DNA of 64,000 nucleotides from an uncultured Methanosarcinales archaeon (lineage in GTDB: Archaea; Nanobdellota; Nanobdellia; Woesearchaeales; GW2011-AR9). Shown piece after piece: positions 1 to 64,000 of the stretch (positions are counted from its first letter, which is position 1; every line of letters starts with the position of its first letter). The DNA lies in NCBI GenBank assembly GCA_964632045.1, contig CAZWBB010000004.1:18615-82614 (forward strand), in the 5' to 3' direction. The notes beneath the pieces were generated by a model that did no database searches, was not told the origin of the DNA, and saw only the letters and a list, made by a program, of their open reading frames with translations. The position numbers and the translations under genes were made by a program.

Positions 1-3000
1 AAAAGTAGGAAATTACGGAATGAGAGGGTTAGGGAACTGGAAGAGCAGGGTGTTCTGAAAAGCAAAGCACATTCGATTGTCGATCAGGAGTTAGCTGTTA
101 TGGAAGGGACTTTGGAAAAAATAGGTATTAAAGGATATGAGCCAATGAAGTATAACCCATATGATGCGGGAATAGGGGTAGGGTATGAGTCTGATGCCAA
201 AGGATTGGTGACCTTGATGAATGGCCAAGAGATAGATTTGATTTCAGGTTTTGGTTATAGGATTACTGATCAAGCAGCTATCGACAGGGGATTTTTTGAA
301 GTAGCTCCAGGTGTTGTTGTGGACGTAGTACCAACACCAGATGGGAGAGGGCATAGAGTAGTATTATTCGACCTTGATGATGCGGGTAATCCAACCATTT
401 CAAAATTTTTCGAAGAGGGGGAGGAAGGAGTAAATTTCATGACTACAGATGCACTTCGGGCAAAATATACTTTTGAAAAAAGAGCAGATAGACTAGCTTT
501 GTTGGATGAAATTGATGAGGGTGTAGTTCCCCTAAGCGCGGAAGACATGTTTGACGTAAGGTCTCTTGAATCGGGTCCAGCTCGTCCTCCTGCTACCATA
601 CCTGATAGAATTTGGGTATCTGACATTGATAATCAAGCAACGATTGATTTCCTCACTGAAAATGGTTTTGTCAACCCTGACGGCACCGTTGTATTAAGAC
701 GGCCAGAGCCAAAGGCTTCAAAAAGTCTTAAAGACCAGGTAGGTACTGATTTGGAAGGTACGATCATTGACGATCTTAACCTGTATCAGGCGACTAAGGT
801 GATGGACAGTCACGGAAATTGGTGGTATCTTAAGTTAGGGTTGGATGGTGGATTTGAGCAGAAGATTGGGACAGTATATAGCATGCGTGATACAGTACGT
901 AGACATAAAGCCATGGAGAATATCCTTCGTAATATATTCGGTTTACCCGTACCGGAAACCAGGATTCTGCGTACAGCAGACGGTCTGACTATCATGGCTT
1001 CTCCTGCGTTGGACTCTTATACCTCTTTGGAGAAAGGAGAAGTACCCGAACTTCTTGCGCAATTCGTCGCTAATAATGGTCTTGGTCCCGAAGATGCAGC
1101 AAGATTACAGCGTGAAGCAGATTTGTATACCGCGTTACATGCAAAGTTCAGGATTGGCGATGCGGAACTGGGAGTGGCTTATTTTGACGGGATACCTCAC
1201 ATTGTATCTGTCGATAATGAGGTGGCTTTGGCTGGAATGCGTGTTGGGGAGATGATAAATGTTCTGCTTCATGATTTGATGGGAGTCCGCGATGAAACTG
1301 AAGTAATATCGAATGACAGGGTATTTGGCAGCCGTAGAAAGGGGCGATATTTTGGAGAAGTTAATGAAATTGATAGAGAATTATTTGAAAGTGATTTCGC
1401 TGATCATATTGCCATGATCGGGGATCGTGTTGATGGCCCTGATGGTGCTCAGAGGATGCGCAAAGAACTACTAGATGCGGGTTATTCAAAGTCTGAGGTA
1501 GATACGCTTGTAAGAGATATTCAGGATGTTGATGTACGCCATGACTTAGAGACGATAGTAAGAGGGAACGGTGAGGCTGTAGTTTCCGCAGATGGAAAGT
1601 TACGTACTAAGAGCGATTATATTGCCTTTAGGGAAACTGATGAAGGGGATCTTCTGTTCAGGAAGCATAGAAATGAAGTGGTTGCCGAAGCTAGGCAGTT
1701 GGAAGGAGAGGCAAAAGTCAGAAAAGCGGCTGAGTTTCCCGTAGATGAGACTGGTGCCGTACAAAGAAATGTCGTTAACTCAGAGATGATGGATCCTTGT
1801 CCAATCGCTGGGAGAGCAACAGGGATGGCTATGCCTTGTGGTCTCGGTGTTTCTCCCGGTAATTTGAAAGGAAGAAGAGTAAGTATCCAATCGGTCGAAG
1901 GCGGTTCTATCAATGGTGAGTATATGGGTCAGATGGGAGATCAACTGTATCTTAGGCTAGATAATGGTAATGTGAGAGTGCTGGATACCAATCAACTGGA
2001 TATTCATAGTATGGAGGAAGTACCGCTTCCCAAACAGGACACTATGGTTGAGGTTCGCACAGCTGATGGTCCGCTAAGGGGAAAATTCCAAGGTGTTGAT
2101 GAAGAGAATGGCCTTCTATTTGTTGAGGTGAACGGTGAAGTTAGGATTTTTGATGAACAGGAAGTCGCCTTTGCCAGCCTGCGGGAGTTACCGTCCAAAT
2201 CTAAAGTGGCAGCAAAAATTGCTAAGAATCGTCTAACTGGACAGACTTATGTCGGCCAGGGGCCACGCAAGGTTGTATTTAATCCCCAGAACATCAAAAA
2301 GTCTGGCCTAGATCTTGGGGAAGGTGAAACTCTTGTCGCTATGCATATAGATGGACAGACAGGAGAGGTTCGTCTACTTGATCCAACCAGAACATCTTCC
2401 GCCTCCGTGAAGGATGGAGATATTGTTACAAAGGTTAAAGTGAATAATAGAGGAAGAATCATCGAAGTGGAGGGGACGAGAATATCTCGCGCCGGCCAGC
2501 TTGAGAAAGTTGCAGAAGGCTCGGACTTTGGGGAGTATGTGAAATCCACAGCAAGAGAATTTAATGAGGAGTTCTTTCCTTCCTCGCGTATCCCTCCGGC
2601 AAGGACATCAGACGTGGCAAATATTCAGTCGGGAAAGAGGGGATATACTGCTGTGGGTGATTTACATGGCAGTTATGATAACCTCATGGATGACCTTAAC
2701 TTTGATCCAGACAATCCTCTTATTCGAGGTGATCCAGATGATATTGACAGTTGGCAATGGACTGGTGGGGATGCTGTTATTGTTCAGTCAGGAGATATTT
2801 ATGATAGAGGTCCGGATTCTTTGGCCATCCGAGAAGCGATGAACAAGTTGGATGGTCAAGCCAGGCGGCAGGGAGGTAGGGTGGTCCGCTTGATGGGCAA
2901 CCATGAGTTGGGCTTTGTTGATGGAAGTCCATTCATATCAATGTCCGAAGTTAATGAGATTATTGAGAGCGGCAGGGATGTGAGAGCTTACATTGACATG

Positions 3001-5976
3001 GTAAGAGGTCATATTCTGGAAGATGTCAAAGAAGGAAGAATAGTTGCAGCAACAGTAGTCAACGGAGAATTATTTACACATGCTGGTGTAAGCTTCCGCA
3101 AGTTTCCGGAATTTAGGGGTTTGTCTCCGCAAGGTGTTGCGGAGGAAATCAACAGGCGTTTTGTAAGAGCGATGGAATCCGGTGATTTTTCTGACCCCAT
3201 ATTTGATATTGGTATTACCGGAAGATTGGGGGAGGAAGGAGTAGCTCAGATTAAAGCCAATCCTGCCCTTCTCGATGATCCCGAGAATATTGGGGGTGTC
3301 TTCTGGGTGCGCAGAGCTGAGACGAAGGACTTACAGGATTTCAACCCAGCCAAGCACCGTAAGCGGGGTTATGCTCAATATACCGGTCATGAGGCCAAGC
3401 GGACAAAAGACGTGCAGGGGATTGAGGTTGTTGATTTGGGCGATGATGCTTTTGGTAATCCTGTCAAGTTGGGCAACCTTGATGTTGGCAGGACCAAAGC
3501 TTACGGGGGAGGTAAAGGTAGATTATCCAGAAGCGGTGATGATGCATTTGAGAATCTTATGGACAGAGGACTTATCCGGGATGAAGGAATACCTACAACA
3601 CAACAAAGAGCTGGCGAGGGAAGCGTAGTCAATGGCGAACTGATCAATCCTGATGTGGCCCAACCGTGCGTCCGTGTTGTGGGGGGAGCGATACATGGCT
3701 TTGCCGTCGGTTGTCCGGTCGGTTATTGGGACCCGGGCGATGAATTCCCCATCACCACATTAGCAGAGGCAAGAGCAGAAAGTGTTGTAAGATCAGACCC
3801 TGCTGATGTCTCTCACCTGGTCAGTCTTGTTGGTACGGAATCTGAGAGACTGGGGGTGGATCTGCGCTGGGGGGCAGACATCGATCCAGCGGTTGTGGCG
3901 CGGATGGATCCTGAAATAAAGCAGACAATATATGAGGCCTTCCGCGCTAATCCAGAGGAAACACTACGTAAGCTTGATCCTGAACTTGTCGATGAAGTAC
4001 TTGCTGAAAGAGGGATAGACTTGTTAGATTATCTGGAAGCTGCAGAGGATTTCGTTCCTGTCCCATTGCTGGAAGATGTCCGTGAGGGTAGGGTCGCTAG
4101 AAAAGTTATCCCTGCTTCTGGTGATGAAGCTGAGCTTAGAGCTGCTATAGGTACGTTGGAAGAAGCAAGGGGAAGGGTTGCCCGTGAAGGTTTACCAAAG
4201 AGAGAAGTACAATCTGATCTGCCAATTGATGACGATCATCTTGAGGTCGAATCGTTTGCAGGATACCGGGAAAGGGTTGCCCGTGAAGGTTTGCCCGAGG
4301 TAGAAGTGTTATATGGTGAAGAGAGATTCAGGGTTGCTACATTGGATGAAGTCAGAGCTGAGCGTCAAAGACCGCAAGTAGAATTGTCTGGTTGCCCATT
4401 TATCGGGAGAGCCATCGGTGGATGTCAGGGCAGGGGGACTGTGGGGGGAGTGGCTTGTGAGAAGACGGATGGAGTTGGTTGGCGTAGGTTGGATGGTGAG
4501 GAGATTACTCTGGAGCAGGTTGTTGCATTGGAATCTACTGACAGTGGTGTTGATCTGTTTGCTGGTGGAGGAAGACTTCCTGCTGATGCTGTTGGAGGGA
4601 TTGATCCAACTGTGAGAACAGCGATTGCTGACGCTTTTAGGGATGATCCTATCAGTGTATCTGGCAAAGTCAACAACAACATTCTTGGCAAGATGGGACT
4701 TGGCGGAAGGGAAGAGTTTGAATCAGCGTTAAGGGAGCAAGGTAGGGTAGCAGCCTTGTTAGATCAAGCATTACAAGATGGCTTCTCCGTTGGTATACAT
4801 CCAGGGACAGGCGAGATTACTTCCGGAACGCGAGGTGCACAGTACATAAACGGACGTTATGGAGTAGTTGTTGATGACAGCGCAGGAATCACAACAGTTC
4901 TTTATGAGAGTGGCGGCCAGATTCATGTTGCAGAGAAAGGCATGTTCTTTGATGATTTTGATGGAAGGTCCCTGGTAAGTCGTCTAAATGATGATCCTCA
5001 AGTTCAGTCAGACTTAGAGCGAATTGCCTCGGGACTAGAGATGCGTGGGGGGAGAGAGTTGAGAAGTGATATGGGCATTATTTCAGAGATAAGAAAGATG
5101 CATGGGAGAGATGCTCCAAGATATGAGGGTTTTTTTCCTGAAGATGTGCTGGAAGAGAACAGGGAAGCCTACCGGCAACTGCGAAGGGCCATGGCGGAAG
5201 ATCCACCTGATGCAATCTTCACCATTGAAAGGGGAGGAGGATTCATTGGAGAAAGTCTTGTAGAAGGGACTGTTTTCGCAGATAAATTATCAAAAGTCCC
5301 GAAATTTCGCCCTGGAAGTACAAGGGTTGGGGTAGATGTTCCTGATTTGGATCTTCTTAGAGAGAATATTCAGAAGTCGATTGATTCTGGCTCTACCACT
5401 ATATTCATCTCTAATAGTTACGGTAGCGGGGTCTTCAATGGAGGGGATTTGAAATCTCAAGTTATTGATCCCCTACTTAGGGAAAATCCTGGAGTTAAGC
5501 TGGATCTGGAAGTAAGGGATTATGAATACTTCAGACAGAAGTTGCAGGAAAAGATTGATGCAGGAGAGACAAAGCTTGCCATTACTGATACTTATTTTGG
5601 AGGTAGGTTCTCCAGAGAATTAAGAAGTAAAGTAGTGAAGCCTTTGCTAAGAAGTAATCCGGACATTGAAATAGATATATACTGGATGAGGGAGACATTT
5701 GGATTTGAACCTCTCTCGGCGGAAGGAATGCCCACCCTCACGCCATTCCAAGGATCAATAAAACCCACTTCTCCTTACGCATCCAGAGTAGAAGTCCACG
5801 AAGCCCGTACACGAGTCGTACTGGGTGATGATATGGACCTGATTTTTGATGGTTCTGATGACCCTTTAGTAATTTTTGATTCCGAAGGAAAAGTGGAACG
5901 ATTAGTACGACCTGAGACAACATCCCGCGAAGCCCTGGTTAATCTGCTGACGGAAGGTTCAGAGCAATCTAATTAA
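1..5976 (+). CDS. Giant multidomain protein (at least 1958 aa) with a central PPP-family (calcineurin-like) Ser/Thr phosphatase domain. The reading frame stays open back to base 1, so the N-terminus probably lies upstream of the window.
   Basis: ORF 100..5976 has no in-frame stop between 1 and 99. Motifs GDLHGSYDNL, GDIYDRGPDS and GNHE (GDxHG / GDxxDRG / GNHE) appear in order around aa 850-960. An internal RVAREGLP tandem repeat lies near 4170-4300. Confidence 0.6.
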   Translation, partial: KSRKLRNERVRELEEQGVLKSKAHSIVDQELAVMEGTLEKIGIKGYEPMKYNPYDAGIGVGYESDAKGLVTLMNGQEIDLISGFGYRITDQAAIDRGFFEVAPGVVVDVVPTPDGRGHRVVLFDLDDAGNPTISKFFEEGEEGVNFMTTDALRAKYTFEKRADRLALLDEIDEGVVPLSAEDMFDVRSLESGPARPPATIPDRIWVSDIDNQATIDFLTENGFVNPDGTVVLRRPEPKASKSLKDQVGTDLEGTIIDDLNLYQATKVMDSHGNWWYLKLGLDGGFEQKIGTVYSMRDTVRRHKAMENILRNIFGLPVPETRILRTADGLTIMASPALDSYTSLEKGEVPELLAQFVANNGLGPEDAARLQREADLYTALHAKFRIGDAELGVAYFDGIPHIVSVDNEVALAGMRVGEMINVLLHDLMGVRDETEVISNDRVFGSRRKGRYFGEVNEIDRELFESDFADHIAMIGDRVDGPDGAQRMRKELLDAGYSKSEVDTLVRDIQDVDVRHDLETIVRGNGEAVVSADGKLRTKSDYIAFRETDEGDLLFRKHRNEVVAEARQLEGEAKVRKAAEFPVDETGAVQRNVVNSEMMDPCPIAGRATGMAMPCGLGVSPGNLKGRRVSIQSVEGGSINGEYMGQMGDQLYLRLDNGNVRVLDTNQLDIHSMEEVPLPKQDTMVEVRTADGPLRGKFQGVDEENGLLFVEVNGEVRIFDEQEVAFASLRELPSKSKVAAKIAKNRLTGQTYVGQGPRKVVFNPQNIKKSGLDLGEGETLVAMHIDGQTGEVRLLDPTRTSSASVKDGDIVTKVKVNNRGRIIEVEGTRISRAGQLEKVAEGSDFGEYVKSTAREFNEEFFPSSRIPPARTSDVANIQSGKRGYTAVGDLHGSYDNLMDDLNFDPDNPLIRGDPDDIDSWQWTGGDAVIVQSGDIYDRGPDSLAIREAMNKLDGQARRQGGRVVRLMGNHELGFVDGSPFISMSEVNEIIESGRDVRAYIDMVRGHILEDVKEGRIVAATVVNGELFTHAGVSFRKFPEFRGLSPQGVAEEINRRFVRAMESGDFSDPIFDIGITGRLGEEGVAQIKANPALLDDPENIGGVFWVRRAETKDLQDFNPAKHRKRGYAQYTGHEAKRTKDVQGIEVVDLGDDAFGNPVKLGNLDVGRTKAYGGGKGRLSRSGDDAFENLMDRGLIRDEGIPTTQQRAGEGSVVNGELINPDVAQPCVRVVGGAIHGFAVGCPVGYWDPGDEFPITTLAEARAESVVRSDPADVSHLVSLVGTESERLGVDLRWGADIDPAVVARMDPEIKQTIYEAFRANPEETLRKLDPELVDEVLAERGIDLLDYLEAAEDFVPVPLLEDVREGRVARKVIPASGDEAELRAAIGTLEEARGRVAREGLPKREVQSDLPIDDDHLEVESFAGYRERVAREGLPEVEVLYGEERFRVATLDEVRAERQRPQVELSGCPFIGRAIGGCQGRGTVGGVACEKTDGVGWRRLDGEEITLEQVVALESTDSGVDLFAGGGRLPADAVGGIDPTVRTAIADAFRDDPISVSGKVNNNILGKMGLGGREEFESALREQGRVAALLDQALQDGFSVGIHPGTGEITSGTRGAQYINGRYGVVVDDSAGITTVLYESGGQIHVAEKGMFFDDFDGRSLVSRLNDDPQVQSDLERIASGLEMRGGRELRSDMGIISEIRKMHGRDAPRYEGFFPEDVLEENREAYRQLRRAMAEDPPDAIFTIERGGGFIGESLVEGTVFADKLSKVPKFRPGSTRVGVDVPDLDLLRENIQKSIDSGSTTIFISNSYGSGVFNGGDLKSQVIDPLLRENPGVKLDLEVRDYEYFRQKLQEKIDAGETKLAITDTYFGGRFSRELRSKVVKPLLRSNPDIEIDIYWMRETFGFEPLSAEGMPTLTPFQGSIKPTSPYASRVEVHEARTRVVLGDDMDLIFDGSDDPLVIFDSEGKVERLVRPETTSREALVNLLTEGSEQSN

Positions 5977-6843
5977 TCTTTCATAAAAGAGCTTCCTATC
6001 AAAATCGTAAAATGCAGTTATATTACCTCCTTCCATGGGTATACAATATAAAATATCGCCTTGTTTCCCACGTTCTTTTGTCAACCTGACCTCTTGTCCC
6101 TTGAAAATATCTGGAAACAAAAATGCTCCTACCGTGAGAGGATCACACAGTCTGAAAGAATCCCTTCCAGTGTAGGATAGGAAACAATCCGCTAATCCAG
6201 AGACGGCATCATGTAATTTTGACTTATTTGCTTTACTTCTAATCACTGCTGGATTTAGAAATAGGTCGTAAGTGATGTCACGAGGAAGCAGGGAGATCGG
6301 AATGTTCTGAGACGTAACATATTCAAAGGCCTTCCGGTCCCTCACGTAATTATGTTCTGGTTTGTGCAAATTATATTTGTTTCGGTAAAGCACTCCGCCC
6401 ATAAGGTAAATAGAATTGATTTTTGGAGCTATTGAGGGGTCTTTTAGTAGAGCATTTGCAAGATTTGTATTAGGTGCGAGAGAGATTAGATTGATTTCCT
6501 GAGGACTTTTGTGTATAGAGTCTATTATGAAATCAATTCCTTTGTCAGATATTCCAAACTCTACATCTTGCTCTTGCAAGTCCTTGTCAGAAAGGAATGA
6601 ATAGTCATAAACTGAGATGTAGTTCCCTTTTTTCTTCTTCAACTGGCCATCGTAGAAGACAGGAATCTCCTGTTTACCTGCCAGGTTGAGAATTTTCCTG
6701 GCAAATTTTGCTTTATCCCTAATATCTTCCTTTGTTGTGATGATCCCTTCCACTTGTATTTCAGGGGAATTGATTGCTAGAAGCATTGCTAGCAAGTCGT
6801 CAAAATCTCCACCAATATCCGTATTTATGATTACCTTTTGCAT
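5959..6843 (-). CDS. Inosine-uridine-preferring nucleoside hydrolase family protein
   Basis: N-terminal INTDIGGDFDDLLAMLLA matches the DTDPGxDD aspartate cluster of IU-nucleoside hydrolases. Length 294 aa. Its 3' end overlaps the giant ORF convergently by 18 nt. Confidence 0.6.
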   Translation of the reverse strand: MQKVIINTDIGGDFDDLLAMLLAINSPEIQVEGIITTKEDIRDKAKFARKILNLAGKQEIPVFYDGQLKKKKGNYISVYDYSFLSDKDLQEQDVEFGISDKGIDFIIDSIHKSPQEINLISLAPNTNLANALLKDPSIAPKINSIYLMGGVLYRNKYNLHKPEHNYVRDRKAFEYVTSQNIPISLLPRDITYDLFLNPAVIRSKANKSKLHDAVSGLADCFLSYTGRDSFRLCDPLTVGAFLFPDIFKGQEVRLTKERGKQGDILYCIPMEGGNITAFYDFDRKLFYERLIRLL

Positions 6844-7556
6844 ATTCTTTCTTTTGGTATTAGGCTGATGTAATTAATCCTTTCATTCTCTAGGGAGTCA
6901 GTAATGTTGCCTGAATGAATATGTAATACCCCTAGCAACTGGAATATTTTTGCTTGCTCTTCTAGCTTCTTGTAATTTCTTGTTGTGCCATTAATTAGAG
7001 GGATAATTCCTGTTGCTTTATGATAGCAGAAGTTCTCATCCCTCATTTGAAAAGTATCCATGTAATCCTGAACAGCTTGGTGATAAAGAGGATCTTCCCT
7101 ACAATAGTTCTCTTCTGCAAGCTTAAGTGCATTGGACGCTATCATGAACTCTGCTACATATTTATCCTTGTCATTGAAGATTGTCCTAATGCATTTTTCT
7201 ACAAGAAGTGGTTTTAACTTCCCAAAAAGGTTGTTATTATGGTAGTGTTCATACAATATCTCGATAGGTCCTCTCCCTTCACACATCAGCAAGTCCTTAT
7301 TGGATAAGTTTGGCCGCAGGATGTGAATCAACCTATCCTCTTGGTTGATTTTCTTGTCATTATGGCTAAAACCAAGCAAAACAACCGAAGGTGCTTCTCC
7401 TGAAACAGAATGTATGATATAACCATTCTGGTGGGCGGTCTCTACGAGCTTTTGTGAAAAAGGATCCAGCTCAAAGAAGTCAAAGTCTATTTCTTTTGGC
7501 TCAGAGTGTAGGTTTGCTTCTAGTTCCAGTAATTTAGTAACAATGTTGGGTTTCAT
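6831..7556 (-). CDS. Hypothetical protein (241 aa). Its C-terminal 50 aa are duplicated as a fragment at 8676-8867.
   Basis: Long ORF with an ATGA overlap to the upstream ORF. No recognisable motif. Confidence 0.45.
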   Translation of the reverse strand: MKPNIVTKLLELEANLHSEPKEIDFDFFELDPFSQKLVETAHQNGYIIHSVSGEAPSVVLLGFSHNDKKINQEDRLIHILRPNLSNKDLLMCEGRGPIEILYEHYHNNNLFGKLKPLLVEKCIRTIFNDKDKYVAEFMIASNALKLAEENYCREDPLYHQAVQDYMDTFQMRDENFCYHKATGIIPLINGTTRNYKKLEEQAKIFQLLGVLHIHSGNITDSLENERINYISLIPKERICKR

Positions 7557-7771
7557 TTGAAGATATACCTCACGCTTGGGTGTGAAGATTCTGGTCCTGT
7601 AAATGGATGGATCTCTCCAATGAGAATAACCTTTGGTTCTAAGACGCTTCCAGAGGTATAATAAGCATCTGCTGCCAAACAGGTCCCTTCTGTTGCCAAG
7701 AGAATAGCCTTTGCATAGCTACCTAATTCTACCTTGCCTTTTTCGAAACACGACCCCATTGTAATAAACAC
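7553..7771 (-). CDS. Hypothetical small protein (72 aa). It may be the N-terminal part of the 6831-7556 gene, split by a frameshift.
   Basis: 4-nt overlap with the downstream ORF on the same strand. Confidence 0.25.
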   Translation of the reverse strand: MFITMGSCFEKGKVELGSYAKAILLATEGTCLAADAYYTSGSVLEPKVILIGEIHPFTGPESSHPSVRYIFK

Positions 7772-7858
7772 TATGGGTCTGCTTATTTAAATCTTTCGGG
7801 AGATTGTCCTCTAGTAGTAGTCTTTTTTGTTTGTTGCCATCGCTGAGTCGTAGAAACA

Positions 7859-7866
7859 TTTAAATA
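7859..7866 (+). promoter_or_regulatory. TATA-box-like element (TTTAAATA) centred about 27 bp upstream of the ATG at 7889, implying a leaderless transcript
   Basis: AT-rich box at the archaeal TATA distance. There is no ribosome-binding site between the box and the ATG. Confidence 0.35.
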
Positions 7867-7888
7867 TGCTAACAGTTATAAGTTATCG

Positions 7889-8653
7889 ATGGTTAGAATA
7901 TTTTTTGTGGGGGATATTCATGGTCGAATTGATCAGATGTACGAAAAAGCACTCTCTTGGCAGGAAGATAATGGGAAAAAGCTAGATTTGATTATCCAAC
8001 TAGGTGATTTTGAGGTAGTGAGATTTGAGGAAGACATTCGTAACATCGTTGGGCCAAAGAAATATCGTCAATTGGGGGATTTCCATAAGTACTTCTCAGG
8101 TGAGAAATCGGCCCCTATTCCTACTTTTTTTGTGGGTGGCAATCATGAAAATTATGATTATCTGGATTTTCATTATCCGGAAGGTTTTGAAGTTGCGCTA
8201 AACATATTTTACTTAGGAAGATCTGGAGTTAAGGACATTAGTGGGCTGAGGATAGGCTATTTTAGTGGGATAGAAAGCTCACGTTATTTTGATACACCTA
8301 GAAAGTTTTCTAGCGAAAATGGCAAGGTCCATTCCAACAAGTCCCGCCGGAAAGCAATGTATTATAATGAAGATGAATTATCAAAGTTATATGGAGAAAA
8401 GATGGATATTCTTGTCGCTCACGAATTCCCTAAGATGAATCTCTTGGACGGGGAACCAAACCATGTAGACGATTTAGTTAGGAAGGTGAAACCAGTACAT
8501 TTCTTTGCAGGACACTTACATTGGCATCGGCAGAGGGACATCGAAGTCAATGGTCATACTATTAATGCAAGGATACTGGCTCAGATAGGTGATGGGGGCG
8601 ATTATGAAGTGTTGGAAATGGATGCGCAGGATTTTTGCGTGAATTGCTTGTGA
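7889..8653 (+). CDS. Calcineurin-like metallophosphoesterase, lariat-debranching-enzyme (Dbr1)-like
   Basis: VGDIHG ... LGDFEVVRFEEDIRNIVGPKKYRQLGDFHKYFSGEKSAPIPTFFVGGNHE closely follows the Dbr1 N-terminal pattern as I recall it (GDFQAVRNE.D...PPKYR...YYSGEK.AP..T.FIGGNHE), with a further HxH later in the protein. 254 aa. Confidence 0.65.
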   Translation: MVRIFFVGDIHGRIDQMYEKALSWQEDNGKKLDLIIQLGDFEVVRFEEDIRNIVGPKKYRQLGDFHKYFSGEKSAPIPTFFVGGNHENYDYLDFHYPEGFEVALNIFYLGRSGVKDISGLRIGYFSGIESSRYFDTPRKFSSENGKVHSNKSRRKAMYYNEDELSKLYGEKMDILVAHEFPKMNLLDGEPNHVDDLVRKVKPVHFFAGHLHWHRQRDIEVNGHTINARILAQIGDGGDYEVLEMDAQDFCVNCL

Positions 8654-8675
8654 ATCTACTAGCAGAGTATTCTTA

Positions 8676-8867
8676 TCACAGTATATCTGGATTAGGCATT
8701 AAACACAAGTAAGAAATATCTTCTTTTTCCAGGAAGTTGTTGATGTTCCCTGCCAAAGCATGGACACGACCTACCAACTGAAAGATTCTTCCTCCCTCCA
8801 ATTTCCTATAATTATGAGTGGTGCCAAGTATAAGTGGAATTATTCCGCTGGATTGATGGTCGCACAA
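8676..8867 (-). pseudogene. Truncated paralog fragment: 63 aa, about 55% identical to the C-terminus of the 6831-7556 protein
   Basis: SGIIPLILGTTHNYRKLEGGRIFQLVGRVHALAGNINNFLEKEDISYLCLMP compared with TGIIPLINGTTRNYKKLEEQAKIFQLLGVLHIHSGNITDSLENERINYISLIP. Confidence 0.4.
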
Positions 8868-8868
8868 A

Positions 8869-9582
8869 TTACGGTCTCTTGCTCGTAGTGCTGGCCTGTT
8901 CCTTCACACATAAGGATATCTCCCTCTTGCGTTGTGGAAGATGGTCCTCGCCCGGTTCGTTCTCCCCAAAACTCACCTCTCCCGCTTTCAGTAGTCGGAC
9001 AAAATCTTTCATATTACTAACTTCCCCTGCAATAGTCGTATAGGCACGACCAACCCTGCTGGCATAATGTGCGTCAGATCCGCCCACGACTGGAATGTTA
9101 TGTTCTCTGGCAAATTCCAACATCCTGCCGTTCTGCTCAACATCGCATTTTGAATTATATTCCAGGGCAGCGAAGTGTTGATGATATTCATGAAGCATAT
9201 CTCCAATACTGTCATCATAGCCTTTGAAAGGGTGGGCTGCCACCAAAGCCCAATCCTTCTGTTCAGCGATTCCGGCGATCACTGAAAGAGGGATCTTTTT
9301 TGTCGGGATATATTCGTCAGATTTGATGCCATAGATCAGCACATGTCCCTCCCTTGTCTTATATTCCACGCCACGTAAGATCAGCAGATCGCTGTCGCCA
9401 ATTTTCTCCCACGGCTCACTGGCATCATACGAATTGTGTTCCGTGATTATCACTCCATCAAGACCCAGACGCTTGGCCTTAGCGATTATCTCTTTTGGTT
9501 GACTGATGGAATCATGGCTGTACATACTGTGAACGTGAATATCAAACTTCACTGTACAAACTGTTCCGACCCCCATACACAT
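8869..9582 (-). CDS. PHP-domain metal-dependent phosphoesterase
   Basis: N-terminal FDIHVHSMYSHDS ... GLDGVIITEHN ... GSDAH is a PHP (polymerase/histidinol-phosphatase) motif pattern. 237 aa. Confidence 0.65.
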   Translation of the reverse strand: MCMGVGTVCTVKFDIHVHSMYSHDSISQPKEIIAKAKRLGLDGVIITEHNSYDASEPWEKIGDSDLLILRGVEYKTREGHVLIYGIKSDEYIPTKKIPLSVIAGIAEQKDWALVAAHPFKGYDDSIGDMLHEYHQHFAALEYNSKCDVEQNGRMLEFAREHNIPVVGGSDAHYASRVGRAYTTIAGEVSNMKDFVRLLKAGEVSFGENEPGEDHLPQRKREISLCVKEQASTTSKRP

Positions 9583-9673
9583 AATAGGAAGACTTTCTTT
9601 TATAAATGTTTCCCATTAACTACTTCAAAATAGTCTCGCATTAGTAAAACTTATAAATGTGGGCTCATAACAT

Positions 9674-10447
9674 GTGAATATGAAACCTCTTAATCAAGAG
9701 ATTATCGATGGGTGGGTCGTGCTTTTGCAGGAAGCTAGCTATGCTGGGTCCAAGAAAAAACAGATAAGAGAAGGTTATGAGCAACGTTTCGGTGAAGAAA
9801 ACTGGTCGAAAGGACATTATTATGACGAAAAGATCCTCTCCCGTGATGAAACCTATTCTGTCTATGAGGACGGCTACTTCCATTTTCTGAATGACAATCA
9901 GGACATCCTAGAATGGCTTGTAACAACTGCATGTGAAGTTTATGACATCGCTCCCTCCAATGTAGATTCCGGTTTGGATTATTCCGTCCAGGAATGCAAA
10001 GCTACTCACTTACAGGATATTTCAGTGAGAAGAGTAATGAAGCGCTTGGGAAAAGAGTTCCAGGGTGATCATCTGGTGCAGATAAGAGGTCATACTTCTG
10101 AAGGTTACATCCTGAATCCAGGGAAAGTCCCTTTTCACAAACCAGAACTGATACTTCATTCAGACAGGAAGAGCTGGTGGGATAAGGATTCAATAGAAGA
10201 TTTCTATCAGTCCAACAAAGCTCTTTTAGTCAATCCGGAAGTGCTGTCCCTAAGGCCTGTGATTCGGTGTCCTGATGGAGATACTATTTACAGCTACGAT
10301 AAACGAACGTATTATCGCATCTCTGAAGAGCAACCTAGGTTGTTGTGGATAATCAAAGGCAAGAAAGCGCGTCGGCTTCTGCATGAGGATAAGAGGTATA
10401 AGAGATTGCGTGGTGAGGAAAGGAAAGCATATTCTTGTTCTTTGTGA
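9674..10447 (+). CDS. Hypothetical protein (257 aa)
   Basis: Long ORF; no recognisable motif. Confidence 0.45.
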   Translation: MNMKPLNQEIIDGWVVLLQEASYAGSKKKQIREGYEQRFGEENWSKGHYYDEKILSRDETYSVYEDGYFHFLNDNQDILEWLVTTACEVYDIAPSNVDSGLDYSVQECKATHLQDISVRRVMKRLGKEFQGDHLVQIRGHTSEGYILNPGKVPFHKPELILHSDRKSWWDKDSIEDFYQSNKALLVNPEVLSLRPVIRCPDGDTIYSYDKRTYYRISEEQPRLLWIIKGKKARRLLHEDKRYKRLRGEERKAYSCSL

Positions 10448-10454
10448 TTTATGA

Positions 10455-10525
10455 TGACATACCCCGTCGCTCCCGCAGCAAAGCGAGGATTCAAAACGCA
10501 TGGTCGTTTTGTAAGTGGCGGGGTT
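10455..10525 (+). ncRNA. Candidate structured RNA, copy A. A 9-bp closing stem (10461-10469 paired with 10514-10522) encloses two hairpins.
   Basis: Closing stem CCCCGUCGC/GUGGCGGGG. Hairpin 1 is UCCCGC-AGCAAA-GCGAGGA with a bulged A. Hairpin 2 is AAAACG-CAUGGU-CGUUUU. The G-U pairs occur only on this strand. Confidence 0.4.
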
Positions 10526-10569
10526 GGCAGCATGACCAAAAACAGCACCGCAAAATGGTGGCGTTGTAT

Positions 10570-10640
10570 CGTCATACCCCATTGCTTCCGCAACGGAGTG
10601 AGGATTGAAAACGCGTAGTCGTTTTGTAAGCGGTGGGGTT
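10570..10640 (+). ncRNA. Candidate structured RNA, copy B (tandem paralog of copy A, 115-bp period)
   Basis: Same three helices as copy A with compensatory changes. The closing stem is CCCCAUUGC/GCGGUGGGG (G-C becomes A-U, plus wobble swaps). Hairpin 1 is UUCCGC...GUGAGGA (C-G becomes U-G, G-C becomes G-U). The loop sequences differ. Confidence 0.4.
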
Positions 10641-10763
10641 TTTGATTTTACACATAGGGTGTGCTTTAGAATATTCTGATCATTGCTAAACAGAAAAAAT
10701 AAAACCGAAAGAATTTAAAAGAGATCATCCTCCAACCATAAAAAATCAGACGAGGTCATTATC

Positions 10764-12227
10764 ATGGAACCAAAAATGGGACCACCATCAGAACTGAAGA
10801 AGATTAGCAATACCATCTGGGAGCTACCAACAACTTTCAAAAATGGGATGAGAGTTCCTGGAAGAGTCATAGCAACCGAAGAACTGATCCAATCGATGGA
10901 TGCAGGAGTATTCCAACAACTGAGCAACGTCGCAACCTTGCCGGGAATCCAGAAGTATGCATACTGTATGCCCGACGGTCATTGGGGCTACGGATTTCCC
11001 ATCGGAGGAGTGGCTGCTTTTGACATCAATCAAGGGGGAGTGATCTCACCTGGAGGAGTTGGATTTGATATAAATTGCGGCATCCGTATGATGACTACCA
11101 ACCTTTCAGTGGATGAAGTCAGGCCACGGATCAAAGAAATTGTTGATGCTCTTTATATGAAAGTTCCCGCGGGAGTAGGCTGCAAAGGTTTCGTACAGAT
11201 GGACAGGGAAGAATTCAAAGAAGTATTGAGAGATGGCGGAGCTTGGTGTCTGAAGAAAGGATATGCTACGGAGCATGATGTTGCTCATATCGAGGATAAA
11301 GGGAAGATTCCTGGAGCTGATCCCAGTAAAGTATCTGACAAAGCTATCAGCAGGGGATTCAGGCAAGTGGGCACTCTAGGCAGCGGGAATCATTTCCTGG
11401 AGATACAGCAGGTCAAAGAAGAGAACATTCATGACAAAGAACTTGCTGCAAAGATGGGCATTACTGGAGAAGGGCAGGTTGTGATCATGGTGCACTGCGG
11501 TAGCAGGGGATTAGGTCATCAGATAGGAACAGATTATCTACGCAGGTTCCTTGATGTGATGCCAAAATATGGGATCAGTATCCTGGACCGAGAGTTGGCC
11601 TGTGCCCCTTTTAATTCTCCAGAAGGCAAGGATTACTACGGTGCTATGGCCTGCGCCGCTAACATGGCCTTCGTCAACCGACAGGTGATCACTCATCGCA
11701 TCAGAGAAGTACTGAACCGCTTGTTTGATAAAGAAGTAGAAGTAAAGCTTGTCTATGACGTCTGCCACAACATCGCTAAGGTAGAGAAACACATCATCGA
11801 TGGGGAGGAAAAGGAATTGATCGTCCATCGTAAAGGTGCAACCCGCGCCTTCGGCCCATCTCGAGCAGACGACCTTCCTGAAGATTTCAAAGAGATCGGC
11901 CAACCAGTAATCATCGGTGGCTCCATGGAGACCGGTTCCTGGCTGCTGGTAGGGACGGACGGAGCAGAAGAGACTTTCGCTTCTACAGCACACGGAGCAG
12001 GAAGAGTGATGAGCCGCATGGCAGCGAAAAAGAAGTACCAGGGAGAAGAGCTGCAGAAAGACATGGAGAAGAGAGGGATCTACGTGCATGGTGTTACGAT
12101 GAAAGGTCTGGCTGAAGAAGCAGGTGGGGCATACAAAGATGTTGACATGGTCATCGATTCTCTGGCTAAAGCAGGTATCACTAAACCGGTTGTTGCACTG
12201 AAACCGATCGGGAATGTTAAGGGATGA
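10764..12227 (+). CDS. rtcB: RNA-splicing ligase RtcB (tRNA-splicing ligase)
   Basis: 487 aa. The N-terminus and the GVGFDINCGIR, HCGSRGLGHQIG and HGAGR motifs are typical of RtcB. Confidence 0.9.
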   Translation: MEPKMGPPSELKKISNTIWELPTTFKNGMRVPGRVIATEELIQSMDAGVFQQLSNVATLPGIQKYAYCMPDGHWGYGFPIGGVAAFDINQGGVISPGGVGFDINCGIRMMTTNLSVDEVRPRIKEIVDALYMKVPAGVGCKGFVQMDREEFKEVLRDGGAWCLKKGYATEHDVAHIEDKGKIPGADPSKVSDKAISRGFRQVGTLGSGNHFLEIQQVKEENIHDKELAAKMGITGEGQVVIMVHCGSRGLGHQIGTDYLRRFLDVMPKYGISILDRELACAPFNSPEGKDYYGAMACAANMAFVNRQVITHRIREVLNRLFDKEVEVKLVYDVCHNIAKVEKHIIDGEEKELIVHRKGATRAFGPSRADDLPEDFKEIGQPVIIGGSMETGSWLLVGTDGAEETFASTAHGAGRVMSRMAAKKKYQGEELQKDMEKRGIYVHGVTMKGLAEEAGGAYKDVDMVIDSLAKAGITKPVVALKPIGNVKG

Positions 12228-12244
12228 ATAGACGTTGTGGGATT

Positions 12245-12262
12245 CTACTTTTTTTTTCTTAT
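12245..12262 (+). terminator. Oligo-T tract (T9 at 12249-12257), an archaeal-type terminator 3' of rtcB
   Basis: ctaCTTTTTTTTTCTTatt lies 20 nt after the stop codon. Confidence 0.4.
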
Positions 12263-12375
12263 TAACAAAAACATAATTATTTCTCCCATAAGCAGCTCTA
12301 CTGGAGCTTGGCGGGTGTTGCAGATTTCCAATTCATACCAATAATAGTACGAAATGAGATACATTTATATAACAA

Positions 12376-12413
12376 ATACCATTTTTAGGATGAACTAAAA
12401 CCAAAAATGGTAT
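12376..12413. promoter_or_regulatory. Perfect 11-bp inverted repeat ATACCATTTTT-N16-AAAAATGGTAT upstream of the HTH-nucleotidyltransferase gene. It is a possible operator site or RNA hairpin.
   Basis: Read directly from the sequence. The downstream arm contains the ATG of a 32-codon micro-ORF (12407-12505). Confidence 0.35.
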
Positions 12414-12461
12414 CATACGAAGACCTCTTACAAATGCAGTTGATAAAGAGACTGGAAAAAG

Positions 12462-12713
12462 TTGAGAAAGAGAATTCTAACTTTGTTGGAGGAGGCGAGA
12501 AATGAATATATTTCTTTCACAGTATTGAAGAAGAGGAAGGAAGAGACCCTTCCAATGATACTTAAACAAAGCGCAGACAAAAGAAAGCGATACACATACT
12601 ATTCACAGGAAAGGGATCTACCAAAGGATGATGAGCAGTTGAGTGAAGCGAAAGTATTTTTGGAGTGTGTAGTTAAGCCTTTCTTATCAATAATGGAGAA
12701 ACTAAAGTGTTGA
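12462..12713 (+). CDS. Hypothetical small protein (TTG start, 83 aa; or only 52 aa if it starts at the internal ATG at 12555). Doubtful gene.
   Basis: ORF only. Overlaps the next gene by 7 nt. Confidence 0.2.
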   Translation: MRKRILTLLEEARNEYISFTVLKKRKEETLPMILKQSADKRKRYTYYSQERDLPKDDEQLSEAKVFLECVVKPFLSIMEKLKC

Positions 12714-13291
12714 TAGAACCAATACTTGGATACAAATCCACTTGGAGAATATTAAGCTTGCTGTTGGAAACACCCAGGAAGCTGGTGAGCAGAAAGGAGC
12801 TTTTTGAATTTACACACCTGGGAAATGAACCTTTAAGTAGAGGTCTGAGTAGGCTGGTCAAAGCAGGATTTCTGATTAGGGAAAAGAATGGTAGAAAAGA
12901 GTTTTACTATGTAAATATTGCAAATGACTACATGGTATTGGCGAAAGAGTTGTGGGAGAAGGAGAGGAGAAGAACCAGGAATCTGGATTATGAAATAAAA
13001 CTGATTGTTTCTGAGTTTGTGCGAATAGTATTGGAATTTCCAGATATTAGAAAAGTAATTTTGTTTGGTTCTCATGCAAAAGGAACCGCTTCTGTAAGAT
13101 CGGACATTGATTTGGCAGTAATCTTTGCTGATGAAAAGAGGGAAGAAACAGAGATTACGAGAATTGTGAAAATCTTGGAAGAGAAATTCAATAAGGAAAT
13201 ACAGGTGCACAGTTTAACTGAGAAGAGTTTTGTCGGAAAAAGTAAGTTGGTTGCCGAGATTAGGAAGGAAGGGATTGTGTTGTTGGGTTAA
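12707..13291 (+). CDS. Winged-helix DNA-binding domain fused to a minimal nucleotidyltransferase (pol-beta superfamily) domain
   Basis: N-terminal transcription-regulator-like HTH (ILSLLLETPRKLVSRKELFEFTHLG...LSRLVKAGFLIREKNGRKEFY). The GSHAKGTASVRSDIDLAV segment matches the GS-x9-13-DxD nucleotidyltransferase signature. Confidence 0.6.
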   Translation: MLIEPILGYKSTWRILSLLLETPRKLVSRKELFEFTHLGNEPLSRGLSRLVKAGFLIREKNGRKEFYYVNIANDYMVLAKELWEKERRRTRNLDYEIKLIVSEFVRIVLEFPDIRKVILFGSHAKGTASVRSDIDLAVIFADEKREETEITRIVKILEEKFNKEIQVHSLTEKSFVGKSKLVAEIRKEGIVLLG

Positions 13292-13338
13292 TACATTTTA
13301 TACCACTCGTGGTTGCTGTCAGCAGCTCGCGAACGTTA

Positions 13339-13413
13339 GTGACCTGGCCACCGAGTCGTTTTCGGTAGAGAACTCACGAACGAAGTGACTTGATGTTGAC
13401 CGGTGGTGGTCAC
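13339..13413 (+). other. Long imperfect hairpin (about 75 nt) in the 270-bp intergenic spacer. It is a possible small RNA or regulatory structure.
   Basis: Outer helix GUGACC/GGUCAC and inner helix CCACCG/CGGUGG, separated by a 3-nt/1-nt internal loop. A further inner helix AGUCGUUUU/GAAGUGACU (9 bp with 3 G-U pairs) closes a 19-nt loop. Confidence 0.25.
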
Positions 13414-13532
13414 GTACTTTTGACAGGTTTTGTGTAAGGCACTCCCTCTCTCAAAGAATAATCTTCAATAAGCAGCTCTGCCGTAGCAAGATGTGTCTTC
13501 TATATCTGCCGATGAATCTCTAAAAGCACAAA

Positions 13533-13541
13533 TTTTATAAA
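13533..13541 (+). promoter_or_regulatory. TATA-box-like TTTTATAAA about 26 bp upstream of the ATG at 13563 (leaderless kinase transcript)
   Basis: Spacing fits the archaeal TATA-to-start distance. Confidence 0.3.
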
Positions 13542-13562
13542 CATTTTACTATTTCATAGTAA

Positions 13563-14729
13563 TTGCACCTGATAAAAACAAATAAAATGGCTCCCACCAC
13601 CGCTACTGAAGAGAAAACAGGCCGAGATACTGATCTCAGCAGTGACTGGGCCAGATTCTGCGCAAAGCTGGAGAGGTCGGGAATCTACCACGAGTCATCA
13701 ACAGAAAGATATCAACTCAAAGAAGACTTTTCGAAGGATGGCAGCCTCACTTCAGTTGCCTTGTATGCAGACACGGAAGAAGGGAGAGATGTTATCCTGC
13801 GCCAGATTGATTTCCTTAGGGTAGATCCATCACTTCCGGGAGATGTTCTGGAAGCAAAAGTAAACCAAGCCGATAAACTTTTCAAAAGACAAGCCAAAGT
13901 CCTTCCAAAGATCAAACATTCTAACTTGGCTGATGTAGAAGGTTTCTTTGTAAACGGTGCTGGAGAATTCTATATCAAAAGAGAATATGTAGAAGGGAAG
14001 ACATTGCAGGAACTGCTCGATGAAGGGGTACGCTTTTCTGAACCAGAGGTTAAGAAGATCATGCTTGATATTGCTGCAGGAGTTGCCCAGATACATAAGT
14101 ATCAGACCATTCATAGAGATATCAAACCATCAAATGTAGTCATAAACTGCGATGGGAGAGCAGTTGTAACTGATTTCGACCTATTGAGTGACGGTATCCA
14201 GATGAATGGCGGTTCCACCTGCCTGATGGATGGATTTACTGAAGGTTACACTCCTCCGGAAGCAATAGCCAAAATGTATCTGCCACAATATGATGTATAC
14301 TCGTTGGGAGTATTGGGAATCCACCTGACTACCGGAAGGAGTCCTGTCATCGGCGGAAAGATAAATACTCTTAGAGGAGGATCGCCCTGGTTCAATTTCA
14401 GAAAATATTGCCGCATCTCTGAGGGATTTGCGGGAATTTTGGAGAAGATGGTGGAAGCAGATCATGGTAGTAGGCCTAAGAACATGAAAGCTGTGACTAA
14501 GATGTTAGATGGGGTCGAGAGCAATTATGAAAAAGATTCTCCTAAAGCAGGGAATCCAGGAAAACCATCAATCATAAGTGATGTTATTCGGAGGGTGAAG
14601 GGCATGTTCGCCTTCCCGCCTCCTATTGATCCTCATCCTTTACCGCTAGAGTTATTGGCTACCATACTTGTTAGCTCTGCAGGATTGGTCGGGTTGTTTA
14701 TCAGCATTACTATGCTCCATCTGAGATAG
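13563..14729 (+). CDS. Eukaryotic-type Ser/Thr protein kinase with a C-terminal transmembrane anchor
   Basis: Catalytic loop HRDIKPSNVV, DFD (DFG-like) and a GYTPPE (APE-like) motif. C-terminal hydrophobic segment LATILVSSAGLVGLFISITML. Confidence 0.8.
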   Translation: MHLIKTNKMAPTTATEEKTGRDTDLSSDWARFCAKLERSGIYHESSTERYQLKEDFSKDGSLTSVALYADTEEGRDVILRQIDFLRVDPSLPGDVLEAKVNQADKLFKRQAKVLPKIKHSNLADVEGFFVNGAGEFYIKREYVEGKTLQELLDEGVRFSEPEVKKIMLDIAAGVAQIHKYQTIHRDIKPSNVVINCDGRAVVTDFDLLSDGIQMNGGSTCLMDGFTEGYTPPEAIAKMYLPQYDVYSLGVLGIHLTTGRSPVIGGKINTLRGGSPWFNFRKYCRISEGFAGILEKMVEADHGSRPKNMKAVTKMLDGVESNYEKDSPKAGNPGKPSIISDVIRRVKGMFAFPPPIDPHPLPLELLATILVSSAGLVGLFISITMLHLR

Positions 14730-14740
14730 AGAAAGCTGCA

Positions 14741-15547
14741 GTGGTACAGACAGACACGGGTTTTACCGCCGCGAGTGAGAATGGAATCATGGAATATTCA
14801 TACTCCCCAGAAGATGATACCGGCAAGAAAGATCTATGTAAATATTTGGATGGGAGACACAAGTGGGAAGGCGAGGAATTACCTATGATCTGGGACTATG
14901 GTTGCGATCTACAAGCAGATGGCATACAGTTATGTCGGGACCTTACAGCAGATAATTGCAGCTTAGCCACTCCAGCCGGAGAACTTAGAAGGGAAGGAAT
15001 AATAGTCGAAGGAGGCAAGGTGAAACTAGTGAATTATGAATCACATGAATTGATCGAGGCCAATCTGCTGCTTTATGAGTGGGACTACCATCGCTTTGCA
15101 GTGGATAATGATATCGGAAATGCGGTAAGAAAGTGGAAGGCCGGAAACCTGGCCCGAGGAATCATGGACGATGAGGCTGTAACGATGGGTGAATCCGGTT
15201 TCTTGTTTGAGCTGCCTAAAGATATGTGGATGGAGTATGGTAGACGCTTCTCATACAGCTATTGGCCAGAGGGAAAATCTGTCTGCATGTTGGTGGATAG
15301 GGGTTTAAGCAGCACTCCTCACAGTCCCATAGACCACGGGTGTGATGGTTCAGTAGAAAAAGTAAGCCTAAGTCGGAAATATGATAATACACGATTTGTT
15401 TCTGAAGGAGAACTGGATCCCAAAATGAGAGTGTCTTATGACGCGAGGCTGCAGCAGGTGATGCAGGATTTTCATACTCCGGAGAGGATAGAAGCGTGGA
15501 AAGAGATATTTGGAAAAGAAGACAAAAAAATGATGTCTAAATTGTGA
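14741..15547 (+). CDS. Hypothetical protein (268 aa), probably co-transcribed with the kinase
   Basis: ORF starts 12 nt after the kinase stop codon. Confidence 0.45.
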   Translation: MVQTDTGFTAASENGIMEYSYSPEDDTGKKDLCKYLDGRHKWEGEELPMIWDYGCDLQADGIQLCRDLTADNCSLATPAGELRREGIIVEGGKVKLVNYESHELIEANLLLYEWDYHRFAVDNDIGNAVRKWKAGNLARGIMDDEAVTMGESGFLFELPKDMWMEYGRRFSYSYWPEGKSVCMLVDRGLSSTPHSPIDHGCDGSVEKVSLSRKYDNTRFVSEGELDPKMRVSYDARLQQVMQDFHTPERIEAWKEIFGKEDKKMMSKL

Positions 15548-15576
15548 CAACTTCTAATTTACTTCTGGTTATCAGA

Positions 15577-16002
15577 CTATCCCAGCAGATGAATGTCTAA
15601 CATCAGATTTATCTCGTAAGGCAAGCCCAACTTTCCGGTATTGAAACTGTAGCTGCAGCAGGCACCCCCACCGGTACATGGGTCCATAACTCTGCTCGGT
15701 TCGAATACCCCTCGTTGGGTAACGTTGCCATCAGCTAGTCTCTTACCTGGAGCTGGTCTCAAGACGATCAGACCTGCACCATGTTCCGCATTTAGAACTG
15801 GTTCGTCACACTGTGATTCTTGATAGACTCTTGCTGTTAATGATAGGTCGTGTCCATCAATTACCTTGAATGAGATCGGTAATCTCTCCAGCGTCTCTTC
15901 CAACTGTTCCCTTGACAAACGGGATGCCCCTTCGTCGTATCGTACTATTCTGTATTTATCCATGGTAAATCCTCCACTATTGTTTGCCAAAAACATCAGC
16001 AA
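15577..16002 (-). CDS. Hypothetical protein (141 aa; true start may be the internal MDKYRIV)
   Basis: ORF only. Confidence 0.35.
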   Translation of the reverse strand: MLMFLANNSGGFTMDKYRIVRYDEGASRLSREQLEETLERLPISFKVIDGHDLSLTARVYQESQCDEPVLNAEHGAGLIVLRPAPGKRLADGNVTQRGVFEPSRVMDPCTGGGACCSYSFNTGKLGLPYEINLMLDIHLLG

Positions 16003-16678
16003 CCCAAATTATATCTTTGCAACTTTTTCTTAGTTTCTTACTTTCTGTTTCGTCATCTGCTATGGTCTTCACCATTGAACATTTTTTGGCTACTTCTCTT
16101 GCCCATCTCTCACCCTTGTGATAGTCATGGTATATTATGCCCATTACTCCTCCCACTGCTCTTAAAGTGACATCTCGGGTCCGGGGATGGTTTTCTCTTT
16201 CCAGACCTTTGGTGAGTGTATCCAGAAATAAATCAACTCTTTTCTCATAATCCTGTTCAGTAAGATTAAGATGACCGATGTATGCGCCTACTAGGTGATA
16301 AGCGCTACTCTTTACCAAAGCATGATGCTCATGGTCAACAATAGCTAGGGCCCAATCTAACATTTTCTGATGGTTTGACTTGTCACTGGCAATCTTTGAT
16401 TCAGTTATATTCCTTACCCACCATGCCGGCAAACCTGTTGAATGGGTGAAATATGTATAGGGATCTCTGTTGTATAGATCGGATTCCAGGTAAACCCTTT
16501 CTTCCAGCTCTGCGAAAGGTTCATCTGAAAGGAAGCATAGAAAGTCCTTTGTAGACTTACCTGGGAACACTTCCGCTTCCATGTATTTACGAATATTAAA
16601 AATGCAATCTCCTTTGTTATTTGCTATTACATCAAATATGTCGTAAGGTATCTCAGTCATAAAGAATTCACAGGGCAT
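15977..16678 (-). CDS. Hypothetical protein (233 aa)
   Basis: ORF only. Confidence 0.4.
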   Translation of the reverse strand: MPCEFFMTEIPYDIFDVIANNKGDCIFNIRKYMEAEVFPGKSTKDFLCFLSDEPFAELEERVYLESDLYNRDPYTYFTHSTGLPAWWVRNITESKIASDKSNHQKMLDWALAIVDHEHHALVKSSAYHLVGAYIGHLNLTEQDYEKRVDLFLDTLTKGLERENHPRTRDVTLRAVGGVMGIIYHDYHKGERWAREVAKKCSMVKTIADDETESKKLRKSCKDIIWVADVFGKQ

Positions 16679-16745
16679 CCTGTTTTATAAACTTTTCGCT
16701 ACTTGCGAGGAGATACAGGTATTTGTGAAAAATGGTGTAGAATTC

Positions 16746-17174
16746 CTAAGGCAATTTCCTTACAGCGTTCTTAAACGTCACCAATTCTATCAAGTCTGGA
16801 TGGATGGCGATGACATCCTTAAAAGAAATTATCCCGGTAAGTCTTCCTCCCACTACAACTGGCAGATGTTTGACCTGCTTCTTTCCCATCAGAACGACAG
16901 CTTCATAGATATCCTTATCTGGAAGGACCGAGTGAAGTTTACTTGACATGATCTCCGAAACAGCCGTCATCTCCGGATCGATTCCCTGAGCCACAACTTT
17001 CCTGGCTAGGTCTTGTTCCGTGATAATTCCTATCGGTTCCTCACCTTCCATCACGACGAGACTGCCTATCTTCTTTCTGGCCATGCTCTGAGCTGCCGAG
17101 GTTATATTTTCGGTGCCTTGTATCGCAGATGGTTCGCGGGTCATTACTTCTCCAACTGAATAACCGGTTTTCAT
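16746..17174 (-). CDS. CBS-domain pair protein
   Basis: Two CBS-like segments: VGEVMTREPSAI...GSLVVMEGEEPIGIITEQDL and VSEIMSSKLHSVLPDKDIYEAVVLMGKKQVKHLPVVVGGRLTGIIS. Confidence 0.7.
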   Translation of the reverse strand: MKTGYSVGEVMTREPSAIQGTENITSAAQSMARKKIGSLVVMEGEEPIGIITEQDLARKVVAQGIDPEMTAVSEIMSSKLHSVLPDKDIYEAVVLMGKKQVKHLPVVVGGRLTGIISFKDVIAIHPDLIELVTFKNAVRKLP

Positions 17175-17425
17175 GTTGTAGAAGGAATGAAAATTAATTT
17201 AAATAGTTTCTGGAAGAAGGAGACAAGGAATCGTGTTATTTTGGAGTAGCAAGTATATATGGTCTTTACCTCCCAGGGGGACGGTATTTGTTTTTTTGCT
17301 GCAAAAAATTTATTAAGTTCTATCCTCCATAAGTATTTAGGGGTCATGAAGGAACAATATTTGGAAGATATGTAAAGATACTTTCCCCTTTGAGATAGAA
17401 ACCTCTTATTTACCATCAACTAACA

Positions 17426-19072
17426 ATGGCTGAATCATTTGCCCATCTTGAGAATATCTGTAATGCCCTCTTCAACAAATTGGAGAAGGATAATATTCCT
17501 CATCGGTTAGATAGATCCCAATCTCAGACAATTGGCACTTTGTACCATGACTATCATGAGAATGCAATATTACAGCATAAATTTTCATCATTCTTTGATT
17601 TCCTCAATGAGCTGCTTGCCTGGTCATATGGATTGCAACTGAATGTTGAAGCTGCACTGAAAGGACGACCAACTTTTACAGAAGTTACACCGTTACCTGA
17701 TCAGTTCTCAGGGAAAGTCGACCTCTTTTGCTTGATCGATGTGACCTACCAAGAGTATGAGATTAAAAACAAGCAGTATAATTTCCAGAAGAAAAGAAAA
17801 GTATTGATTGATGGCAAGAAAAAGTTGCTTGTGGCCTCATTCAACGATAATTTCTGGGATAATATCTATAACGACTTTGACAGTTATGAAGGTGGAGATG
17901 GAAAAGATATCTGTATCTTCAACAGATCAAAGCATAGCATTGGTTCATACCTCCATTGTGCCGAGGCAAATGTTAATTACCTAGATATCAAGTGTGATGA
18001 GTTAGATCTGAATCCAATCTGCAGGGCTATACTTCTTCTGGGTTTTGGAGTTGGAGGGTATTCTAAGAAGCATGCTAACAGCAGGCCTAGCAGGTATGTG
18101 GTAGTTGATGGAGTATTGGGCAACTTTGTTGATTTGGAAGATTCTGCAAAGAGAGAAGTGTATAAGCTGATGTGGGATTCGATTAGATCCTTTTCGTTCA
18201 AGAGAAAGTTCAATGTTCTCCTGAATACTTTCCACTCCGTGAATCAACCTGAACCTGATGAGTTTGTTGAATTTGTAAAGAATGTAGAAAGGAAGAAAAT
18301 ATTTGAAGAGATGAGTGTACATGAGGAGAATGGCATCCAATACACACATGAGCTAGTATTCCTTGACAATTCTGACATTGTCCAACGTTGTTCAAATATG
18401 GACAAAGAGAGATTTTTCTATCATGGCGAGCAATATTCAGATACATTCCATGCTATCAACAAAAGTCTGCTTCCCAAAGCAGGACATCCTGGTTCATTTT
18501 TCAAATTGGGGGGCTATGTCAAATGCTTGGAATTTAAGAACGTAGAGAGTCCGGAGGCACACAAGAGAACGAGGATACAAGGATGTCTAATTCTGTCAAT
18601 CGCTTCTATATTGATGTTAGGTAAATGCTATTCTTGTCTTACGGGGACTGAAACATTGGGCGGAAGGAAAGTGAACAATTATTATACCTATATGGACACA
18701 GCTGGAGAAAAGCAGTTACCTCATCTACGGCAGGAAATAGAAGAGACCGCATGGCACGAATGTTCTGGTTATCTGTCAGGTGAGTTCCTTGTCTGTAAAG
18801 CAGAGCATAATTGCGCTTCTAGATATCAGGATGAATGCTTAAAAGGAACAATCGATGTAGAGATACCTTTGAGGTCAATCGTAAACGTTAGTTACGTTAC
18901 CAAAGGTTTTTTTGGCTACCCTTGTCTGCAGGTTTCAATTGACCATCTAAGAAATGGCAGGGTAGACAATCTGCCTCTGGCCCCCATAAAGTTGCGGACG
19001 GAGGAGGGAGCGAAGCATTTAATCAGGCTGATTTCAAGATACCCCGTCGATAAACAAAGAGATGGAGAGTAG
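17426..19072 (+). CDS. Hypothetical protein, a divergent fourth member of the expanded novel family (see findings)
   Basis: RYVVVDGVLGNFVDLEDSAKREVYKLMW...FNVLLNTFHSVNQPEPDEFVEF...GEQYSDTFH aligns with LLVEGVxGVV...YLYSCL...LxFNLxFNPxSQ...FVNxxG...RYSDTWW of the other three. A transmembrane segment follows (LILSIASILMLG). Confidence 0.5.
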   Translation: MAESFAHLENICNALFNKLEKDNIPHRLDRSQSQTIGTLYHDYHENAILQHKFSSFFDFLNELLAWSYGLQLNVEAALKGRPTFTEVTPLPDQFSGKVDLFCLIDVTYQEYEIKNKQYNFQKKRKVLIDGKKKLLVASFNDNFWDNIYNDFDSYEGGDGKDICIFNRSKHSIGSYLHCAEANVNYLDIKCDELDLNPICRAILLLGFGVGGYSKKHANSRPSRYVVVDGVLGNFVDLEDSAKREVYKLMWDSIRSFSFKRKFNVLLNTFHSVNQPEPDEFVEFVKNVERKKIFEEMSVHEENGIQYTHELVFLDNSDIVQRCSNMDKERFFYHGEQYSDTFHAINKSLLPKAGHPGSFFKLGGYVKCLEFKNVESPEAHKRTRIQGCLILSIASILMLGKCYSCLTGTETLGGRKVNNYYTYMDTAGEKQLPHLRQEIEETAWHECSGYLSGEFLVCKAEHNCASRYQDECLKGTIDVEIPLRSIVNVSYVTKGFFGYPCLQVSIDHLRNGRVDNLPLAPIKLRTEEGAKHLIRLISRYPVDKQRDGE

Positions 19073-19074
19073 GT

Positions 19075-20154
19075 TCACACCTTCTGCACGTACTTAAACT
19101 GATTGAAGATTATGATCGAGTCGTAACTGATGATGTTTTCAGAGAATTCAGTCCTGATCTCATCGATGATTCGATGAAAGTCAGCATTGTCTCTGGCAAA
19201 GACGCTTAAGTGATAGTCCCACCTGCCGATCATCTTAATGTACCACACAACGTTAGAATGATATTTAAGGAAAGTGAAAAATTTTTCTTTGTTGAGGTGT
19301 TTAAACTTAAAAAAAACCTTCCACCACTGATAACCCATTTGGCTTAGTGAGGCCAGAGGCATGAATCGCTTGATCACCCCGGATAAGATCATCTTCTTTA
19401 TCCGGTTATCAACGGCTACAGGAGCCAGGTTCACCTTCTCTGAGATGTGCCTGATACTTGCCGCTGCCTCGAGCTTAAGAAGTTCCAGTATCTCTTTGTC
19501 TTTTCTGTCCAATTTCACCTGACTGTGGTCCCCCTTAGAGGCTTCGAATTCTTTCTGAAAAGTAGAACCCTTACGTTCTGAGATGTTGAGTTGACTGCAT
19601 TCTTCTCCCCTGAGTATGAAATCCAATCCCAGGAAATCTTCCTCCAATATTTCGAGGATGTCATACCCATGGATCACATGGTGATAATCATCAATGATGT
19701 TATCCAACAACTGCACAAATTCTTCCTCTTGCCTGACGCTTGCCAGGATCTGGATATCGTAACTGCCAGAACAATTTTTCAATCGTGTTATCTGATCAAA
19801 ATCAAACAGGAAGTCGATCAATTTTTTCTCGTCTGAGAGCGTCTTCAGTTTAATGTATATCAGATAATTCCTCAACCCAAGCCGACGATGGTCTAGTAAA
19901 GTAAGATTGCCGTAGAGGAAATTGCTTTCCATCATCCTTTTGATACGATAGGCTACCGTTTCTCTTTTCAGTCGCAGCTTCTTGGCGATAGCTGTATTGC
20001 TGTAGCGGGCATTCTGGTGGAGAATGTACAGGATTTTTTTGTCTACAAGATCCAACTTGATTGCCTCTCTTACCTTTCCATCTGCATACCTGTTGTATTC
20101 CCTCACTTGTCCTATAAATTTGTTTTGAGACATATCTTTACACAAAGCAAACAC
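19075..20154 (-). CDS. Tandem-duplicated Lrp/AsnC-family transcriptional regulator (two HTH+RAM units). The likely true start is the ATG at 20133.
   Basis: DKKILYILHQNARYSNTAIAKKLRLKRETVAYRIKRM, then a second unit DRKDKEILELLKLEAAASIRHISEKVNLAPVAVDNRIKKM. MSQNKFIGQV aligns with the N-termini of the two paralogs. Confidence 0.65.
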   Translation of the reverse strand: MFALCKDMSQNKFIGQVREYNRYADGKVREAIKLDLVDKKILYILHQNARYSNTAIAKKLRLKRETVAYRIKRMMESNFLYGNLTLLDHRRLGLRNYLIYIKLKTLSDEKKLIDFLFDFDQITRLKNCSGSYDIQILASVRQEEEFVQLLDNIIDDYHHVIHGYDILEILEEDFLGLDFILRGEECSQLNISERKGSTFQKEFEASKGDHSQVKLDRKDKEILELLKLEAAASIRHISEKVNLAPVAVDNRIKKMILSGVIKRFMPLASLSQMGYQWWKVFFKFKHLNKEKFFTFLKYHSNVVWYIKMIGRWDYHLSVFARDNADFHRIIDEIRTEFSENIISYDSIIIFNQFKYVQKV

Positions 20155-20155
20155 A

Positions 20156-20166
20156 ATATAAATAAT
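20156..20166 (-). promoter_or_regulatory. TATA-like box (ATATAAATAAT) about 28 bp upstream of the ATG at 20133 on the minus strand
   Basis: Spacing consistent with a leaderless start at 20133. Confidence 0.3.
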
Positions 20167-20221
20167 TTATGGTTTCCGGTCAAAATATGGAGAGAATTCT
20201 ACCATTTTTCTATATGTCAAT

Positions 20222-21325
20222 TCATCTACAATCACTATGGTAAATACAATATCTATTTGCTTCTTCCGGCAGGTCAATATTTGGCTGGTCAGGATCCAAA
20301 AGGATTTTCTTACACTGGCTGATGTCGGAGGTGCAGCAATCAGGATCCTCGCTTCTGGGAAAGTAGATTTTCCTGATCTTCCTAGCGTACTCTGAAGTTG
20401 CAGCCTTTGTAAGATTACCTTCTACAAATATTCCATCTTCAATAACAATACCGAGCTTGGCCAGGAAGTAGCTGTCCGCCATGATCGCTCCATCATATTC
20501 GACCATGACTCTTGGATAATCAAAGTCAAAAGCTATGTATGGGCGCCTGTACTTCCAGGAATGACTAAACTCTTCCCTATCTATCTTCTCCAATCTTTCT
20601 GCAAGGAACCGGTAATCCATCCCTTCCCATAGAAAGTTGTTATTCTCTGCCTTCCCGTATGGGGCGGTCTCCTGCATGTAGGGAAAGATATTGTTCTTCC
20701 TGTAGAATCTAAAAATGTTCTCCAGTTCTGGAGCATTGATGGTATTCATCACTGTTCCGCATCCCAATCTGTCTTCATCAGCGAAACCCTTTTCGAGGAG
20801 CATAGCCAATCCCTTTGGGATATGACCTTCTTTCAATTCGATAAATTCATATGACGTTCTTGGATTGACGATCCGGTTGGAAGTGTCGGGGATCATACTC
20901 TCCATCTTACCGATGACAGAAATATCCATCTTATAGAATTCATCGACTAACTCCTGGCTTGGTGTTGGATGCAGGCTGGAAAGCAGCACCACATGAAGTC
21001 CGTTCTCATTGGCTGCTTCCGCCAGCTCAAGGAAGACTTTCCCTTTCTTTCTCAGCAAAGGTTCACCCATCCCTGGTACAAAGACAGTCTTCACTCCTAA
21101 TCCAGCTATTTCCTTTAGAAGAAGCTTGTACTCATCCAGATCCATCTCCTCTTTGATCTTCCTTTTCTCCTCATAGCAGCACATCAGACAGTCGTTAAGG
21201 CATTCTGGGTAAAGAAATACATCTGCTAACAGGATCTCATCGTTTTCCCGGGCATCCCTGGCCTGCTGCGGAGTAAAGAATCCTTTGAGTAGAGGCGGAT
21301 GATTTTGGGAGTTTGTTTTTCTCAT
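20222..21325 (-). CDS. Radical SAM enzyme with a C-terminal Cys-rich tail
   Basis: CLNDCLMC (Cx3Cx2C) near the N-terminus and GMGEPLL. C-terminal CCTSDISQC...C...C could be an auxiliary cluster. Confidence 0.6.
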   Translation of the reverse strand: MRKTNSQNHPPLLKGFFTPQQARDARENDEILLADVFLYPECLNDCLMCCYEEKRKIKEEMDLDEYKLLLKEIAGLGVKTVFVPGMGEPLLRKKGKVFLELAEAANENGLHVVLLSSLHPTPSQELVDEFYKMDISVIGKMESMIPDTSNRIVNPRTSYEFIELKEGHIPKGLAMLLEKGFADEDRLGCGTVMNTINAPELENIFRFYRKNNIFPYMQETAPYGKAENNNFLWEGMDYRFLAERLEKIDREEFSHSWKYRRPYIAFDFDYPRVMVEYDGAIMADSYFLAKLGIVIEDGIFVEGNLTKAATSEYARKIRKIYFPRSEDPDCCTSDISQCKKILLDPDQPNIDLPEEANRYCIYHSDCR

Positions 21326-22041
21326 TCTGTATAAGCTTCACCAAAATAGTCTAATTCAATTTCTAATCTGGGAGGTGAATCAGGTTCAGCTTTGGCTCTG
21401 GCCAGCAGATAGATGTGGGAGTCCGCTAATGATTTCAATTTTGTACAAAGGTCTTTAGAGGTTGATTTTTCAACAGAAATTTTGCGTTCATGTCCACCCA
21501 AAGAGCCGATCCCTTCAGCTTTATAATGCGGCAATATTGGGCCGGTCCTCATCTCTCCATGTGCACCGCGAGGAAAAACCCTTTCCAAAGTCTCCTCTAT
21601 TTTCACATCACTCACATAAGCCCCATTGATAAAAACCAGTCCTTCCTCCGGATTTTGAAGATCTTCGACAGGAGCGATTAATTCACCGAACCAACGGTCG
21701 GAGCGTCGATACCTGTTCATGGGTCTGTAGTTGTGGTAAAATGTCTTACCATCAGAGAAGGGCTTTGTAATCAGCTCGTCAAAAAATGAGATTATCTCTC
21801 CGTGGTTGGTGAAAGTGTAGATCAGGCCCATCAAACCAAATGTTCCACCTAACAACCTTGGCATCTGGTCGTCGCAGCCAAACAATCCATAACCGCACAC
21901 GCCAAAATATCCAGCTGCTCCGACACCATAGGCAAGCGGCCTTATCTTTTCCCAGGTAGTCTTGGGCGATATCCTTGGCTGGGAGTTGCAGAGCTGTTCC
22001 AACCCTTTTTTTGAAGATAGTAAGTTTGTTGGTATCATCAT
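21322..22041 (-). CDS. Hypothetical protein (239 aa); ATGA overlap with the radical SAM gene implies an operon
   Basis: ORF. Gly-rich GVGAAGYFGVCGYGLFGCDD segment. Confidence 0.45.
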   Translation of the reverse strand: MMIPTNLLSSKKGLEQLCNSQPRISPKTTWEKIRPLAYGVGAAGYFGVCGYGLFGCDDQMPRLLGGTFGLMGLIYTFTNHGEIISFFDELITKPFSDGKTFYHNYRPMNRYRRSDRWFGELIAPVEDLQNPEEGLVFINGAYVSDVKIEETLERVFPRGAHGEMRTGPILPHYKAEGIGSLGGHERKISVEKSTSKDLCTKLKSLADSHIYLLARAKAEPDSPPRLEIELDYFGEAYTE

Positions 22042-22183
22042 ATTCTGTGGGGGAATATATTATTTAAATTTTTCTTATTTTTTAGTAGTACCCAGATTTA
22101 GTGGTACTAGTTTACCTGCTTTTGATGTGATTGAATTAATATTAAATCTTCTCATGATTGTTTTACGGAAATGACGATCCGAT

Positions 22184-24442
22184 ATGAGAATCCTGCTTTT
22201 TTGGGCGAAAGAAATATATAGTTTTTGGTATCTCATTATTTGGGGGGATTGTTTAATGGAAGAGAAGGAGATGACAAGAAAAGCAATTGAAACACTCATT
22301 GAAACAAGCCAGCAGTATCCTGAAAAAGCTGAAGAGCAGTTGGGGGAGTTGGAATTACTTTTCCACAAAGAGGGTGAAGGAGCTGGGAGAGGGGCAGGCT
22401 ATGAACTGAGAAGACAATTTGCTGGCGGCCGCGACGGATTTGGATTTTTTCTTTATGAATTGTTGAAGAAATCCGGAATGCATTTTGATAAAGAAGAATG
22501 GAAATATCAAAGGATAGAGAAAGCACCCTACCTCAGTCCTCTTGACCTCCTACGGATTGGTGAAAATTACCAACCTCCCCCAATCAAATTTAAACCTAAG
22601 GAAATCAAAAGCAAGAAATTGAGTCTACATGCCAAATTTGAAGATAATCCGTTGAAAATCGTTTACGATTCCACTTTCAACAAAACCAAACCTAAACCGG
22701 TCTGCACAAAAAACCGGGACACTCACGCCTTGGCTTCCTATCAGGATGCAGCTGATCCTCTTACACATCATCTGTATATAACCATTGAGAAAAAAAGAAG
22801 TAAAAGAGCCGATGTTTCTCCTACAGTGCTAGAAGCGATGATAATGGAGTGCGAAAAAGATGGCAAAGAGACATTATTAGTGGAAGGGGTCCATGGAGTA
22901 GTGCAAGACAAATTGAGAGAGGAAACCTTTGCTTATCTTTACTCCTGCCTGATTCAGTATGCATGCAAGGAGAAAAAGAGTCTTCTCTTCAATCTCAGTT
23001 TCAACCCCGGCTCCCAGGAAATGCCGATGCATTTTGTTAATTATGTGGGTTGGAGGAATAAGAAAGAAGTTTTCTATGGTATGGAAAATCCACGAAAGAA
23101 AGAGCAGAAGCTGGAGGAGTATAAATGCCAGGTTACAGCAATCACACTGAAAGATCTTTCAAGGAAAGTCAGGAAAATGAGACGTAATCTGGAAGAAAAG
23201 TTAAGGACAGTTTTTGCAGATAGCAGGGAAGCACTTGATGATTTTGCAGCAGAGAGAAGGTATAATGACGCCTGGTGGGGCTCCTCCGGAAAAGAAGAGT
23301 GGAACATGAGAAAGGGGGAAGCTTACTGTCTACAATTAACTCTACAAGAGGTAAAGAAAGAATATTTGAAACCAAAAAAAGAACTGGGCAGAAAAATTGT
23401 GATTAAAGGAATTCCCGTGCCACTGGCGTTTCTTTTGTTATATCTGGTGCCAAAAATGGCATCTCAGTACTGGGAAAAATACGGCGAGCATGTCAAGGAA
23501 CTGCCTGGCCTTCTTTCCTGGGATTTTGCGGACAAAAGGCTGCCGGAGATTGTAACGGATTATGACCCTGAAAAGTTTCTGGAAGAGCTTGCAGATGCAG
23601 CATCTAGCCCTTCTTCTGATGCACGGAGTTTTGATCTCTCAAATCTGGAGAGGCATCCAACTGTTATCTTCAACAAATACTTACAGGCGACAGATATGGG
23701 AGAAGAAAAATTTGGCGTGTTGGATTATCTGGAATCAAAAAGAAGATTGTATGAATGGTATGGAAGAGACGTGCCTAAGCAGAGATTCATCCAATATTCC
23801 TCAGGCTTTGGTAGCAAAAAAGAAGAGCGATGGAAAGAAGTAGTTGATGTTTTTTGGTATGATGCTGGGGATAAGGCTGGAGTTGTGATGAAGCTCACCG
23901 AAGGATTCAATGCTTATGTAGTAGCCAGAGAAGGAGCGAAGAGATACGTTGATTTATTGTATACTCAAATGAAAAGAGAGAGGGAAGAAGGCAGATACAT
24001 TCTGTACCCGGGAAAGAAGATTGAAATCCTAAGACCAGATCCAAAGAGATACTTTGATGAATTTGTTTTCTGTGATGTTGGAAAGTGTAAAGAGGAAAAA
24101 GTCAAGTTAGCTGAAATGAATAATGTGTTAGGGAGATTGTTTGAAGAAAGTACAGGAAATGGAGGGATTGTGCCCGTACAGGTACATGGTGGTAATCTCC
24201 TTTGTAAAGGGAAAGAAATTTATCCCATGGAAAGTCTTTCCCCTCTTGTAAGAATTCAGTACTTCTCTGACTCATTGGTGTTGCCGGCAGGGGAAGCCAC
24301 ACTGGCCTTACCAGGAGCGGAATGCATAATCCCCTTTGAGGAAATCCACCAGGCTAAGCAGGTGGCCGATGTTTTATTCACACTGAAAGAGAAGTACACT
24401 GAAACAGGTGACAAAGGAGGATTCCTAAATGCATTTAGATAA
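22184..24442 (+). CDS. Novel family protein, paralog 1 (alternative start at 22256, MEEKEMTRK)
   Basis: Conserved N-domain with ELRRQFAGGRDGF, YQPPPIKFKP, PVCTKNRDTHALASYQDAADPLTH, LLVEGVHGVV, YLYSCL, FNLSFNPGSQ, RYNDAWWGSSGKEEWN. Then a transmembrane segment (PVPLAFLLLYLV) and a variable C-terminal half. Confidence 0.55.
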   Translation: MRILLFWAKEIYSFWYLIIWGDCLMEEKEMTRKAIETLIETSQQYPEKAEEQLGELELLFHKEGEGAGRGAGYELRRQFAGGRDGFGFFLYELLKKSGMHFDKEEWKYQRIEKAPYLSPLDLLRIGENYQPPPIKFKPKEIKSKKLSLHAKFEDNPLKIVYDSTFNKTKPKPVCTKNRDTHALASYQDAADPLTHHLYITIEKKRSKRADVSPTVLEAMIMECEKDGKETLLVEGVHGVVQDKLREETFAYLYSCLIQYACKEKKSLLFNLSFNPGSQEMPMHFVNYVGWRNKKEVFYGMENPRKKEQKLEEYKCQVTAITLKDLSRKVRKMRRNLEEKLRTVFADSREALDDFAAERRYNDAWWGSSGKEEWNMRKGEAYCLQLTLQEVKKEYLKPKKELGRKIVIKGIPVPLAFLLLYLVPKMASQYWEKYGEHVKELPGLLSWDFADKRLPEIVTDYDPEKFLEELADAASSPSSDARSFDLSNLERHPTVIFNKYLQATDMGEEKFGVLDYLESKRRLYEWYGRDVPKQRFIQYSSGFGSKKEERWKEVVDVFWYDAGDKAGVVMKLTEGFNAYVVAREGAKRYVDLLYTQMKREREEGRYILYPGKKIEILRPDPKRYFDEFVFCDVGKCKEEKVKLAEMNNVLGRLFEESTGNGGIVPVQVHGGNLLCKGKEIYPMESLSPLVRIQYFSDSLVLPAGEATLALPGAECIIPFEEIHQAKQVADVLFTLKEKYTETGDKGGFLNAFR

Positions 24443-26789
24443 AATACTATGTTCACTTGAAGGAATAACTTTTCAAACTCCCGAATCTCTCCAAGAGCAG
24501 ATAGAAGATTTTGAACTGCTCTTCCATCGTAAGAGTGAGCAGGCAGAAAGGTATGGAAGCATAAGCAAGGAATTAAGGAGGCAGTTTGGGGGTGGTAGCG
24601 ATGGGTTTCATTGTTTCATAGAGGAGCTGTTGAACAATTCCAAGTTTGAGAGTGATGGCAAATATCAACGCAGATCAGAGGCTGCATTGAATGCTTTTGA
24701 CCTACTTCGACTTGCGGAACATTATCAGCCACCAAAGATTCAATTCAGACCGAGGAGGATAGATGGGGAAACAATTTTCTACGCAAAGTTCGTAGAAGAT
24801 CCTCTTGAATTCATCTTCAATTCAGCTTTCAATAGGACAGAACCTAAGGCAGTCTGTACAAAGAACAAAGAACCGCATTCTCTTGCCTCTTACCTGGACG
24901 CTGCCGATCCTTTCACCCATTATCTGCAGGTGTCTGGAGAAAATGATTCCTCTTTTCTGGAAGCGATAATCTGTGAATGCGAGGGGAAAGAAACATTGCT
25001 TGTGGAGGGGGTCTATGGAGTAGTTGAGGAAGAGAAGAGAGAGAAGTCTTTTGAATATCTGTATTCCTGCCTGACAGCGTATGCCCATAAGCAGAAGAAA
25101 AGTATTTCATTCAATCTCCATTTCAATCCTGCTTCTCAGCACATACCCATGCAGTTTGTCAATTTTGTGGGTAGGGGAGAGGAATTCTACCTTTTTGAAG
25201 ATAGCAGAAAGAATCCAAAGAGGATGGACAAAAGTGTTGCCAGGCATAAGAAGAATATCTCAGCTCTTAAAGAGCCAATAAAGTTACTGGAAGTGATTGA
25301 GAGAAATTTCACTGATCCGAAGGAAGTGCTGGACATTTTCACCAATCAAAAAAGATATTCCGACACATGGTGGGAATCTTCCGGTAAAGATGAATGGAAC
25401 AACAGGGAGGGAGAAGCATACTGTATGGAGATTGGTTTCAAAGAACTGAAGAAGATGTACAGGGTGCCCTTGCCGAGAATTGAATGGGGCGTGGGCCTGA
25501 TCCTGTTAGCTGCACTTGTAGGTGTAGGAGAGAATTACTTTTCAGGTGATGATTCCATAGAGTGTGCTTCGGCGAACATGAAAGGTCTGACCTTACACTG
25601 CGTTGATGATGAAGGAGAGAGGCAGTTCTATCTGGATGAGTTGGATAATCTTCATAGAGATGGGGACGTGTTCAAGGCATCTGTGAAAGGAGTAAAATAT
25701 CAGATAACTCCCATAAATGAGGGAGAAGCGGGAGAGTTGCATTCTGCAGCAGGTTTTCGCAGATTGATAGATGAGAACTTACAGAGATTCTGGGATGCTG
25801 GTGGGAAATTACGTGACAAATTCTGCAGACAACCACCTCCAAGCCGGAAATTATCGATCCCTGAATTGTCGGAATATACGATGGGTTGCACCGAAAATTC
25901 GGCCGTTTCATTCAGGACCTTGGATCTTGGAATTATTCTGGAGGAGGAGGGACTGAAAGAAGAAGCGGATACCATTATGGGCATTATTGCCCAAAGAGCT
26001 TACTCTACAAAAAATGCAGATGAAGTGCTATCAGCAGCAGGTTTCTTCAAAGATGAAAATATCTATGGATTGTTGAAGATGAGCAAACAATCAGGACAGA
26101 ATACTAATGAACTGGTTGCTCTATTGGGTCAGCTTTCCGAATGGAAAAACAGCCAGCTTCGTGGAAAAGTAATTGCATTGGCGCACTATTATGTTGGTAG
26201 TGGACAATTCACGGGAGGAGTTGTTGACATGGAGCAAGGGATAATAGATCCCAATTTTGGTAGGGGGTACATTGTTCTTTCTGATTTGGTGAAAGCTTCT
26301 GAATTTCTGAAGCCAGTGGGACTTGCAAAATATATTGCTCTGGCCGAAAAGCTTGCAGATCACCCTTATGCTGCTCACATCTTTGAGGATCTGAACCAAA
26401 TCGGGAAAGATGGGACATCAACCAGATCAGAACCCAGAAACAAGATGGGAAGGAAGTTTTTTCTTCACCTAATAGAAACAGTAGACAAATATGCGGCTGT
26501 TGAGAAAGTGGGAGATAAATTCTCAGGTAGAATTGGAAAGATTGTCAGCGGCATGAGGCACATCTCTGATGATGTGATCGGACAAGGAAATAACTTCTAT
26601 AAAGTATTAGGTTATGCTATGCTGTTACAGGAAGAATGCGTGTTTCAACGTCTTACCAACCTTAAGACGGAGAAGGAAGTAAATGATTATGTTGTTAAAG
26701 CCATTGAAGCGGCAAAGGAAGATGATTCAATATTACGTTTAGGCGATGTAAGTTGGGTCTATGAAAAAGGATTGTGTGTCAGGGAATGA
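24429..26789 (+). CDS. Novel family protein, paralog 2; 14-nt overlap with paralog 1
   Basis: Same conserved N-domain (KAVCTKNKEPHSLASYLDAADPFTH; LLVEGVYGVV; RYSDTWWESSGKDEWN) and a transmembrane segment GVGLILLAALVGV. Confidence 0.55.
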   Translation: MHLDKILCSLEGITFQTPESLQEQIEDFELLFHRKSEQAERYGSISKELRRQFGGGSDGFHCFIEELLNNSKFESDGKYQRRSEAALNAFDLLRLAEHYQPPKIQFRPRRIDGETIFYAKFVEDPLEFIFNSAFNRTEPKAVCTKNKEPHSLASYLDAADPFTHYLQVSGENDSSFLEAIICECEGKETLLVEGVYGVVEEEKREKSFEYLYSCLTAYAHKQKKSISFNLHFNPASQHIPMQFVNFVGRGEEFYLFEDSRKNPKRMDKSVARHKKNISALKEPIKLLEVIERNFTDPKEVLDIFTNQKRYSDTWWESSGKDEWNNREGEAYCMEIGFKELKKMYRVPLPRIEWGVGLILLAALVGVGENYFSGDDSIECASANMKGLTLHCVDDEGERQFYLDELDNLHRDGDVFKASVKGVKYQITPINEGEAGELHSAAGFRRLIDENLQRFWDAGGKLRDKFCRQPPPSRKLSIPELSEYTMGCTENSAVSFRTLDLGIILEEEGLKEEADTIMGIIAQRAYSTKNADEVLSAAGFFKDENIYGLLKMSKQSGQNTNELVALLGQLSEWKNSQLRGKVIALAHYYVGSGQFTGGVVDMEQGIIDPNFGRGYIVLSDLVKASEFLKPVGLAKYIALAEKLADHPYAAHIFEDLNQIGKDGTSTRSEPRNKMGRKFFLHLIETVDKYAAVEKVGDKFSGRIGKIVSGMRHISDDVIGQGNNFYKVLGYAMLLQEECVFQRLTNLKTEKEVNDYVVKAIEAAKEDDSILRLGDVSWVYEKGLCVRE

Positions 26790-26954
26790 AAAGGAAAATT
26801 GATTGCACTCCAGATGTCCGTGACAGATTTTTAGAATGTAAATATGGCAACGAACTTGGAGGATCAGTGAAATTAGGCAGGACAATATTTCTCAAAAAAG
26901 TTCCAGATAATATGCTCCCTTAGATTTTGGCCATTACTAACTGGAACATTCATA

Positions 26955-28010
26955 CTACTCCACCCGAGGCTCAAACTTATACTGATTGAAGATTAGGATA
27001 GAATCATAATAATTTATCCCCTCCTTAAACTCATCTCTTACTTCATTAAGCACTCGGTGAAATTCTTTATTATCTCTGGCGAAGATACTCAACTGGTAGT
27101 TCCACTGGCCGATACACTTGACGCACCACTCAATGTTGTTATGCTGTTCTGCATAACTGTACAAGCGACTGTCTTTCACTCCCACCAGATTAAGGAACAC
27201 CGTGAACCATTGATGACCTAGAGCAGAGAAAGAGACAAGCGGAGTAAAGGATTTGATGACCCCCTGAGAAACAAGGTTTCCCATTCGAAGCTTGACAGAG
27301 TTTGGAGCCACTCTAACTTGGTCAGAGATTTCCTTTAATGTTGCCCGGGCGTTGAACTTCAGCAGAGACAAGATTTGTCTGTCAGTATCATCGATTTTGA
27401 TCACACCATTATATGGTTTAAGTTTATCCCGTTCCCCAAATTCCTTGGCGAAAGCAGAGCCTTTCCTTTCCGCTATATTCATCTCCTGCAGCAGTTCAGA
27501 AGAGGGTTCGTCAAAGATCATCATGTTACCTGCCGGGTCCTCTCTCAGAAAATTCAGTATCACATACTCTCTCACTGCAGAAGCATGCTCCTGCAAAAAA
27601 TTGTTGATGAACGCCTCGAATTCTTCCAGGCTTCTGGTAGTTACATCAAAAGCCAAATCATATCTTCCGCTGCAGGCAGATAGAATGGTAATCTCCTCCC
27701 TGCTGATCAGATCCTCTATCATCTTCTCTTCATGGGTTACTTTCACTAACTTCAATAAAACATTGAAAGTCATAAAACCCAGTTTGCGCGGATCGAGAAG
27801 AGTAAGGAATCCGGTAATGATCTTCCTCTTGCGAAGCTGGGAGATTCTGTAAGCAACAACTTCCCGGCTTAGTTTGAGAGATTTAGCTAGGGCAGTGTTA
27901 GAGATACGGCAGTTCCTGGAAAGGATGTACAAAATCTTCTTATCTAACAAATCCACTTTTTGGGGCATGACATCCTGTAATACCTGCCCTCTAAAAATAT
28001 CTGTGTTCAT
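26955..28010 (-). CDS. Tandem-duplicated Lrp/AsnC-family regulator, paralog 2
   Basis: DKKILYILSRNCRISNTALAKSLKLSREVVAYRISQL, then a second unit DDTDRQILSLLKFNARATLKEISDQVRVAPNSVKLRM. Confidence 0.65.
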   Translation of the reverse strand: MNTDIFRGQVLQDVMPQKVDLLDKKILYILSRNCRISNTALAKSLKLSREVVAYRISQLRKRKIITGFLTLLDPRKLGFMTFNVLLKLVKVTHEEKMIEDLISREEITILSACSGRYDLAFDVTTRSLEEFEAFINNFLQEHASAVREYVILNFLREDPAGNMMIFDEPSSELLQEMNIAERKGSAFAKEFGERDKLKPYNGVIKIDDTDRQILSLLKFNARATLKEISDQVRVAPNSVKLRMGNLVSQGVIKSFTPLVSFSALGHQWFTVFLNLVGVKDSRLYSYAEQHNNIEWCVKCIGQWNYQLSIFARDNKEFHRVLNEVRDEFKEGINYYDSILIFNQYKFEPRVE

Positions 28011-28032
28011 ATATTATACGATAGAACGGATT

Positions 28033-28045
28033 TTATATAAAATTT
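28033..28045 (-). promoter_or_regulatory. TATA-like box (TTTTATATAAAAT) about 27 bp upstream of the Lrp paralog-2 start codon
   Basis: Leaderless spacing on the minus strand. Confidence 0.3.
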
Positions 28046-28136
28046 GTTGTTTTTCGTAAAATTTCCTTCCCTGAATTTTAGATGGTAGGTTCCAGTATCT
28101 TATTTCGAAATCATTAAATACTCCTGAGATCTCTGG

Positions 28137-29150
28137 ATGTTGATGAGGAAGACTTTATTGATTGCAGGAATCATTGCCGGGATTTCTGGTGGAATCTCCA
28201 ATTCTGATGCTCGGTTTAGGACCGGCAGCAATACTAAGATAGCTAGATTACGGGCCAACACTGATCTTCTCCTGGGCCGAGCTGATTATGATCTAAGATT
28301 GGATGTTGATATCCCAAGCAGATATGAGTTGGGATGTGTTGCTTGCAGAGACCCCTATTTGGATGACATAGACACTGTCGGGACGAGTTCGCTTACGCGG
28401 ATGGCGGATATAGGTATCAAACTAAAAGGATCTTCTTATGATTACGCAGAGGTTCTTCTTAGATTATCCAATGATTTGGAGAAGCAGTCCGCTTTACTGG
28501 ATCTGGGCGATTTATATCCTGCTCCCGCCCCTCAGGAGATGGATACCAGAACCATGATTACCAACAGTACCAGATTATTCTCGACTAGTGCCTTTTCTGT
28601 TCCAGAGATTCTTTTAAGAAACGAAAAAGCAGGAAATGAACATCTTGACGAGGGAAGAATCGAGACATTGTACGAGGATGCTAGGATACGGATTACGAAT
28701 GATTTCGGGTTACTTACTTTCCGTAACAATCAAAATGGAACGGAAGTCAGATTTAGGGAAGATCCTTCCGGCGGACTGTACAAACCAACAGATATGGGAG
28801 AAATCATACTTGAGCCAACTCGGCAGCTACTACAGACATCTGCTCTATTGCATGAAAGCAATAGTATTTTGTTGCACCACCCGGAAGAATATAGATTCTA
28901 TTTTCTGGAAAAGACCGACTTAAAGATTTTGAGGATTCTTGATGGCGCAGAAGGCAAGGAGGTGACGGACTACCTGCAGGATAATCTTGATTATTTTGAA
29001 AGTTATAATATTGTTCCATTGAATGATTATCTGGATAGCTTGGAGCACAAAGAGATTGTGAGCCGTGAGACGGGTATTGAAGTGAAAAAGGGCTGTAGTT
29101 TGTATGCTCCCCAACCTTTGGAAGTTTTCTTTTTGTATGGGCGAAGGTGA
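28137..29150 (+). CDS. Hypothetical secreted protein (N-terminal signal-like segment)
   Basis: N-terminal KTLLIAGIIAGISGGIS; ORF of 337 aa. Confidence 0.45.
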   Translation: MLMRKTLLIAGIIAGISGGISNSDARFRTGSNTKIARLRANTDLLLGRADYDLRLDVDIPSRYELGCVACRDPYLDDIDTVGTSSLTRMADIGIKLKGSSYDYAEVLLRLSNDLEKQSALLDLGDLYPAPAPQEMDTRTMITNSTRLFSTSAFSVPEILLRNEKAGNEHLDEGRIETLYEDARIRITNDFGLLTFRNNQNGTEVRFREDPSGGLYKPTDMGEIILEPTRQLLQTSALLHESNSILLHHPEEYRFYFLEKTDLKILRILDGAEGKEVTDYLQDNLDYFESYNIVPLNDYLDSLEHKEIVSRETGIEVKKGCSLYAPQPLEVFFLYGRR

Positions 29151-29237
29151 GCAGCAGATACTTAGTGCCGGACATCGTTTTAATCCTGCAGTAGTAAATG
29201 TAGAAAAGTTTAAATAATCTCGGTTTGTATACTCTTA

Positions 29238-31205
29238 GTGATGCAAGATTATATCCAGGAATGGAAAGAAGTGCTGCGGGGGGCAGGAAGATTTCACAAA
29301 GTACAGTTGAAGAAGCTGGTAATACAGGCCCTGGACTGTGCCGTAAACAGAAATGCGGATGACATTGAGGATGAGGGGACTAGGGACAGAATTCTGAAGA
29401 AACAGACAGAATTGCAGAGATGGAAAAGCTCTCTGGAGAAAGATGAGTCGCTTCAGTACAGTCCTGAGCAGGATGATTATCTAAGAATCCTAAATGATGA
29501 TTTCTCCCTCAAAGTAAAAGCGAAGGAAAATAAAATATCTGTATTTGAGGATCTTATCCCCTGCCTTGAAGAGTTCATAGAAAATGAAGAAGAGTCACAC
29601 GGGGGGATTGATCACAGTGTATTTGATTCTCAATTAAGGGATAGAGACAAAAGAAAATCTCTTGCTGAGCATTTTCTTGAATTCGCTTCCCTGGATAATA
29701 GGATTGATTATCTCCAGCGGGAGCTGATGATAAATGAGCAAAGATATCGGAAAACATCTCCTATTTGGACCTTGCAGGCAGAAGTAGACAGGGATAGGAT
29801 GGAAGAATCACTAGGTTTTGTCAGGATGATTGAAGGTAGTACGCCGTTGGACTATTCATTGCTGTTTAACAGGCCCATATTTGAAGAACCAAAGTGGAAG
29901 TTGCTGCACAGAGACAGGGAAGGCAGGCTGAAATATTTCTGCAGGGTTGAGGAAGAAAAAGATAAGTGGGAGAGGAATATTTTGGGGAATTGTGAAAGGA
30001 CATGGGGTGTCATCAATCAGCAACTAGGTGATTTAGGCGAGGTCAATACTACCAGTGATGCCCTGGTCTGCCTACAGAAGGTTGGCAGCAATCTGCAGAA
30101 AAGAGCGAGTCATCTTCTGAAAAGTAATAAGTACTTACTCAAAGCATTTCAGGTAAATGTTGGGAAGCATTATGAACTCCTGCAGTATTACCAGCTATTT
30201 GAAAAGAGAAGTAGGGATGGTAAGGAAGGAGAATATGAAAAAAAGCAGCTGGTGATCCGGCCACCCCAAACCTTGGCAGAACTGGTCGGTTGCAAAAGTC
30301 GTGATCATCTTTCAAACTATCCTGGACAATTACAGTATGACAATCTCCTTGGGAATTTTTGCTTCTTTGACCAGGATCAGAATCTGGCACAGCTCTATCT
30401 TTACGCAGCTCACGTACATACCCGCCTACTGGGCATCTGGATGAAGGATGAAGAAGGAGGAGAAGAGATGTTAGGCTTGGTACCGATGCTGATGCTACGG
30501 GACAAAAAGGGGAAGAAACCATGGTTGTATGTTGAAGCTCCCATGGTTCCGGCAGGACTGGCAACCCAAAGAGTAGAGTTTCAGGGTGAAAATATTGAAG
30601 TGAATTTCTATCAGGCTTTGATAGAGATTGTCGGTGCCTACAGTGTATTGCACGCTGGACAGCCGATGCCTATTGCTGGCTGTGCTAGGAAAGCAGATGC
30701 TGCTTACAGCTCCACGCTTGTACCGTGGATCGAGACACTTACTGAACAGTTCAGCACCCAAAAGTATCCGAATAAAGTGAGCTTTGGTAGCGCGACAACC
30801 GCCCAGAAAGGAATCAGAAAAGTAACCAGGCCAAAATATTTCGAGTCACTGGAGTTAGAGCTGCCCGACTACCAGAAACTCTTAGGATTTCTACAACATC
30901 TGGTCGTGTTAAAGGGAAGCAATCTTTATGAATACAATAAGTTGCTTACCAATACACAATCCTACCTGAATGATCCTGATCACGGTAGCAAGACATTATA
31001 TGATCAATGGCAGGAGATGTCTGGTGAGGTTGATTTTATCCCAATCATTAAGTATCTGCTATTGGTACATGACATGGACCAGTTGGATAAGGGAAAAGAA
31101 TTTACGTTGAGAGAGAAGATGGGAGAGATGTGGAAAAGATGTAAGTCTGGTGTAAGAATGTACGTTAAGCCTGTGGGGAAAACTGGAAGACGAGGGAGAA
31201 AATGA
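29238..31205 (+). CDS. Hypothetical protein (655 aa)
   Basis: Long ORF with an ATGA overlap to the next gene. Confidence 0.5.
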   Translation: MMQDYIQEWKEVLRGAGRFHKVQLKKLVIQALDCAVNRNADDIEDEGTRDRILKKQTELQRWKSSLEKDESLQYSPEQDDYLRILNDDFSLKVKAKENKISVFEDLIPCLEEFIENEEESHGGIDHSVFDSQLRDRDKRKSLAEHFLEFASLDNRIDYLQRELMINEQRYRKTSPIWTLQAEVDRDRMEESLGFVRMIEGSTPLDYSLLFNRPIFEEPKWKLLHRDREGRLKYFCRVEEEKDKWERNILGNCERTWGVINQQLGDLGEVNTTSDALVCLQKVGSNLQKRASHLLKSNKYLLKAFQVNVGKHYELLQYYQLFEKRSRDGKEGEYEKKQLVIRPPQTLAELVGCKSRDHLSNYPGQLQYDNLLGNFCFFDQDQNLAQLYLYAAHVHTRLLGIWMKDEEGGEEMLGLVPMLMLRDKKGKKPWLYVEAPMVPAGLATQRVEFQGENIEVNFYQALIEIVGAYSVLHAGQPMPIAGCARKADAAYSSTLVPWIETLTEQFSTQKYPNKVSFGSATTAQKGIRKVTRPKYFESLELELPDYQKLLGFLQHLVVLKGSNLYEYNKLLTNTQSYLNDPDHGSKTLYDQWQEMSGEVDFIPIIKYLLLVHDMDQLDKGKEFTLREKMGEMWKRCKSGVRMYVKPVGKTGRRGRK

Positions 31206-32266
31206 AATATGGTGGATTGAATGAAGAAAAGAATGGTGATCCCAATAAAAGATTATTTACAAAAGCAGTAGCTTATCTGTCAGACCCCATCAAGAAGGCA
31301 GCAAAAAGTGCTGGTTGTCTAGTTGCGGGAGCAAGTATGCTGACGGGAAGCGGTGTCTTTGGGCAGACTTTTGCTAACCCTGCATTATTTTATGGAGGGG
31401 CAAACGCAAGCCTGGATTTAGTAATGGGTATGGAAACTGCATTTGGTGGCATATCAGGTATGGAAGGAATTTATGGGGGGATGTTGATGGAAGAGACCAT
31501 TTTGCACCTTGATAGGCCAGAAGCAATGTTAATCGGTCTAGTGCTGGAATGCCATAATGGGGAGAGGTGTGACTTAGAAGAGATGAACTCATTAGCCGAA
31601 TCCATAACTGCAAAGAGGACGGGAAGGGGCAGTATTGTTGGTTCATCAGTGGATGATCTTTGGAGTGTACTTGAAGGCAAAAAATCTTCAAAGGGATCAT
31701 TCAGAGAAGCGTTGGCCGCCATCAGTATGAATCTACCTGTGCCTGATGAAAAGACAACGCCCGTAAAAAGAGTACTTGTACAAACTACAGAGGATGATTC
31801 ATTGAAGATAATGCGGGATTTTCATAACAGTGATGTCTACTTTTTCAATAAGAATGAAGGTCGTGTAAGCAAAATCAGTGCAGATTCTTTGGAAGGCTGG
31901 TCCAGGCAAGTGAATGGTAGGATCATCGGTCCGGAAGCTGCGCTTTTTATCCCTACAGAATTTGCGTATACCGGAGACACGAGACAATTGCTGCAGATTG
32001 CCGACTTGGGTCGTGTGGATAAAAATATTCTATTGCCCTGGACCCGGAAGTATGAAAGAGTAGTTTGGGAAGATGTCAACGACCCGTCCGAGTTTCATTC
32101 TGTTTTTGCAGCAAGCCCGATGGAAGACTATGTAAAAGATTTTAGCAAAGCAGGCAGACACGAAGTGAATGAAAAATCCGGGGTAGACACAGGCTGCCAA
32201 GTGTACGTACTAACGCAACAACACTCGTCACTTCTTTTTGGGGCATTGCTTGGGAATAGGCGATAG
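31202..32266 (+). CDS. Hypothetical protein with a Gly/Met-rich segment and a C-terminal domain shared with the next gene
   Basis: C-terminus DPSEFHSVF..PMEDYVKDFSKAGRHEVNEKSGVDTGCQVYVL compared with DPVLFYGDH..PMKEYVKALSSSGRKIAKINTGVGTGCQMYVV. Confidence 0.45.
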   Translation: MKYGGLNEEKNGDPNKRLFTKAVAYLSDPIKKAAKSAGCLVAGASMLTGSGVFGQTFANPALFYGGANASLDLVMGMETAFGGISGMEGIYGGMLMEETILHLDRPEAMLIGLVLECHNGERCDLEEMNSLAESITAKRTGRGSIVGSSVDDLWSVLEGKKSSKGSFREALAAISMNLPVPDEKTTPVKRVLVQTTEDDSLKIMRDFHNSDVYFFNKNEGRVSKISADSLEGWSRQVNGRIIGPEAALFIPTEFAYTGDTRQLLQIADLGRVDKNILLPWTRKYERVVWEDVNDPSEFHSVFAASPMEDYVKDFSKAGRHEVNEKSGVDTGCQVYVLTQQHSSLLFGALLGNRR

Positions 32267-32315
32267 TGGGATTTAGGCCGAAAGTATTATAAATTCCGGG
32301 AAATCTAATTATTAT

Positions 32316-33497
32316 ATGGGGGTCAAGAAGCTAAGAACATTAGGGATAGCAGCTGCTTTGGCAGGTAGCATCTCCTTCTCTCAACCTGCGCATTCTATGG
32401 TACAAACTGTATCCATGAACCTTCTGACAGCAAATTATGCTATGTCCATGAACTTTGGCTTTGTCTCCGGAATGGGGGTCGCAAGCATGGTCTATGATCC
32501 AGCAGTTATCAATCCGATGACCCATATGGTCTCTCTGCAGGTCCATAGCGATTATTTTAATGCGGTCAATTCACTTGGTCATATCATACAAGAAGCCGAT
32601 GATCCCTACAACAAACATGCTGTATGGACTGCTCTCAGGAAGGAAGCTGAGGATAATGGCTACAGAGAGGCGGTGAGGAGTCTTGACTACAATTATCAAA
32701 ATGATTATCTTGTCTATGAAGGTGATACCCTATGGGAGATCGCCAGAGCGTACTTAGGAGATCCTTTGAGGTGGGAGGAGATCGCTGCTGCGAATGATGT
32801 TTATGATCCCCGCCTGCTGCCGATCGGAAAAGGGTTAGTGATTCGTCAACAGTACCATTCAACAGAACAGCCAATAAATGAGCGGACAGTTAGTCGGACA
32901 AATTCTTTACCCACAGAGAAAGCAGTACCGCAACGAAGTTCCGATACAATATTCGGTTCACCAGCCCATCACCTTCGTCCAGAATCCCTACAACCAGTCT
33001 ACAGAGATGATTTTATGCAGATCGTACACGGTTCTTTTGATGGCAGTGTCCATTTTGTAAATTATGATCACGGAGTGATCAGCAGTGCTGATAGTACCGA
33101 ATCATCTGGCTGGTTCAAGTCTCCTCAGGGAGGGGTGGTTCGCCTGAAAGCAGAAGAGCAGCTCTTGATCAATTCGCCTAAACTCTTTGAAGGAGCTCTT
33201 GTTGATCTGTATCAGTTTGATCAAAGAAGGCTGGCTTTTGTCAACAGAGAGAACGGAGATATCGTTAAATTGTTTGATGCTCTGGATGGAGAGGAGGTGA
33301 CGACGATAGAGAATGATCCTGTTTTGTTCTATGGGGATCATCAACCGGTTCCGATGAAAGAGTATGTGAAAGCATTGAGCAGCAGCGGCAGGAAAATTGC
33401 AAAAATCAACACAGGAGTAGGTACTGGTTGTCAGATGTATGTTGTCCCCGCAGAACCTTCCCCAAAACTCCTGCAGGCTCTGATCAGGAGAAAGTAA
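32316..33497 (+). CDS. Secreted LysM-domain protein with the shared C-terminal domain
   Basis: Signal LGIAAALAGSISFS. LysM: YLVYEGDTLWEIARAYLGDPLRWEEIAAANDVYDPRLLPIGKGLVI. Confidence 0.55.
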   Translation: MGVKKLRTLGIAAALAGSISFSQPAHSMVQTVSMNLLTANYAMSMNFGFVSGMGVASMVYDPAVINPMTHMVSLQVHSDYFNAVNSLGHIIQEADDPYNKHAVWTALRKEAEDNGYREAVRSLDYNYQNDYLVYEGDTLWEIARAYLGDPLRWEEIAAANDVYDPRLLPIGKGLVIRQQYHSTEQPINERTVSRTNSLPTEKAVPQRSSDTIFGSPAHHLRPESLQPVYRDDFMQIVHGSFDGSVHFVNYDHGVISSADSTESSGWFKSPQGGVVRLKAEEQLLINSPKLFEGALVDLYQFDQRRLAFVNRENGDIVKLFDALDGEEVTTIENDPVLFYGDHQPVPMKEYVKALSSSGRKIAKINTGVGTGCQMYVVPAEPSPKLLQALIRRK

Positions 33498-33592
33498 TTC
33501 CACAAGTAATCAATTTCTTTTCTGAATAGTATTGTTTTCGTAAAAGAAGCAGAAGAAGATTTTATATTTGACAAAGCGTACGATAATCCAAC

Positions 33593-34063
33593 ATGAATAT
33601 CAGTTCAAAACTCTCTGATATTAAAGAGAGCATCTACGACAGCATCGACTCAATTGCAGATGAAACAAAAGAAGCACTCCTTGGCGGCCTGATCATGGCC
33701 ACTGTTCTCGGAGGCAGCTGCTATTACTGCAGGGGACAGGAGCTGCATGATGTTACCGTCTCTTCATTTGAAAGAAACATGGGCTACTGCGGAGAGTACG
33801 GTGAAGTGGACTGCTATAACCCAGTCCACACTTTTTCAGGGGTAGAAGGCTGCTTTGAAGACAAAAGCTTGAATGGCTGCTACAATTTCGAAGAAGGTGA
33901 GAAGCTGATCATGCAGCCAGGTGATAAGATGAAAACTGTCACCTATCGTAATCCAGTACTTCCTCCTTGGGGATGTGATGTGATAACTGAAGTGGATCCT
34001 TCCAAGGAAGAGATGGCTGGTAAAGGCAGATGGAGGGACAAGATACTTTGTCTGTTCAGGTGA
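33593..34063 (+). CDS. Hypothetical Cys-rich membrane-anchored protein (156 aa)
   Basis: Transmembrane segment LLGGLIMATVLGG, then 8 Cys. Confidence 0.4.
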   Translation: MNISSKLSDIKESIYDSIDSIADETKEALLGGLIMATVLGGSCYYCRGQELHDVTVSSFERNMGYCGEYGEVDCYNPVHTFSGVEGCFEDKSLNGCYNFEEGEKLIMQPGDKMKTVTYRNPVLPPWGCDVITEVDPSKEEMAGKGRWRDKILCLFR

Positions 34064-34084
34064 TGAGGTAAGCTGAGGTAAAAA

Positions 34085-34507
34085 ATGGAACATATTGAAA
34101 AGCTGTTGAATCAAAGTATTATTGAAAAATCTGTACTCATTTATGGGCAGATGAACAGATTAGGTCTCAGGCATACCTGCGACGAATCCATCCCCTGCAC
34201 TTATATGGAACATCGTTATACCAAAGACACTCATAGGTGGGAGTTTCGGGATGGAAATGGAATAAGGTATCAGATCGACTATGAAGAGAACGAAAAATAC
34301 AGTCGCTCAGAACATGGTACACGGACAACAGAAGTCAAAGTTATCCGTCATAACCCTGATTCCACAAAAAGTAAGATCCTATCCAGCAAACATGTCTACT
34401 GGTGGACAGATTATGTGCAGGAAAGGGAAGAGACGCTGGAATGTTACACCCGTCTGCATATGGAAGATGATCTTGGTAGATTTCTGATGGGGAAGCTTAG
34501 AGAATGA
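34085..34507 (+). CDS. Hypothetical protein (140 aa)
   Basis: ORF with a GAGGT-type ribosome-binding site upstream. Confidence 0.4.
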   Translation: MEHIEKLLNQSIIEKSVLIYGQMNRLGLRHTCDESIPCTYMEHRYTKDTHRWEFRDGNGIRYQIDYEENEKYSRSEHGTRTTEVKVIRHNPDSTKSKILSSKHVYWWTDYVQEREETLECYTRLHMEDDLGRFLMGKLRE

Positions 34508-34523
34508 AGCACTTGCCATCTAC

Positions 34524-35480
34524 TTAATAAGAAGTTGTTCTTGTTAAATGGTATGGTTTATCGTTTTTTAGTTTCTTTTGACCTAGCATCCAAATATGGT
34601 CATTAACATGAATTGAATCTGCGTGTAAGATCTTCTTCTGAATTTTTTGTTTTATTAATTCAACAACCCAAATTGTATTTGCTCTTAACTCAATCTCTTC
34701 TTCACTATCTCTCTCTATTGGTATTTGATTATCAATTTTACCTGCTAGATTATCTGAATAAGAAAAAATACCTAGTCTCCTTAAAACAAATGGTAATTTA
34801 TAATCAGCACACGCGGTCAATTCATTGATATTCTTTAATCTACCCAGTCCGTGTCCACCAAATGCCTGAACAATATCTGAAACTAGAAGTTGGGCACGTT
34901 TGTAGAAATAGACTTTTTCACCTTTGTATATTGATGAATCCTCAAATGATGGAAAATTCTTTACTATCAATCTCAATAATTCTTGTGAATCCCCTTTGGC
35001 ATCTTTAACGAGATTAGTGAAATCCCCTTCAAAGTTATTTACTAAAGTTGTTCCAATTTCTCTAAGAATATTTAACCTTTCTTCAAATAAAGGGATTTGG
35101 ACATTTCCTTCTAAAATTTTACTCAACTCAGATTTTTTAATTTGAGATAGATATTTTGTATCCAGGATGCGCAATCCGTTTTCAACGGCTCTGGCCACAG
35201 CACAAATCATCCCATATGCACCATCCACTTCTTTAGAATGGTATTGTATTTTCCATTTTGGATCACCCCAATAAGAAAAGCTAATTGAATTAAATACGAG
35301 TAAAAAATGCAGTCTGTCTTTTGGAATTAAGTTCTTTATATCAAATGGTGATTCATTTATCCAATGTTTAATGTGCTTATAATCAAAATAATTACAAAAT
35401 TCATCAACTTTTTGAGAGTTTATTCTTACGTGTTGAGAATTTTCAACAACGAATTTGGGAGATTCTATGATTCTATTCAT
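34524..35480 (-). CDS. Hypothetical protein (318 aa); speculative resemblance to queuosine-salvage (DUF2419/Qng1-like) proteins
   Basis: Size and vague composition only. Immediately downstream of Lrp paralog 3 on the same strand. Confidence 0.35.
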   Translation of the reverse strand: MNRIIESPKFVVENSQHVRINSQKVDEFCNYFDYKHIKHWINESPFDIKNLIPKDRLHFLLVFNSISFSYWGDPKWKIQYHSKEVDGAYGMICAVARAVENGLRILDTKYLSQIKKSELSKILEGNVQIPLFEERLNILREIGTTLVNNFEGDFTNLVKDAKGDSQELLRLIVKNFPSFEDSSIYKGEKVYFYKRAQLLVSDIVQAFGGHGLGRLKNINELTACADYKLPFVLRRLGIFSYSDNLAGKIDNQIPIERDSEEEIELRANTIWVVELIKQKIQKKILHADSIHVNDHIWMLGQKKLKNDKPYHLTRTTSY

Positions 35481-35523
35481 GTGGCAAATAGAAAAGCGAG
35501 ATTACTTAAAAAATGTTTGCTAT

Positions 35524-36567
35524 TTACTTAACATAAGAAACATACTGTGGATTCCTGAACACAGGCAGACTTTCGATATGACTTATCCCTTCTCCAAACT
35601 GCTGGCATAATTCCTGCAGGATGTCTGACAGATGGGCGTTATGTTTGACGAAGAAACTTAATTTGTAGTTATAATCCCCAAGATACTTGGTGCACCAGAC
35701 AATGTGCGGGTGCTGCTCAGTCCAAGTTTTGAATGCTGTCTCCACCCCCTGCTTTACATTCAGAAATACAAAGTTGAACTGCAATCCAAGGTGGGCAAGT
35801 GCTGCGTAGCAGATGAAACCATGGATGACATCTTCTTTTATTAACTTCCTGATCCTGTTCTGCAGCTGGAAGACGCTGATACCGGTCTTCTTGGACAGAT
35901 CTGTCAAAGGAATCCGTGCATTCAATTTCAGTTCATCAAGAATAACTTTGTCTGTATGATCGATTTTGATCATTTCTCTGCTGATGTTCTGCATGTCAAA
36001 TTCTTTCTGGAAGGCACTACCTTTCCGCTCTTTGATCTTATTGAGATAATCCCGGTCTTTCTTTTCATCTACGAGCATCTTCAGTCTCATGAAACGCTGC
36101 TCGAGACGGGTTAGGATGTTATAATTCTTGATCTTGTCTCCATGACGAAGCAGCAGGTTATGGAAGACATCATAACAGGTATGTTCATCCTTGGCCATTA
36201 TGGTAAGGATGATGTCATGCATCCCCCCACATTGAAAAACAGAACTTATTTCCGGGATGGTCTTAATGTCATTTACAACATCGTCAACCTTGACTGTAGT
36301 ATTGACCTTCAGCCCCACTCCCTTAGAACACAGACCTACTTTTTGCACATTGATCAGAGTCAGATAACCATGGATGATTTTAAGCTCCTGCATCCTTTTG
36401 ATGCGGTAAGCCACCACTTCCCTCCCTATCTTAAGATGTTTGGCGATGGTCGTATTTGAGAGTCTGGCATTGCATGAAAGCAGGTACAAGATCTTTCTAT
36501 CTATTAGGTCCACTTTTTCCTGTTTGACCTTTACCTGCAATTGACCTATAAATTCTTCGCCGTTCAT
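35524..36567 (-). CDS. Tandem-duplicated Lrp/AsnC-family regulator, paralog 3
   Basis: DRKILYLLSCNARLSNTTIAKHLKIGREVVAYRIKRM, then a second unit DHTDKVILDELKLNARIPLTDLSKKTGISVFQLQNRIRKL. Confidence 0.65.
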   Translation of the reverse strand: MNGEEFIGQLQVKVKQEKVDLIDRKILYLLSCNARLSNTTIAKHLKIGREVVAYRIKRMQELKIIHGYLTLINVQKVGLCSKGVGLKVNTTVKVDDVVNDIKTIPEISSVFQCGGMHDIILTIMAKDEHTCYDVFHNLLLRHGDKIKNYNILTRLEQRFMRLKMLVDEKKDRDYLNKIKERKGSAFQKEFDMQNISREMIKIDHTDKVILDELKLNARIPLTDLSKKTGISVFQLQNRIRKLIKEDVIHGFICYAALAHLGLQFNFVFLNVKQGVETAFKTWTEQHPHIVWCTKYLGDYNYKLSFFVKHNAHLSDILQELCQQFGEGISHIESLPVFRNPQYVSYVK

Positions 36568-36798
36568 TTTCTACAGTATGCTTAGAATTGCAGTTCTTTT
36601 TTAATCTATCGGAAGAAAATGGGCTGATTTGTCTTTTATAATTATACGCTAGTAGTCATACAACGTGAAACATACCTACCTTTCCTCTAATTTTCCGAAA
36701 AGTATACTCCAGCTGTGGCAACTATTCTTTTCGGCAAATATCTGGAAGGAGATTTTATTATTTATTTTGAGTACTGGTATACACAACAGAGGGGATAA

Positions 36799-37839
36799 TT
36801 GGAGGATTTGAAAATGGGAAATAGGAAATTTGGACGCCAAATGTTATTGTATTCTTTGGCAGGAGTGGTGGGGTTGGGCAGTTTGGGCGGCTGCGGTTCA
36901 GTGAAGTTGGAGCAGAGGGGTCAGCTGCTTGTGGAAAAAACAGTTAGACCGTTTGGCACAGACACTGAGAGAGTTACAGGTCGTCTACCCATCACGCCTT
37001 CGTATCGGCCAGGAGTTGATCCAGGGGCTGTCGCAATAAACGTGGCAGAGTTTGAACGCTACTGCCATGAAACATTCAACTTTACCGAGTGGGTTGACCG
37101 GGAGGCTAAGATCAACAGTCCGTCTCCTTCCAGAGAAGTCTGCAGAATTGCCAGGGAGAGGGTTGGTGAAGCCCAGCTGGATTATCTCAAGGCCAAGGAG
37201 TTGCGGGAGCAGTTGCTTGTTCATACGGGAAGGTTGGACCGGATCGTAGACAGGTTGATCGGGGTTCTGGATGAGAGGGACAGTAACCTGACTATCTCAC
37301 CAACAACAACCATCTCACCGACGACGACTGTAAGCCCTGGAACAACTCTGAATGCAACAGTTGAGTCTGGTCTGTCTCAAAGCGCCGCCAAACTTGCAGC
37401 GGCCGGTTCCTGGGTGAGCAGGGAGATAAGCAGCGATTATCTGTCGAGAGAGATTCAGAAAGCTGTATGCAACGGTGAATCTGTGAAAGAGATCAGTTAT
37501 GAGAAGGTGGGAGCACTTACTTTTGCTGACTGCAGAGTTGATCCTTTTGAGAAGACATCTGATGGAATCTATTCGTTGACTGAAAAGGCTAGTTCGTACT
37601 CGGATGCAGGTAAATTGACAAGAGGTACTTTACTGCTGTGCGGTAATGCCGATAAGAGAGCTGCCGACAGATGTTTCTCTAAGACAAATCTTGACCTGTC
37701 CGGTCACAGAGCGGTGTCTGTGCTTAATGCCGTCTATAGGAAACTGGGAGAAGGCAAACTGCAGCAGACACATGCGGACGTTTACTCAAATGGAGAGAAG
37801 CTGGATGAAAGGACGGTTGAGGTGTATTTGGTTAAATAG
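36799..37839 (+). CDS. Lipobox lipoprotein, hypothetical (contains ISPTTTISPTTTVSPGTT Thr/Pro repeats)
   Basis: GGAGG ribosome-binding site; signal plus LGSLGGCGS lipobox. Confidence 0.5.
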   Translation: MEDLKMGNRKFGRQMLLYSLAGVVGLGSLGGCGSVKLEQRGQLLVEKTVRPFGTDTERVTGRLPITPSYRPGVDPGAVAINVAEFERYCHETFNFTEWVDREAKINSPSPSREVCRIARERVGEAQLDYLKAKELREQLLVHTGRLDRIVDRLIGVLDERDSNLTISPTTTISPTTTVSPGTTLNATVESGLSQSAAKLAAAGSWVSREISSDYLSREIQKAVCNGESVKEISYEKVGALTFADCRVDPFEKTSDGIYSLTEKASSYSDAGKLTRGTLLLCGNADKRAADRCFSKTNLDLSGHRAVSVLNAVYRKLGEGKLQQTHADVYSNGEKLDERTVEVYLVK

Positions 37840-37850
37840 GAGGCAAAAAA

Positions 37851-38117
37851 ATGAACAGATACTATAGTCTGATTGTGGGTGCGGCTGCCCTTGCTCTAAG
37901 CGGAGCTTACATGACAGGATGTGATGATGAGCATCCTAAAGAATGCTGCGAACAGATGTCACGGGAATCGCCCTGCAAGAACGATTACCACTGCGGGTAT
38001 GCAGATCAGGAAGATGCTAAACTATGCATCCAGAATTCTTCCGGAAAATACGAATGCTGTAAATGCAAACCGGACATAGATGATGATTATGATCGGGGAT
38101 ACGATGATGACTTCTAG
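37851..38117 (+). CDS. Small Cys-rich lipoprotein (88 aa)
   Basis: LSGAYMTGCDD lipobox-like; 9 Cys. Confidence 0.4.
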   Translation: MNRYYSLIVGAAALALSGAYMTGCDDEHPKECCEQMSRESPCKNDYHCGYADQEDAKLCIQNSSGKYECCKCKPDIDDDYDRGYDDDF

Positions 38118-38307
38118 GAAGCTCACTTGGTTACTTGGACTTTCTGCTCTGGCATATGGAGGTTGCGATCTGACTGGCAGCGATGATGACCTCTACTCGC
38201 AGGATGCTGGAGGTTTCATAGAGATGGATGGTGTCAGCCACAATTCGGGGGACGGGGGAGAGTGGGGCAGGGAGGATCGAGGTTTCCGCTGCTGCGTAGA
38301 CATTTGA
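38080..38307 (+). CDS. Small secreted protein (75 aa) ending in RGFRCCVDI, the same tail as the next gene
   Basis: Signal LLGLSALAYGGCDL; C-terminal ...DRGFRCCVDI. Confidence 0.4.
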   Translation: MMIMIGDTMMTSRKLTWLLGLSALAYGGCDLTGSDDDLYSQDAGGFIEMDGVSHNSGDGGEWGREDRGFRCCVDI

Positions 38308-38321
38308 ACGAGGTAAATAAA

Positions 38322-40400
38322 ATGCTTGAAAAAATATTGAAGATCGGTCTGACCACCGCTGTTTTAGGGATTGGAGCATTAACCTACAGTGCATGCGGCG
38401 TGAATAGTTTTGAAGGAGACGGACAGATAGATATTGGTTATAGTACTATAGATGCTGGTTATGTCCAGGATGTATCAGGCAACGATAACGTTGTTGTATG
38501 CAGTGATAAAGATATGGATGGATTTGCTGATAATGCTGGTTGTGGGACACAAGTTGATTGCAACGACAGAGATGCGGAAATCAATCCAGGTAAAGCAGAG
38601 CTTCCAGACGGAGTTGACAATAATTGTGACGGACAGATCGATGATGATTTTTCCGTACGGTATGATGATTTTGATGATCATCCTGAGAATTTTCAGACCG
38701 GACCTTGTTCTTTTGACCACACTCCAATCACCTATGCTTTCGACAATTTTACCCCGGACATGAATGGTGTAGATGTCCAAGCTTCGTTTTCGAGAGCTTT
38801 TTCCCTATGGGAGAATCAAACCAGCCTGAGGTTCGAAGAGATTGCAAGTGTGGGTGAAGCGGACATTGTGATTCTGTTTGATACGTTTGGGCACACGTGG
38901 AGCGATGGTAACGCTTGTTTTCCTTTTGACGGCCCATATGATGTATTGGCCCATGCCTATCATCCGTGCTATTCTTCCCCCATCACGGAAGGCCATTTTG
39001 ATGACTCTGAAGACTGGACAGATGACATTAGGAATAGTGTATATCAACCGATTGATATGGATACAGTTGCAGCACATGAGATTGGTCACATGTTGGGACT
39101 ACATCATTCAGATGTTGATACGGCATTGATGGCTCCTTTATATGTTGGTTCGCACCGTTATCTTGACCAGGATGACGTAGATGGTATTCAGGCACTGTAT
39201 CCTGGGGACTTGCCCCCTCCATGCAATGATGACGATGGTGATGGCTATGGGAATCCAGGGATCTATTCCTGCCGATTAGGGGAGCAGGATGACTGCGATG
39301 ACTCAAATGTTGCTATTCATCCCAATGCGGATGAACTCTGTGACCTTCTGGACAATGACTGCAATGGATTAGTCGATGAGGATCCAGATAACTGGAGTTC
39401 AGACTGTGGCTCATGTCTTGATACAGATGGAGATGGTTACGGCGAGTTGGGATCAAATTTGTCAAGTTGTCTATATCCAAATCAGGTTGATTGTAACAAC
39501 GATAACGCGGATATGTATCCTGGTGCTCCAGAATTTTGTGACGCAAAAGACAACAACTGCAATGGTGAGATAGATGAAGACCCTGGCTTCTATAATAACT
39601 GTGGAAGTTGCGGTCCTGATGAGCTTGGAATTGGTGATACCTGTGGAGAGTGTGGATCTGTTCAGTGCAGAAACGGAGGTGGAGTAGAATGTAATGATCC
39701 ATGTGAATGTCCCGGTCACCCTGAGATGATCCGGAAAGGAGATTATTGCATCGATAAATGGGAAAATTCTGTGTGGAGCAGTTCTCAGTGTAATGGAAGG
39801 CAGTGGGGATTGGGAAGGGATGATTGGCTAGGGGAATTTCCAGTAAATGTTCACAGCAGGGGATTGGTCCGTGGGGGAAATACGCATTGGCCGAGCTATT
39901 GTTGCATAGATGCAGGTGTGATGCTCTATGCCTGTTCAAAGGCAGGAGTGATCCCAGCTTATCAAGTTACCTGGTTCAGAGCAAGAAAGGCTTGCGAGAA
40001 TTCCGATAAGAGACTCTGTACCAGAGAAGAGTGGGTTGATGGCTGTGATGGTCAGGTTGGAGACGGTGGCTGTGAATATGGTACAAACTCATGCGACAGT
40101 CTCCCAGATGGTGTGTGTAACCTGCAGGATGGGTTAGGTCAGATCGCCCCGACTGGTTCATTTCAAGGTTGCAGAAGTGCAGGGGGTGCCTTTGATATGA
40201 CCGGGAATCTGTCAGAAGTGTTTGAAGACCATTTCATCCAGCATGGTAACAAGTACAGGAATTACTGTACAAGTACTGGGTACGACTGGCCGTTTGACCA
40301 AAACCATATACACGACTGCAGCACAGAGGGTGAAAGCTGTCGCAGTGATGCAGGCATGGTCGAGAATCATCGGGGTTTCAGATGTTGTGTTGATCTTTAG
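38322..40400 (+). CDS. Secreted lipoprotein: MopE-like Cys/Asp repeats, a matrixin (MMP-like, M10) zinc metalloprotease domain and a C-terminal FGE-sulfatase-like domain
   Basis: VAAHEIGHMLGLHHSDVDTALMAPLY has the metzincin HExxHxxGxxH plus the Met-turn ALMxPxY as in MMPs. Several CDDxDxxIxPxAxExCDxxDNDCNGxxDE repeats. C-terminal GAFDMTGNLSEVFED resembles the FGE-sulfatase GNxxEW motif. Ends ...HRGFRCCVDL. Start taken at MLEKIL (38322); the ORF is open from 38262. Confidence 0.7.
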   Translation: MLEKILKIGLTTAVLGIGALTYSACGVNSFEGDGQIDIGYSTIDAGYVQDVSGNDNVVVCSDKDMDGFADNAGCGTQVDCNDRDAEINPGKAELPDGVDNNCDGQIDDDFSVRYDDFDDHPENFQTGPCSFDHTPITYAFDNFTPDMNGVDVQASFSRAFSLWENQTSLRFEEIASVGEADIVILFDTFGHTWSDGNACFPFDGPYDVLAHAYHPCYSSPITEGHFDDSEDWTDDIRNSVYQPIDMDTVAAHEIGHMLGLHHSDVDTALMAPLYVGSHRYLDQDDVDGIQALYPGDLPPPCNDDDGDGYGNPGIYSCRLGEQDDCDDSNVAIHPNADELCDLLDNDCNGLVDEDPDNWSSDCGSCLDTDGDGYGELGSNLSSCLYPNQVDCNNDNADMYPGAPEFCDAKDNNCNGEIDEDPGFYNNCGSCGPDELGIGDTCGECGSVQCRNGGGVECNDPCECPGHPEMIRKGDYCIDKWENSVWSSSQCNGRQWGLGRDDWLGEFPVNVHSRGLVRGGNTHWPSYCCIDAGVMLYACSKAGVIPAYQVTWFRARKACENSDKRLCTREEWVDGCDGQVGDGGCEYGTNSCDSLPDGVCNLQDGLGQIAPTGSFQGCRSAGGAFDMTGNLSEVFEDHFIQHGNKYRNYCTSTGYDWPFDQNHIHDCSTEGESCRSDAGMVENHRGFRCCVDL

Positions 40401-40430
40401 GAATGTTCAATAGATACAAGGGGAAAGCTT

Positions 40431-41894
40431 ATGTCAAAATTGAAAGAAATCATCTATAGTTTTGGAGCAGTAGCTCTCTTGATGGGAGCAACTTCCTGTG
40501 ATGATGGTCAGGAATTGGACAGTTCCCGTGAATTTGAGAAGATTGAGGATGCAGGGGTTGCTTATGACAGTACGGAGCAGGGGGAAGTGCCTAACCTGGA
40601 TATTGGCGATCTCCCCGGCGAGTTAACAGTCTGCTGGAGGGATGAAGATGGAGATGATTATCCAGCTAAAGGAAAACAGATAAGGACAAGGTATGAATGT
40701 CCTGAAGGAACAGCTGAAGCGGAGTGCACGGATCATCCCAGCTGCTTCGACTGTGATGATAGTGATGAGCGCATAAATCCCGGGGCGCAAGAGATATGTA
40801 ACGGGATCGATGATGATTGTGATGGTGTGATTGATGGTAATCTGACCAGGCAATGCCACTCAATCTGTGGAGAGGGACTTGAGTATTGCATCGATGGAGA
40901 TTATCAGGACTGCGATGCTCGTGTTCCTAGTGATGAGGTATGCGACGGTATTGACAATGATTGTGATGGTGAAACCGATGAAGGACTATTTGAGTTGTTC
41001 TTTCGGGATCATGATCAGGATGGCTATGGGAATCCGAATGATACGATAGAAGCATGCCAGTGTCCTGACGGGTATACACAAGACAATACAGATTGCGATG
41101 ATGATAATCCTTTTGCCCATGAGTATATCACATGTATCCATGATGAGAACCGCTGTGGATCTTTCCAGCTCTGCATAGATCCTTGCCCACCCCCTCCCGA
41201 AGAAATCTGCGATGGGATAGATAATGATTGCAATGGTTTGATTGATGAGATTGAATGCTGTGAGGAAGGTGATGTGAGAGATGTGGTTGAATGTCCACCT
41301 TCACCTCAAAGTTTTGTATTTGTAATTGATAATTCGGGAAGTATGCGTGAGAGGAGTGATCCTAATTATGTGCGGTATGCTGGTTTGAGGGGGTTTGTCG
41401 AACTTATGGATGATGAGGATGAGGCAGCAATAATTGCTTTTACTAATAACATGCAGGTCTATTGTGGTAACTTCTCTTCTGATCGTGACGCTCTGATGGA
41501 TTGCATCACCCAGGCAAGACAGTTTAGTCTGGGTGGAAGTACGGACATTGATCCGCCAATGTATCAAGCAATTGATATTGTGTCAGGAAGAAATAACCGC
41601 AAAATAATCATACTTCTTACTGATGGTGTTGACGCTAATGGTGATTATGACGCTGATAATATTCGCATCACTGCAGAAAATAGGAGAGCAACAATATACG
41701 CTTTGGGTTTTGGAGAGGCTGATGAGGAAGCACTAAGGCAGACTATTACTGCCGATGGAAGTTATTCTTTGATTAATAATGCTGAGGAAATTCCTGGCTT
41801 GTATGAACAAATCTTTCAGCATAGTAATTATGAGTCGTGGAGAGAGTGTGATAGAAATGGTATGTGGATAGAAAGACAGGGGGAGTGTGAATAA
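40431..41894 (+). CDS. Lipoprotein with MopE-like Cys/Asp repeats and a C-terminal von Willebrand factor A (vWA) domain
   Basis: Lipobox LLMGATSCDD. Repeats CDDSDERINPGAQEICNGIDDDCDGVID. vWA MIDAS motif FVFVIDNSGSM...ILLTDG. C-terminal SWRECDRNGMWIERQGEC. Confidence 0.7.
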   Translation: MSKLKEIIYSFGAVALLMGATSCDDGQELDSSREFEKIEDAGVAYDSTEQGEVPNLDIGDLPGELTVCWRDEDGDDYPAKGKQIRTRYECPEGTAEAECTDHPSCFDCDDSDERINPGAQEICNGIDDDCDGVIDGNLTRQCHSICGEGLEYCIDGDYQDCDARVPSDEVCDGIDNDCDGETDEGLFELFFRDHDQDGYGNPNDTIEACQCPDGYTQDNTDCDDDNPFAHEYITCIHDENRCGSFQLCIDPCPPPPEEICDGIDNDCNGLIDEIECCEEGDVRDVVECPPSPQSFVFVIDNSGSMRERSDPNYVRYAGLRGFVELMDDEDEAAIIAFTNNMQVYCGNFSSDRDALMDCITQARQFSLGGSTDIDPPMYQAIDIVSGRNNRKIIILLTDGVDANGDYDADNIRITAENRRATIYALGFGEADEEALRQTITADGSYSLINNAEEIPGLYEQIFQHSNYESWRECDRNGMWIERQGECE

Positions 41895-43726
41895 TGATTA
41901 AAAATATCATATATTCAGTGGTTGGATTAACTCTCTTATCTGGATGCGGTGATATGAGCCGTCCAATGGACCATTCAATTGATGAACCAGAAGTGAAGAA
42001 TGATACTGAAAAGGACGATGTAAATTCCAACGTAGACTACTATTTTAATGGTGACTTGGTTGATAGGATTGCTGGTGACAAAAATCAGCTGAATCCGTAT
42101 GACTTCAGAAACGAGAATGGAAATGCACCTACTTTTCCTGATTACAACAATGGTTGGAAAGAGCGGGTAATTGCATGTTTCCTGGATGCTGATGGAGATG
42201 GTTATGGAATAAAAGAGATCCAGATAAGAGATGTTGAATGCCCTCCTGGCTATGCTGGATTCAACGGTCTGTTTGATTGCGATGATGACAATGAACTTAT
42301 CTATCCTGATGCCCAAGAGTTGTGTGATTATTGGGATAATGATTGTGATGGTCTTATTGATGAGGATTGTCTATGCAGGATGGAAGAGGGAAAATTATGC
42401 GGCAGCAGTGATGTTGGAGAATGCCGCTATGGAATACAGGTATGTGATTTATATGGAGACTGGGGAGAGTGCGATTGCAATGTCGAGCCGGCAGAGGAAG
42501 TATGCGATGGATTGGACAATGATTGCGACGGCAGGGTGGATGAAGGTGTACAGGCAACGTACTATGAGGATGAGGATGGAGACAGTTTTGGTAATGCGCA
42601 AGTGGAAGTCAATCACTGCTTTCTACCGGAAGGTTACGTCGAAAATATGCTGGATTGCGATGATGGCAATGCAGATATCTACCCTGACGCTCCGGAGTTG
42701 TGCGACTACTGGGACAACGACTGTGATGGTGAGACGGATGAAGATTGCGTCTGTATCAAAGGAGAGACACAACAGTGCGGTAGGATTGACATCGGGGAAT
42801 GTGAATACGGCACTCAAACATGTGACATTAATGGGGGCTGGGGTGAGTGTATAGGCAGGATCGTCCCCAGATCAGATTTCTGTGACGGGCTGGACAATGA
42901 TTGTGATGGGGAGACTGATGAAAGATATAATGCAGGAGAAGTCTGTTACACAGGAAGGGGGGAATGCAGAAGAGAAGGGATCTTTCATTGCACAGAAAAC
43001 ACGATAGACACTATTTGTGATGCCATCGCCGGTGAACCAGGAGAAGAATTTTGTGGAGATGATCTTGATAATGACTGTGACGGAAGAACTGATGAAGATT
43101 GCTGTCGGCAGGGAATGATCAGAGATGTTGTTAGGTGCCCTTATTTTCCACATAGTTTCTCTTTTGTAATCGACAACTCCGGGAGTATGTTAAGTAATGA
43201 TCCAACTAATATCAGATATCGTGGTTCGCACGACTTTGTGAATTCGATGCGCAATACAGACGAAGCAAGCGTCATGGTTTTCGCAAGAAGACATGAGGTT
43301 GTATGTGGTTTCACTTCTGACAAAGAAGATCTTAGAGATTGCTTTATTGAAGCAGAGAACTATGATGTTGACAGTGGTGCAACTAATATTGGTCCTGCTT
43401 TATCAGATGCGATAGATGACATCTCTTTGAGAATTGCAAGAAAAGTGATCATCCTCCTAACAGATGGAGATAGTGATTATAATGAGAACTCGATGAGGAT
43501 AAGGGCTGAGCAGAATGGGATTAGCGTTTACACTCTTGGGCTGGGTGCCGCGGACGAACAGAGTCTCATGGCAACAGCAACACCGGATGGTGGATACTTT
43601 GGCATCGATGAAGTAGAAGAGATTCCTGCTCTTTACAACCGGATCTTCCGGGAAAGAAGGAACCAGTCGTGGGAATCATGCAACGAGCGCGGGATGTGGG
43701 TAGAAAGGAGGGGAAATTGTCGATGA
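41894..43726 (+). CDS. Lipoprotein with MopE-like repeats and a vWA domain (paralog)
   Basis: Lipobox LLSGCGD; six or more DNDCDG repeats; FSFVIDNSGSM...ILLTDGDSD; C-terminal SWESCNERGMWVERRGNC. Confidence 0.7.
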   Translation: MIKNIIYSVVGLTLLSGCGDMSRPMDHSIDEPEVKNDTEKDDVNSNVDYYFNGDLVDRIAGDKNQLNPYDFRNENGNAPTFPDYNNGWKERVIACFLDADGDGYGIKEIQIRDVECPPGYAGFNGLFDCDDDNELIYPDAQELCDYWDNDCDGLIDEDCLCRMEEGKLCGSSDVGECRYGIQVCDLYGDWGECDCNVEPAEEVCDGLDNDCDGRVDEGVQATYYEDEDGDSFGNAQVEVNHCFLPEGYVENMLDCDDGNADIYPDAPELCDYWDNDCDGETDEDCVCIKGETQQCGRIDIGECEYGTQTCDINGGWGECIGRIVPRSDFCDGLDNDCDGETDERYNAGEVCYTGRGECRREGIFHCTENTIDTICDAIAGEPGEEFCGDDLDNDCDGRTDEDCCRQGMIRDVVRCPYFPHSFSFVIDNSGSMLSNDPTNIRYRGSHDFVNSMRNTDEASVMVFARRHEVVCGFTSDKEDLRDCFIEAENYDVDSGATNIGPALSDAIDDISLRIARKVIILLTDGDSDYNENSMRIRAEQNGISVYTLGLGAADEQSLMATATPDGGYFGIDEVEEIPALYNRIFRERRNQSWESCNERGMWVERRGNCR

Positions 43727-45789
43727 TGATGAAAGAAGGGATTGGAATGATCCTGTATGGGGTTGCAGGACTGGCTGCCCTGGTTGGTTGCGAAAGCGAA
43801 GCTCCTCGTTATGGGGTGGTGGCAGATGCAGGAGCGGATGCAGAATTTACTGAAGTAAATGATGCAGGTATGGATAAAAGGATGGATATTAGCACAGATA
43901 CAAGAATTGGTACTGCAGGAAATGCAGAACATGATTTTGATATTGGTGCTAGAAACGTGCTTGCCTGTTTCAAAGACTGGGATGGAGATGGTTTCCCAGT
44001 CAAGGAAGATCAAGTCTGGGATGAGATCTGTCCGGAAGGATACATTCAATATGATCGAAGGGCCTTTGATTGTGATGATGAAGATGCTCATAGACATCCT
44101 GGGGTTGTGGAGTTATGTGATGGGGTAGATAGTAATTGTGATGGGGCTGTGGATGAGGGCTGTTATTGTATAACAGGAGAATCCCAAGTGTGTGGAAGTA
44201 CTGATGTCGGACAGTGTACCTACGGCTCTCAAACATGCGATGTATATGGACGATGGAGTGAATGTGAAGGCAATGTTGAACCTTCTGAAGAGGTGTGTGA
44301 TATTCGCGATAATGACTGCGATGGTGGGATAGATGAAGGTACAAAAATAGTGGCCTGCAGGGACAGAGATCACGACGGCTTCGGAGACCGTTTTGAATTT
44401 ATCGAAACTTGTGAGCATTTGATAGGAACTCCTCCTTTAGGCGGTTATGTGGTTGACTGCACCGATTGTAATGATCATGAGAGTGACATAAATCCAGAAG
44501 CGGTAGAACTTTGTGATCTTCGCGACAACAATTGCGATGGTGAAGTAAATGGAGGCTTCCCTGACTGGGGGCAACCATGTGCTGTGGGGGTGGGAGGATG
44601 TCAAAGGGAGGGAGTAAATAATTGTAGTGAGGACGGGCTGGAGGTGATTTGTAGTGCTGTTGAAGGACAGCCAAGTGAAGAAATATGTGATGGGATAGAT
44701 AACGATTGCGATGGTATCTTGGACAATAATGAGATAGAATACGTGCAGCTAACTGAACATTGTCCCCCTGATTTGGTGGAGGACAAAAGGCCGTTGTTTT
44801 CCCCGGATGGTTCAACAATCGCTTTCTTAAGGTACGCTGAGAGAAGATATGAAGGGGTGTTTGTAATAGATATTGATGGAGAGAATGAGAGGAAACTATT
44901 TGATGGTTTTGGCAGATATGTCTGGCATCAAGACGGAAGTAAATTATACTTTGCATCTGAATCAGATAACACAGTCAGCTCTATCGATACAGATGGAAAT
45001 AATAGAAGAGAGCTACTGCAGCTTAATACTAATGTGAAAGCAATCTTTCACAACAACGGAGATCTGTTAGTAGCGTATCAGCAAGACCAAAATTTTCAAA
45101 TACGTTCAATTAACTCTGGGATGGATATCTTTAGTGAATTACTTCCGCAGGTGAATGAGATATACATATCTCCTGATGGATCAAAATGTGTTTTTCATAT
45201 CTATGCGGGATTCTGTCCAGAAGCAGACTGTTATCGTTATCACCTCTGGAATCGACATACGGATGAGTTCCGGCAAATGACGGATAATCTACCCTATTTA
45301 CTCGCAACAAAAGATTTTTGGTTTCCTGATAATATCAGGTTTGCTTTCACAAAGTCGGTAGACCAAGATGATCCCGGATTTGTACCAGGTCAACCTGATC
45401 TTATTCCTCAAGTGATAGACACCAACACTGGGATTATTCAGGATTTGATTGTTAGGAATTGTATTGGTGAAAGAGGAGAGGAAAAACCTTGTGGTGGTGC
45501 ATTACTTGGTATCTCTGGTGATGGCCAGAAAGTTTTTCTTAATGGATTTGTAGGGGGGGCATTTCTAAGAGAGGGGATTCTAGGGGGGGCATTTAATCTC
45601 TACTTCCCTGAAGTTGATCAAGGGATGATCTCAGATCTGGCATTCCTCTGGAATCCAATTGACTTTTCACCGGATAGCAGGTCATTGGTAAGTTCAAATA
45701 ATCCTTTCCATCATTGTTATGGACTGTTCAAACTCACGCTTCCATACAATCCAGAGATTGATTATGAACCATATTGGTTGAGTTTATGA
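43723..45789 (+). CDS. Lipoprotein with MopE-like repeats and a C-terminal TolB/PD40-like beta-propeller
   Basis: Lipobox LVGCESE; repeats CDGVDSNCDGAVDEG and similar. SPDGSTIAFLRYAE...IDIDGENERKLFDG...WHQDGSKLYF resemble PD40 repeats. Start overlaps the upstream stop codon (ATGATGATGA). Confidence 0.6.
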   Translation: MMMKEGIGMILYGVAGLAALVGCESEAPRYGVVADAGADAEFTEVNDAGMDKRMDISTDTRIGTAGNAEHDFDIGARNVLACFKDWDGDGFPVKEDQVWDEICPEGYIQYDRRAFDCDDEDAHRHPGVVELCDGVDSNCDGAVDEGCYCITGESQVCGSTDVGQCTYGSQTCDVYGRWSECEGNVEPSEEVCDIRDNDCDGGIDEGTKIVACRDRDHDGFGDRFEFIETCEHLIGTPPLGGYVVDCTDCNDHESDINPEAVELCDLRDNNCDGEVNGGFPDWGQPCAVGVGGCQREGVNNCSEDGLEVICSAVEGQPSEEICDGIDNDCDGILDNNEIEYVQLTEHCPPDLVEDKRPLFSPDGSTIAFLRYAERRYEGVFVIDIDGENERKLFDGFGRYVWHQDGSKLYFASESDNTVSSIDTDGNNRRELLQLNTNVKAIFHNNGDLLVAYQQDQNFQIRSINSGMDIFSELLPQVNEIYISPDGSKCVFHIYAGFCPEADCYRYHLWNRHTDEFRQMTDNLPYLLATKDFWFPDNIRFAFTKSVDQDDPGFVPGQPDLIPQVIDTNTGIIQDLIVRNCIGERGEEKPCGGALLGISGDGQKVFLNGFVGGAFLREGILGGAFNLYFPEVDQGMISDLAFLWNPIDFSPDSRSLVSSNNPFHHCYGLFKLTLPYNPEIDYEPYWLSL

Positions 45790-45836
45790 AAATGAAAAAA
45801 TGTGTGATTTGAGGATCATACTATTGGAGGAATAAA

Positions 45837-48806
45837 ATGTTAGGAAAAAAAATTGAATGTATATTGAGGAAGCATCCAGCGATAGGATTGATGATAGGGG
45901 TGGCAGGTTTAGCTTATGGTTGTGATGACGTCCCAGATAATCATGCAGATAACGACTATACAACGCATACTTCTACTGGAAGTGACGATCCTTCTGGGAA
46001 TCAACCACAGTCACATGATTCTGGGAATAATGGTCCTGCTGTTGATGCTGGTAATCCTCAACTAGAAGATCCAGCTTCAAACAATGCAGATTGTTCAATA
46101 CGATACTTCTTAGATAATGATAGAGATGGCGCAACACCAAACAAAGCAACCTGGATTTGTACAGAAGAAGATGGCTATGCAGCATCCTTTGCACCTTATA
46201 GCGTCGAGTTTGACTGTGATGATAATAATGAGAACATAAATCCAAATGCGGATGAACTATGTGATGGGTTGGACAATAATTGTGACTTGCAGGTGGATGA
46301 AGAGTGTGATTGTAGTGACGGAGAGACAAAACGATGTGGCAGTAGTGAAGAAGGAGAATGTTCATACGGTATACAGACCTGCAACATCAACGGCGCATGG
46401 GCTGTATGTGTCGGAAATGTTGAACCCGTGGATGAGATCTGTGATGATCTGGACAATAATTGTGATGGGACGACCGATGAAGGGATCACTCGGGATTGTT
46501 CCAACAATTGTGGAGCTGGCCTGGAGGAATGTATCGCAGGGATATGGCGAAATTGTGATGCTCCACAGGTAGAGATGGAACGGTGCGACGGGGAGGACAA
46601 TGATTGTGACAGTGTTGTTGACAACGACTGCATCAACACTTTTGAAAGTGTCTATAGTCTCAATACAGTTGATGAAGCGATGGCTGTGCAGCAAACAGTT
46701 GATGGAGGGTACATCTTTGTTGGTTACACAGGATTCAATGAGCAGTATGATGCTTTTCTCATTAAGACTGATGCCTTCGGGAATGAAGAATGGTCAAACG
46801 TGTACGGTGGACAAGGTGATGAACAGGCTTTCTCAGTTCAACAGTCGGCAGATGGCGGGTATGTTTTTGTGGGGTGGACAGAATCTTATGGGAACGGCGG
46901 CAAAGATGTCTATCTTGTGAAAGTAGATGGAGTTGGTGACGAAATACTTGAAGAGACTTTTGGTGGGGTTGAGGATGAGGTCGGTTTCTCACTGAATGTG
47001 AACCAAGACGGCAGTCTGGTAATGACCGGAAGAGCAAACTCTGAGGAGGGGGCTGGCCAAGATGTATTCCTTCTTAAGACAGATGAACTGGGAAGTGAAG
47101 ATTGGTTCAGGACTTATGGTGGGATGGGAGATGAAAAAGGGCTTTCAGTAATCGAAGATTCCAACCAAGATTTTGTTGTTGCTGGCGTCAGACATTCCTT
47201 TGGCGGAAGCGGACTTGACATTCTGCTCTTGAAAGCAGACAGGCAAGGAAATCTTGAGTGGTCACGTACTTATGGAGAAGGAGGTGATGAGACTGCATTT
47301 GAGATTAAGGAAGCCGTTGACAGGAGTCTGATAGCTGTAGGAAAGACAAATTCTGAGGGGGCTGGTCTGGATGATATCTGCCTGCTCAAGACATCAGGAG
47401 ATGGAAGGGAGATCTGGAAGAGAACGTATGGTGGAGCGTTCAATGAAGAAGGACAGTCAGTTCAGTTGACCACAGATGATAATCTTGTGATAGTTGGAAG
47501 CGAGCAGTCAGAAGAAGGCGGGGATACTGATCTCTATCTGGTCAAAGTTGATCTGGATGGACGTGAGTTGTGGTCAAAGAATTATGGAGGGATGGATAAT
47601 GAGAGAGGATACTTTATACAGGAGACAGTAGATGGTGGTTTTGTTGCTGCGGGACATATCGAATCTAGAAGAGACCGATCCAAGTCTGTCTACATGATCC
47701 GTACTAATGAGGCTGGAGACGTACAACGACATAAAGCGTATGGTACTTCTTCAGATGAAGTTGGACTGGAGGTCATAATCGATGGTGAAGATAGTGTTGT
47801 AGTGGGTTGGACAGAGGCAGCTGCGAATATGGCCAAACAGGCTGTAGTTATGAAGTATGACTCTGAGGGAAATCAGCTTTGGCAAAGCTTGATGGGTGAA
47901 GAGCTGGATGAAGTTGGTCAAACAATTGTAAAAGGCTCTGACGGTAATTATGTAATAGCTGGAAGTGTTGGTAATGATGAACCCCATAGCAAAGATATCT
48001 ATTTGTCAGGATTAGATGTTAACGGTAACCCTGTCTGGAGTAATTCATTTGGAGGGCCCAGGACAGATGTTGCATCGCAGATAAAGAGCCTACCAGATGA
48101 GGGATACCTTCTCGTAGGATCATCAGATTCTCAGGGAGAAGAGGATATGGATGTCTATTTAGCTAAAGTTGACATGATGGGAATTCCTATCTGGCAGATG
48201 CACTATGGAGGGGCAGGTAATCAAGTGGGGATGGCAGTTGAAGTGCAGGACGACGGGTTTGTGATAGCAGGCTATCGGGAATCTTTTGGCAACGGTGGAA
48301 ATGATATCTATGTGTTGAAGACTGACACTCAGGGCAGTCTCAGATGGTCGCAACCGTTTGGCGGAGATAAGGACGATATTGCCTATGCGATCAGAGCGGA
48401 GGGCGGGGGATATGTCATAGCCGGTAGCACAGAATCAGAAGGTGCTGGTGGGAAAGACGCTTTCCTGCTGAGGATAGATGATCAAGGTTTTCAAGAGTGG
48501 TTTAGGTCATATGGAGGGGTGGATGATGAGGTTGCCTATTCCATCTTACCAGGGAATCGAGAATCACTTTACCTGGTCGGTTCTACCTCTTCTTTCGGAG
48601 CTGGTGGAAAAGATGTTTATCTGGTAAAAGCTGATGGAGACGGTAGGCAGCAGTTCTTCAGGGCTTTTGGAGGTCATGACGATGATGAAGGTCGCTCAAT
48701 AGTTGCTTCTGGGGATGAATTCATCATCTCTGGTTGGACAGATTCCTTCGGAGCAGGAGGGAAGAATATCTACATCATACGGACGGATGAGGATGGTAAT
48801 CTATGA
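45837..48806 (+). CDS. Large lipoprotein (989 aa): N-terminal MopE-like repeats followed by about 13 tandem beta-propeller-type (SBBP-like) repeats of about 50 aa
   Basis: Lipobox LAYGCDD. Recurrent YGGxGDExGxSVxxTxDGGYVxxGxTxSxGxGGxDxYLxKxDxxGxxxW units. Confidence 0.6.
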   Translation: MLGKKIECILRKHPAIGLMIGVAGLAYGCDDVPDNHADNDYTTHTSTGSDDPSGNQPQSHDSGNNGPAVDAGNPQLEDPASNNADCSIRYFLDNDRDGATPNKATWICTEEDGYAASFAPYSVEFDCDDNNENINPNADELCDGLDNNCDLQVDEECDCSDGETKRCGSSEEGECSYGIQTCNINGAWAVCVGNVEPVDEICDDLDNNCDGTTDEGITRDCSNNCGAGLEECIAGIWRNCDAPQVEMERCDGEDNDCDSVVDNDCINTFESVYSLNTVDEAMAVQQTVDGGYIFVGYTGFNEQYDAFLIKTDAFGNEEWSNVYGGQGDEQAFSVQQSADGGYVFVGWTESYGNGGKDVYLVKVDGVGDEILEETFGGVEDEVGFSLNVNQDGSLVMTGRANSEEGAGQDVFLLKTDELGSEDWFRTYGGMGDEKGLSVIEDSNQDFVVAGVRHSFGGSGLDILLLKADRQGNLEWSRTYGEGGDETAFEIKEAVDRSLIAVGKTNSEGAGLDDICLLKTSGDGREIWKRTYGGAFNEEGQSVQLTTDDNLVIVGSEQSEEGGDTDLYLVKVDLDGRELWSKNYGGMDNERGYFIQETVDGGFVAAGHIESRRDRSKSVYMIRTNEAGDVQRHKAYGTSSDEVGLEVIIDGEDSVVVGWTEAAANMAKQAVVMKYDSEGNQLWQSLMGEELDEVGQTIVKGSDGNYVIAGSVGNDEPHSKDIYLSGLDVNGNPVWSNSFGGPRTDVASQIKSLPDEGYLLVGSSDSQGEEDMDVYLAKVDMMGIPIWQMHYGGAGNQVGMAVEVQDDGFVIAGYRESFGNGGNDIYVLKTDTQGSLRWSQPFGGDKDDIAYAIRAEGGGYVIAGSTESEGAGGKDAFLLRIDDQGFQEWFRSYGGVDDEVAYSILPGNRESLYLVGSTSSFGAGGKDVYLVKADGDGRQQFFRAFGGHDDDEGRSIVASGDEFIISGWTDSFGAGGKNIYIIRTDEDGNL

Positions 48807-48840
48807 GACCAATTGAGCATCAGATAGGGGAGGTATAAAA

Positions 48841-50142
48841 TTGCACACACACAAAATTTGGAAAATCATTCGAGATAGAAGTTTTGGGATTGGAATCAGT
48901 GCTCTGGTTTTGGCGGCTTCAGCAGGTTGCGATGACAGTCAGAATAACGCTGGCATACCAATAGATGACGAATATGTTGATGTGGTTATACCAGCAAGTG
49001 ATTCTGGTGTGGAGGATACAGGTATGCCTGATTGTGAAAGCAAATACTTCCGCGATTTTGATGGTGATCGCTTCGGAGATTACAGTGCTGCATTTGTATG
49101 CGAGCTGGTTCAGGGTTACGTTGGAAATAACCTTGATTGCAATGATTCCCATGGGGGCATTAATCCAGGTGCCCAAGAAGTTTGCGACGGGATAGACAAT
49201 AATTGTGACGGAGATATTGATGAAGGTTTTCCGAAGATGGATTTTTACTTAGACAGAGATAGAGATACTTATGGAGACGATTCCTCAGTAACGATTGGAT
49301 GCGATCCTCCCAATGATTTCTACGTTCTTCTTGGAGGAGATTGCAACGATACAAATCCAAATATCAATCCGATGGCCCCGGATATCAAATGCAGCGGCGT
49401 AGATGAGAACTGTGATGGGATCTTAGATAATAACAGGATCATGCGACATAAAAGAGAGTGTCAAGGTGGAGATGCTTACTGGAGGGATAATTGTGGCGAC
49501 CTAGGTGACCTTGCGGAAAGATGTGCTGAAAACCAAGTTTGCGAGGATGGGGAATGCAAGTGCATTCCAGATTGTACAAACAGGGAATGCGGTTCGGATG
49601 GTTGCGAGGGAAGTTGCGGTATCTGTCAGGGAGAAAACTCAGAATGTATCTCCGGAGATTGTGTTTGCGAGACTACATGTGGTAGAGACCAATGTGGACC
49701 AGATGGTTGTGGTGGAACATGCGGGGAATGCTCTCCCAGGAACCAATGCGTCGAAAGATATCGTGGAGGGTTGATGATGGTCTGTGAGTGCGAACCAGAT
49801 TGTGGTAGTCTTTGTTGTTGGGAAGATGGACTTGAATGTCTGCATGTGGAGATGTATGGGAGAGATATCTGCATCCCACCTGGAAGTGATGTATGCAGAT
49901 CCAGGGATGGACGGACTTACGGTTTCTGCCGACCAGGGTTGGTGTGTGGTGAAGGTTGGGAGTGTCAGATGGGTCCAGTAGATGTACAATGCTGCCCTCC
50001 TAATAGGGCGCACTACCAGAGGGTCAGGATAGGACGGGCAGCAGCACCCTCCAGGTTGTGCTGTGATGCATGTTATGATAGTTTTGATAATAATCAGGAG
50101 GCGAACGCGCACTGCACCACTCCGGTTGATCAGAGCAGGTGA
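48841..50142 (+). CDS. Lipoprotein with MopE-like repeats and C-terminal Cys-rich CGxDGCGGxCGxC repeats (TTG start with a GGGGAGGT ribosome-binding site)
   Basis: Lipobox LAASAGCDD. CGSDGCEGSCGIC, CGPDGCGGTCGEC. 433 aa. Confidence 0.55.
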   Translation: MHTHKIWKIIRDRSFGIGISALVLAASAGCDDSQNNAGIPIDDEYVDVVIPASDSGVEDTGMPDCESKYFRDFDGDRFGDYSAAFVCELVQGYVGNNLDCNDSHGGINPGAQEVCDGIDNNCDGDIDEGFPKMDFYLDRDRDTYGDDSSVTIGCDPPNDFYVLLGGDCNDTNPNINPMAPDIKCSGVDENCDGILDNNRIMRHKRECQGGDAYWRDNCGDLGDLAERCAENQVCEDGECKCIPDCTNRECGSDGCEGSCGICQGENSECISGDCVCETTCGRDQCGPDGCGGTCGECSPRNQCVERYRGGLMMVCECEPDCGSLCCWEDGLECLHVEMYGRDICIPPGSDVCRSRDGRTYGFCRPGLVCGEGWECQMGPVDVQCCPPNRAHYQRVRIGRAAAPSRLCCDACYDSFDNNQEANAHCTTPVDQSR

Positions 50143-52046
50143 ATGGATTGTTGGGTGCCAAAATGGTAATTGTAAAGTATATCTCAAATGCAGAGAATTT
50201 TGTGAAAGGATATGTTGGTAATCCATTATCCACAGCAATAATAGCTGCTGCCATTGCAGTTGGCTCATTACTTACCCCTGGTTGTACCGATGAGGATCCT
50301 GCGGATGATCTAGTTCATGAGGAATGCTTTGAAAACTTGGAGGTACGTAGAGGTTGTGATGAAGACGAGGAATGTGGATCTAGGAAACATTGTTCCAGAA
50401 GCAGGTGTTATTACAACCGCTGTGAAGATCGTGAAGGATATTATAAAGTAGAGGACAGATGTTGTACAGATGGTACTGAGGGGAGTATTGTCTGTATTGA
50501 GAACTCACATCCAATTCATTCTCCTTATCCCTTGGATCTCAGTTGGAACAAAGACAAGGGTCTTGCCTGCTTAGATAAGAAGATCAAAATTTATTATTAC
50601 GATATTGAGAATGTTGATTTGCAGCCGATTGTCCCCATGTCAGGCATCTGTCCAGTAAGTATCATTGAAAGAGAAAGTATAGCTTGGGCTCTGGACTTCC
50701 GGGAGAATTCTCTGGTCACTATGGAGAATTATGAAGTAGTGGATTCTGTTCCTCTTCCTGGAGAAAGTCCGTTGAACCTCGCTTTTGCTCCTGCGGATAC
50801 ATTTTGGTATCTTGATGGCGATATCGGATTAAGCAGAATTGACATGGCCGGCAAGGTGATCGATTCTGTCCGTACACCTGACTTAGAGATGAAAGGGATG
50901 GCTACTGAAAGAGCATATCTTTGGTTCGTGGGAACTCATGATGGATTGTCATCGAGAATTCTCAAGACAAGCCACTCTGGAAACATACTTAACGAGTTCA
51001 ATTCTCCTGCAGATTCTCCGGTAGGGATAGCGGTCGCTGATTCTTCCGTATGGGTACTGGATGAGAGTCTACGGGTGGTCATCCAAATGACAGAACTTGT
51101 CTCTCAGCAAGCAATTGAGTGTTATCTTGATTCTGATGGGGACGGTTTCGGCCATGAGCGGACTATAGTTTCACCTATGAAAGGAAGATGTCCAGAAGGT
51201 TATGTGAAAAATCCGTTCGACTGTGATGATACAAATGCAAGAGTGCATCCTGGAATGAATGAAGTATGCAATGGAATTGATGATGATTGTAATGATGGTG
51301 TTGATGAAAATCTTGAGATGAATTGTATGTATGTATGTCCGGAAATTGGTCTGGAGATCCATGGGAAAGTATTCTGTCGTAATGGAGAATGGACAGAATG
51401 TAGCGCGAATACACAATGTTGTGAGTATGGTGATATCATGGACCGCGTTTATTGTGATGATAATTTGTCATTGCTGTTTGTAATAGACAATTCTGGCAGT
51501 ATGACTGGTAGTGATGGTAATGACCATAGTGGAATGCGCTATAATGGGCTGAATGAACTTGTTGATGAGATGGAACATGGAGACGAAGCGTCTATCATCC
51601 CTTTTGGAGATCGGTCTGAGGTGTCATGCGAGTTTACTTCAAACCCAGGTAGCCTAGATGATTGTGTTTCCCGGGCAAGGGCGGCTTCTGTGGGAGGTGG
51701 AACTAATATCAGGGGGGCATTGCAACGAGCCATGTCTCATATTAATAGTGCTAGTTACAGAAAAATAATTGTGCTTCTTACTGATGGGGAGGACAGTTAT
51801 GATGCTGATTCATTTAGACAAGAGGCAGAAAGAGCAGATATCACCTTATATGCCATGGGATTTGGAAGTGCAGATGAAGATGTATTGCGGGCGACGGTAA
51901 CTGAAGATGGAGATTATTTCAAGATAGATAATGCCCAGCAGATCCCTTCAGGGTACAAGACCATCTTACATAGCAACAAGATCAAGTCCTGGAAAGAATG
52001 TGATGATCGAGGTAACTGGCAACAAAGATATGGTGTGTGTGATTAA
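50139..52046 (+). CDS. Lipoprotein with a Cys-rich N-terminal region, a beta-propeller-like middle, one MopE-like repeat and a C-terminal vWA domain (third vWA paralog)
   Basis: Lipobox LLTPGCTDE. CDDTNARVHPGMNEVCNGIDDDCNDGVDE. LLFVIDNSGSM...VLLTDGEDS. C-terminal SWKECDDRGNWQQRYGVCD. Start ambiguous (GTG at 50139 or ATG at 50163). Confidence 0.65.
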   Translation: MNGLLGAKMVIVKYISNAENFVKGYVGNPLSTAIIAAAIAVGSLLTPGCTDEDPADDLVHEECFENLEVRRGCDEDEECGSRKHCSRSRCYYNRCEDREGYYKVEDRCCTDGTEGSIVCIENSHPIHSPYPLDLSWNKDKGLACLDKKIKIYYYDIENVDLQPIVPMSGICPVSIIERESIAWALDFRENSLVTMENYEVVDSVPLPGESPLNLAFAPADTFWYLDGDIGLSRIDMAGKVIDSVRTPDLEMKGMATERAYLWFVGTHDGLSSRILKTSHSGNILNEFNSPADSPVGIAVADSSVWVLDESLRVVIQMTELVSQQAIECYLDSDGDGFGHERTIVSPMKGRCPEGYVKNPFDCDDTNARVHPGMNEVCNGIDDDCNDGVDENLEMNCMYVCPEIGLEIHGKVFCRNGEWTECSANTQCCEYGDIMDRVYCDDNLSLLFVIDNSGSMTGSDGNDHSGMRYNGLNELVDEMEHGDEASIIPFGDRSEVSCEFTSNPGSLDDCVSRARAASVGGGTNIRGALQRAMSHINSASYRKIIVLLTDGEDSYDADSFRQEAERADITLYAMGFGSADEDVLRATVTEDGDYFKIDNAQQIPSGYKTILHSNKIKSWKECDDRGNWQQRYGVCD

Positions 52047-52100
52047 TTACCCAAAAAACAACTGGAAGACGCTCAGGATTTACTTTATGTAAAAAAACCA

Positions 52101-53225
52101 GTGAATTATTTATTATATTCGCTCAACTATCTGAAAAATAGAAAAATGAACATTATCGATCCCGGTTTTCGGAAACGGATGACTCAGTATAGTGAGCAAG
52201 AAAGGGATACGATTACTGATATTGAAGCGCTCATCGAAGAGCAGGAAGCGTTGGAAAGAGAAGCTGAGATGAGAAAAAGGAAGTTAGCGATCAGGACAGG
52301 GATTGCAGGATCCTTTATGGCAGCCGCACTTAGCATTTGCGCTTATTGCATTAGCGAGACTGGATTTACAAACATGGGAGAGCCAGAACTGACCATAAAT
52401 CAGTATGATGAGGAAATACCCATCTATCGGAATCAGACTTGGGATACGAACATTGTGATTCCCAATGTTGTTGCTGAATCTATTGATGATAGTGTTGCTG
52501 TTCAGGAAAGTTGCAGGTTCTGGAACTGGACAGAAGACTGTTGGAAGATCAAGGAGAATAATACGGGGCCTAAACCTGCATCTGATTTAAAAGTAGAACC
52601 AGCCGTTAAATATGTGCCGACAAAAGATCATCCTTTGGCTACAGCTAATGGGAAAGGAGGTTTTTCTTTGGGAGAAAATGGGAGCGGTTCTGGTCTCACG
52701 TATGCTTTCACATTTACCAGGAACTATCATGGACGTCGAGTGGGTGTACCTTACAAAGTTGTACCGGAGTGGAAGCAGACCGCTCCAGGTAGGAAGAAAA
52801 TTCAATGGAGGGTAACCCGCAACAGGATTAAAGATTATCGGAAATCAGAAGATATAAATATCGGCAGGTTCATCAGCCCCGTTAGTCTGAATTCTGTAAT
52901 AGGAAAGGTTGATAGCTATACTTTAGAGTTTAGAGGGGGGAGGAAAATTCCAGTTGTTAGACCAAAGTCGAACATTTGGAGTCATGGGCTGCATATTGAC
53001 AATTACTATGAGATAGCTAAGATAGAAGTCAAAGCAGGTGAGGACCCACAACCATGGATCACCAAAACGGTAGTTGACGTGGGACCTGAAGTTATCAAGA
53101 AGAGATTTGATACTACGATGTTGACCTATACCCGGGCCGTGGATCATCTGGGCAATTTTGGAAAGACTCCTAACGATGCGGAAGATTTGCCTTCGCCCAT
53201 ACAGTTTAAGAAGAGTATCAATTGA
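52101..53225 (+). CDS. Hypothetical membrane-anchored protein (374 aa)
   Basis: Transmembrane segment IAGSFMAAALSICAYCI after a charged N-terminus. Confidence 0.45.
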   Translation: MNYLLYSLNYLKNRKMNIIDPGFRKRMTQYSEQERDTITDIEALIEEQEALEREAEMRKRKLAIRTGIAGSFMAAALSICAYCISETGFTNMGEPELTINQYDEEIPIYRNQTWDTNIVIPNVVAESIDDSVAVQESCRFWNWTEDCWKIKENNTGPKPASDLKVEPAVKYVPTKDHPLATANGKGGFSLGENGSGSGLTYAFTFTRNYHGRRVGVPYKVVPEWKQTAPGRKKIQWRVTRNRIKDYRKSEDINIGRFISPVSLNSVIGKVDSYTLEFRGGRKIPVVRPKSNIWSHGLHIDNYYEIAKIEVKAGEDPQPWITKTVVDVGPEVIKKRFDTTMLTYTRAVDHLGNFGKTPNDAEDLPSPIQFKKSIN

Positions 53226-53269
53226 CAATACTGTAAATGAACGGATAATATGGTAGATGAAAGGATAAA

Positions 53270-54337
53270 ATGGTAAAGGAAAAATGTTTGATGGCTGTCT
53301 GCATTGCAGCTCTTACAGCAGTAAGTCCCTTACAGGCGGAAGACGGGGACTCACAGATGACTCTGGATCAGATGGTGCAGCAGGTGGACAAAGAGCGTTA
53401 TGAAATCAAACCATTCAGATCCTTGCCTGCAAATGTAGAACAGCTCCTGTATGAAAGGATGCAGGTTGATGAGATGGAAAGAATATTTCGTGAAATGCTG
53501 GATAACAGGGAGAAATCAGAGGATGGTTCACGTGGAGTATTTTCTGAAGAAGATATCAAGACAAGGAAACCTTTGAAATATGATATCAAATCAAGACTGA
53601 AAGATATCCCATACCCTGATGAAAAAGAGAGAGCCCTGCAATACTGGGAAAAAAAGAAAGTCTATTCTGCTATCATCGTTGATAAGACACAGCAAAAAAA
53701 ATACCATGTGCTTTACTTTGCTGTTGATCTGGACAATCCCTCAGGATATAAGATACTGAGGATTCCCAACAATAATTTCCTCTTCAATAACAGCCCATTT
53801 CTTGAGGCTAGTGATTTCCTGCGTAGTCATGTGAATAAGCTGGCATATGAGGTTTTTGTCCAGGCAAAAACAAAAGGTAAGATTGAGTTTGTTGATAAAG
53901 GCAATACAAACACCCTGACTGCACTGAGACAACAGGCAGATCTTACTAAATATGTTACGGATGCGCTTCAGGATATCCGAAGAAAAAAGAAAGATTATCC
54001 AAGGGAGGTTATTGAAGATATTGAGAAGTATTTCGTTGACATAAACGATTCTGTTCTTCCGGAGTGGCTTGATTATGAAATATTCAGGAAAGGCCAGGGC
54101 CAATATGCACAATGGTTCGCCTTTGTGTATGCAGATCACAACCAGAATAAGAAGTGGGATAAAGGAGAAAAGTTGTTTGCGCGCGGCGACTTACCGATTC
54201 TTATTCCCATAGATCCTATTGATAATGCCCAGATAAGAAAAGAGTCAACTGAAAAGCAGGAGACCAGTGACAGAGATTCTCCCAGTGCGCGCATCTATGG
54301 AAAAAAGGTGCCATCAGGAGGGGCTGGAGAATTATGA
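53270..54337 (+). CDS. Hypothetical secreted protein (355 aa)
   Basis: Signal MAVCIAALTAVSPLQA. Confidence 0.45.
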   Translation: MVKEKCLMAVCIAALTAVSPLQAEDGDSQMTLDQMVQQVDKERYEIKPFRSLPANVEQLLYERMQVDEMERIFREMLDNREKSEDGSRGVFSEEDIKTRKPLKYDIKSRLKDIPYPDEKERALQYWEKKKVYSAIIVDKTQQKKYHVLYFAVDLDNPSGYKILRIPNNNFLFNNSPFLEASDFLRSHVNKLAYEVFVQAKTKGKIEFVDKGNTNTLTALRQQADLTKYVTDALQDIRRKKKDYPREVIEDIEKYFVDINDSVLPEWLDYEIFRKGQGQYAQWFAFVYADHNQNKKWDKGEKLFARGDLPILIPIDPIDNAQIRKESTEKQETSDRDSPSARIYGKKVPSGGAGEL

Positions 54338-54348
54338 CTATTTACAGG

Positions 54349-55290
54349 CTATGAACCGGTTTCTGGTCGTTCAGGATTTATCTCTTCGGCGTGATCGTAT
54401 ATCTTCTCCACGACAAATGGCACCTCCTGGTCGCAACTGGTATAACCTGATCTCGAAAGAAGAGCAAATTCCTCTTCTTTATTCAGGAAAGTAGTAAACT
54501 CTGTAGGGATTGAGCTTTGGAAGAGGTACTTAAATTTCCTTTCTTCATCATATCTGCTCAGGACAAATGAACCCTCGTAATAAGTTACTGTTCTGGTATC
54601 ATTACCCTCGGGATCATATTCCTGTTCCTCAATTTCATACTTACGTTGGGCAACATCGCTGATCTGTAGGCGGTCCAGGAAAGTGCATCCGCCAAGGTGG
54701 TGTTCACGAGATGATGATTTGCCAAGCAATTCCAAGCTCTCTGCCGCTGCAACAGGTTGACCATATCTCTTCTCCACAATTGTCCTTTCAGTAGATATCT
54801 TATCCTTGAGGAGATAAAAGCCTCTGCTATCGATAGTAAGGTCAACTTCTTTTTCAAATGTTAAGCAGGTCCTTGCTGCCTCCTGTAGGGAATTGGCGGC
54901 CAATCCTCCTATAAACAGACCGGCACCAGCCAGAAGGAGGTAGCCGAAAGAGAAACCTTCACTATAGAAATGATTCACTGCGTAAGCAATCGCACCGCAG
55001 CCGCCAGCGGTGAAAGTGGCTCCCCAAAAGATCTGCCCTCCTATGTAGTTTCGTCTGAAAGATGTGTCAACGTCGTCCTCTATTGCAATCTGTTCTAAGG
55101 TGGGCAGGGCGGAAGCTCTTTTTATCATTGCATTTTTTTCTGTCATGAATACAGTATGGACATATTTAATTATTAAAGTTTTTGTTGATATTTTTACGGA
55201 AACTATTTCTGCTGTGTAGAGATTTTGGTTTTTTGGGAAAGGTTTAAATAAATCAGGGGGCCATTTCTTTTTATGGGGGTCAGTGGACAT
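54349..55290 (-). CDS. Hypothetical membrane protein (probable start at 55146, MTEKNAMIK)
   Basis: Two hydrophobic segments (WGATFTAGGCGAIAYAV; YLLLAGAGLFIGGLAA). Confidence 0.4.
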   Translation of the reverse strand: MSTDPHKKKWPPDLFKPFPKNQNLYTAEIVSVKISTKTLIIKYVHTVFMTEKNAMIKRASALPTLEQIAIEDDVDTSFRRNYIGGQIFWGATFTAGGCGAIAYAVNHFYSEGFSFGYLLLAGAGLFIGGLAANSLQEAARTCLTFEKEVDLTIDSRGFYLLKDKISTERTIVEKRYGQPVAAAESLELLGKSSSREHHLGGCTFLDRLQISDVAQRKYEIEEQEYDPEGNDTRTVTYYEGSFVLSRYDEERKFKYLFQSSIPTEFTTFLNKEEEFALLSRSGYTSCDQEVPFVVEKIYDHAEEINPERPETGS

Positions 55291-57612
55291 AATACACCAG
55301 AAATAGTAGATTTTCTCAAGGGAATCTCATTCCAGTATCCTGAAAAGCTAGAAGAACAACTAACGGAACTCAGAGAATTATTCAACAAAGAAAGCAAGGT
55401 CTCAAGAAGGTATGAATTAGTCAGCCAAGAATTGCGAGTCCAATTTGGCGGTGGTAGTAAAGGTTTTTCAACCTTCATTGAAGAGATTACAGAGAAATCC
55501 GGATATTACCTAGATTCTGAAAATGAGAGATACATGCCACTGACAGAAGGATTAAGCATCTTTGACCTCCTGAAAATAGCTGAACGATATCAACCCCCTT
55601 CAACACAATTCAAACCAAAATCCCTCTCTTCAGGGAAAAAACCCGCGAGAAAATCCAGGAGAAGTCTGCATGCCAGATTTGAGACTATCCCATTGAGCAT
55701 AGTCTATAACTCCTTTTTCAAGCAGACAAGACCGAAAGCTGTCTGCACCAAGAACAGGGAAGCGCATTCCCTAGCCGGGTACCAGGATGCGGCTGATCCA
55801 TTCACGCATAATCTGTCATTATCTCTGGAAGAAGCGCGGAAGGAAGGTAAAACATCACATCAACTTTTGGAAGCGATCGTTATCGAGACTGAAAAAGTCG
55901 AGGGTGGGAATGATAAGAACGGGAATGATGATGGTTGCCTGTTGGTAGAAGGTGTCTTTGGAGTTGTCGATGAAGAGATGAGGGAGTCCGTGTTTGATTA
56001 TATCTACTCCTGCCTGATTAAGTATGTCTACGAAGAGAAGAAAAACCTTCTCTTCAATCTCAGTTTCAATCCCGGTAGCCAGCATCTCCCTTTGCATTTC
56101 ATCAACTGGTTGGGCTGGAAGAAGCTGAATAAAGTGTTTTATGAGTTCTCTGAGGAAGGGAAGAGAGTGAAAAGGAAGGTGGAGAGTATTGAAGAGCATT
56201 CTTGTGAGTTGCAGGCAGTTAGGTTGTCGGATAGTGAAAGAGCTGGATTGGAAGAGCGGGTGGGGGATTGTTTTGACGCTCCACAGGAAGTATTAGATAG
56301 ATTCGACCGGGAGAAGAGATATTCTGATACTTGGTGGTGGATTTCCGGGAAGAGTGAATGGAATATGAGAGAAGGGAGTGTACATTGTCTGGAAATAAAT
56401 CGTGAGATGATAAAGGAGGAATATGAAAGACTTTTCGTCTCCAATAGTTTTTCCATAAAGAGATTATTGACAACTGGTCTGTTCGGTCTGCTGTTTGTAG
56501 GAGGATTGATTGGACTATTACATCAGAGCGGACTTTTAAAGATTAAAGGGATAGATGTTGAGAGTTCGGATGCCGGTAAGTTTCCGGAGTATCAATCGCT
56601 TGAAAAAAGGGTAAGATGGAGCAGTGGCGGGTGCAGTCTGATCGGAATTGAGGAAAGAGATCCATTGTGTAAAGTAGTCGGCAGCTGGGATTTTGAAGAC
56701 AAGACAGAATTTGAGAGGAATAATGCTGTTCAGCAGTACTTTCCTATTTTCTGTTCGGCTCAGGACAGAAATGATTTAGATACGATCTGGGGCCTGAACT
56801 TCATCGCAAAGAATGCCGATAAAGGTAATAAGGAAAAGTTCATGAGGAGAATATTGAGCGGAGATTGTGGAAATCAGGCATTAGTCAATCTATTGACCTA
56901 CCCATGCGATGTCGACAACTTTGATTATCTGGAGCCTTTGTCTTTTTGTCCTTCGGATCTGGTCCGTTTTGAGATGCCGCCAGATTACATCATAAATGGT
57001 TATGCCAATACTGATTTTTTTATGGGAAGAGTTCTTCTCCTGGCTAGAATGGGTCCAGAAAATAGTATGGTTTTTATGGAGGCTGAGAAGATGTACTCAA
57101 AAGTCTTTTTGGGGGAAGCAGGCCCAGGAGAACTTGAGTTCATCGGCAAATATCATGATCTGGACCGCTTGAAAAGGTTCTATCTGTGGGATCATGAAAA
57201 TCGAAAAGAGGGGGACTGCGATTCTGACGAACAAAACGGTTGGAAACATCTGATGAGACTTAATATTGTGAAATTACTGCGTCAGACTGACAAAGGGAGA
57301 GCTTTCTTGGAACAAAAGTTCTGGAAAAGCAAAAAACCTGAGGAAATTGTCAGTATAGGAAGATATCTTCTACCGTTGCAGGAATTATCAGGTCGAGAAA
57401 AGTTTTTGAGGAGATACACTTTGACCCTGGCTGGGCTGGGAGTGGCAGATAGTAACATCTACGGAGATGAATCGCCAGGCCAGTTTAGGTTAGAAGATTG
57501 CATTGAAAAGAAGAGGGAAGTAACAACTGGATGTCTTTATCTGGATTGTATGGTGATGGCTATCCCTTCAGGAGGGGGTATAACCAAATGCGATCTGGGA
57601 GTGCATCACTGA
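55273..57612 (+). CDS. Novel family protein, paralog 3
   Basis: KAVCTKNREAHSLAGYQDAADPFTH; LLVEGVFGVV; YIYSCL; FNLSFNPGSQ; RYSDTWWWISGKSEWN; transmembrane segment LFGLLFVGGLIGLL; variable C-terminal half. Confidence 0.55.
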   Translation: MGVSGHNTPEIVDFLKGISFQYPEKLEEQLTELRELFNKESKVSRRYELVSQELRVQFGGGSKGFSTFIEEITEKSGYYLDSENERYMPLTEGLSIFDLLKIAERYQPPSTQFKPKSLSSGKKPARKSRRSLHARFETIPLSIVYNSFFKQTRPKAVCTKNREAHSLAGYQDAADPFTHNLSLSLEEARKEGKTSHQLLEAIVIETEKVEGGNDKNGNDDGCLLVEGVFGVVDEEMRESVFDYIYSCLIKYVYEEKKNLLFNLSFNPGSQHLPLHFINWLGWKKLNKVFYEFSEEGKRVKRKVESIEEHSCELQAVRLSDSERAGLEERVGDCFDAPQEVLDRFDREKRYSDTWWWISGKSEWNMREGSVHCLEINREMIKEEYERLFVSNSFSIKRLLTTGLFGLLFVGGLIGLLHQSGLLKIKGIDVESSDAGKFPEYQSLEKRVRWSSGGCSLIGIEERDPLCKVVGSWDFEDKTEFERNNAVQQYFPIFCSAQDRNDLDTIWGLNFIAKNADKGNKEKFMRRILSGDCGNQALVNLLTYPCDVDNFDYLEPLSFCPSDLVRFEMPPDYIINGYANTDFFMGRVLLLARMGPENSMVFMEAEKMYSKVFLGEAGPGELEFIGKYHDLDRLKRFYLWDHENRKEGDCDSDEQNGWKHLMRLNIVKLLRQTDKGRAFLEQKFWKSKKPEEIVSIGRYLLPLQELSGREKFLRRYTLTLAGLGVADSNIYGDESPGQFRLEDCIEKKREVTTGCLYLDCMVMAIPSGGGITKCDLGVHH

Positions 57613-57618
57613 GATGGA

Positions 57619-58965
57619 ATGGAGGAACAAATGAATAAATTAAACTTGGAAAATATTGCTGTGATGACCGCGACTCTTGCAGCGGTAGGGATAAATTCTA
57701 TCAGTTTATCCGGTTGTAAACAGGGCTGCTCGGAGGAGGCTGTGGGTCCGGTAGATACTATGACTCATATGGATGCTGGAAAGAAGTTTGAACCTGGCAA
57801 AGATGATGCTGGCAAGCCATCTGCAGTAGTTAAAGGTTCTGATGGTCAAAGAATTATTCCCATTAAAATTTTGGATGACCAGGAGGGGAGATGCGGCGAA
57901 TTTGAGATGCGGATGCTGCTTGGACCAGAGAGCTGGAGGGCAGACCGTAATGATTTGGATAAAATTGTGAAAGTTTTTGACCATCTACATAACAACCGGA
58001 ATAAGGATTGGCGCGATAGGGTGGAACTGACCGACGATGAGGTTGCTGGTTGTGATTATGAATGTCTGGAAGCCTGTGACAGTTCTACCATGGCATGGTT
58101 GAATGATACTGTGGGACAAAGATGTTTCCGGACAGGTATTGTGGAGAAGTTCAGGTTCAAAAGAAAAGCAGTCAGGCAAGTAGAAGTGAGTTATCATGAA
58201 GGTATTAACAGCTGGGGAGAAGTTGATGTTTTGGCGGGTGAAGGTAGGGAGGAGAGGAATCATGTTTTCCGGTTCAGGACGGAGAAAGAGATCGATGAAT
58301 TTGTTAGGGATTTAGGTCCTTATGAAAAGGAGACAGAATGGAAAAACAAAGAAAAGGAACGGGTTGTCCGGTATGTGAGGGATGGGGCAGTAGAACCCAT
58401 CACCCATCCAAAAGAAGAGGGCAGTTCAAACGAATATGGGAGAATTCTCTTTTCTGTTGGAGAGATGAAAAAAGGATTAACATTGTTGGACAGGAGAGTT
58501 GGAGGAGATTGTCGACCGGATGAAGTTTTGGCATTCTTTAAAGGCCGTGATGAAGTGGAGAGGCGTCACCAAGAATGTGATGTTTGTTCTTTAAAAGAAA
58601 CAGTTGGATCTTATAATCTGATGAACGATGCGGAGAAAAGTCTTTGTGATTCAGTCATCCTCAGTAAGAAAGAGCTTTTTTGTCTCTTGAGGGAATGCAC
58701 CTACGGATGTTTAGGAGTAAAGCCAAATAATTTTGGTAGCATAACCTGCACCGGCTTTATTCCAAAAGAGCAGTACAGGATACGGTTGAGCAATATTCAG
58801 AAAGTTAGCCAAGGAAATTTCTATGTAGATCGGGGATATGGTTCGGTGACGATAGCCTGGATTGATCAAGAGTCAAAGAAGAGTAAGAAAAGCCTATTTG
58901 TTTTCAGAAAAGAGAACCAGATGAAGCGATTTACTGATGATCTGGGACAATATGTCCGGAGGTGA
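57619..58965 (+). CDS. Hypothetical lipoprotein (448 aa)
   Basis: Signal plus lipobox ISLSGCKQG. Confidence 0.45.
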   Translation: MEEQMNKLNLENIAVMTATLAAVGINSISLSGCKQGCSEEAVGPVDTMTHMDAGKKFEPGKDDAGKPSAVVKGSDGQRIIPIKILDDQEGRCGEFEMRMLLGPESWRADRNDLDKIVKVFDHLHNNRNKDWRDRVELTDDEVAGCDYECLEACDSSTMAWLNDTVGQRCFRTGIVEKFRFKRKAVRQVEVSYHEGINSWGEVDVLAGEGREERNHVFRFRTEKEIDEFVRDLGPYEKETEWKNKEKERVVRYVRDGAVEPITHPKEEGSSNEYGRILFSVGEMKKGLTLLDRRVGGDCRPDEVLAFFKGRDEVERRHQECDVCSLKETVGSYNLMNDAEKSLCDSVILSKKELFCLLRECTYGCLGVKPNNFGSITCTGFIPKEQYRIRLSNIQKVSQGNFYVDRGYGSVTIAWIDQESKKSKKSLFVFRKENQMKRFTDDLGQYVRR

Positions 58966-58990
58966 TGCCTTTCTCCAAAGAATTCCTCGT

Positions 58991-59045
58991 ACCCCCATTC
59001 ACCCAAACCCCTCCATTCTCCCCACAGAATCCCCATTCCCCCCTA
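58991..59045 (+). repeat. C-rich tract with three CCCCATTC-like units in an otherwise AT-rich spacer
   Basis: acccccattcacccaaacccctccattctccccacagaatccccattcccccc. Confidence 0.4.
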
Positions 59046-59134
59046 CAAATCTATACTTTTCGTAAAATTCTTCATCAATTATTTCTTATATTACTTTCAC
59101 TATAGCAAATTCATCAAATTATGGAGGAAATACC

Positions 59135-59653
59135 ATGAAAAGAACACCTTATACGATCTCTGCCCTCATTCTTGGAATTGGGGCGGGGATAGGATTAGCA
59201 TATGCAGAAGTTGTTAAAGATGGAGAATGTTCGCATGCCGCCCAAGCTAGGATCGAAGCAAGAGGGGCCGCCTCCCAACTGGAAGGACAATTGGCAAAAT
59301 CAGAAGAGTGCAGCTCTTTCAACATTGATCTGGCTCACGGAACAGCTACATGCTACAAAGAAATATGTCTAGAGAAGAAGATGGAGACGGACTGGTCCTG
59401 CGCGGAACGTCATGGGCCGAAGAAGTGGTGTAAGGTTGAGGTATGCAAGAAAGATGGGTTAGATGCAATACATCAATACAGGGTGAGAGAGGTAAATGAT
59501 GTAACCATCGACGGTTCAAGGATGGATGTGCGGTTTGATGAAGGGCAGGTATCTTATTCATTCCCATCAGGGGAACAGGCTGAAGCTGCCCGGGTCAATT
59601 TCATAAAACTGTGGGGCAATATAGGATATTTTGAAGGAGGTAACTCAAAATGA
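59135..59653 (+). CDS. Small secreted protein (172 aa)
   Basis: Strong GGAGG ribosome-binding site; signal peptide; EECSSFNIDLAHGTATC motif. Confidence 0.45.
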   Translation: MKRTPYTISALILGIGAGIGLAYAEVVKDGECSHAAQARIEARGAASQLEGQLAKSEECSSFNIDLAHGTATCYKEICLEKKMETDWSCAERHGPKKWCKVEVCKKDGLDAIHQYRVREVNDVTIDGSRMDVRFDEGQVSYSFPSGEQAEAARVNFIKLWGNIGYFEGGNSK

Positions 59654-60021
59654 AAGGACTGACAGCAATTCTATCAACGCTGCTTGTTGCAGGAAGCAGC
59701 GGCTATGCTCTGGCGAACGGAAATGCTGCAAGTGCAGCCCGTGCGACAAGGTTGTCGCTTGTTGAAGCAGAAGAATGCAGTTCCGTTGATGTAGATATGG
59801 TACTAGGTCTGCTTAACTGCAATGGTGAGGTAAAAGATCATAGTTTCTTCAGTTTCGAAGATGTAGCCAGGTTGGGGACATATCAGACAAAATTACATGT
59901 GTATCTTAGAAACAGGAAGAGGTTCACCTATAATTTCTCTACGGAAGAGAAGATGCAATCAGCCGTGGAAGCTATGAGAGAGCTGATAAGCGGTTACAGG
60001 GCCAGTTTGCAGGTTAGGTGA
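59650..60021 (+). CDS. Small secreted protein (123 aa), tandem paralog of the preceding gene
   Basis: Signal peptide; EECSSVDVDMVLGLLNC; ATGA overlap. Confidence 0.45.
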   Translation: MKGLTAILSTLLVAGSSGYALANGNAASAARATRLSLVEAEECSSVDVDMVLGLLNCNGEVKDHSFFSFEDVARLGTYQTKLHVYLRNRKRFTYNFSTEEKMQSAVEAMRELISGYRASLQVR

Positions 60022-60638
60022 GTGAAAAAGTGGAAGATGCTTACCTGCATCTGGCGGAATGCTTCTCAACTATGAACGATTATCTGCGTAATCCTAAACT
60101 CTACAGGCCGTCTGATGGATTGCTGGAGAAACTTGGTTACAGTAAGGTAAAAGAGGATTTCTGGCAGAGAGATGAGCAGGTATATGCGTTGGCCGGAGAA
60201 AGAAGGATGCCCGCTCTGGGAGAAGGAATTACCGAAGGAGATCTGGAGAAGATCGCTGCCCGTTCGGATGATCCATTCCGGCTGCAGTTTGGCCTATATT
60301 TTGCAGGAGGATGTTCCATGGTCTACACACTCCCCTGGATCTTCTTTGGAGCCCTTCAAAGTTGTGAGTATGGTTGCAGTGATGGCTGGGAAAAAGGAGG
60401 AGAAATCGCCAGTTTCACAGGCATGGTCGTTGGAGGGCTTGTTGCGGTAGGCTTTTCACTGATGGGATTGAAGAAACTTAAGCAGTATCTGGATGCGGAT
60501 GTTCTGAAACGGCAAGGATTTCCCGTACATTTTTCTGAATATAGGTTTGGAGAGGAAGCGGTGAAAGAGATTGTTGAAGAAGGGCAAAGTATAGGATTTG
60601 AGGATGCTGCGATGAATATATTTCCTAGAAAGCAGTGA
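60018..60638 (+). CDS. Hypothetical membrane protein (GTG start; 206 aa)
   Basis: Two hydrophobic segments. GTGA overlap with the upstream gene. Confidence 0.4.
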   Translation: MSEKVEDAYLHLAECFSTMNDYLRNPKLYRPSDGLLEKLGYSKVKEDFWQRDEQVYALAGERRMPALGEGITEGDLEKIAARSDDPFRLQFGLYFAGGCSMVYTLPWIFFGALQSCEYGCSDGWEKGGEIASFTGMVVGGLVAVGFSLMGLKKLKQYLDADVLKRQGFPVHFSEYRFGEEAVKEIVEEGQSIGFEDAAMNIFPRKQ

Positions 60639-60702
60639 GATGAGAAATATCAAGGTTGACAAAGTAGAAAATTATTTAAGCAAGTTATCAAATGGTTGAC
60701 AC

Positions 60703-61458
60703 ATGGTTAGAAAGGATGTTTTCTTTGTATTGTTAGTTCTGTTTGTACTCTTAGGATGCACTGAGGAATTAGACAAAGAACTTGAAGTAGAAGATATTGT
60801 TACAGGAGAGTCTCAAACAGCAGCACGAGAGAGGGCTCCTGCACAACTTGATGAAACACCTGAAGGGGCCGTGACAGTGTCGGAAGTAGTTACTCCCTGC
60901 ACTGCTGGCTGGAAGTGCATGAGTTCAAGGAAGAAGATTTATCAGCTGGCCAACTGCAGCTTCGGGGAAAGGATTGACTGCCCACTGGGTTGTGAGAACG
61001 ATGCTTGTGTTGTGAGGACAGAAACCTGTGATTCAGGATTCATGTGCAAAGATGATTTTACCATTGCTTTCCAAACTGAAAGCTGCTCCTGGATCAGGGA
61101 GACGGAATGTGAGTGGGGATGTGAGGACGGGGAGTGTCGCTTGGAGGCAGAAAGTGTTGCAGAGCAAGTGGATGAACCAAGTTCTGCCGTTGATGAAGAG
61201 GAGCAAGAGGAACGTATACAATTATCTACTCTAAGAATGGGCGAAAGTACAACTGTTGAAGTTGACGGTGTGGAGCACAGCATCAGTCTTTATCTCATCC
61301 AAGCGGGAGAGGTAAAGATGAAGATTGATGATGAAAGAAGCGAGTGGATGAATGAAGGGGACAGTTTTTCTTATGATGGTGTAACAATCGTAGTTGAGGA
61401 GATCCTTTTCCAATCATTTGATGGTGGAATTAGACAGGTTGGTTATCGGGTAGGATAA
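60703..61458 (+). CDS. Cys-rich lipoprotein (251 aa)
   Basis: Lipobox VLLGCTEE; acidic C-terminal region. Confidence 0.45.
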   Translation: MVRKDVFFVLLVLFVLLGCTEELDKELEVEDIVTGESQTAARERAPAQLDETPEGAVTVSEVVTPCTAGWKCMSSRKKIYQLANCSFGERIDCPLGCENDACVVRTETCDSGFMCKDDFTIAFQTESCSWIRETECEWGCEDGECRLEAESVAEQVDEPSSAVDEEEQEERIQLSTLRMGESTTVEVDGVEHSISLYLIQAGEVKMKIDDERSEWMNEGDSFSYDGVTIVVEEILFQSFDGGIRQVGYRVG

Positions 61459-61464
61459 GATTTT

Positions 61465-61479
61465 TCTCTCTCTCTCTCT
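61465..61479. repeat. (TC)7 dinucleotide microsatellite
   Basis: tctctctctctctc read directly. Confidence 0.5.
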
Positions 61480-61563
61480 TTTTATAAACCAAAACCACAA
61501 GTAATATAAACATTGAGAAAATCCTCTTCTAAAATAATAGTAATAAAAACTGAGGTGTTAAAC

Positions 61564-63630
61564 ATGAAAAAGGTTTTATTCTTGAGTGTTCTATTAGCAG
61601 CATTATTGTTAGTAGTTGGTTGTGCAGAAGAAGCTGTAGAAGAAACAGCTGTGGAAATGGACGCGAGTGATGGCGAAGAGTTCTCAGATGGGTTAGATGA
61701 AGAGGAACCTACTGAAGAAGTTCCTAAAGATGCGGCCATTACTGGGCAAGGTTACAGGGCCACAGGATTTAAGGTTGCGCATTATGATTTTGACGGAGCA
61801 GGAGACGTTATAATTGATAAAGGTGAATTTGACGGAGCAAATTATCTAACAGCAGGAAATGCACAGACCGTTACGACAATGCTAGCTGCGGGTGAGGGTG
61901 TATTCGACCGTAATAAAGGAACTTATCTTGTAAAAGAAGATTTTCAGAATTTTCCAAGAACAACTGGAACCTGGGCTTTCTGGTTAAAATTGGATGAGGA
62001 TGCTGGGAGCGCGGGAGTCATTTCGTATTCAGTTGGTCGAAAAGATAGGACTTGGGGTAGGTCTTCTAATGAGTTTTTGTTGTATTACGGCCAACCAAGT
62101 ACACGACATCCTAATGGTTTGTTTAGCGTCACGGTTGATAGGAACGGAGGCAAAAGAAGTAAGTCTGGAGCGGGTTTCCCCTTACCAGAGGATATCCGAG
62201 GCGGTTGGCATCACATAGCAGTAGTCTGGGCTAAAAACAATGGTGAAGCTTGGTTTTACGTAGATGGGGAGAGAATTGGCTATTCCGGAAAAAGTAAAGT
62301 TGCTAAGCGTCGTAATATTGGGAGAGATGGGACTCTTGTCATTGGTAATGATCAGGACTGTAGGTTCCCTCGGCAATGTAAAGCATATAAGAACAAGGCA
62401 AGTTTCAAAGGAGGATTTGATGCTAAACAGGCTTTGAAAGGTCGTATTGACGATTTGCGGATCTATGATTATAAAGTTGATGGGACCGGTAGCCAAGCTA
62501 GGAAGATTAAAGAACTTATGGACTTGTACCCAAAAGGTGATTGCGGTAATGGTGTTGCAGATGAAGGAGAGACTTGTACTATCTGTATGGAAGATGTATG
62601 TGAGGCAGGTCAAACATGTGTGAATGATGAATGTTTTTCTTGTGAAGCAGCTGTTTGTACAGAAGGGCAGTGCGGTGCAATAGATGATGGTTGTGGTGGA
62701 ACGGTTGAATGTGGAGAATGTAGTGGTGGCCTTAACTGTGTAGAAAGTGTATGTGGCTGTGAACCTCGTGAATGTCCCCTTGGATGGTGCGGCGAAGTGG
62801 ATGACAGATGTGGCGGGACGATCGATTGCGGAGGATGTGGTGAAGGAGGGATTTGCATAAGTCAGATCTGCAATGATTTGTTTGTAGGATCTGCTAGCAT
62901 TGATGAGACTTTTAGTGAAATAATCTCGTTTGGTGATTCGGTTTATCGAGTCGGATTCGTGCAACGGGATTTTCCTGATTCTACGGGTCTTGGAGACTTA
63001 ATGGGTGATGCTGTACCCAGGATGCGTGTACATAACACCGTCACACCCTCACCTGTTTTATTAGGAACCGGCCAAGTCCGAATTGGCGAATGGTTGACTC
63101 TTGATGATGGTAACCGGCTGATTGTAGATGAACTTTCTACCTATGAAATCTATGGTAATAGTATTTGGAGAGTTAATGTACATATGGCGGAGCCTGTTGG
63201 GAATGGTCAAGTCTGCGACGATACACACTTCTGCAGGGAAGAATCAATGGTATGTTATGCTGAGACTGCAGAAAGGAGTACCTGTAGTCACAGAGAGGAA
63301 GGCTGGCAGTGTGAAGAAGACGCAGAATGTTTTGACGGAAGATGTATTGGAGGAAGGTGCGGGTCAGTGAATTGTATTGGTGATAACGTTGGTGATGCCT
63401 GTGAGGTTAGAGTGTGTACTGGTTCACCTGTACAATGTCGAACAGAAATAGTGGGATCGCATAATGTAACACTAGCTGACCCTTGTATCATCTCGGATCA
63501 ATGCGAATCACTGGACGAGGTCTGCCATGAAGCAATGTGTAAGGTTGTACGTAGAGTAGGAGAAAACTGTGGGATACGTCATCAAGTCTGTGAGGATGGG
63601 ACAGAATGTGTAGATGGAATATGCACATAA
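61564..63630 (+). CDS. Lipoprotein with a LamG (concanavalin-A-like lectin) domain followed by Cys-rich CGxxDDxCGGTxxCGxC repeats
   Basis: GAGGTG ribosome-binding site; lipobox LVVGCAEE. GRIDDLRIYDYKV is typical of LamG_3. CGAIDDGCGGTVECGEC, CGEVDDRCGGTIDCGGC. The ORF is open from 61513. Confidence 0.55.
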   Translation: MKKVLFLSVLLAALLLVVGCAEEAVEETAVEMDASDGEEFSDGLDEEEPTEEVPKDAAITGQGYRATGFKVAHYDFDGAGDVIIDKGEFDGANYLTAGNAQTVTTMLAAGEGVFDRNKGTYLVKEDFQNFPRTTGTWAFWLKLDEDAGSAGVISYSVGRKDRTWGRSSNEFLLYYGQPSTRHPNGLFSVTVDRNGGKRSKSGAGFPLPEDIRGGWHHIAVVWAKNNGEAWFYVDGERIGYSGKSKVAKRRNIGRDGTLVIGNDQDCRFPRQCKAYKNKASFKGGFDAKQALKGRIDDLRIYDYKVDGTGSQARKIKELMDLYPKGDCGNGVADEGETCTICMEDVCEAGQTCVNDECFSCEAAVCTEGQCGAIDDGCGGTVECGECSGGLNCVESVCGCEPRECPLGWCGEVDDRCGGTIDCGGCGEGGICISQICNDLFVGSASIDETFSEIISFGDSVYRVGFVQRDFPDSTGLGDLMGDAVPRMRVHNTVTPSPVLLGTGQVRIGEWLTLDDGNRLIVDELSTYEIYGNSIWRVNVHMAEPVGNGQVCDDTHFCREESMVCYAETAERSTCSHREEGWQCEEDAECFDGRCIGGRCGSVNCIGDNVGDACEVRVCTGSPVQCRTEIVGSHNVTLADPCIISDQCESLDEVCHEAMCKVVRRVGENCGIRHQVCEDGTECVDGICT

Positions 63631-63707
63631 ATATTTCTCTTTTTTTTCTTTTTTCCCAAACAATTAAATAATCCTACTTTTTCTCCATATCCAAAAAAGA
63701 GGTAAAC

Positions 63708-64000
63708 ATGAAAGCGACAAAAATATTCCGTATCTTTGGTATAGATGTAAAACTACACATCTCCTGGTGGTTTGTCTTTATCCTGATAGCCTGGAGTCTC
63801 TCAGAATCGTTCTTCCCACACCACTTTGAGGGATATAACACAATTACGTACTGGTTTATGGGGATAGTCGCATCCTTGCTGTTGTTCGTATCAGTCCTTT
63901 TGCATGAACTGGCCCATTCTCTTGTAGCTAAAGCAAAGAAGATTAAGGTGGAATCGATCACTCTCTTCTTTTTTGGTGGAGTTGCAGGCATAACTAAAGA
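63708..64000 (+). CDS. Site-2 protease family (M50) zinc metalloprotease, 5' part (runs off the window end)
   Basis: LHELAHSLVA (HExxH inside a transmembrane helix) and a later FGGVAG. AAGAGGT ribosome-binding site 6 nt upstream. Confidence 0.6.
   Translation, partial: MKATKIFRIFGIDVKLHISWWFVFILIAWSLSESFFPHHFEGYNTITYWFMGIVASLLLFVSVLLHELAHSLVAKAKKIKVESITLFFFGGVAGITK

Follow-up and report, generated by a model that had tools for sequence, protein, structure and literature searches.

Lipobox-type proteins joining Cys/Asp-rich repeats to matrixin, vWA and propeller domains: a putative stalk-and-head toolkit of a DPANN archaeon

Layout of the locus and its host genome

What could a row of neighbouring archaeal genes do, when their products combine lipobox-type signals with Cys/Asp-rich repeats and, depending on the gene, a matrixin-type protease, a vWA domain or a beta-propeller? 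This question is raised by ten + strand ORFs that follow one another within 36799–52046 of the 64-kb stretch of DNA analysed here (the window); two of these, s1 and s2, are small. They belong to an operon-like array of 12 genes with the same orientation (36814–54337), in which all gaps are shorter than about 135 nt. The row is bounded on the 5′ side by a divergent gene for a tandem Lrp/AsnC regulator, and on the 3′ side by a convergent − strand gene. The features are as follows:

35524..36567, −: tandem Lrp/AsnC-type regulator, divergent from the cluster; two HTH_AsnC domains and a ligand-binding domain (Pfam)
36799/36814–37839, +: g1; lipobox-type signal (…LGSLGG-C), without MopE repeat
37851–38117, +: s1; 88 aa, Cys-rich, lipobox-type …YMTG-CDD
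38080/38104–38307, +: s2; mini-protein of ~67–75 aa, lipobox-type …LAYGG-C
38322..40400, +: g2; signal/lipobox, one MopE repeat, matrixin, two MopE repeats, Cys-rich linker, FGE-sulfatase-fold domain
40431..41894, +: g3; lipobox, acidic linker, three MopE-type repeats, vWA, Cys-clasped C-terminal hairpin
41894..43726, +: g4; lipobox (LLSG-C), five MopE-type repeats, vWA, C-terminal hairpin
43723..45789, +: g5; lipobox (ALVG-C), four MopE-type repeats, PD40 beta-propeller
45837..48806, +: g6; lipobox-type signal, three MopE-type repeats, long SBBP-repeat beta-propeller region
48841..50142, +: g7; lipobox-type signal, one full and one partial MopE repeat, Cys-rich C-terminal region
50139..52046, +: g8; lipobox-type signal, Cys-rich module, region of ~290 aa, one MopE repeat, vWA, hairpin
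52146..53225, +: g9; contiguous downstream, membrane-anchor or late signal segment, without MopE repeat (start uncertain: 52101, 52146 or 52179)
53270..54337, +: g10; contiguous downstream, signal peptide without Cys (cut at …SPLQA/ED), last gene before the convergent one

Pfam and profile searches gave no recognisable domain for g1, whose single-sequence AF2 model reached a pLDDT of only 37.5, and no known domain for g9 or g10. Nor did they point to a function for s1, s2 or the C-terminus of g7. Both s1 and s2 are predicted as genes by independent callers (JGI and ENA assemblies); the C-terminus of s2 (RGFRCCVDI) resembles that of g2, and s2 is possibly a gene remnant. The divergent Lrp/AsnC-type gene is a candidate for the regulator of the cluster: a regulator of the matching type lies upstream of a homologous MMP gene at another locus, L005. 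Two paralogs of this regulator, identical in layout, occur elsewhere in the window.

The preliminary description had called the genome probably archaeal, and this was borne out. The RtcB protein is 70–76% identical to Woesearchaeota/Nanoarchaeota proteins, and its best named relatives all come from these groups; the MMP gene of L005 is adjoined by genes for proteasome alpha and Rpp14, an archaeal neighbourhood. Judging from these similarities, the host is an uncultured member of the DPANN/Woesearchaeota.

Signal sequences and predicted lipid anchoring

For the likely starts, all ten proteins share a charged N-terminus, a hydrophobic stretch and then [G/A/S]-Cys at residues ~18–30. Compared with the bacterial lipobox consensus, position −3 is L, V or I in only three (g1, g4 and g5). 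Thus, of the ten lipobox signal peptides described earlier, the hydrophobic segment and the small residue plus Cys hold throughout, while seven are non-canonical at −3. Given this departure, lipidation at the Cys is a prediction, as are export through Sec and exposure at the cell surface. Both lipoproteins, as predicted from sequence, and the AliA family of enzymes have been reported as prevalent among DPANN (PMC12462473).

The repeat stalk

A 49-nt unit encoding E-x-C-D-G-x-D-N-D-C-D-G-x-x-D-E occurs 20 times between 38598 and 51309, the copies being 60–80% identical in nucleotide sequence: three each in g2, g3 and g6, five in g4, four in g5, one plus a half-repeat in g7, and one in g8. Among all ORFs of the window, the peptide core is confined to g2–g8. 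Seven genes therefore carry the motif as described earlier, but g8 does not have it in multiple copies. The seven proteins are strongly acidic (D+E 17.5–23.6% versus K+R 4.8–8.5%), with Cys contents of 2.3–10.9%, the highest value being that of g7 with its Cys-rich C-terminal region. In the AF2 model of g3 (overall pLDDT 80.8), the stalk (residues 61–230) and the vWA domain both reach about 90, and residues 24–60 are disordered. The stalks are probably stabilised by Ca2+ and disulfides; disulfide formation is uncertain in an organism of probably anoxic waters.

One alternative bears directly on these repeats, namely that they bind copper or another metal and that the cluster scavenges or buffers metals at the cell surface. 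The very high Cys and Asp content would suit this, and each of the seven proteins scores above the gathering threshold of the Pfam family PF11617, named "Cu-binding_MopE". However, the repeat region has no sequence similarity at E ≤ 1 to any solved structure, MopE included, so that the earlier label "putative metal-binding, MopE-like" reduces to a family name. The copper ligands of MopE are two histidines and a kynurenine, not this Cys/Asp motif. Moreover, what the stalks carry is a protease, adhesion domains and propellers rather than metal transport or redox modules, and the cluster contains no metal transporter. We regard this alternative as very unlikely. A likeness to thrombospondin type 3 repeats, also proposed earlier, was not supported, as no such profile matched at E ≤ 0.01.

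The head domains

The head of g2 is a complete matrixin catalytic domain. Peptidase_M10 matches with an E of 4.8e-41 over profile positions 3–158 of 159 (Pfam), and the comparison with the catalytic domain of human MMP-1 (E 3e-30) lines up the HExxHxxGxxH motif, the Met-turn and all four ligands of the structural zinc; karilysin is matched at 2e-25. The strings HEIGHMLGLHHS, ALMAPLY (the Met-turn) and DNSGSM (the vWA motif), on which the matrixin and vWA assignments had been based, are all present in the translated ORFs, and profile searches confirmed both assignments. A matrixin pro-domain (cysteine switch PRCGxPD) is not present in g2. Among the matches listed from species-representative genomes, its closest matrixin relatives are bacterial (Bacteroidota and Chloroflexota; 45–49% identity). 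The suggested FGE-sulfatase-like domain of g2 was also recovered (E 3.8e-8, exceeding the gathering score), with coverage restricted to profile positions 91–253.

Three paralogous vWA domains, as previously reported, are found in g3, g4 and g8 (E 1e-12 to 2e-16, Pfam), and the MIDAS residues (D-x-S-x-S, T and D) are invariant in these three and in 12 family members. A Cys-clasped C-terminal hairpin (S-W-x-E-C...W...G-x-C) is conserved and specific to the MopE-vWA family. With the g3 model as a Foldseek query, the closest solved folds were extracellular ligand-binding vWA domains: ITIH1, CMG2/TEM8, vWF A3 and BatB. In g8, profile search assigned no domain to the ~290-aa region preceding the MopE repeat.

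The propellers agree with the earlier assignment to PD40 and SBBP types: PD40 exceeds the Pfam gathering score in g5, and the repeats of g6 match NCBIfam NF047494 (SBBP-repeat lipoprotein) at 1.1e-24, the 87 bits lying far below the whole-protein cut-off of 400.

Paralogs, relatives and origin

The proteins g3, g4 and g8 are 36–40% identical across stalk, vWA and tail, and g4, g5 and g6 are 35–39% identical across the N-terminal 280–340 aa. From these comparisons, g2–g8 can be regarded as old paralogs of a single family, in which all share the stalk and the heads have been exchanged. The expansion is considered old because the paralogs are just 35–40% identical and the repeats 60–80% at the DNA level.

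Similar exchanges are seen in other genomes. The MMP+MopE architecture occurs in only three protein clusters (P0001, P0002 and P0005) among the best matches listed, and P0002 and P0005 are homologs of g2. P0002, from another archaeal genome, is 63% identical to g2 over MMP, stalk and linker, and a PD40 propeller replaces the FGE-like domain. In P0275, a single chain carries MopE, vWA, MopE and then a region that is SBBP-type by eye. MopE plus vWA is present in 24 of the top 149 representatives; both of the named ones come from Woesearchaeota and are annotated as "VWA domain-containing protein" and nothing more. Tandem MopE lipobox genes lie on another contig, and a second Woesearchaeota-type locus has an Lrp/AsnC regulator followed by five lipobox ORFs. 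In the single related genome that was inspected, the 8-gene order was not retained, and the MMP gene alone was common within ±10 kb.

The preliminary description had itself raised the prospect of a recently imported bacterial island, of Myxococcota or similar origin, which would have no adapted role in the archaeon. The top MopE matches by bit score are indeed Myxococcota proteins, the nearest listed matrixin relatives are bacterial as noted above, and the sporadic archaeal matrixins already reported, including those of the DPANN group Pacearchaeota, are inferred to have been acquired by transfer (PMC12587646). The Myxococcota matches, however, span 13–22% of the query and involve nothing but the repeats, whereas the relatives with the same architecture are, where named, Woesearchaeota proteins. 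The GC content of the cluster matches that of the rest of the window, and its pooled synonymous codon usage correlates with the rest at r = 0.98; the cluster is therefore not a compositional outlier of the kind expected from a recent insertion. Together with the age of the expansion, these data largely refute a recent import, which we find hardly credible. Single domains were probably acquired long ago.

Proposed function and its alternatives

From the domain content, an adhesion, matrix-remodelling or cell-contact role, as first suggested, may be inferred. The suggested likeness to eukaryotic extracellular-matrix proteins stands for the domain vocabulary, but not for its thrombospondin part, and the listed matrixin relatives are bacterial. 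We lean towards a lipid-anchored stalk-and-head toolkit, with which the archaeon would make contact with the surface of a partner or host cell, or with some other proteinaceous surface, and degrade it locally by proteolysis. In g2–g8, the N-terminal Cys would anchor the protein through lipid, a disordered acidic linker would follow, and Cys/Asp-rich modules of the MopE type would form a rigid stalk that holds the head away from the membrane. The exchangeable heads would be the matrixin with the FGE/C-type-lectin-fold domain, vWA (three genes), the PD40 propeller, the SBBP propeller and the Cys-rich module. The vWA and propeller heads may bind ligands, the matrixin head of g2 may cleave a proteinaceous target, and gene duplication with head swapping would diversify the binding specificity. 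Secreted peptidases of DPANN in oxygen-deficient zones have been discussed as possibly parasitic tools (PMC10936187).

The same heads could instead serve foraging: they would tether the cell to sinking matter that is proteinaceous or of animal origin, collagen-like matrices for example, and the matrixin would free peptides for an amino-acid-dependent, genome-reduced archaeon. The solved folds nearest to the vWA domains include collagen-binding ones (vWF A3, integrin I and CMG2/TEM8), and the g2 matrixin is equally close to bacterial karilysin and to the catalytic domains of vertebrate collagenases. In a published survey, microbial MMPs and chitinases are linked in their abundance across marine metagenomes, and animal-derived substrates are proposed (PMC12587646); amino-acid salvage is reported for DPANN from oxygen-deficient zones (PMC10936187). 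However, Pfam searches revealed no peptide or oligopeptide transporter in or adjoining the cluster, collagen cleavage by any microbial MMP has not been demonstrated (PMC12587646), and lipid anchoring fits contact-dependent action equally well. We consider foraging possible, though rather unlikely. In mechanism it overlaps the contact-and-proteolysis explanation, the target being the sole difference.

A role in the archaeon's own envelope, as spacers, S-layer anchors or a maturation protease, seems improbable. The abundance of membrane-anchored, Cys/Asp-rich modules that probably bind Ca would be compatible with it, TolB is an envelope protein with a PD40 propeller (a weak match here, 2.8e-7), and BatA/BatB-type vWA proteins are envelope-associated (weak matches here, with a fold match to BatB). 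Nevertheless, every TolB or Bat model match scores far below the family cut-off, and the cluster contains no Bat-type operon partners. For a housekeeping role, one would also expect orthologs and gene order to be conserved, but the heads are swapped, the copies have diverged, and in the related genome the homolog is not surrounded by such a cluster.

Comparison with known systems

The proposed toolkit of anchored stalks and heads shares parts with several known systems. The lipobox proteins processed by AliA/AliB in Haloferax volcanii have the same hydrophobic segment, small residue and invariant Cys; the difference lies at position −3, which is L, V or I in just 3 of 10 here. As in the Leptospira LipL53 family of SBBP-repeat lipoproteins, g6 has a lipobox-type signal and SBBP beta-propeller repeats, but it adds the MopE stalk and many more repeats. 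What links g6 to this family is the repeat type; it is not an ortholog.

With the MopE-related "putative metal-binding motif-containing" multidomain surface proteins (PF11617) of Myxococcota and other bacteria, the cluster has the 30-residue repeat C-D-D-x-D-x-x-I-x-P-G-x-x-E-x-C-D-G-x-D-N-D-C-D-G-x-x-D-E in common. There, too, tandem repeats are fused to varied extracellular domains. The similarity is limited to the repeats, and the archaeal proteins are short, with 1–5 repeats versus dozens, and bear a lipobox-type anchor in place of MYXO-CTERM or T9SS tails; unlike the bacterial proteins, they form a tandem paralog cluster with its own C-terminal vWA-hairpin module.

The g2 protease resembles the prokaryotic matrixins (MEROPS M10A; Tannerella forsythia karilysin and the archaeal MMPs of Methanosarcinaceae and Pacearchaeota) in its stand-alone MMP catalytic domain, catalytic and structural zinc sites, Met-turn and lack of a vertebrate-type cysteine-switch pro-domain. 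It differs in its setting on a lipobox protein, where MopE repeats flank the MMP domain on both sides and an FGE-fold domain comes after it, whereas its bacterial relatives bear other tails (a T9SS tail or TSP3-like acidic repeats). Finally, the vWA heads share the fold and the complete DxSxS...T...D site with integrin I, vWF A3, the anthrax toxin receptors CMG2/TEM8, ITIH1, CLCA1 and bacterial BatA/BatB. Their identity to the known extracellular MIDAS vWA domains is just 14–22%, and unlike in those proteins, a Cys-rich stalk precedes the domain and a Cys-clasped hairpin closes it.

Gene organization of the locus

The open reading frames of the locus and the regulator gene that precedes them are arranged as follows.

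35524-36567, - strand: tandem Lrp/AsnC regulator (Pfam), divergent and upstream of g1
36814-37839, + strand: g1, lipobox-type protein with no assigned domain
37851-38117, + strand: s1, small lipobox-type ORF
38104-38307, + strand: s2, small lipobox-type ORF
38322-52046, + strand: g2-g8, genes with MopE repeats

GGAGG-like motifs are found upstream of the likely start codons, and within g1-g8 the spacing of neighbouring genes ranges from overlap to a gap of 47 nt. The gene g9 starts about 100 nt after g8 (55-133 nt, depending on the g9 start chosen) and g10 follows 44 nt after g9, both on the + strand, while a convergent gene lies 3′ of g10. Because the regulator is divergent on the 5′ side, g9 and g10 are contiguous with the row, and the 3′ neighbour is convergent, the natural unit is 36814-54337. 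The count of ten consecutive + strand genes given in the preliminary description holds only when s1 and s2 are included; independent gene callers recognized both as genes in assemblies of this population at JGI and ENA.

Domain searches gave no assignable domain for g1, s1, s2, g9, g10, the C-terminus of g7 and about 290 residues of g8, and a single-sequence AF2 model of g1 was uninformative (pLDDT 37.5). In g8, residues ~50-340 (50139-51200) comprise a Cys-rich stretch with a weak EB-module match (E 0.01) and, after it, ~250 residues that match no family and show a periodic hydrophobic pattern with a propeller-like look. It was also found that s2 ends in EDRGFRCCVDI, nearly identical to the FGE-like C-terminus of g2 (HRGFRCCVDL, window positions 40370-40400). 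That s2 was copied recently from the 3′ end of g2 was ruled out by the DNA alignment, which is poor except in the last ~30 nt; with the likeness limited to this stretch, s2 would be at most an old remnant, and it may derive from a deleted family member.

The window gave no match when it was scanned for Rfam families and tRNAs. A scan with sigma-70 promoter and terminator models gave no excess over the shuffled expectation, the sigma-70 model not being applicable to archaea. No PADLOC defence model matched, and the reading of the locus as a defence system was therefore dropped.

Catalytic and binding domains

Profile searches bore out the domain assignments of the preliminary description, namely a matrixin-type zinc protease, an FGE-sulfatase-like domain, three paralogous vWA domains with a DNSGSM MIDAS (the metal site), and PD40/SBBP-type beta-propellers. 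The g2 product matches Peptidase_M10 (PF00413, MEROPS M10A) with 140.7 bits against a cut-off of 24 (E 4.8e-41), over positions 3-158 of the 159 in the profile, and aligns with human MMP-1 (E 3e-30) and bacterial karilysin (2e-25). Its zinc site HEIGHMLGLHH and the following Met-turn ALMAPLY are intact and align with HELGHSLGLSH and ALMYPSY of MMP-1. In the S-loop region, the H, D, H and H of FGHTWSDG...LAHA...EGHFD align with GDHRD...LAHA...DAHFD of MMP-1, and on the basis of known MMP structures we take them to be structural zinc ligands. The pro-domain motif PRCGxPD, the cysteine switch, is absent from the g2 sequence; it is typical of animal MMPs, and membership in M10A is possible without it. 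A Cys located 11 residues N-terminal of the domain (GPCSFDH) is common to P0002, the closest g2 homolog, and absent in another homolog, P0005. Thus, g2 carries a complete matrixin catalytic domain and is a predicted zinc endopeptidase.

The C-terminus of g2 exceeds the FGE-sulfatase threshold (PF03781; 33.7-37.1 bits against 23.3), the match being partial (profile 91-253 of 255). Likeness to SUMF2 is weak (E 0.009, query residues 86-179) and ends before the region of the expected catalytic Cys pair. This assignment is one of fold, not of enzyme, and the domain is possibly a binding module.

In g3, g4 and g8, a C-terminal vWA domain is followed by a conserved Cys-clasped hairpin. These domains match VWA (PF00092) with 48-61 bits against 23.8 and VWA_2 (PF13519) with 48-62 bits against 27, and the MIDAS residues of the D-x-S-x-S...T...D pattern (D33, S35, S37, T103 and D130) are invariant in the three paralogs and 12 family members. 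An AF2 model of g3, built on a 24-sequence family alignment (mean pLDDT 80.8), places the vWA domain at residues 280-487 with an alpha/beta Rossmann-like fold (pLDDT >90). Its Foldseek neighbours are extracellular ligand-binding vWA domains, namely ITIH1, CMG2/TEM8, vWF A3, integrin I and BatB, with a probability of 1.0 for ITIH1, CMG2, TEM8, vWF A3 and BatB. As for the propellers, the PD40 repeats of g5 score 29.8-36 bits against a cut-off of 20.9, and g6 matches the SBBP lipoprotein model NF047494 in three stretches (E 1.1e-24), below the 400-bit equivalog cut-off, so that only the repeat type is assigned.

MopE repeats and the stalk

The repeat finder detected 20 copies of a 49-nt unit, 60-80% identical at the nucleotide level, encoding E-x-C-D-G-x-D-N-D-C-D-G-x-x-D-E. 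From g2 to g8 the copies number 3, 3, 5, 4, 3, 1 and 1, and no other ORF of the 64 kb was found to contain the peptide core. All seven products score above the PF11617 threshold (41.6-107.5 bits against 27). The earlier statement that seven genes carry multiple copies stands for the presence of PF11617 but not, in all seven, for multiplicity, since g7 has one and a half repeats and g8 a single one. The products of g2-g8 are strongly acidic (D+E 17.5-23.6%) and rich in Cys (2.3-10.9%).

The proposed analogy with thrombospondin type 3 repeats failed the profile test: no TSP_3 family was found among the Pfam matches at E ≤ 0.01 in any of the ten proteins. The g4 repeat region had no sequence match to PDB chains at E ≤ 1, and therefore the name 'copper-binding', for which MopE of Methylococcus capsulatus is the reference, is no evidence of copper binding. 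We consider metal handling, as the role of the cluster, very improbable.

In the g3 model, the signal and the acidic linker (residues 1-60) show disorder, and residues 61-230 form a stalk of small beta-hairpin modules (pLDDT about 90). An architectural part in the envelope, which such stalks could play, appears improbable to us. It was further observed that a lipobox protein with a LamG/pentaxin-type domain (61513-63630, + strand) has a Cys-rich module of ~200 aa in common with g7 (48841-50142; 30% identity), so that Cys-rich modules have been shuffled outside the MopE cluster too.

Signal peptides and lipoboxes

All ten ORFs from g1 to g8 begin with a short charged N-terminus and a hydrophobic segment followed by [G/A/S]-Cys, as the preliminary description had it, but the canonical consensus ([L/V/I] at -3 and [A/S/T/V/I] at -2) does not describe the set as a whole. 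Leucine at -3 occurs only in g1, g4 and g5; g4 (LSG-C) and g5 (LVG-C) fit at -2 too, g1 (LGG-C) has G there, and in the remaining ORFs, seven in number, position -3 is occupied by M, Y, Y, A, A, S or T. These are therefore lipobox-like signals rather than textbook lipoboxes, and the same relaxed form is seen in family members from elsewhere. Downstream, the long N-terminus of g9 is followed by a segment resembling a membrane anchor, and g10 has a signal peptide without Cys. Three further ORFs of the window (57619, 60703 and 61513) also carry lipoboxes, so that their use is general in this genome rather than peculiar to the locus. Predictions for DPANN archaea indicate that lipobox proteins are widespread in them, and the lipidation enzyme family AliA has been reported there (PMC12462473).

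A side observation concerns the n-region of the signals, in which the motif M-[L/I/F]-E-x-[I/L/V]-[I/L/V/K]-[K/R/S/Q] ('MLEKILKK') is conserved. It is present at the N-terminus of g2 (38322), in the homologous representatives P0254, P0258, P0261, P0281-P0283, P0294, P0298, P0308, P0347 and P0385, in the metagenome locus L076 (~4850) and in L005 (9339), a locus around an MMP homolog in another genome. Half of the MopE-vWA representatives (12/24) and none of the 125 other vWA matches have it, and the only match among 120 MopE proteins of other taxa was the self match. With this distribution, the motif may serve in export or sorting as a signal specific to the lineage or to the family.

Occurrence of the family in other genomes

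The genes g3, g4 and g8 are paralogous across stalk, vWA domain and tail, and g4, g5 and g6 share their N-terminal 280-340 residues; together these relationships define a single family in which the stalk is shared and the heads are exchanged. A homolog search with the g4 vWA region alone returned nothing at E ≤ 1e-5, its word index missing even the known paralogs. It was replaced by a profile search in which the vWA-plus-tail module was compared exhaustively with 1.84 billion representatives, and 47 matches below 1e-30 were obtained. Of the best 149 matches, 24 carry MopE cores, most of them visibly alike in the lipobox-stalk-vWA layout, and the two named MopE-vWA relatives are both labelled 'VWA domain-containing protein [Candidatus Woesearchaeota archaeon]'. 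Among the matches listed in a metagenome scan with the family alignment, the generic [VL]IDNSGSM dominated, and L076 was the only true family locus.

P0002 is 63% identical to g2 over MMP, stalk and linker and has the architecture MMP, stalk, PD40. It is located in GCA_053533955.1 in an archaeal neighbourhood (proteasome alpha, RNase P Rpp14 and an OB-fold SSB-type gene) and is accompanied by a tandem Lrp/AsnC regulator followed by five consecutive lipobox ORFs, of which only the MMP gene has a homolog in the window. Other arrangements are a single chain with MopE, vWA, MopE and a by-eye SBBP-type repeat region (P0275), and two tandem MopE lipobox genes on a 29%-GC metagenome contig. The fusion of MMP and MopE appeared in only three protein clusters among the best matches listed. 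The theme of swapped heads and clustered genes recurs across genomes, and the exact gene set differs.

Host genome and origin of the modules

An 85.8-kb NCBI contig contains the window, which was also found in three metagenome assemblies. The sample labels are SCRA20-1 and SUTE22-1 (JGI 3300009374); the literature gave no match to the sample and assembly accessions, and the environment may perhaps be an anoxic marine water column. The RtcB encoded in the window (10764-12227) is 70-80% identical to the best matches, and the named ones (70-76%) all belong to Candidatus Woesearchaeota or Nanoarchaeota. With the archaeal neighbourhood of the g2 homolog, these relatives sharpen the earlier 'probably archaeal genome' to DPANN/Woesearchaeota.

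The preliminary description had also considered a recent bacterial-derived insertion. The GC content of the locus (0.42-0.47) lies within that of the rest of the window (0.37-0.48), its pooled synonymous codon usage correlates with the remainder at r=0.98, and single-gene correlations (0.84-0.92) equal or exceed those of housekeeping genes. Tetranucleotide correlations are slightly lower (0.82-0.88), as they are at positions 1-4000 of the window, which fits the skewed amino-acid content. Since codon usage and GC are native, and paralogs are only 35-40% and repeats 60-80% identical, a recent insertion was rejected, and an island imported recently is extremely improbable. The real compositional outlier of the window is a queuosine-salvage (Q_salvage) gene just upstream of the regulator (34524-35480, - strand), with GC 0.311 and GC3 0.227, where the rest of the window has about 0.43 and 0.41.

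Older transfer is a different matter. Among the matches listed for the MMP domain in species-representative genomes, the best were from Bacteroidota and Chloroflexota (45-49%, with different tails); neither the window's own genome nor GCA_053533955.1 was among them, so that the lack of archaeal matches there is no evidence of absence. The many Myxococcota matches of the homolog search covered the repeats only (13-22% of the query). Archaeal MMPs, including those of Pacearchaeota, are inferred to have arrived by transfer (PMC12587646). Single modules of the locus were likely acquired anciently from bacteria.

Regulators and other genes of the window

The regulator upstream of g1 is one of three (19075-20154, 26955-28010 and 35524-36567, all - strand) of ~350 aa with two HTH_AsnC domains and an AsnC ligand-binding domain. 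They are 35-43% identical, and each stands divergently before a + strand run of genes for secreted or unknown proteins. In L005, from a Woesearchaeota-type genome, a regulator of that type (7850-8911, - strand; 36% identity) also stands before the run of lipobox genes that includes the MMP homolog. These positions suggest a recurring layout of regulator plus surface-protein cassette.

A second paralog family of ~750-790 aa (22184-24442, 24429-26789, 55273-57612 on the + strand and, weakly, 17426-19072, + strand) has neither a Pfam match nor a signal peptide and is 44-47% identical over ~370 N-terminal residues; one copy directly follows the convergent neighbour of the cluster. Three secreted proteins (28137-29150, 31202-32266 and 32316-33497, + strand) have signal peptides without Cys and a common C-terminal region (26-30% identity). 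A LysM domain in one of them, unusual for an archaeal protein, is a hint that it binds bacterial peptidoglycan. The ORF at 100-5976 (+ strand, 1958 aa) matches Pfam only in a calcineurin-like phosphoesterase segment and shows strong positive GC skew, as do the other large + strand genes.

Proposed function and comparison with known systems

Few DPANN lineages have been cultured, and little has been learnt so far about the ways in which these archaea recognize, attach to and exploit their partners. Woesearchaeota have reduced genomes and presumably rely on partners. For DPANN archaea of oxygen-deficient zones, a parasitic use of the secreted peptidases has been discussed as a possibility (PMC10936187). 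On these two grounds we lean, with slightly better than even confidence, towards a surface contact-and-cleavage toolkit. Exported via Sec, the proteins would be lipid-anchored at the Cys and would present their heads on a flexible acidic tether and a rigid stalk, with Ca2+ and disulfides as the probable stabilizing elements; the three vWA domains and the propellers would provide metal-dependent binding; and the matrixin would act by local proteolysis. The main rival differs only in the target: the same proteins would attach to and digest proteinaceous particles or animal-derived matrix, which we regard as possible but rather unlikely. If they were such ordinary foraging enzymes, the result would be a useful annotation and no more.

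If the contact-and-cleavage toolkit is taken further, Woesearchaeota might have a lineage-specific 'stalk-and-head' surface lipoprotein system, a prokaryotic functional analogue of an integrin/MMP contact apparatus, a proposal that we hold, taken as a whole, to be doubtful. It would combine the MLEKI[LV]KK signal, the relaxed lipobox, a MopE stalk stiffened by Ca and disulfides, and exchangeable heads (protease, MIDAS adhesin and propellers) in cassettes under dedicated tandem Lrp/AsnC regulators, and the host cell or surface that the episymbiont recognizes, attaches to and proteolytically opens would depend on head swapping and on paralog expansion.

The cluster provides concrete, testable candidates: a collagenase-type protease predicted to be tethered to the surface, and three adhesion domains with a MIDAS, all borne on the shared stalk, in a family present in other Woesearchaeota under no label other than 'VWA domain-containing protein'. 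It is also an archaeal case in which extracellular modules of bacterial type (matrixin and MopE repeats) were probably taken up in the distant past and then multiplied through duplication and domain shuffling. As far as our searches reach, the literature holds no earlier description of a Woesearchaeota stalk-and-head lipoprotein family, of its tandem expansion, or of the MMP and MopE fusion. Every module here belongs to a known family, namely matrixin, MIDAS vWA, PF11617, the PD40/SBBP propellers and the FGE fold. The locus is not categorically new, and with its function predicted from sequence it is a solid candidate set for DPANN surface biology.
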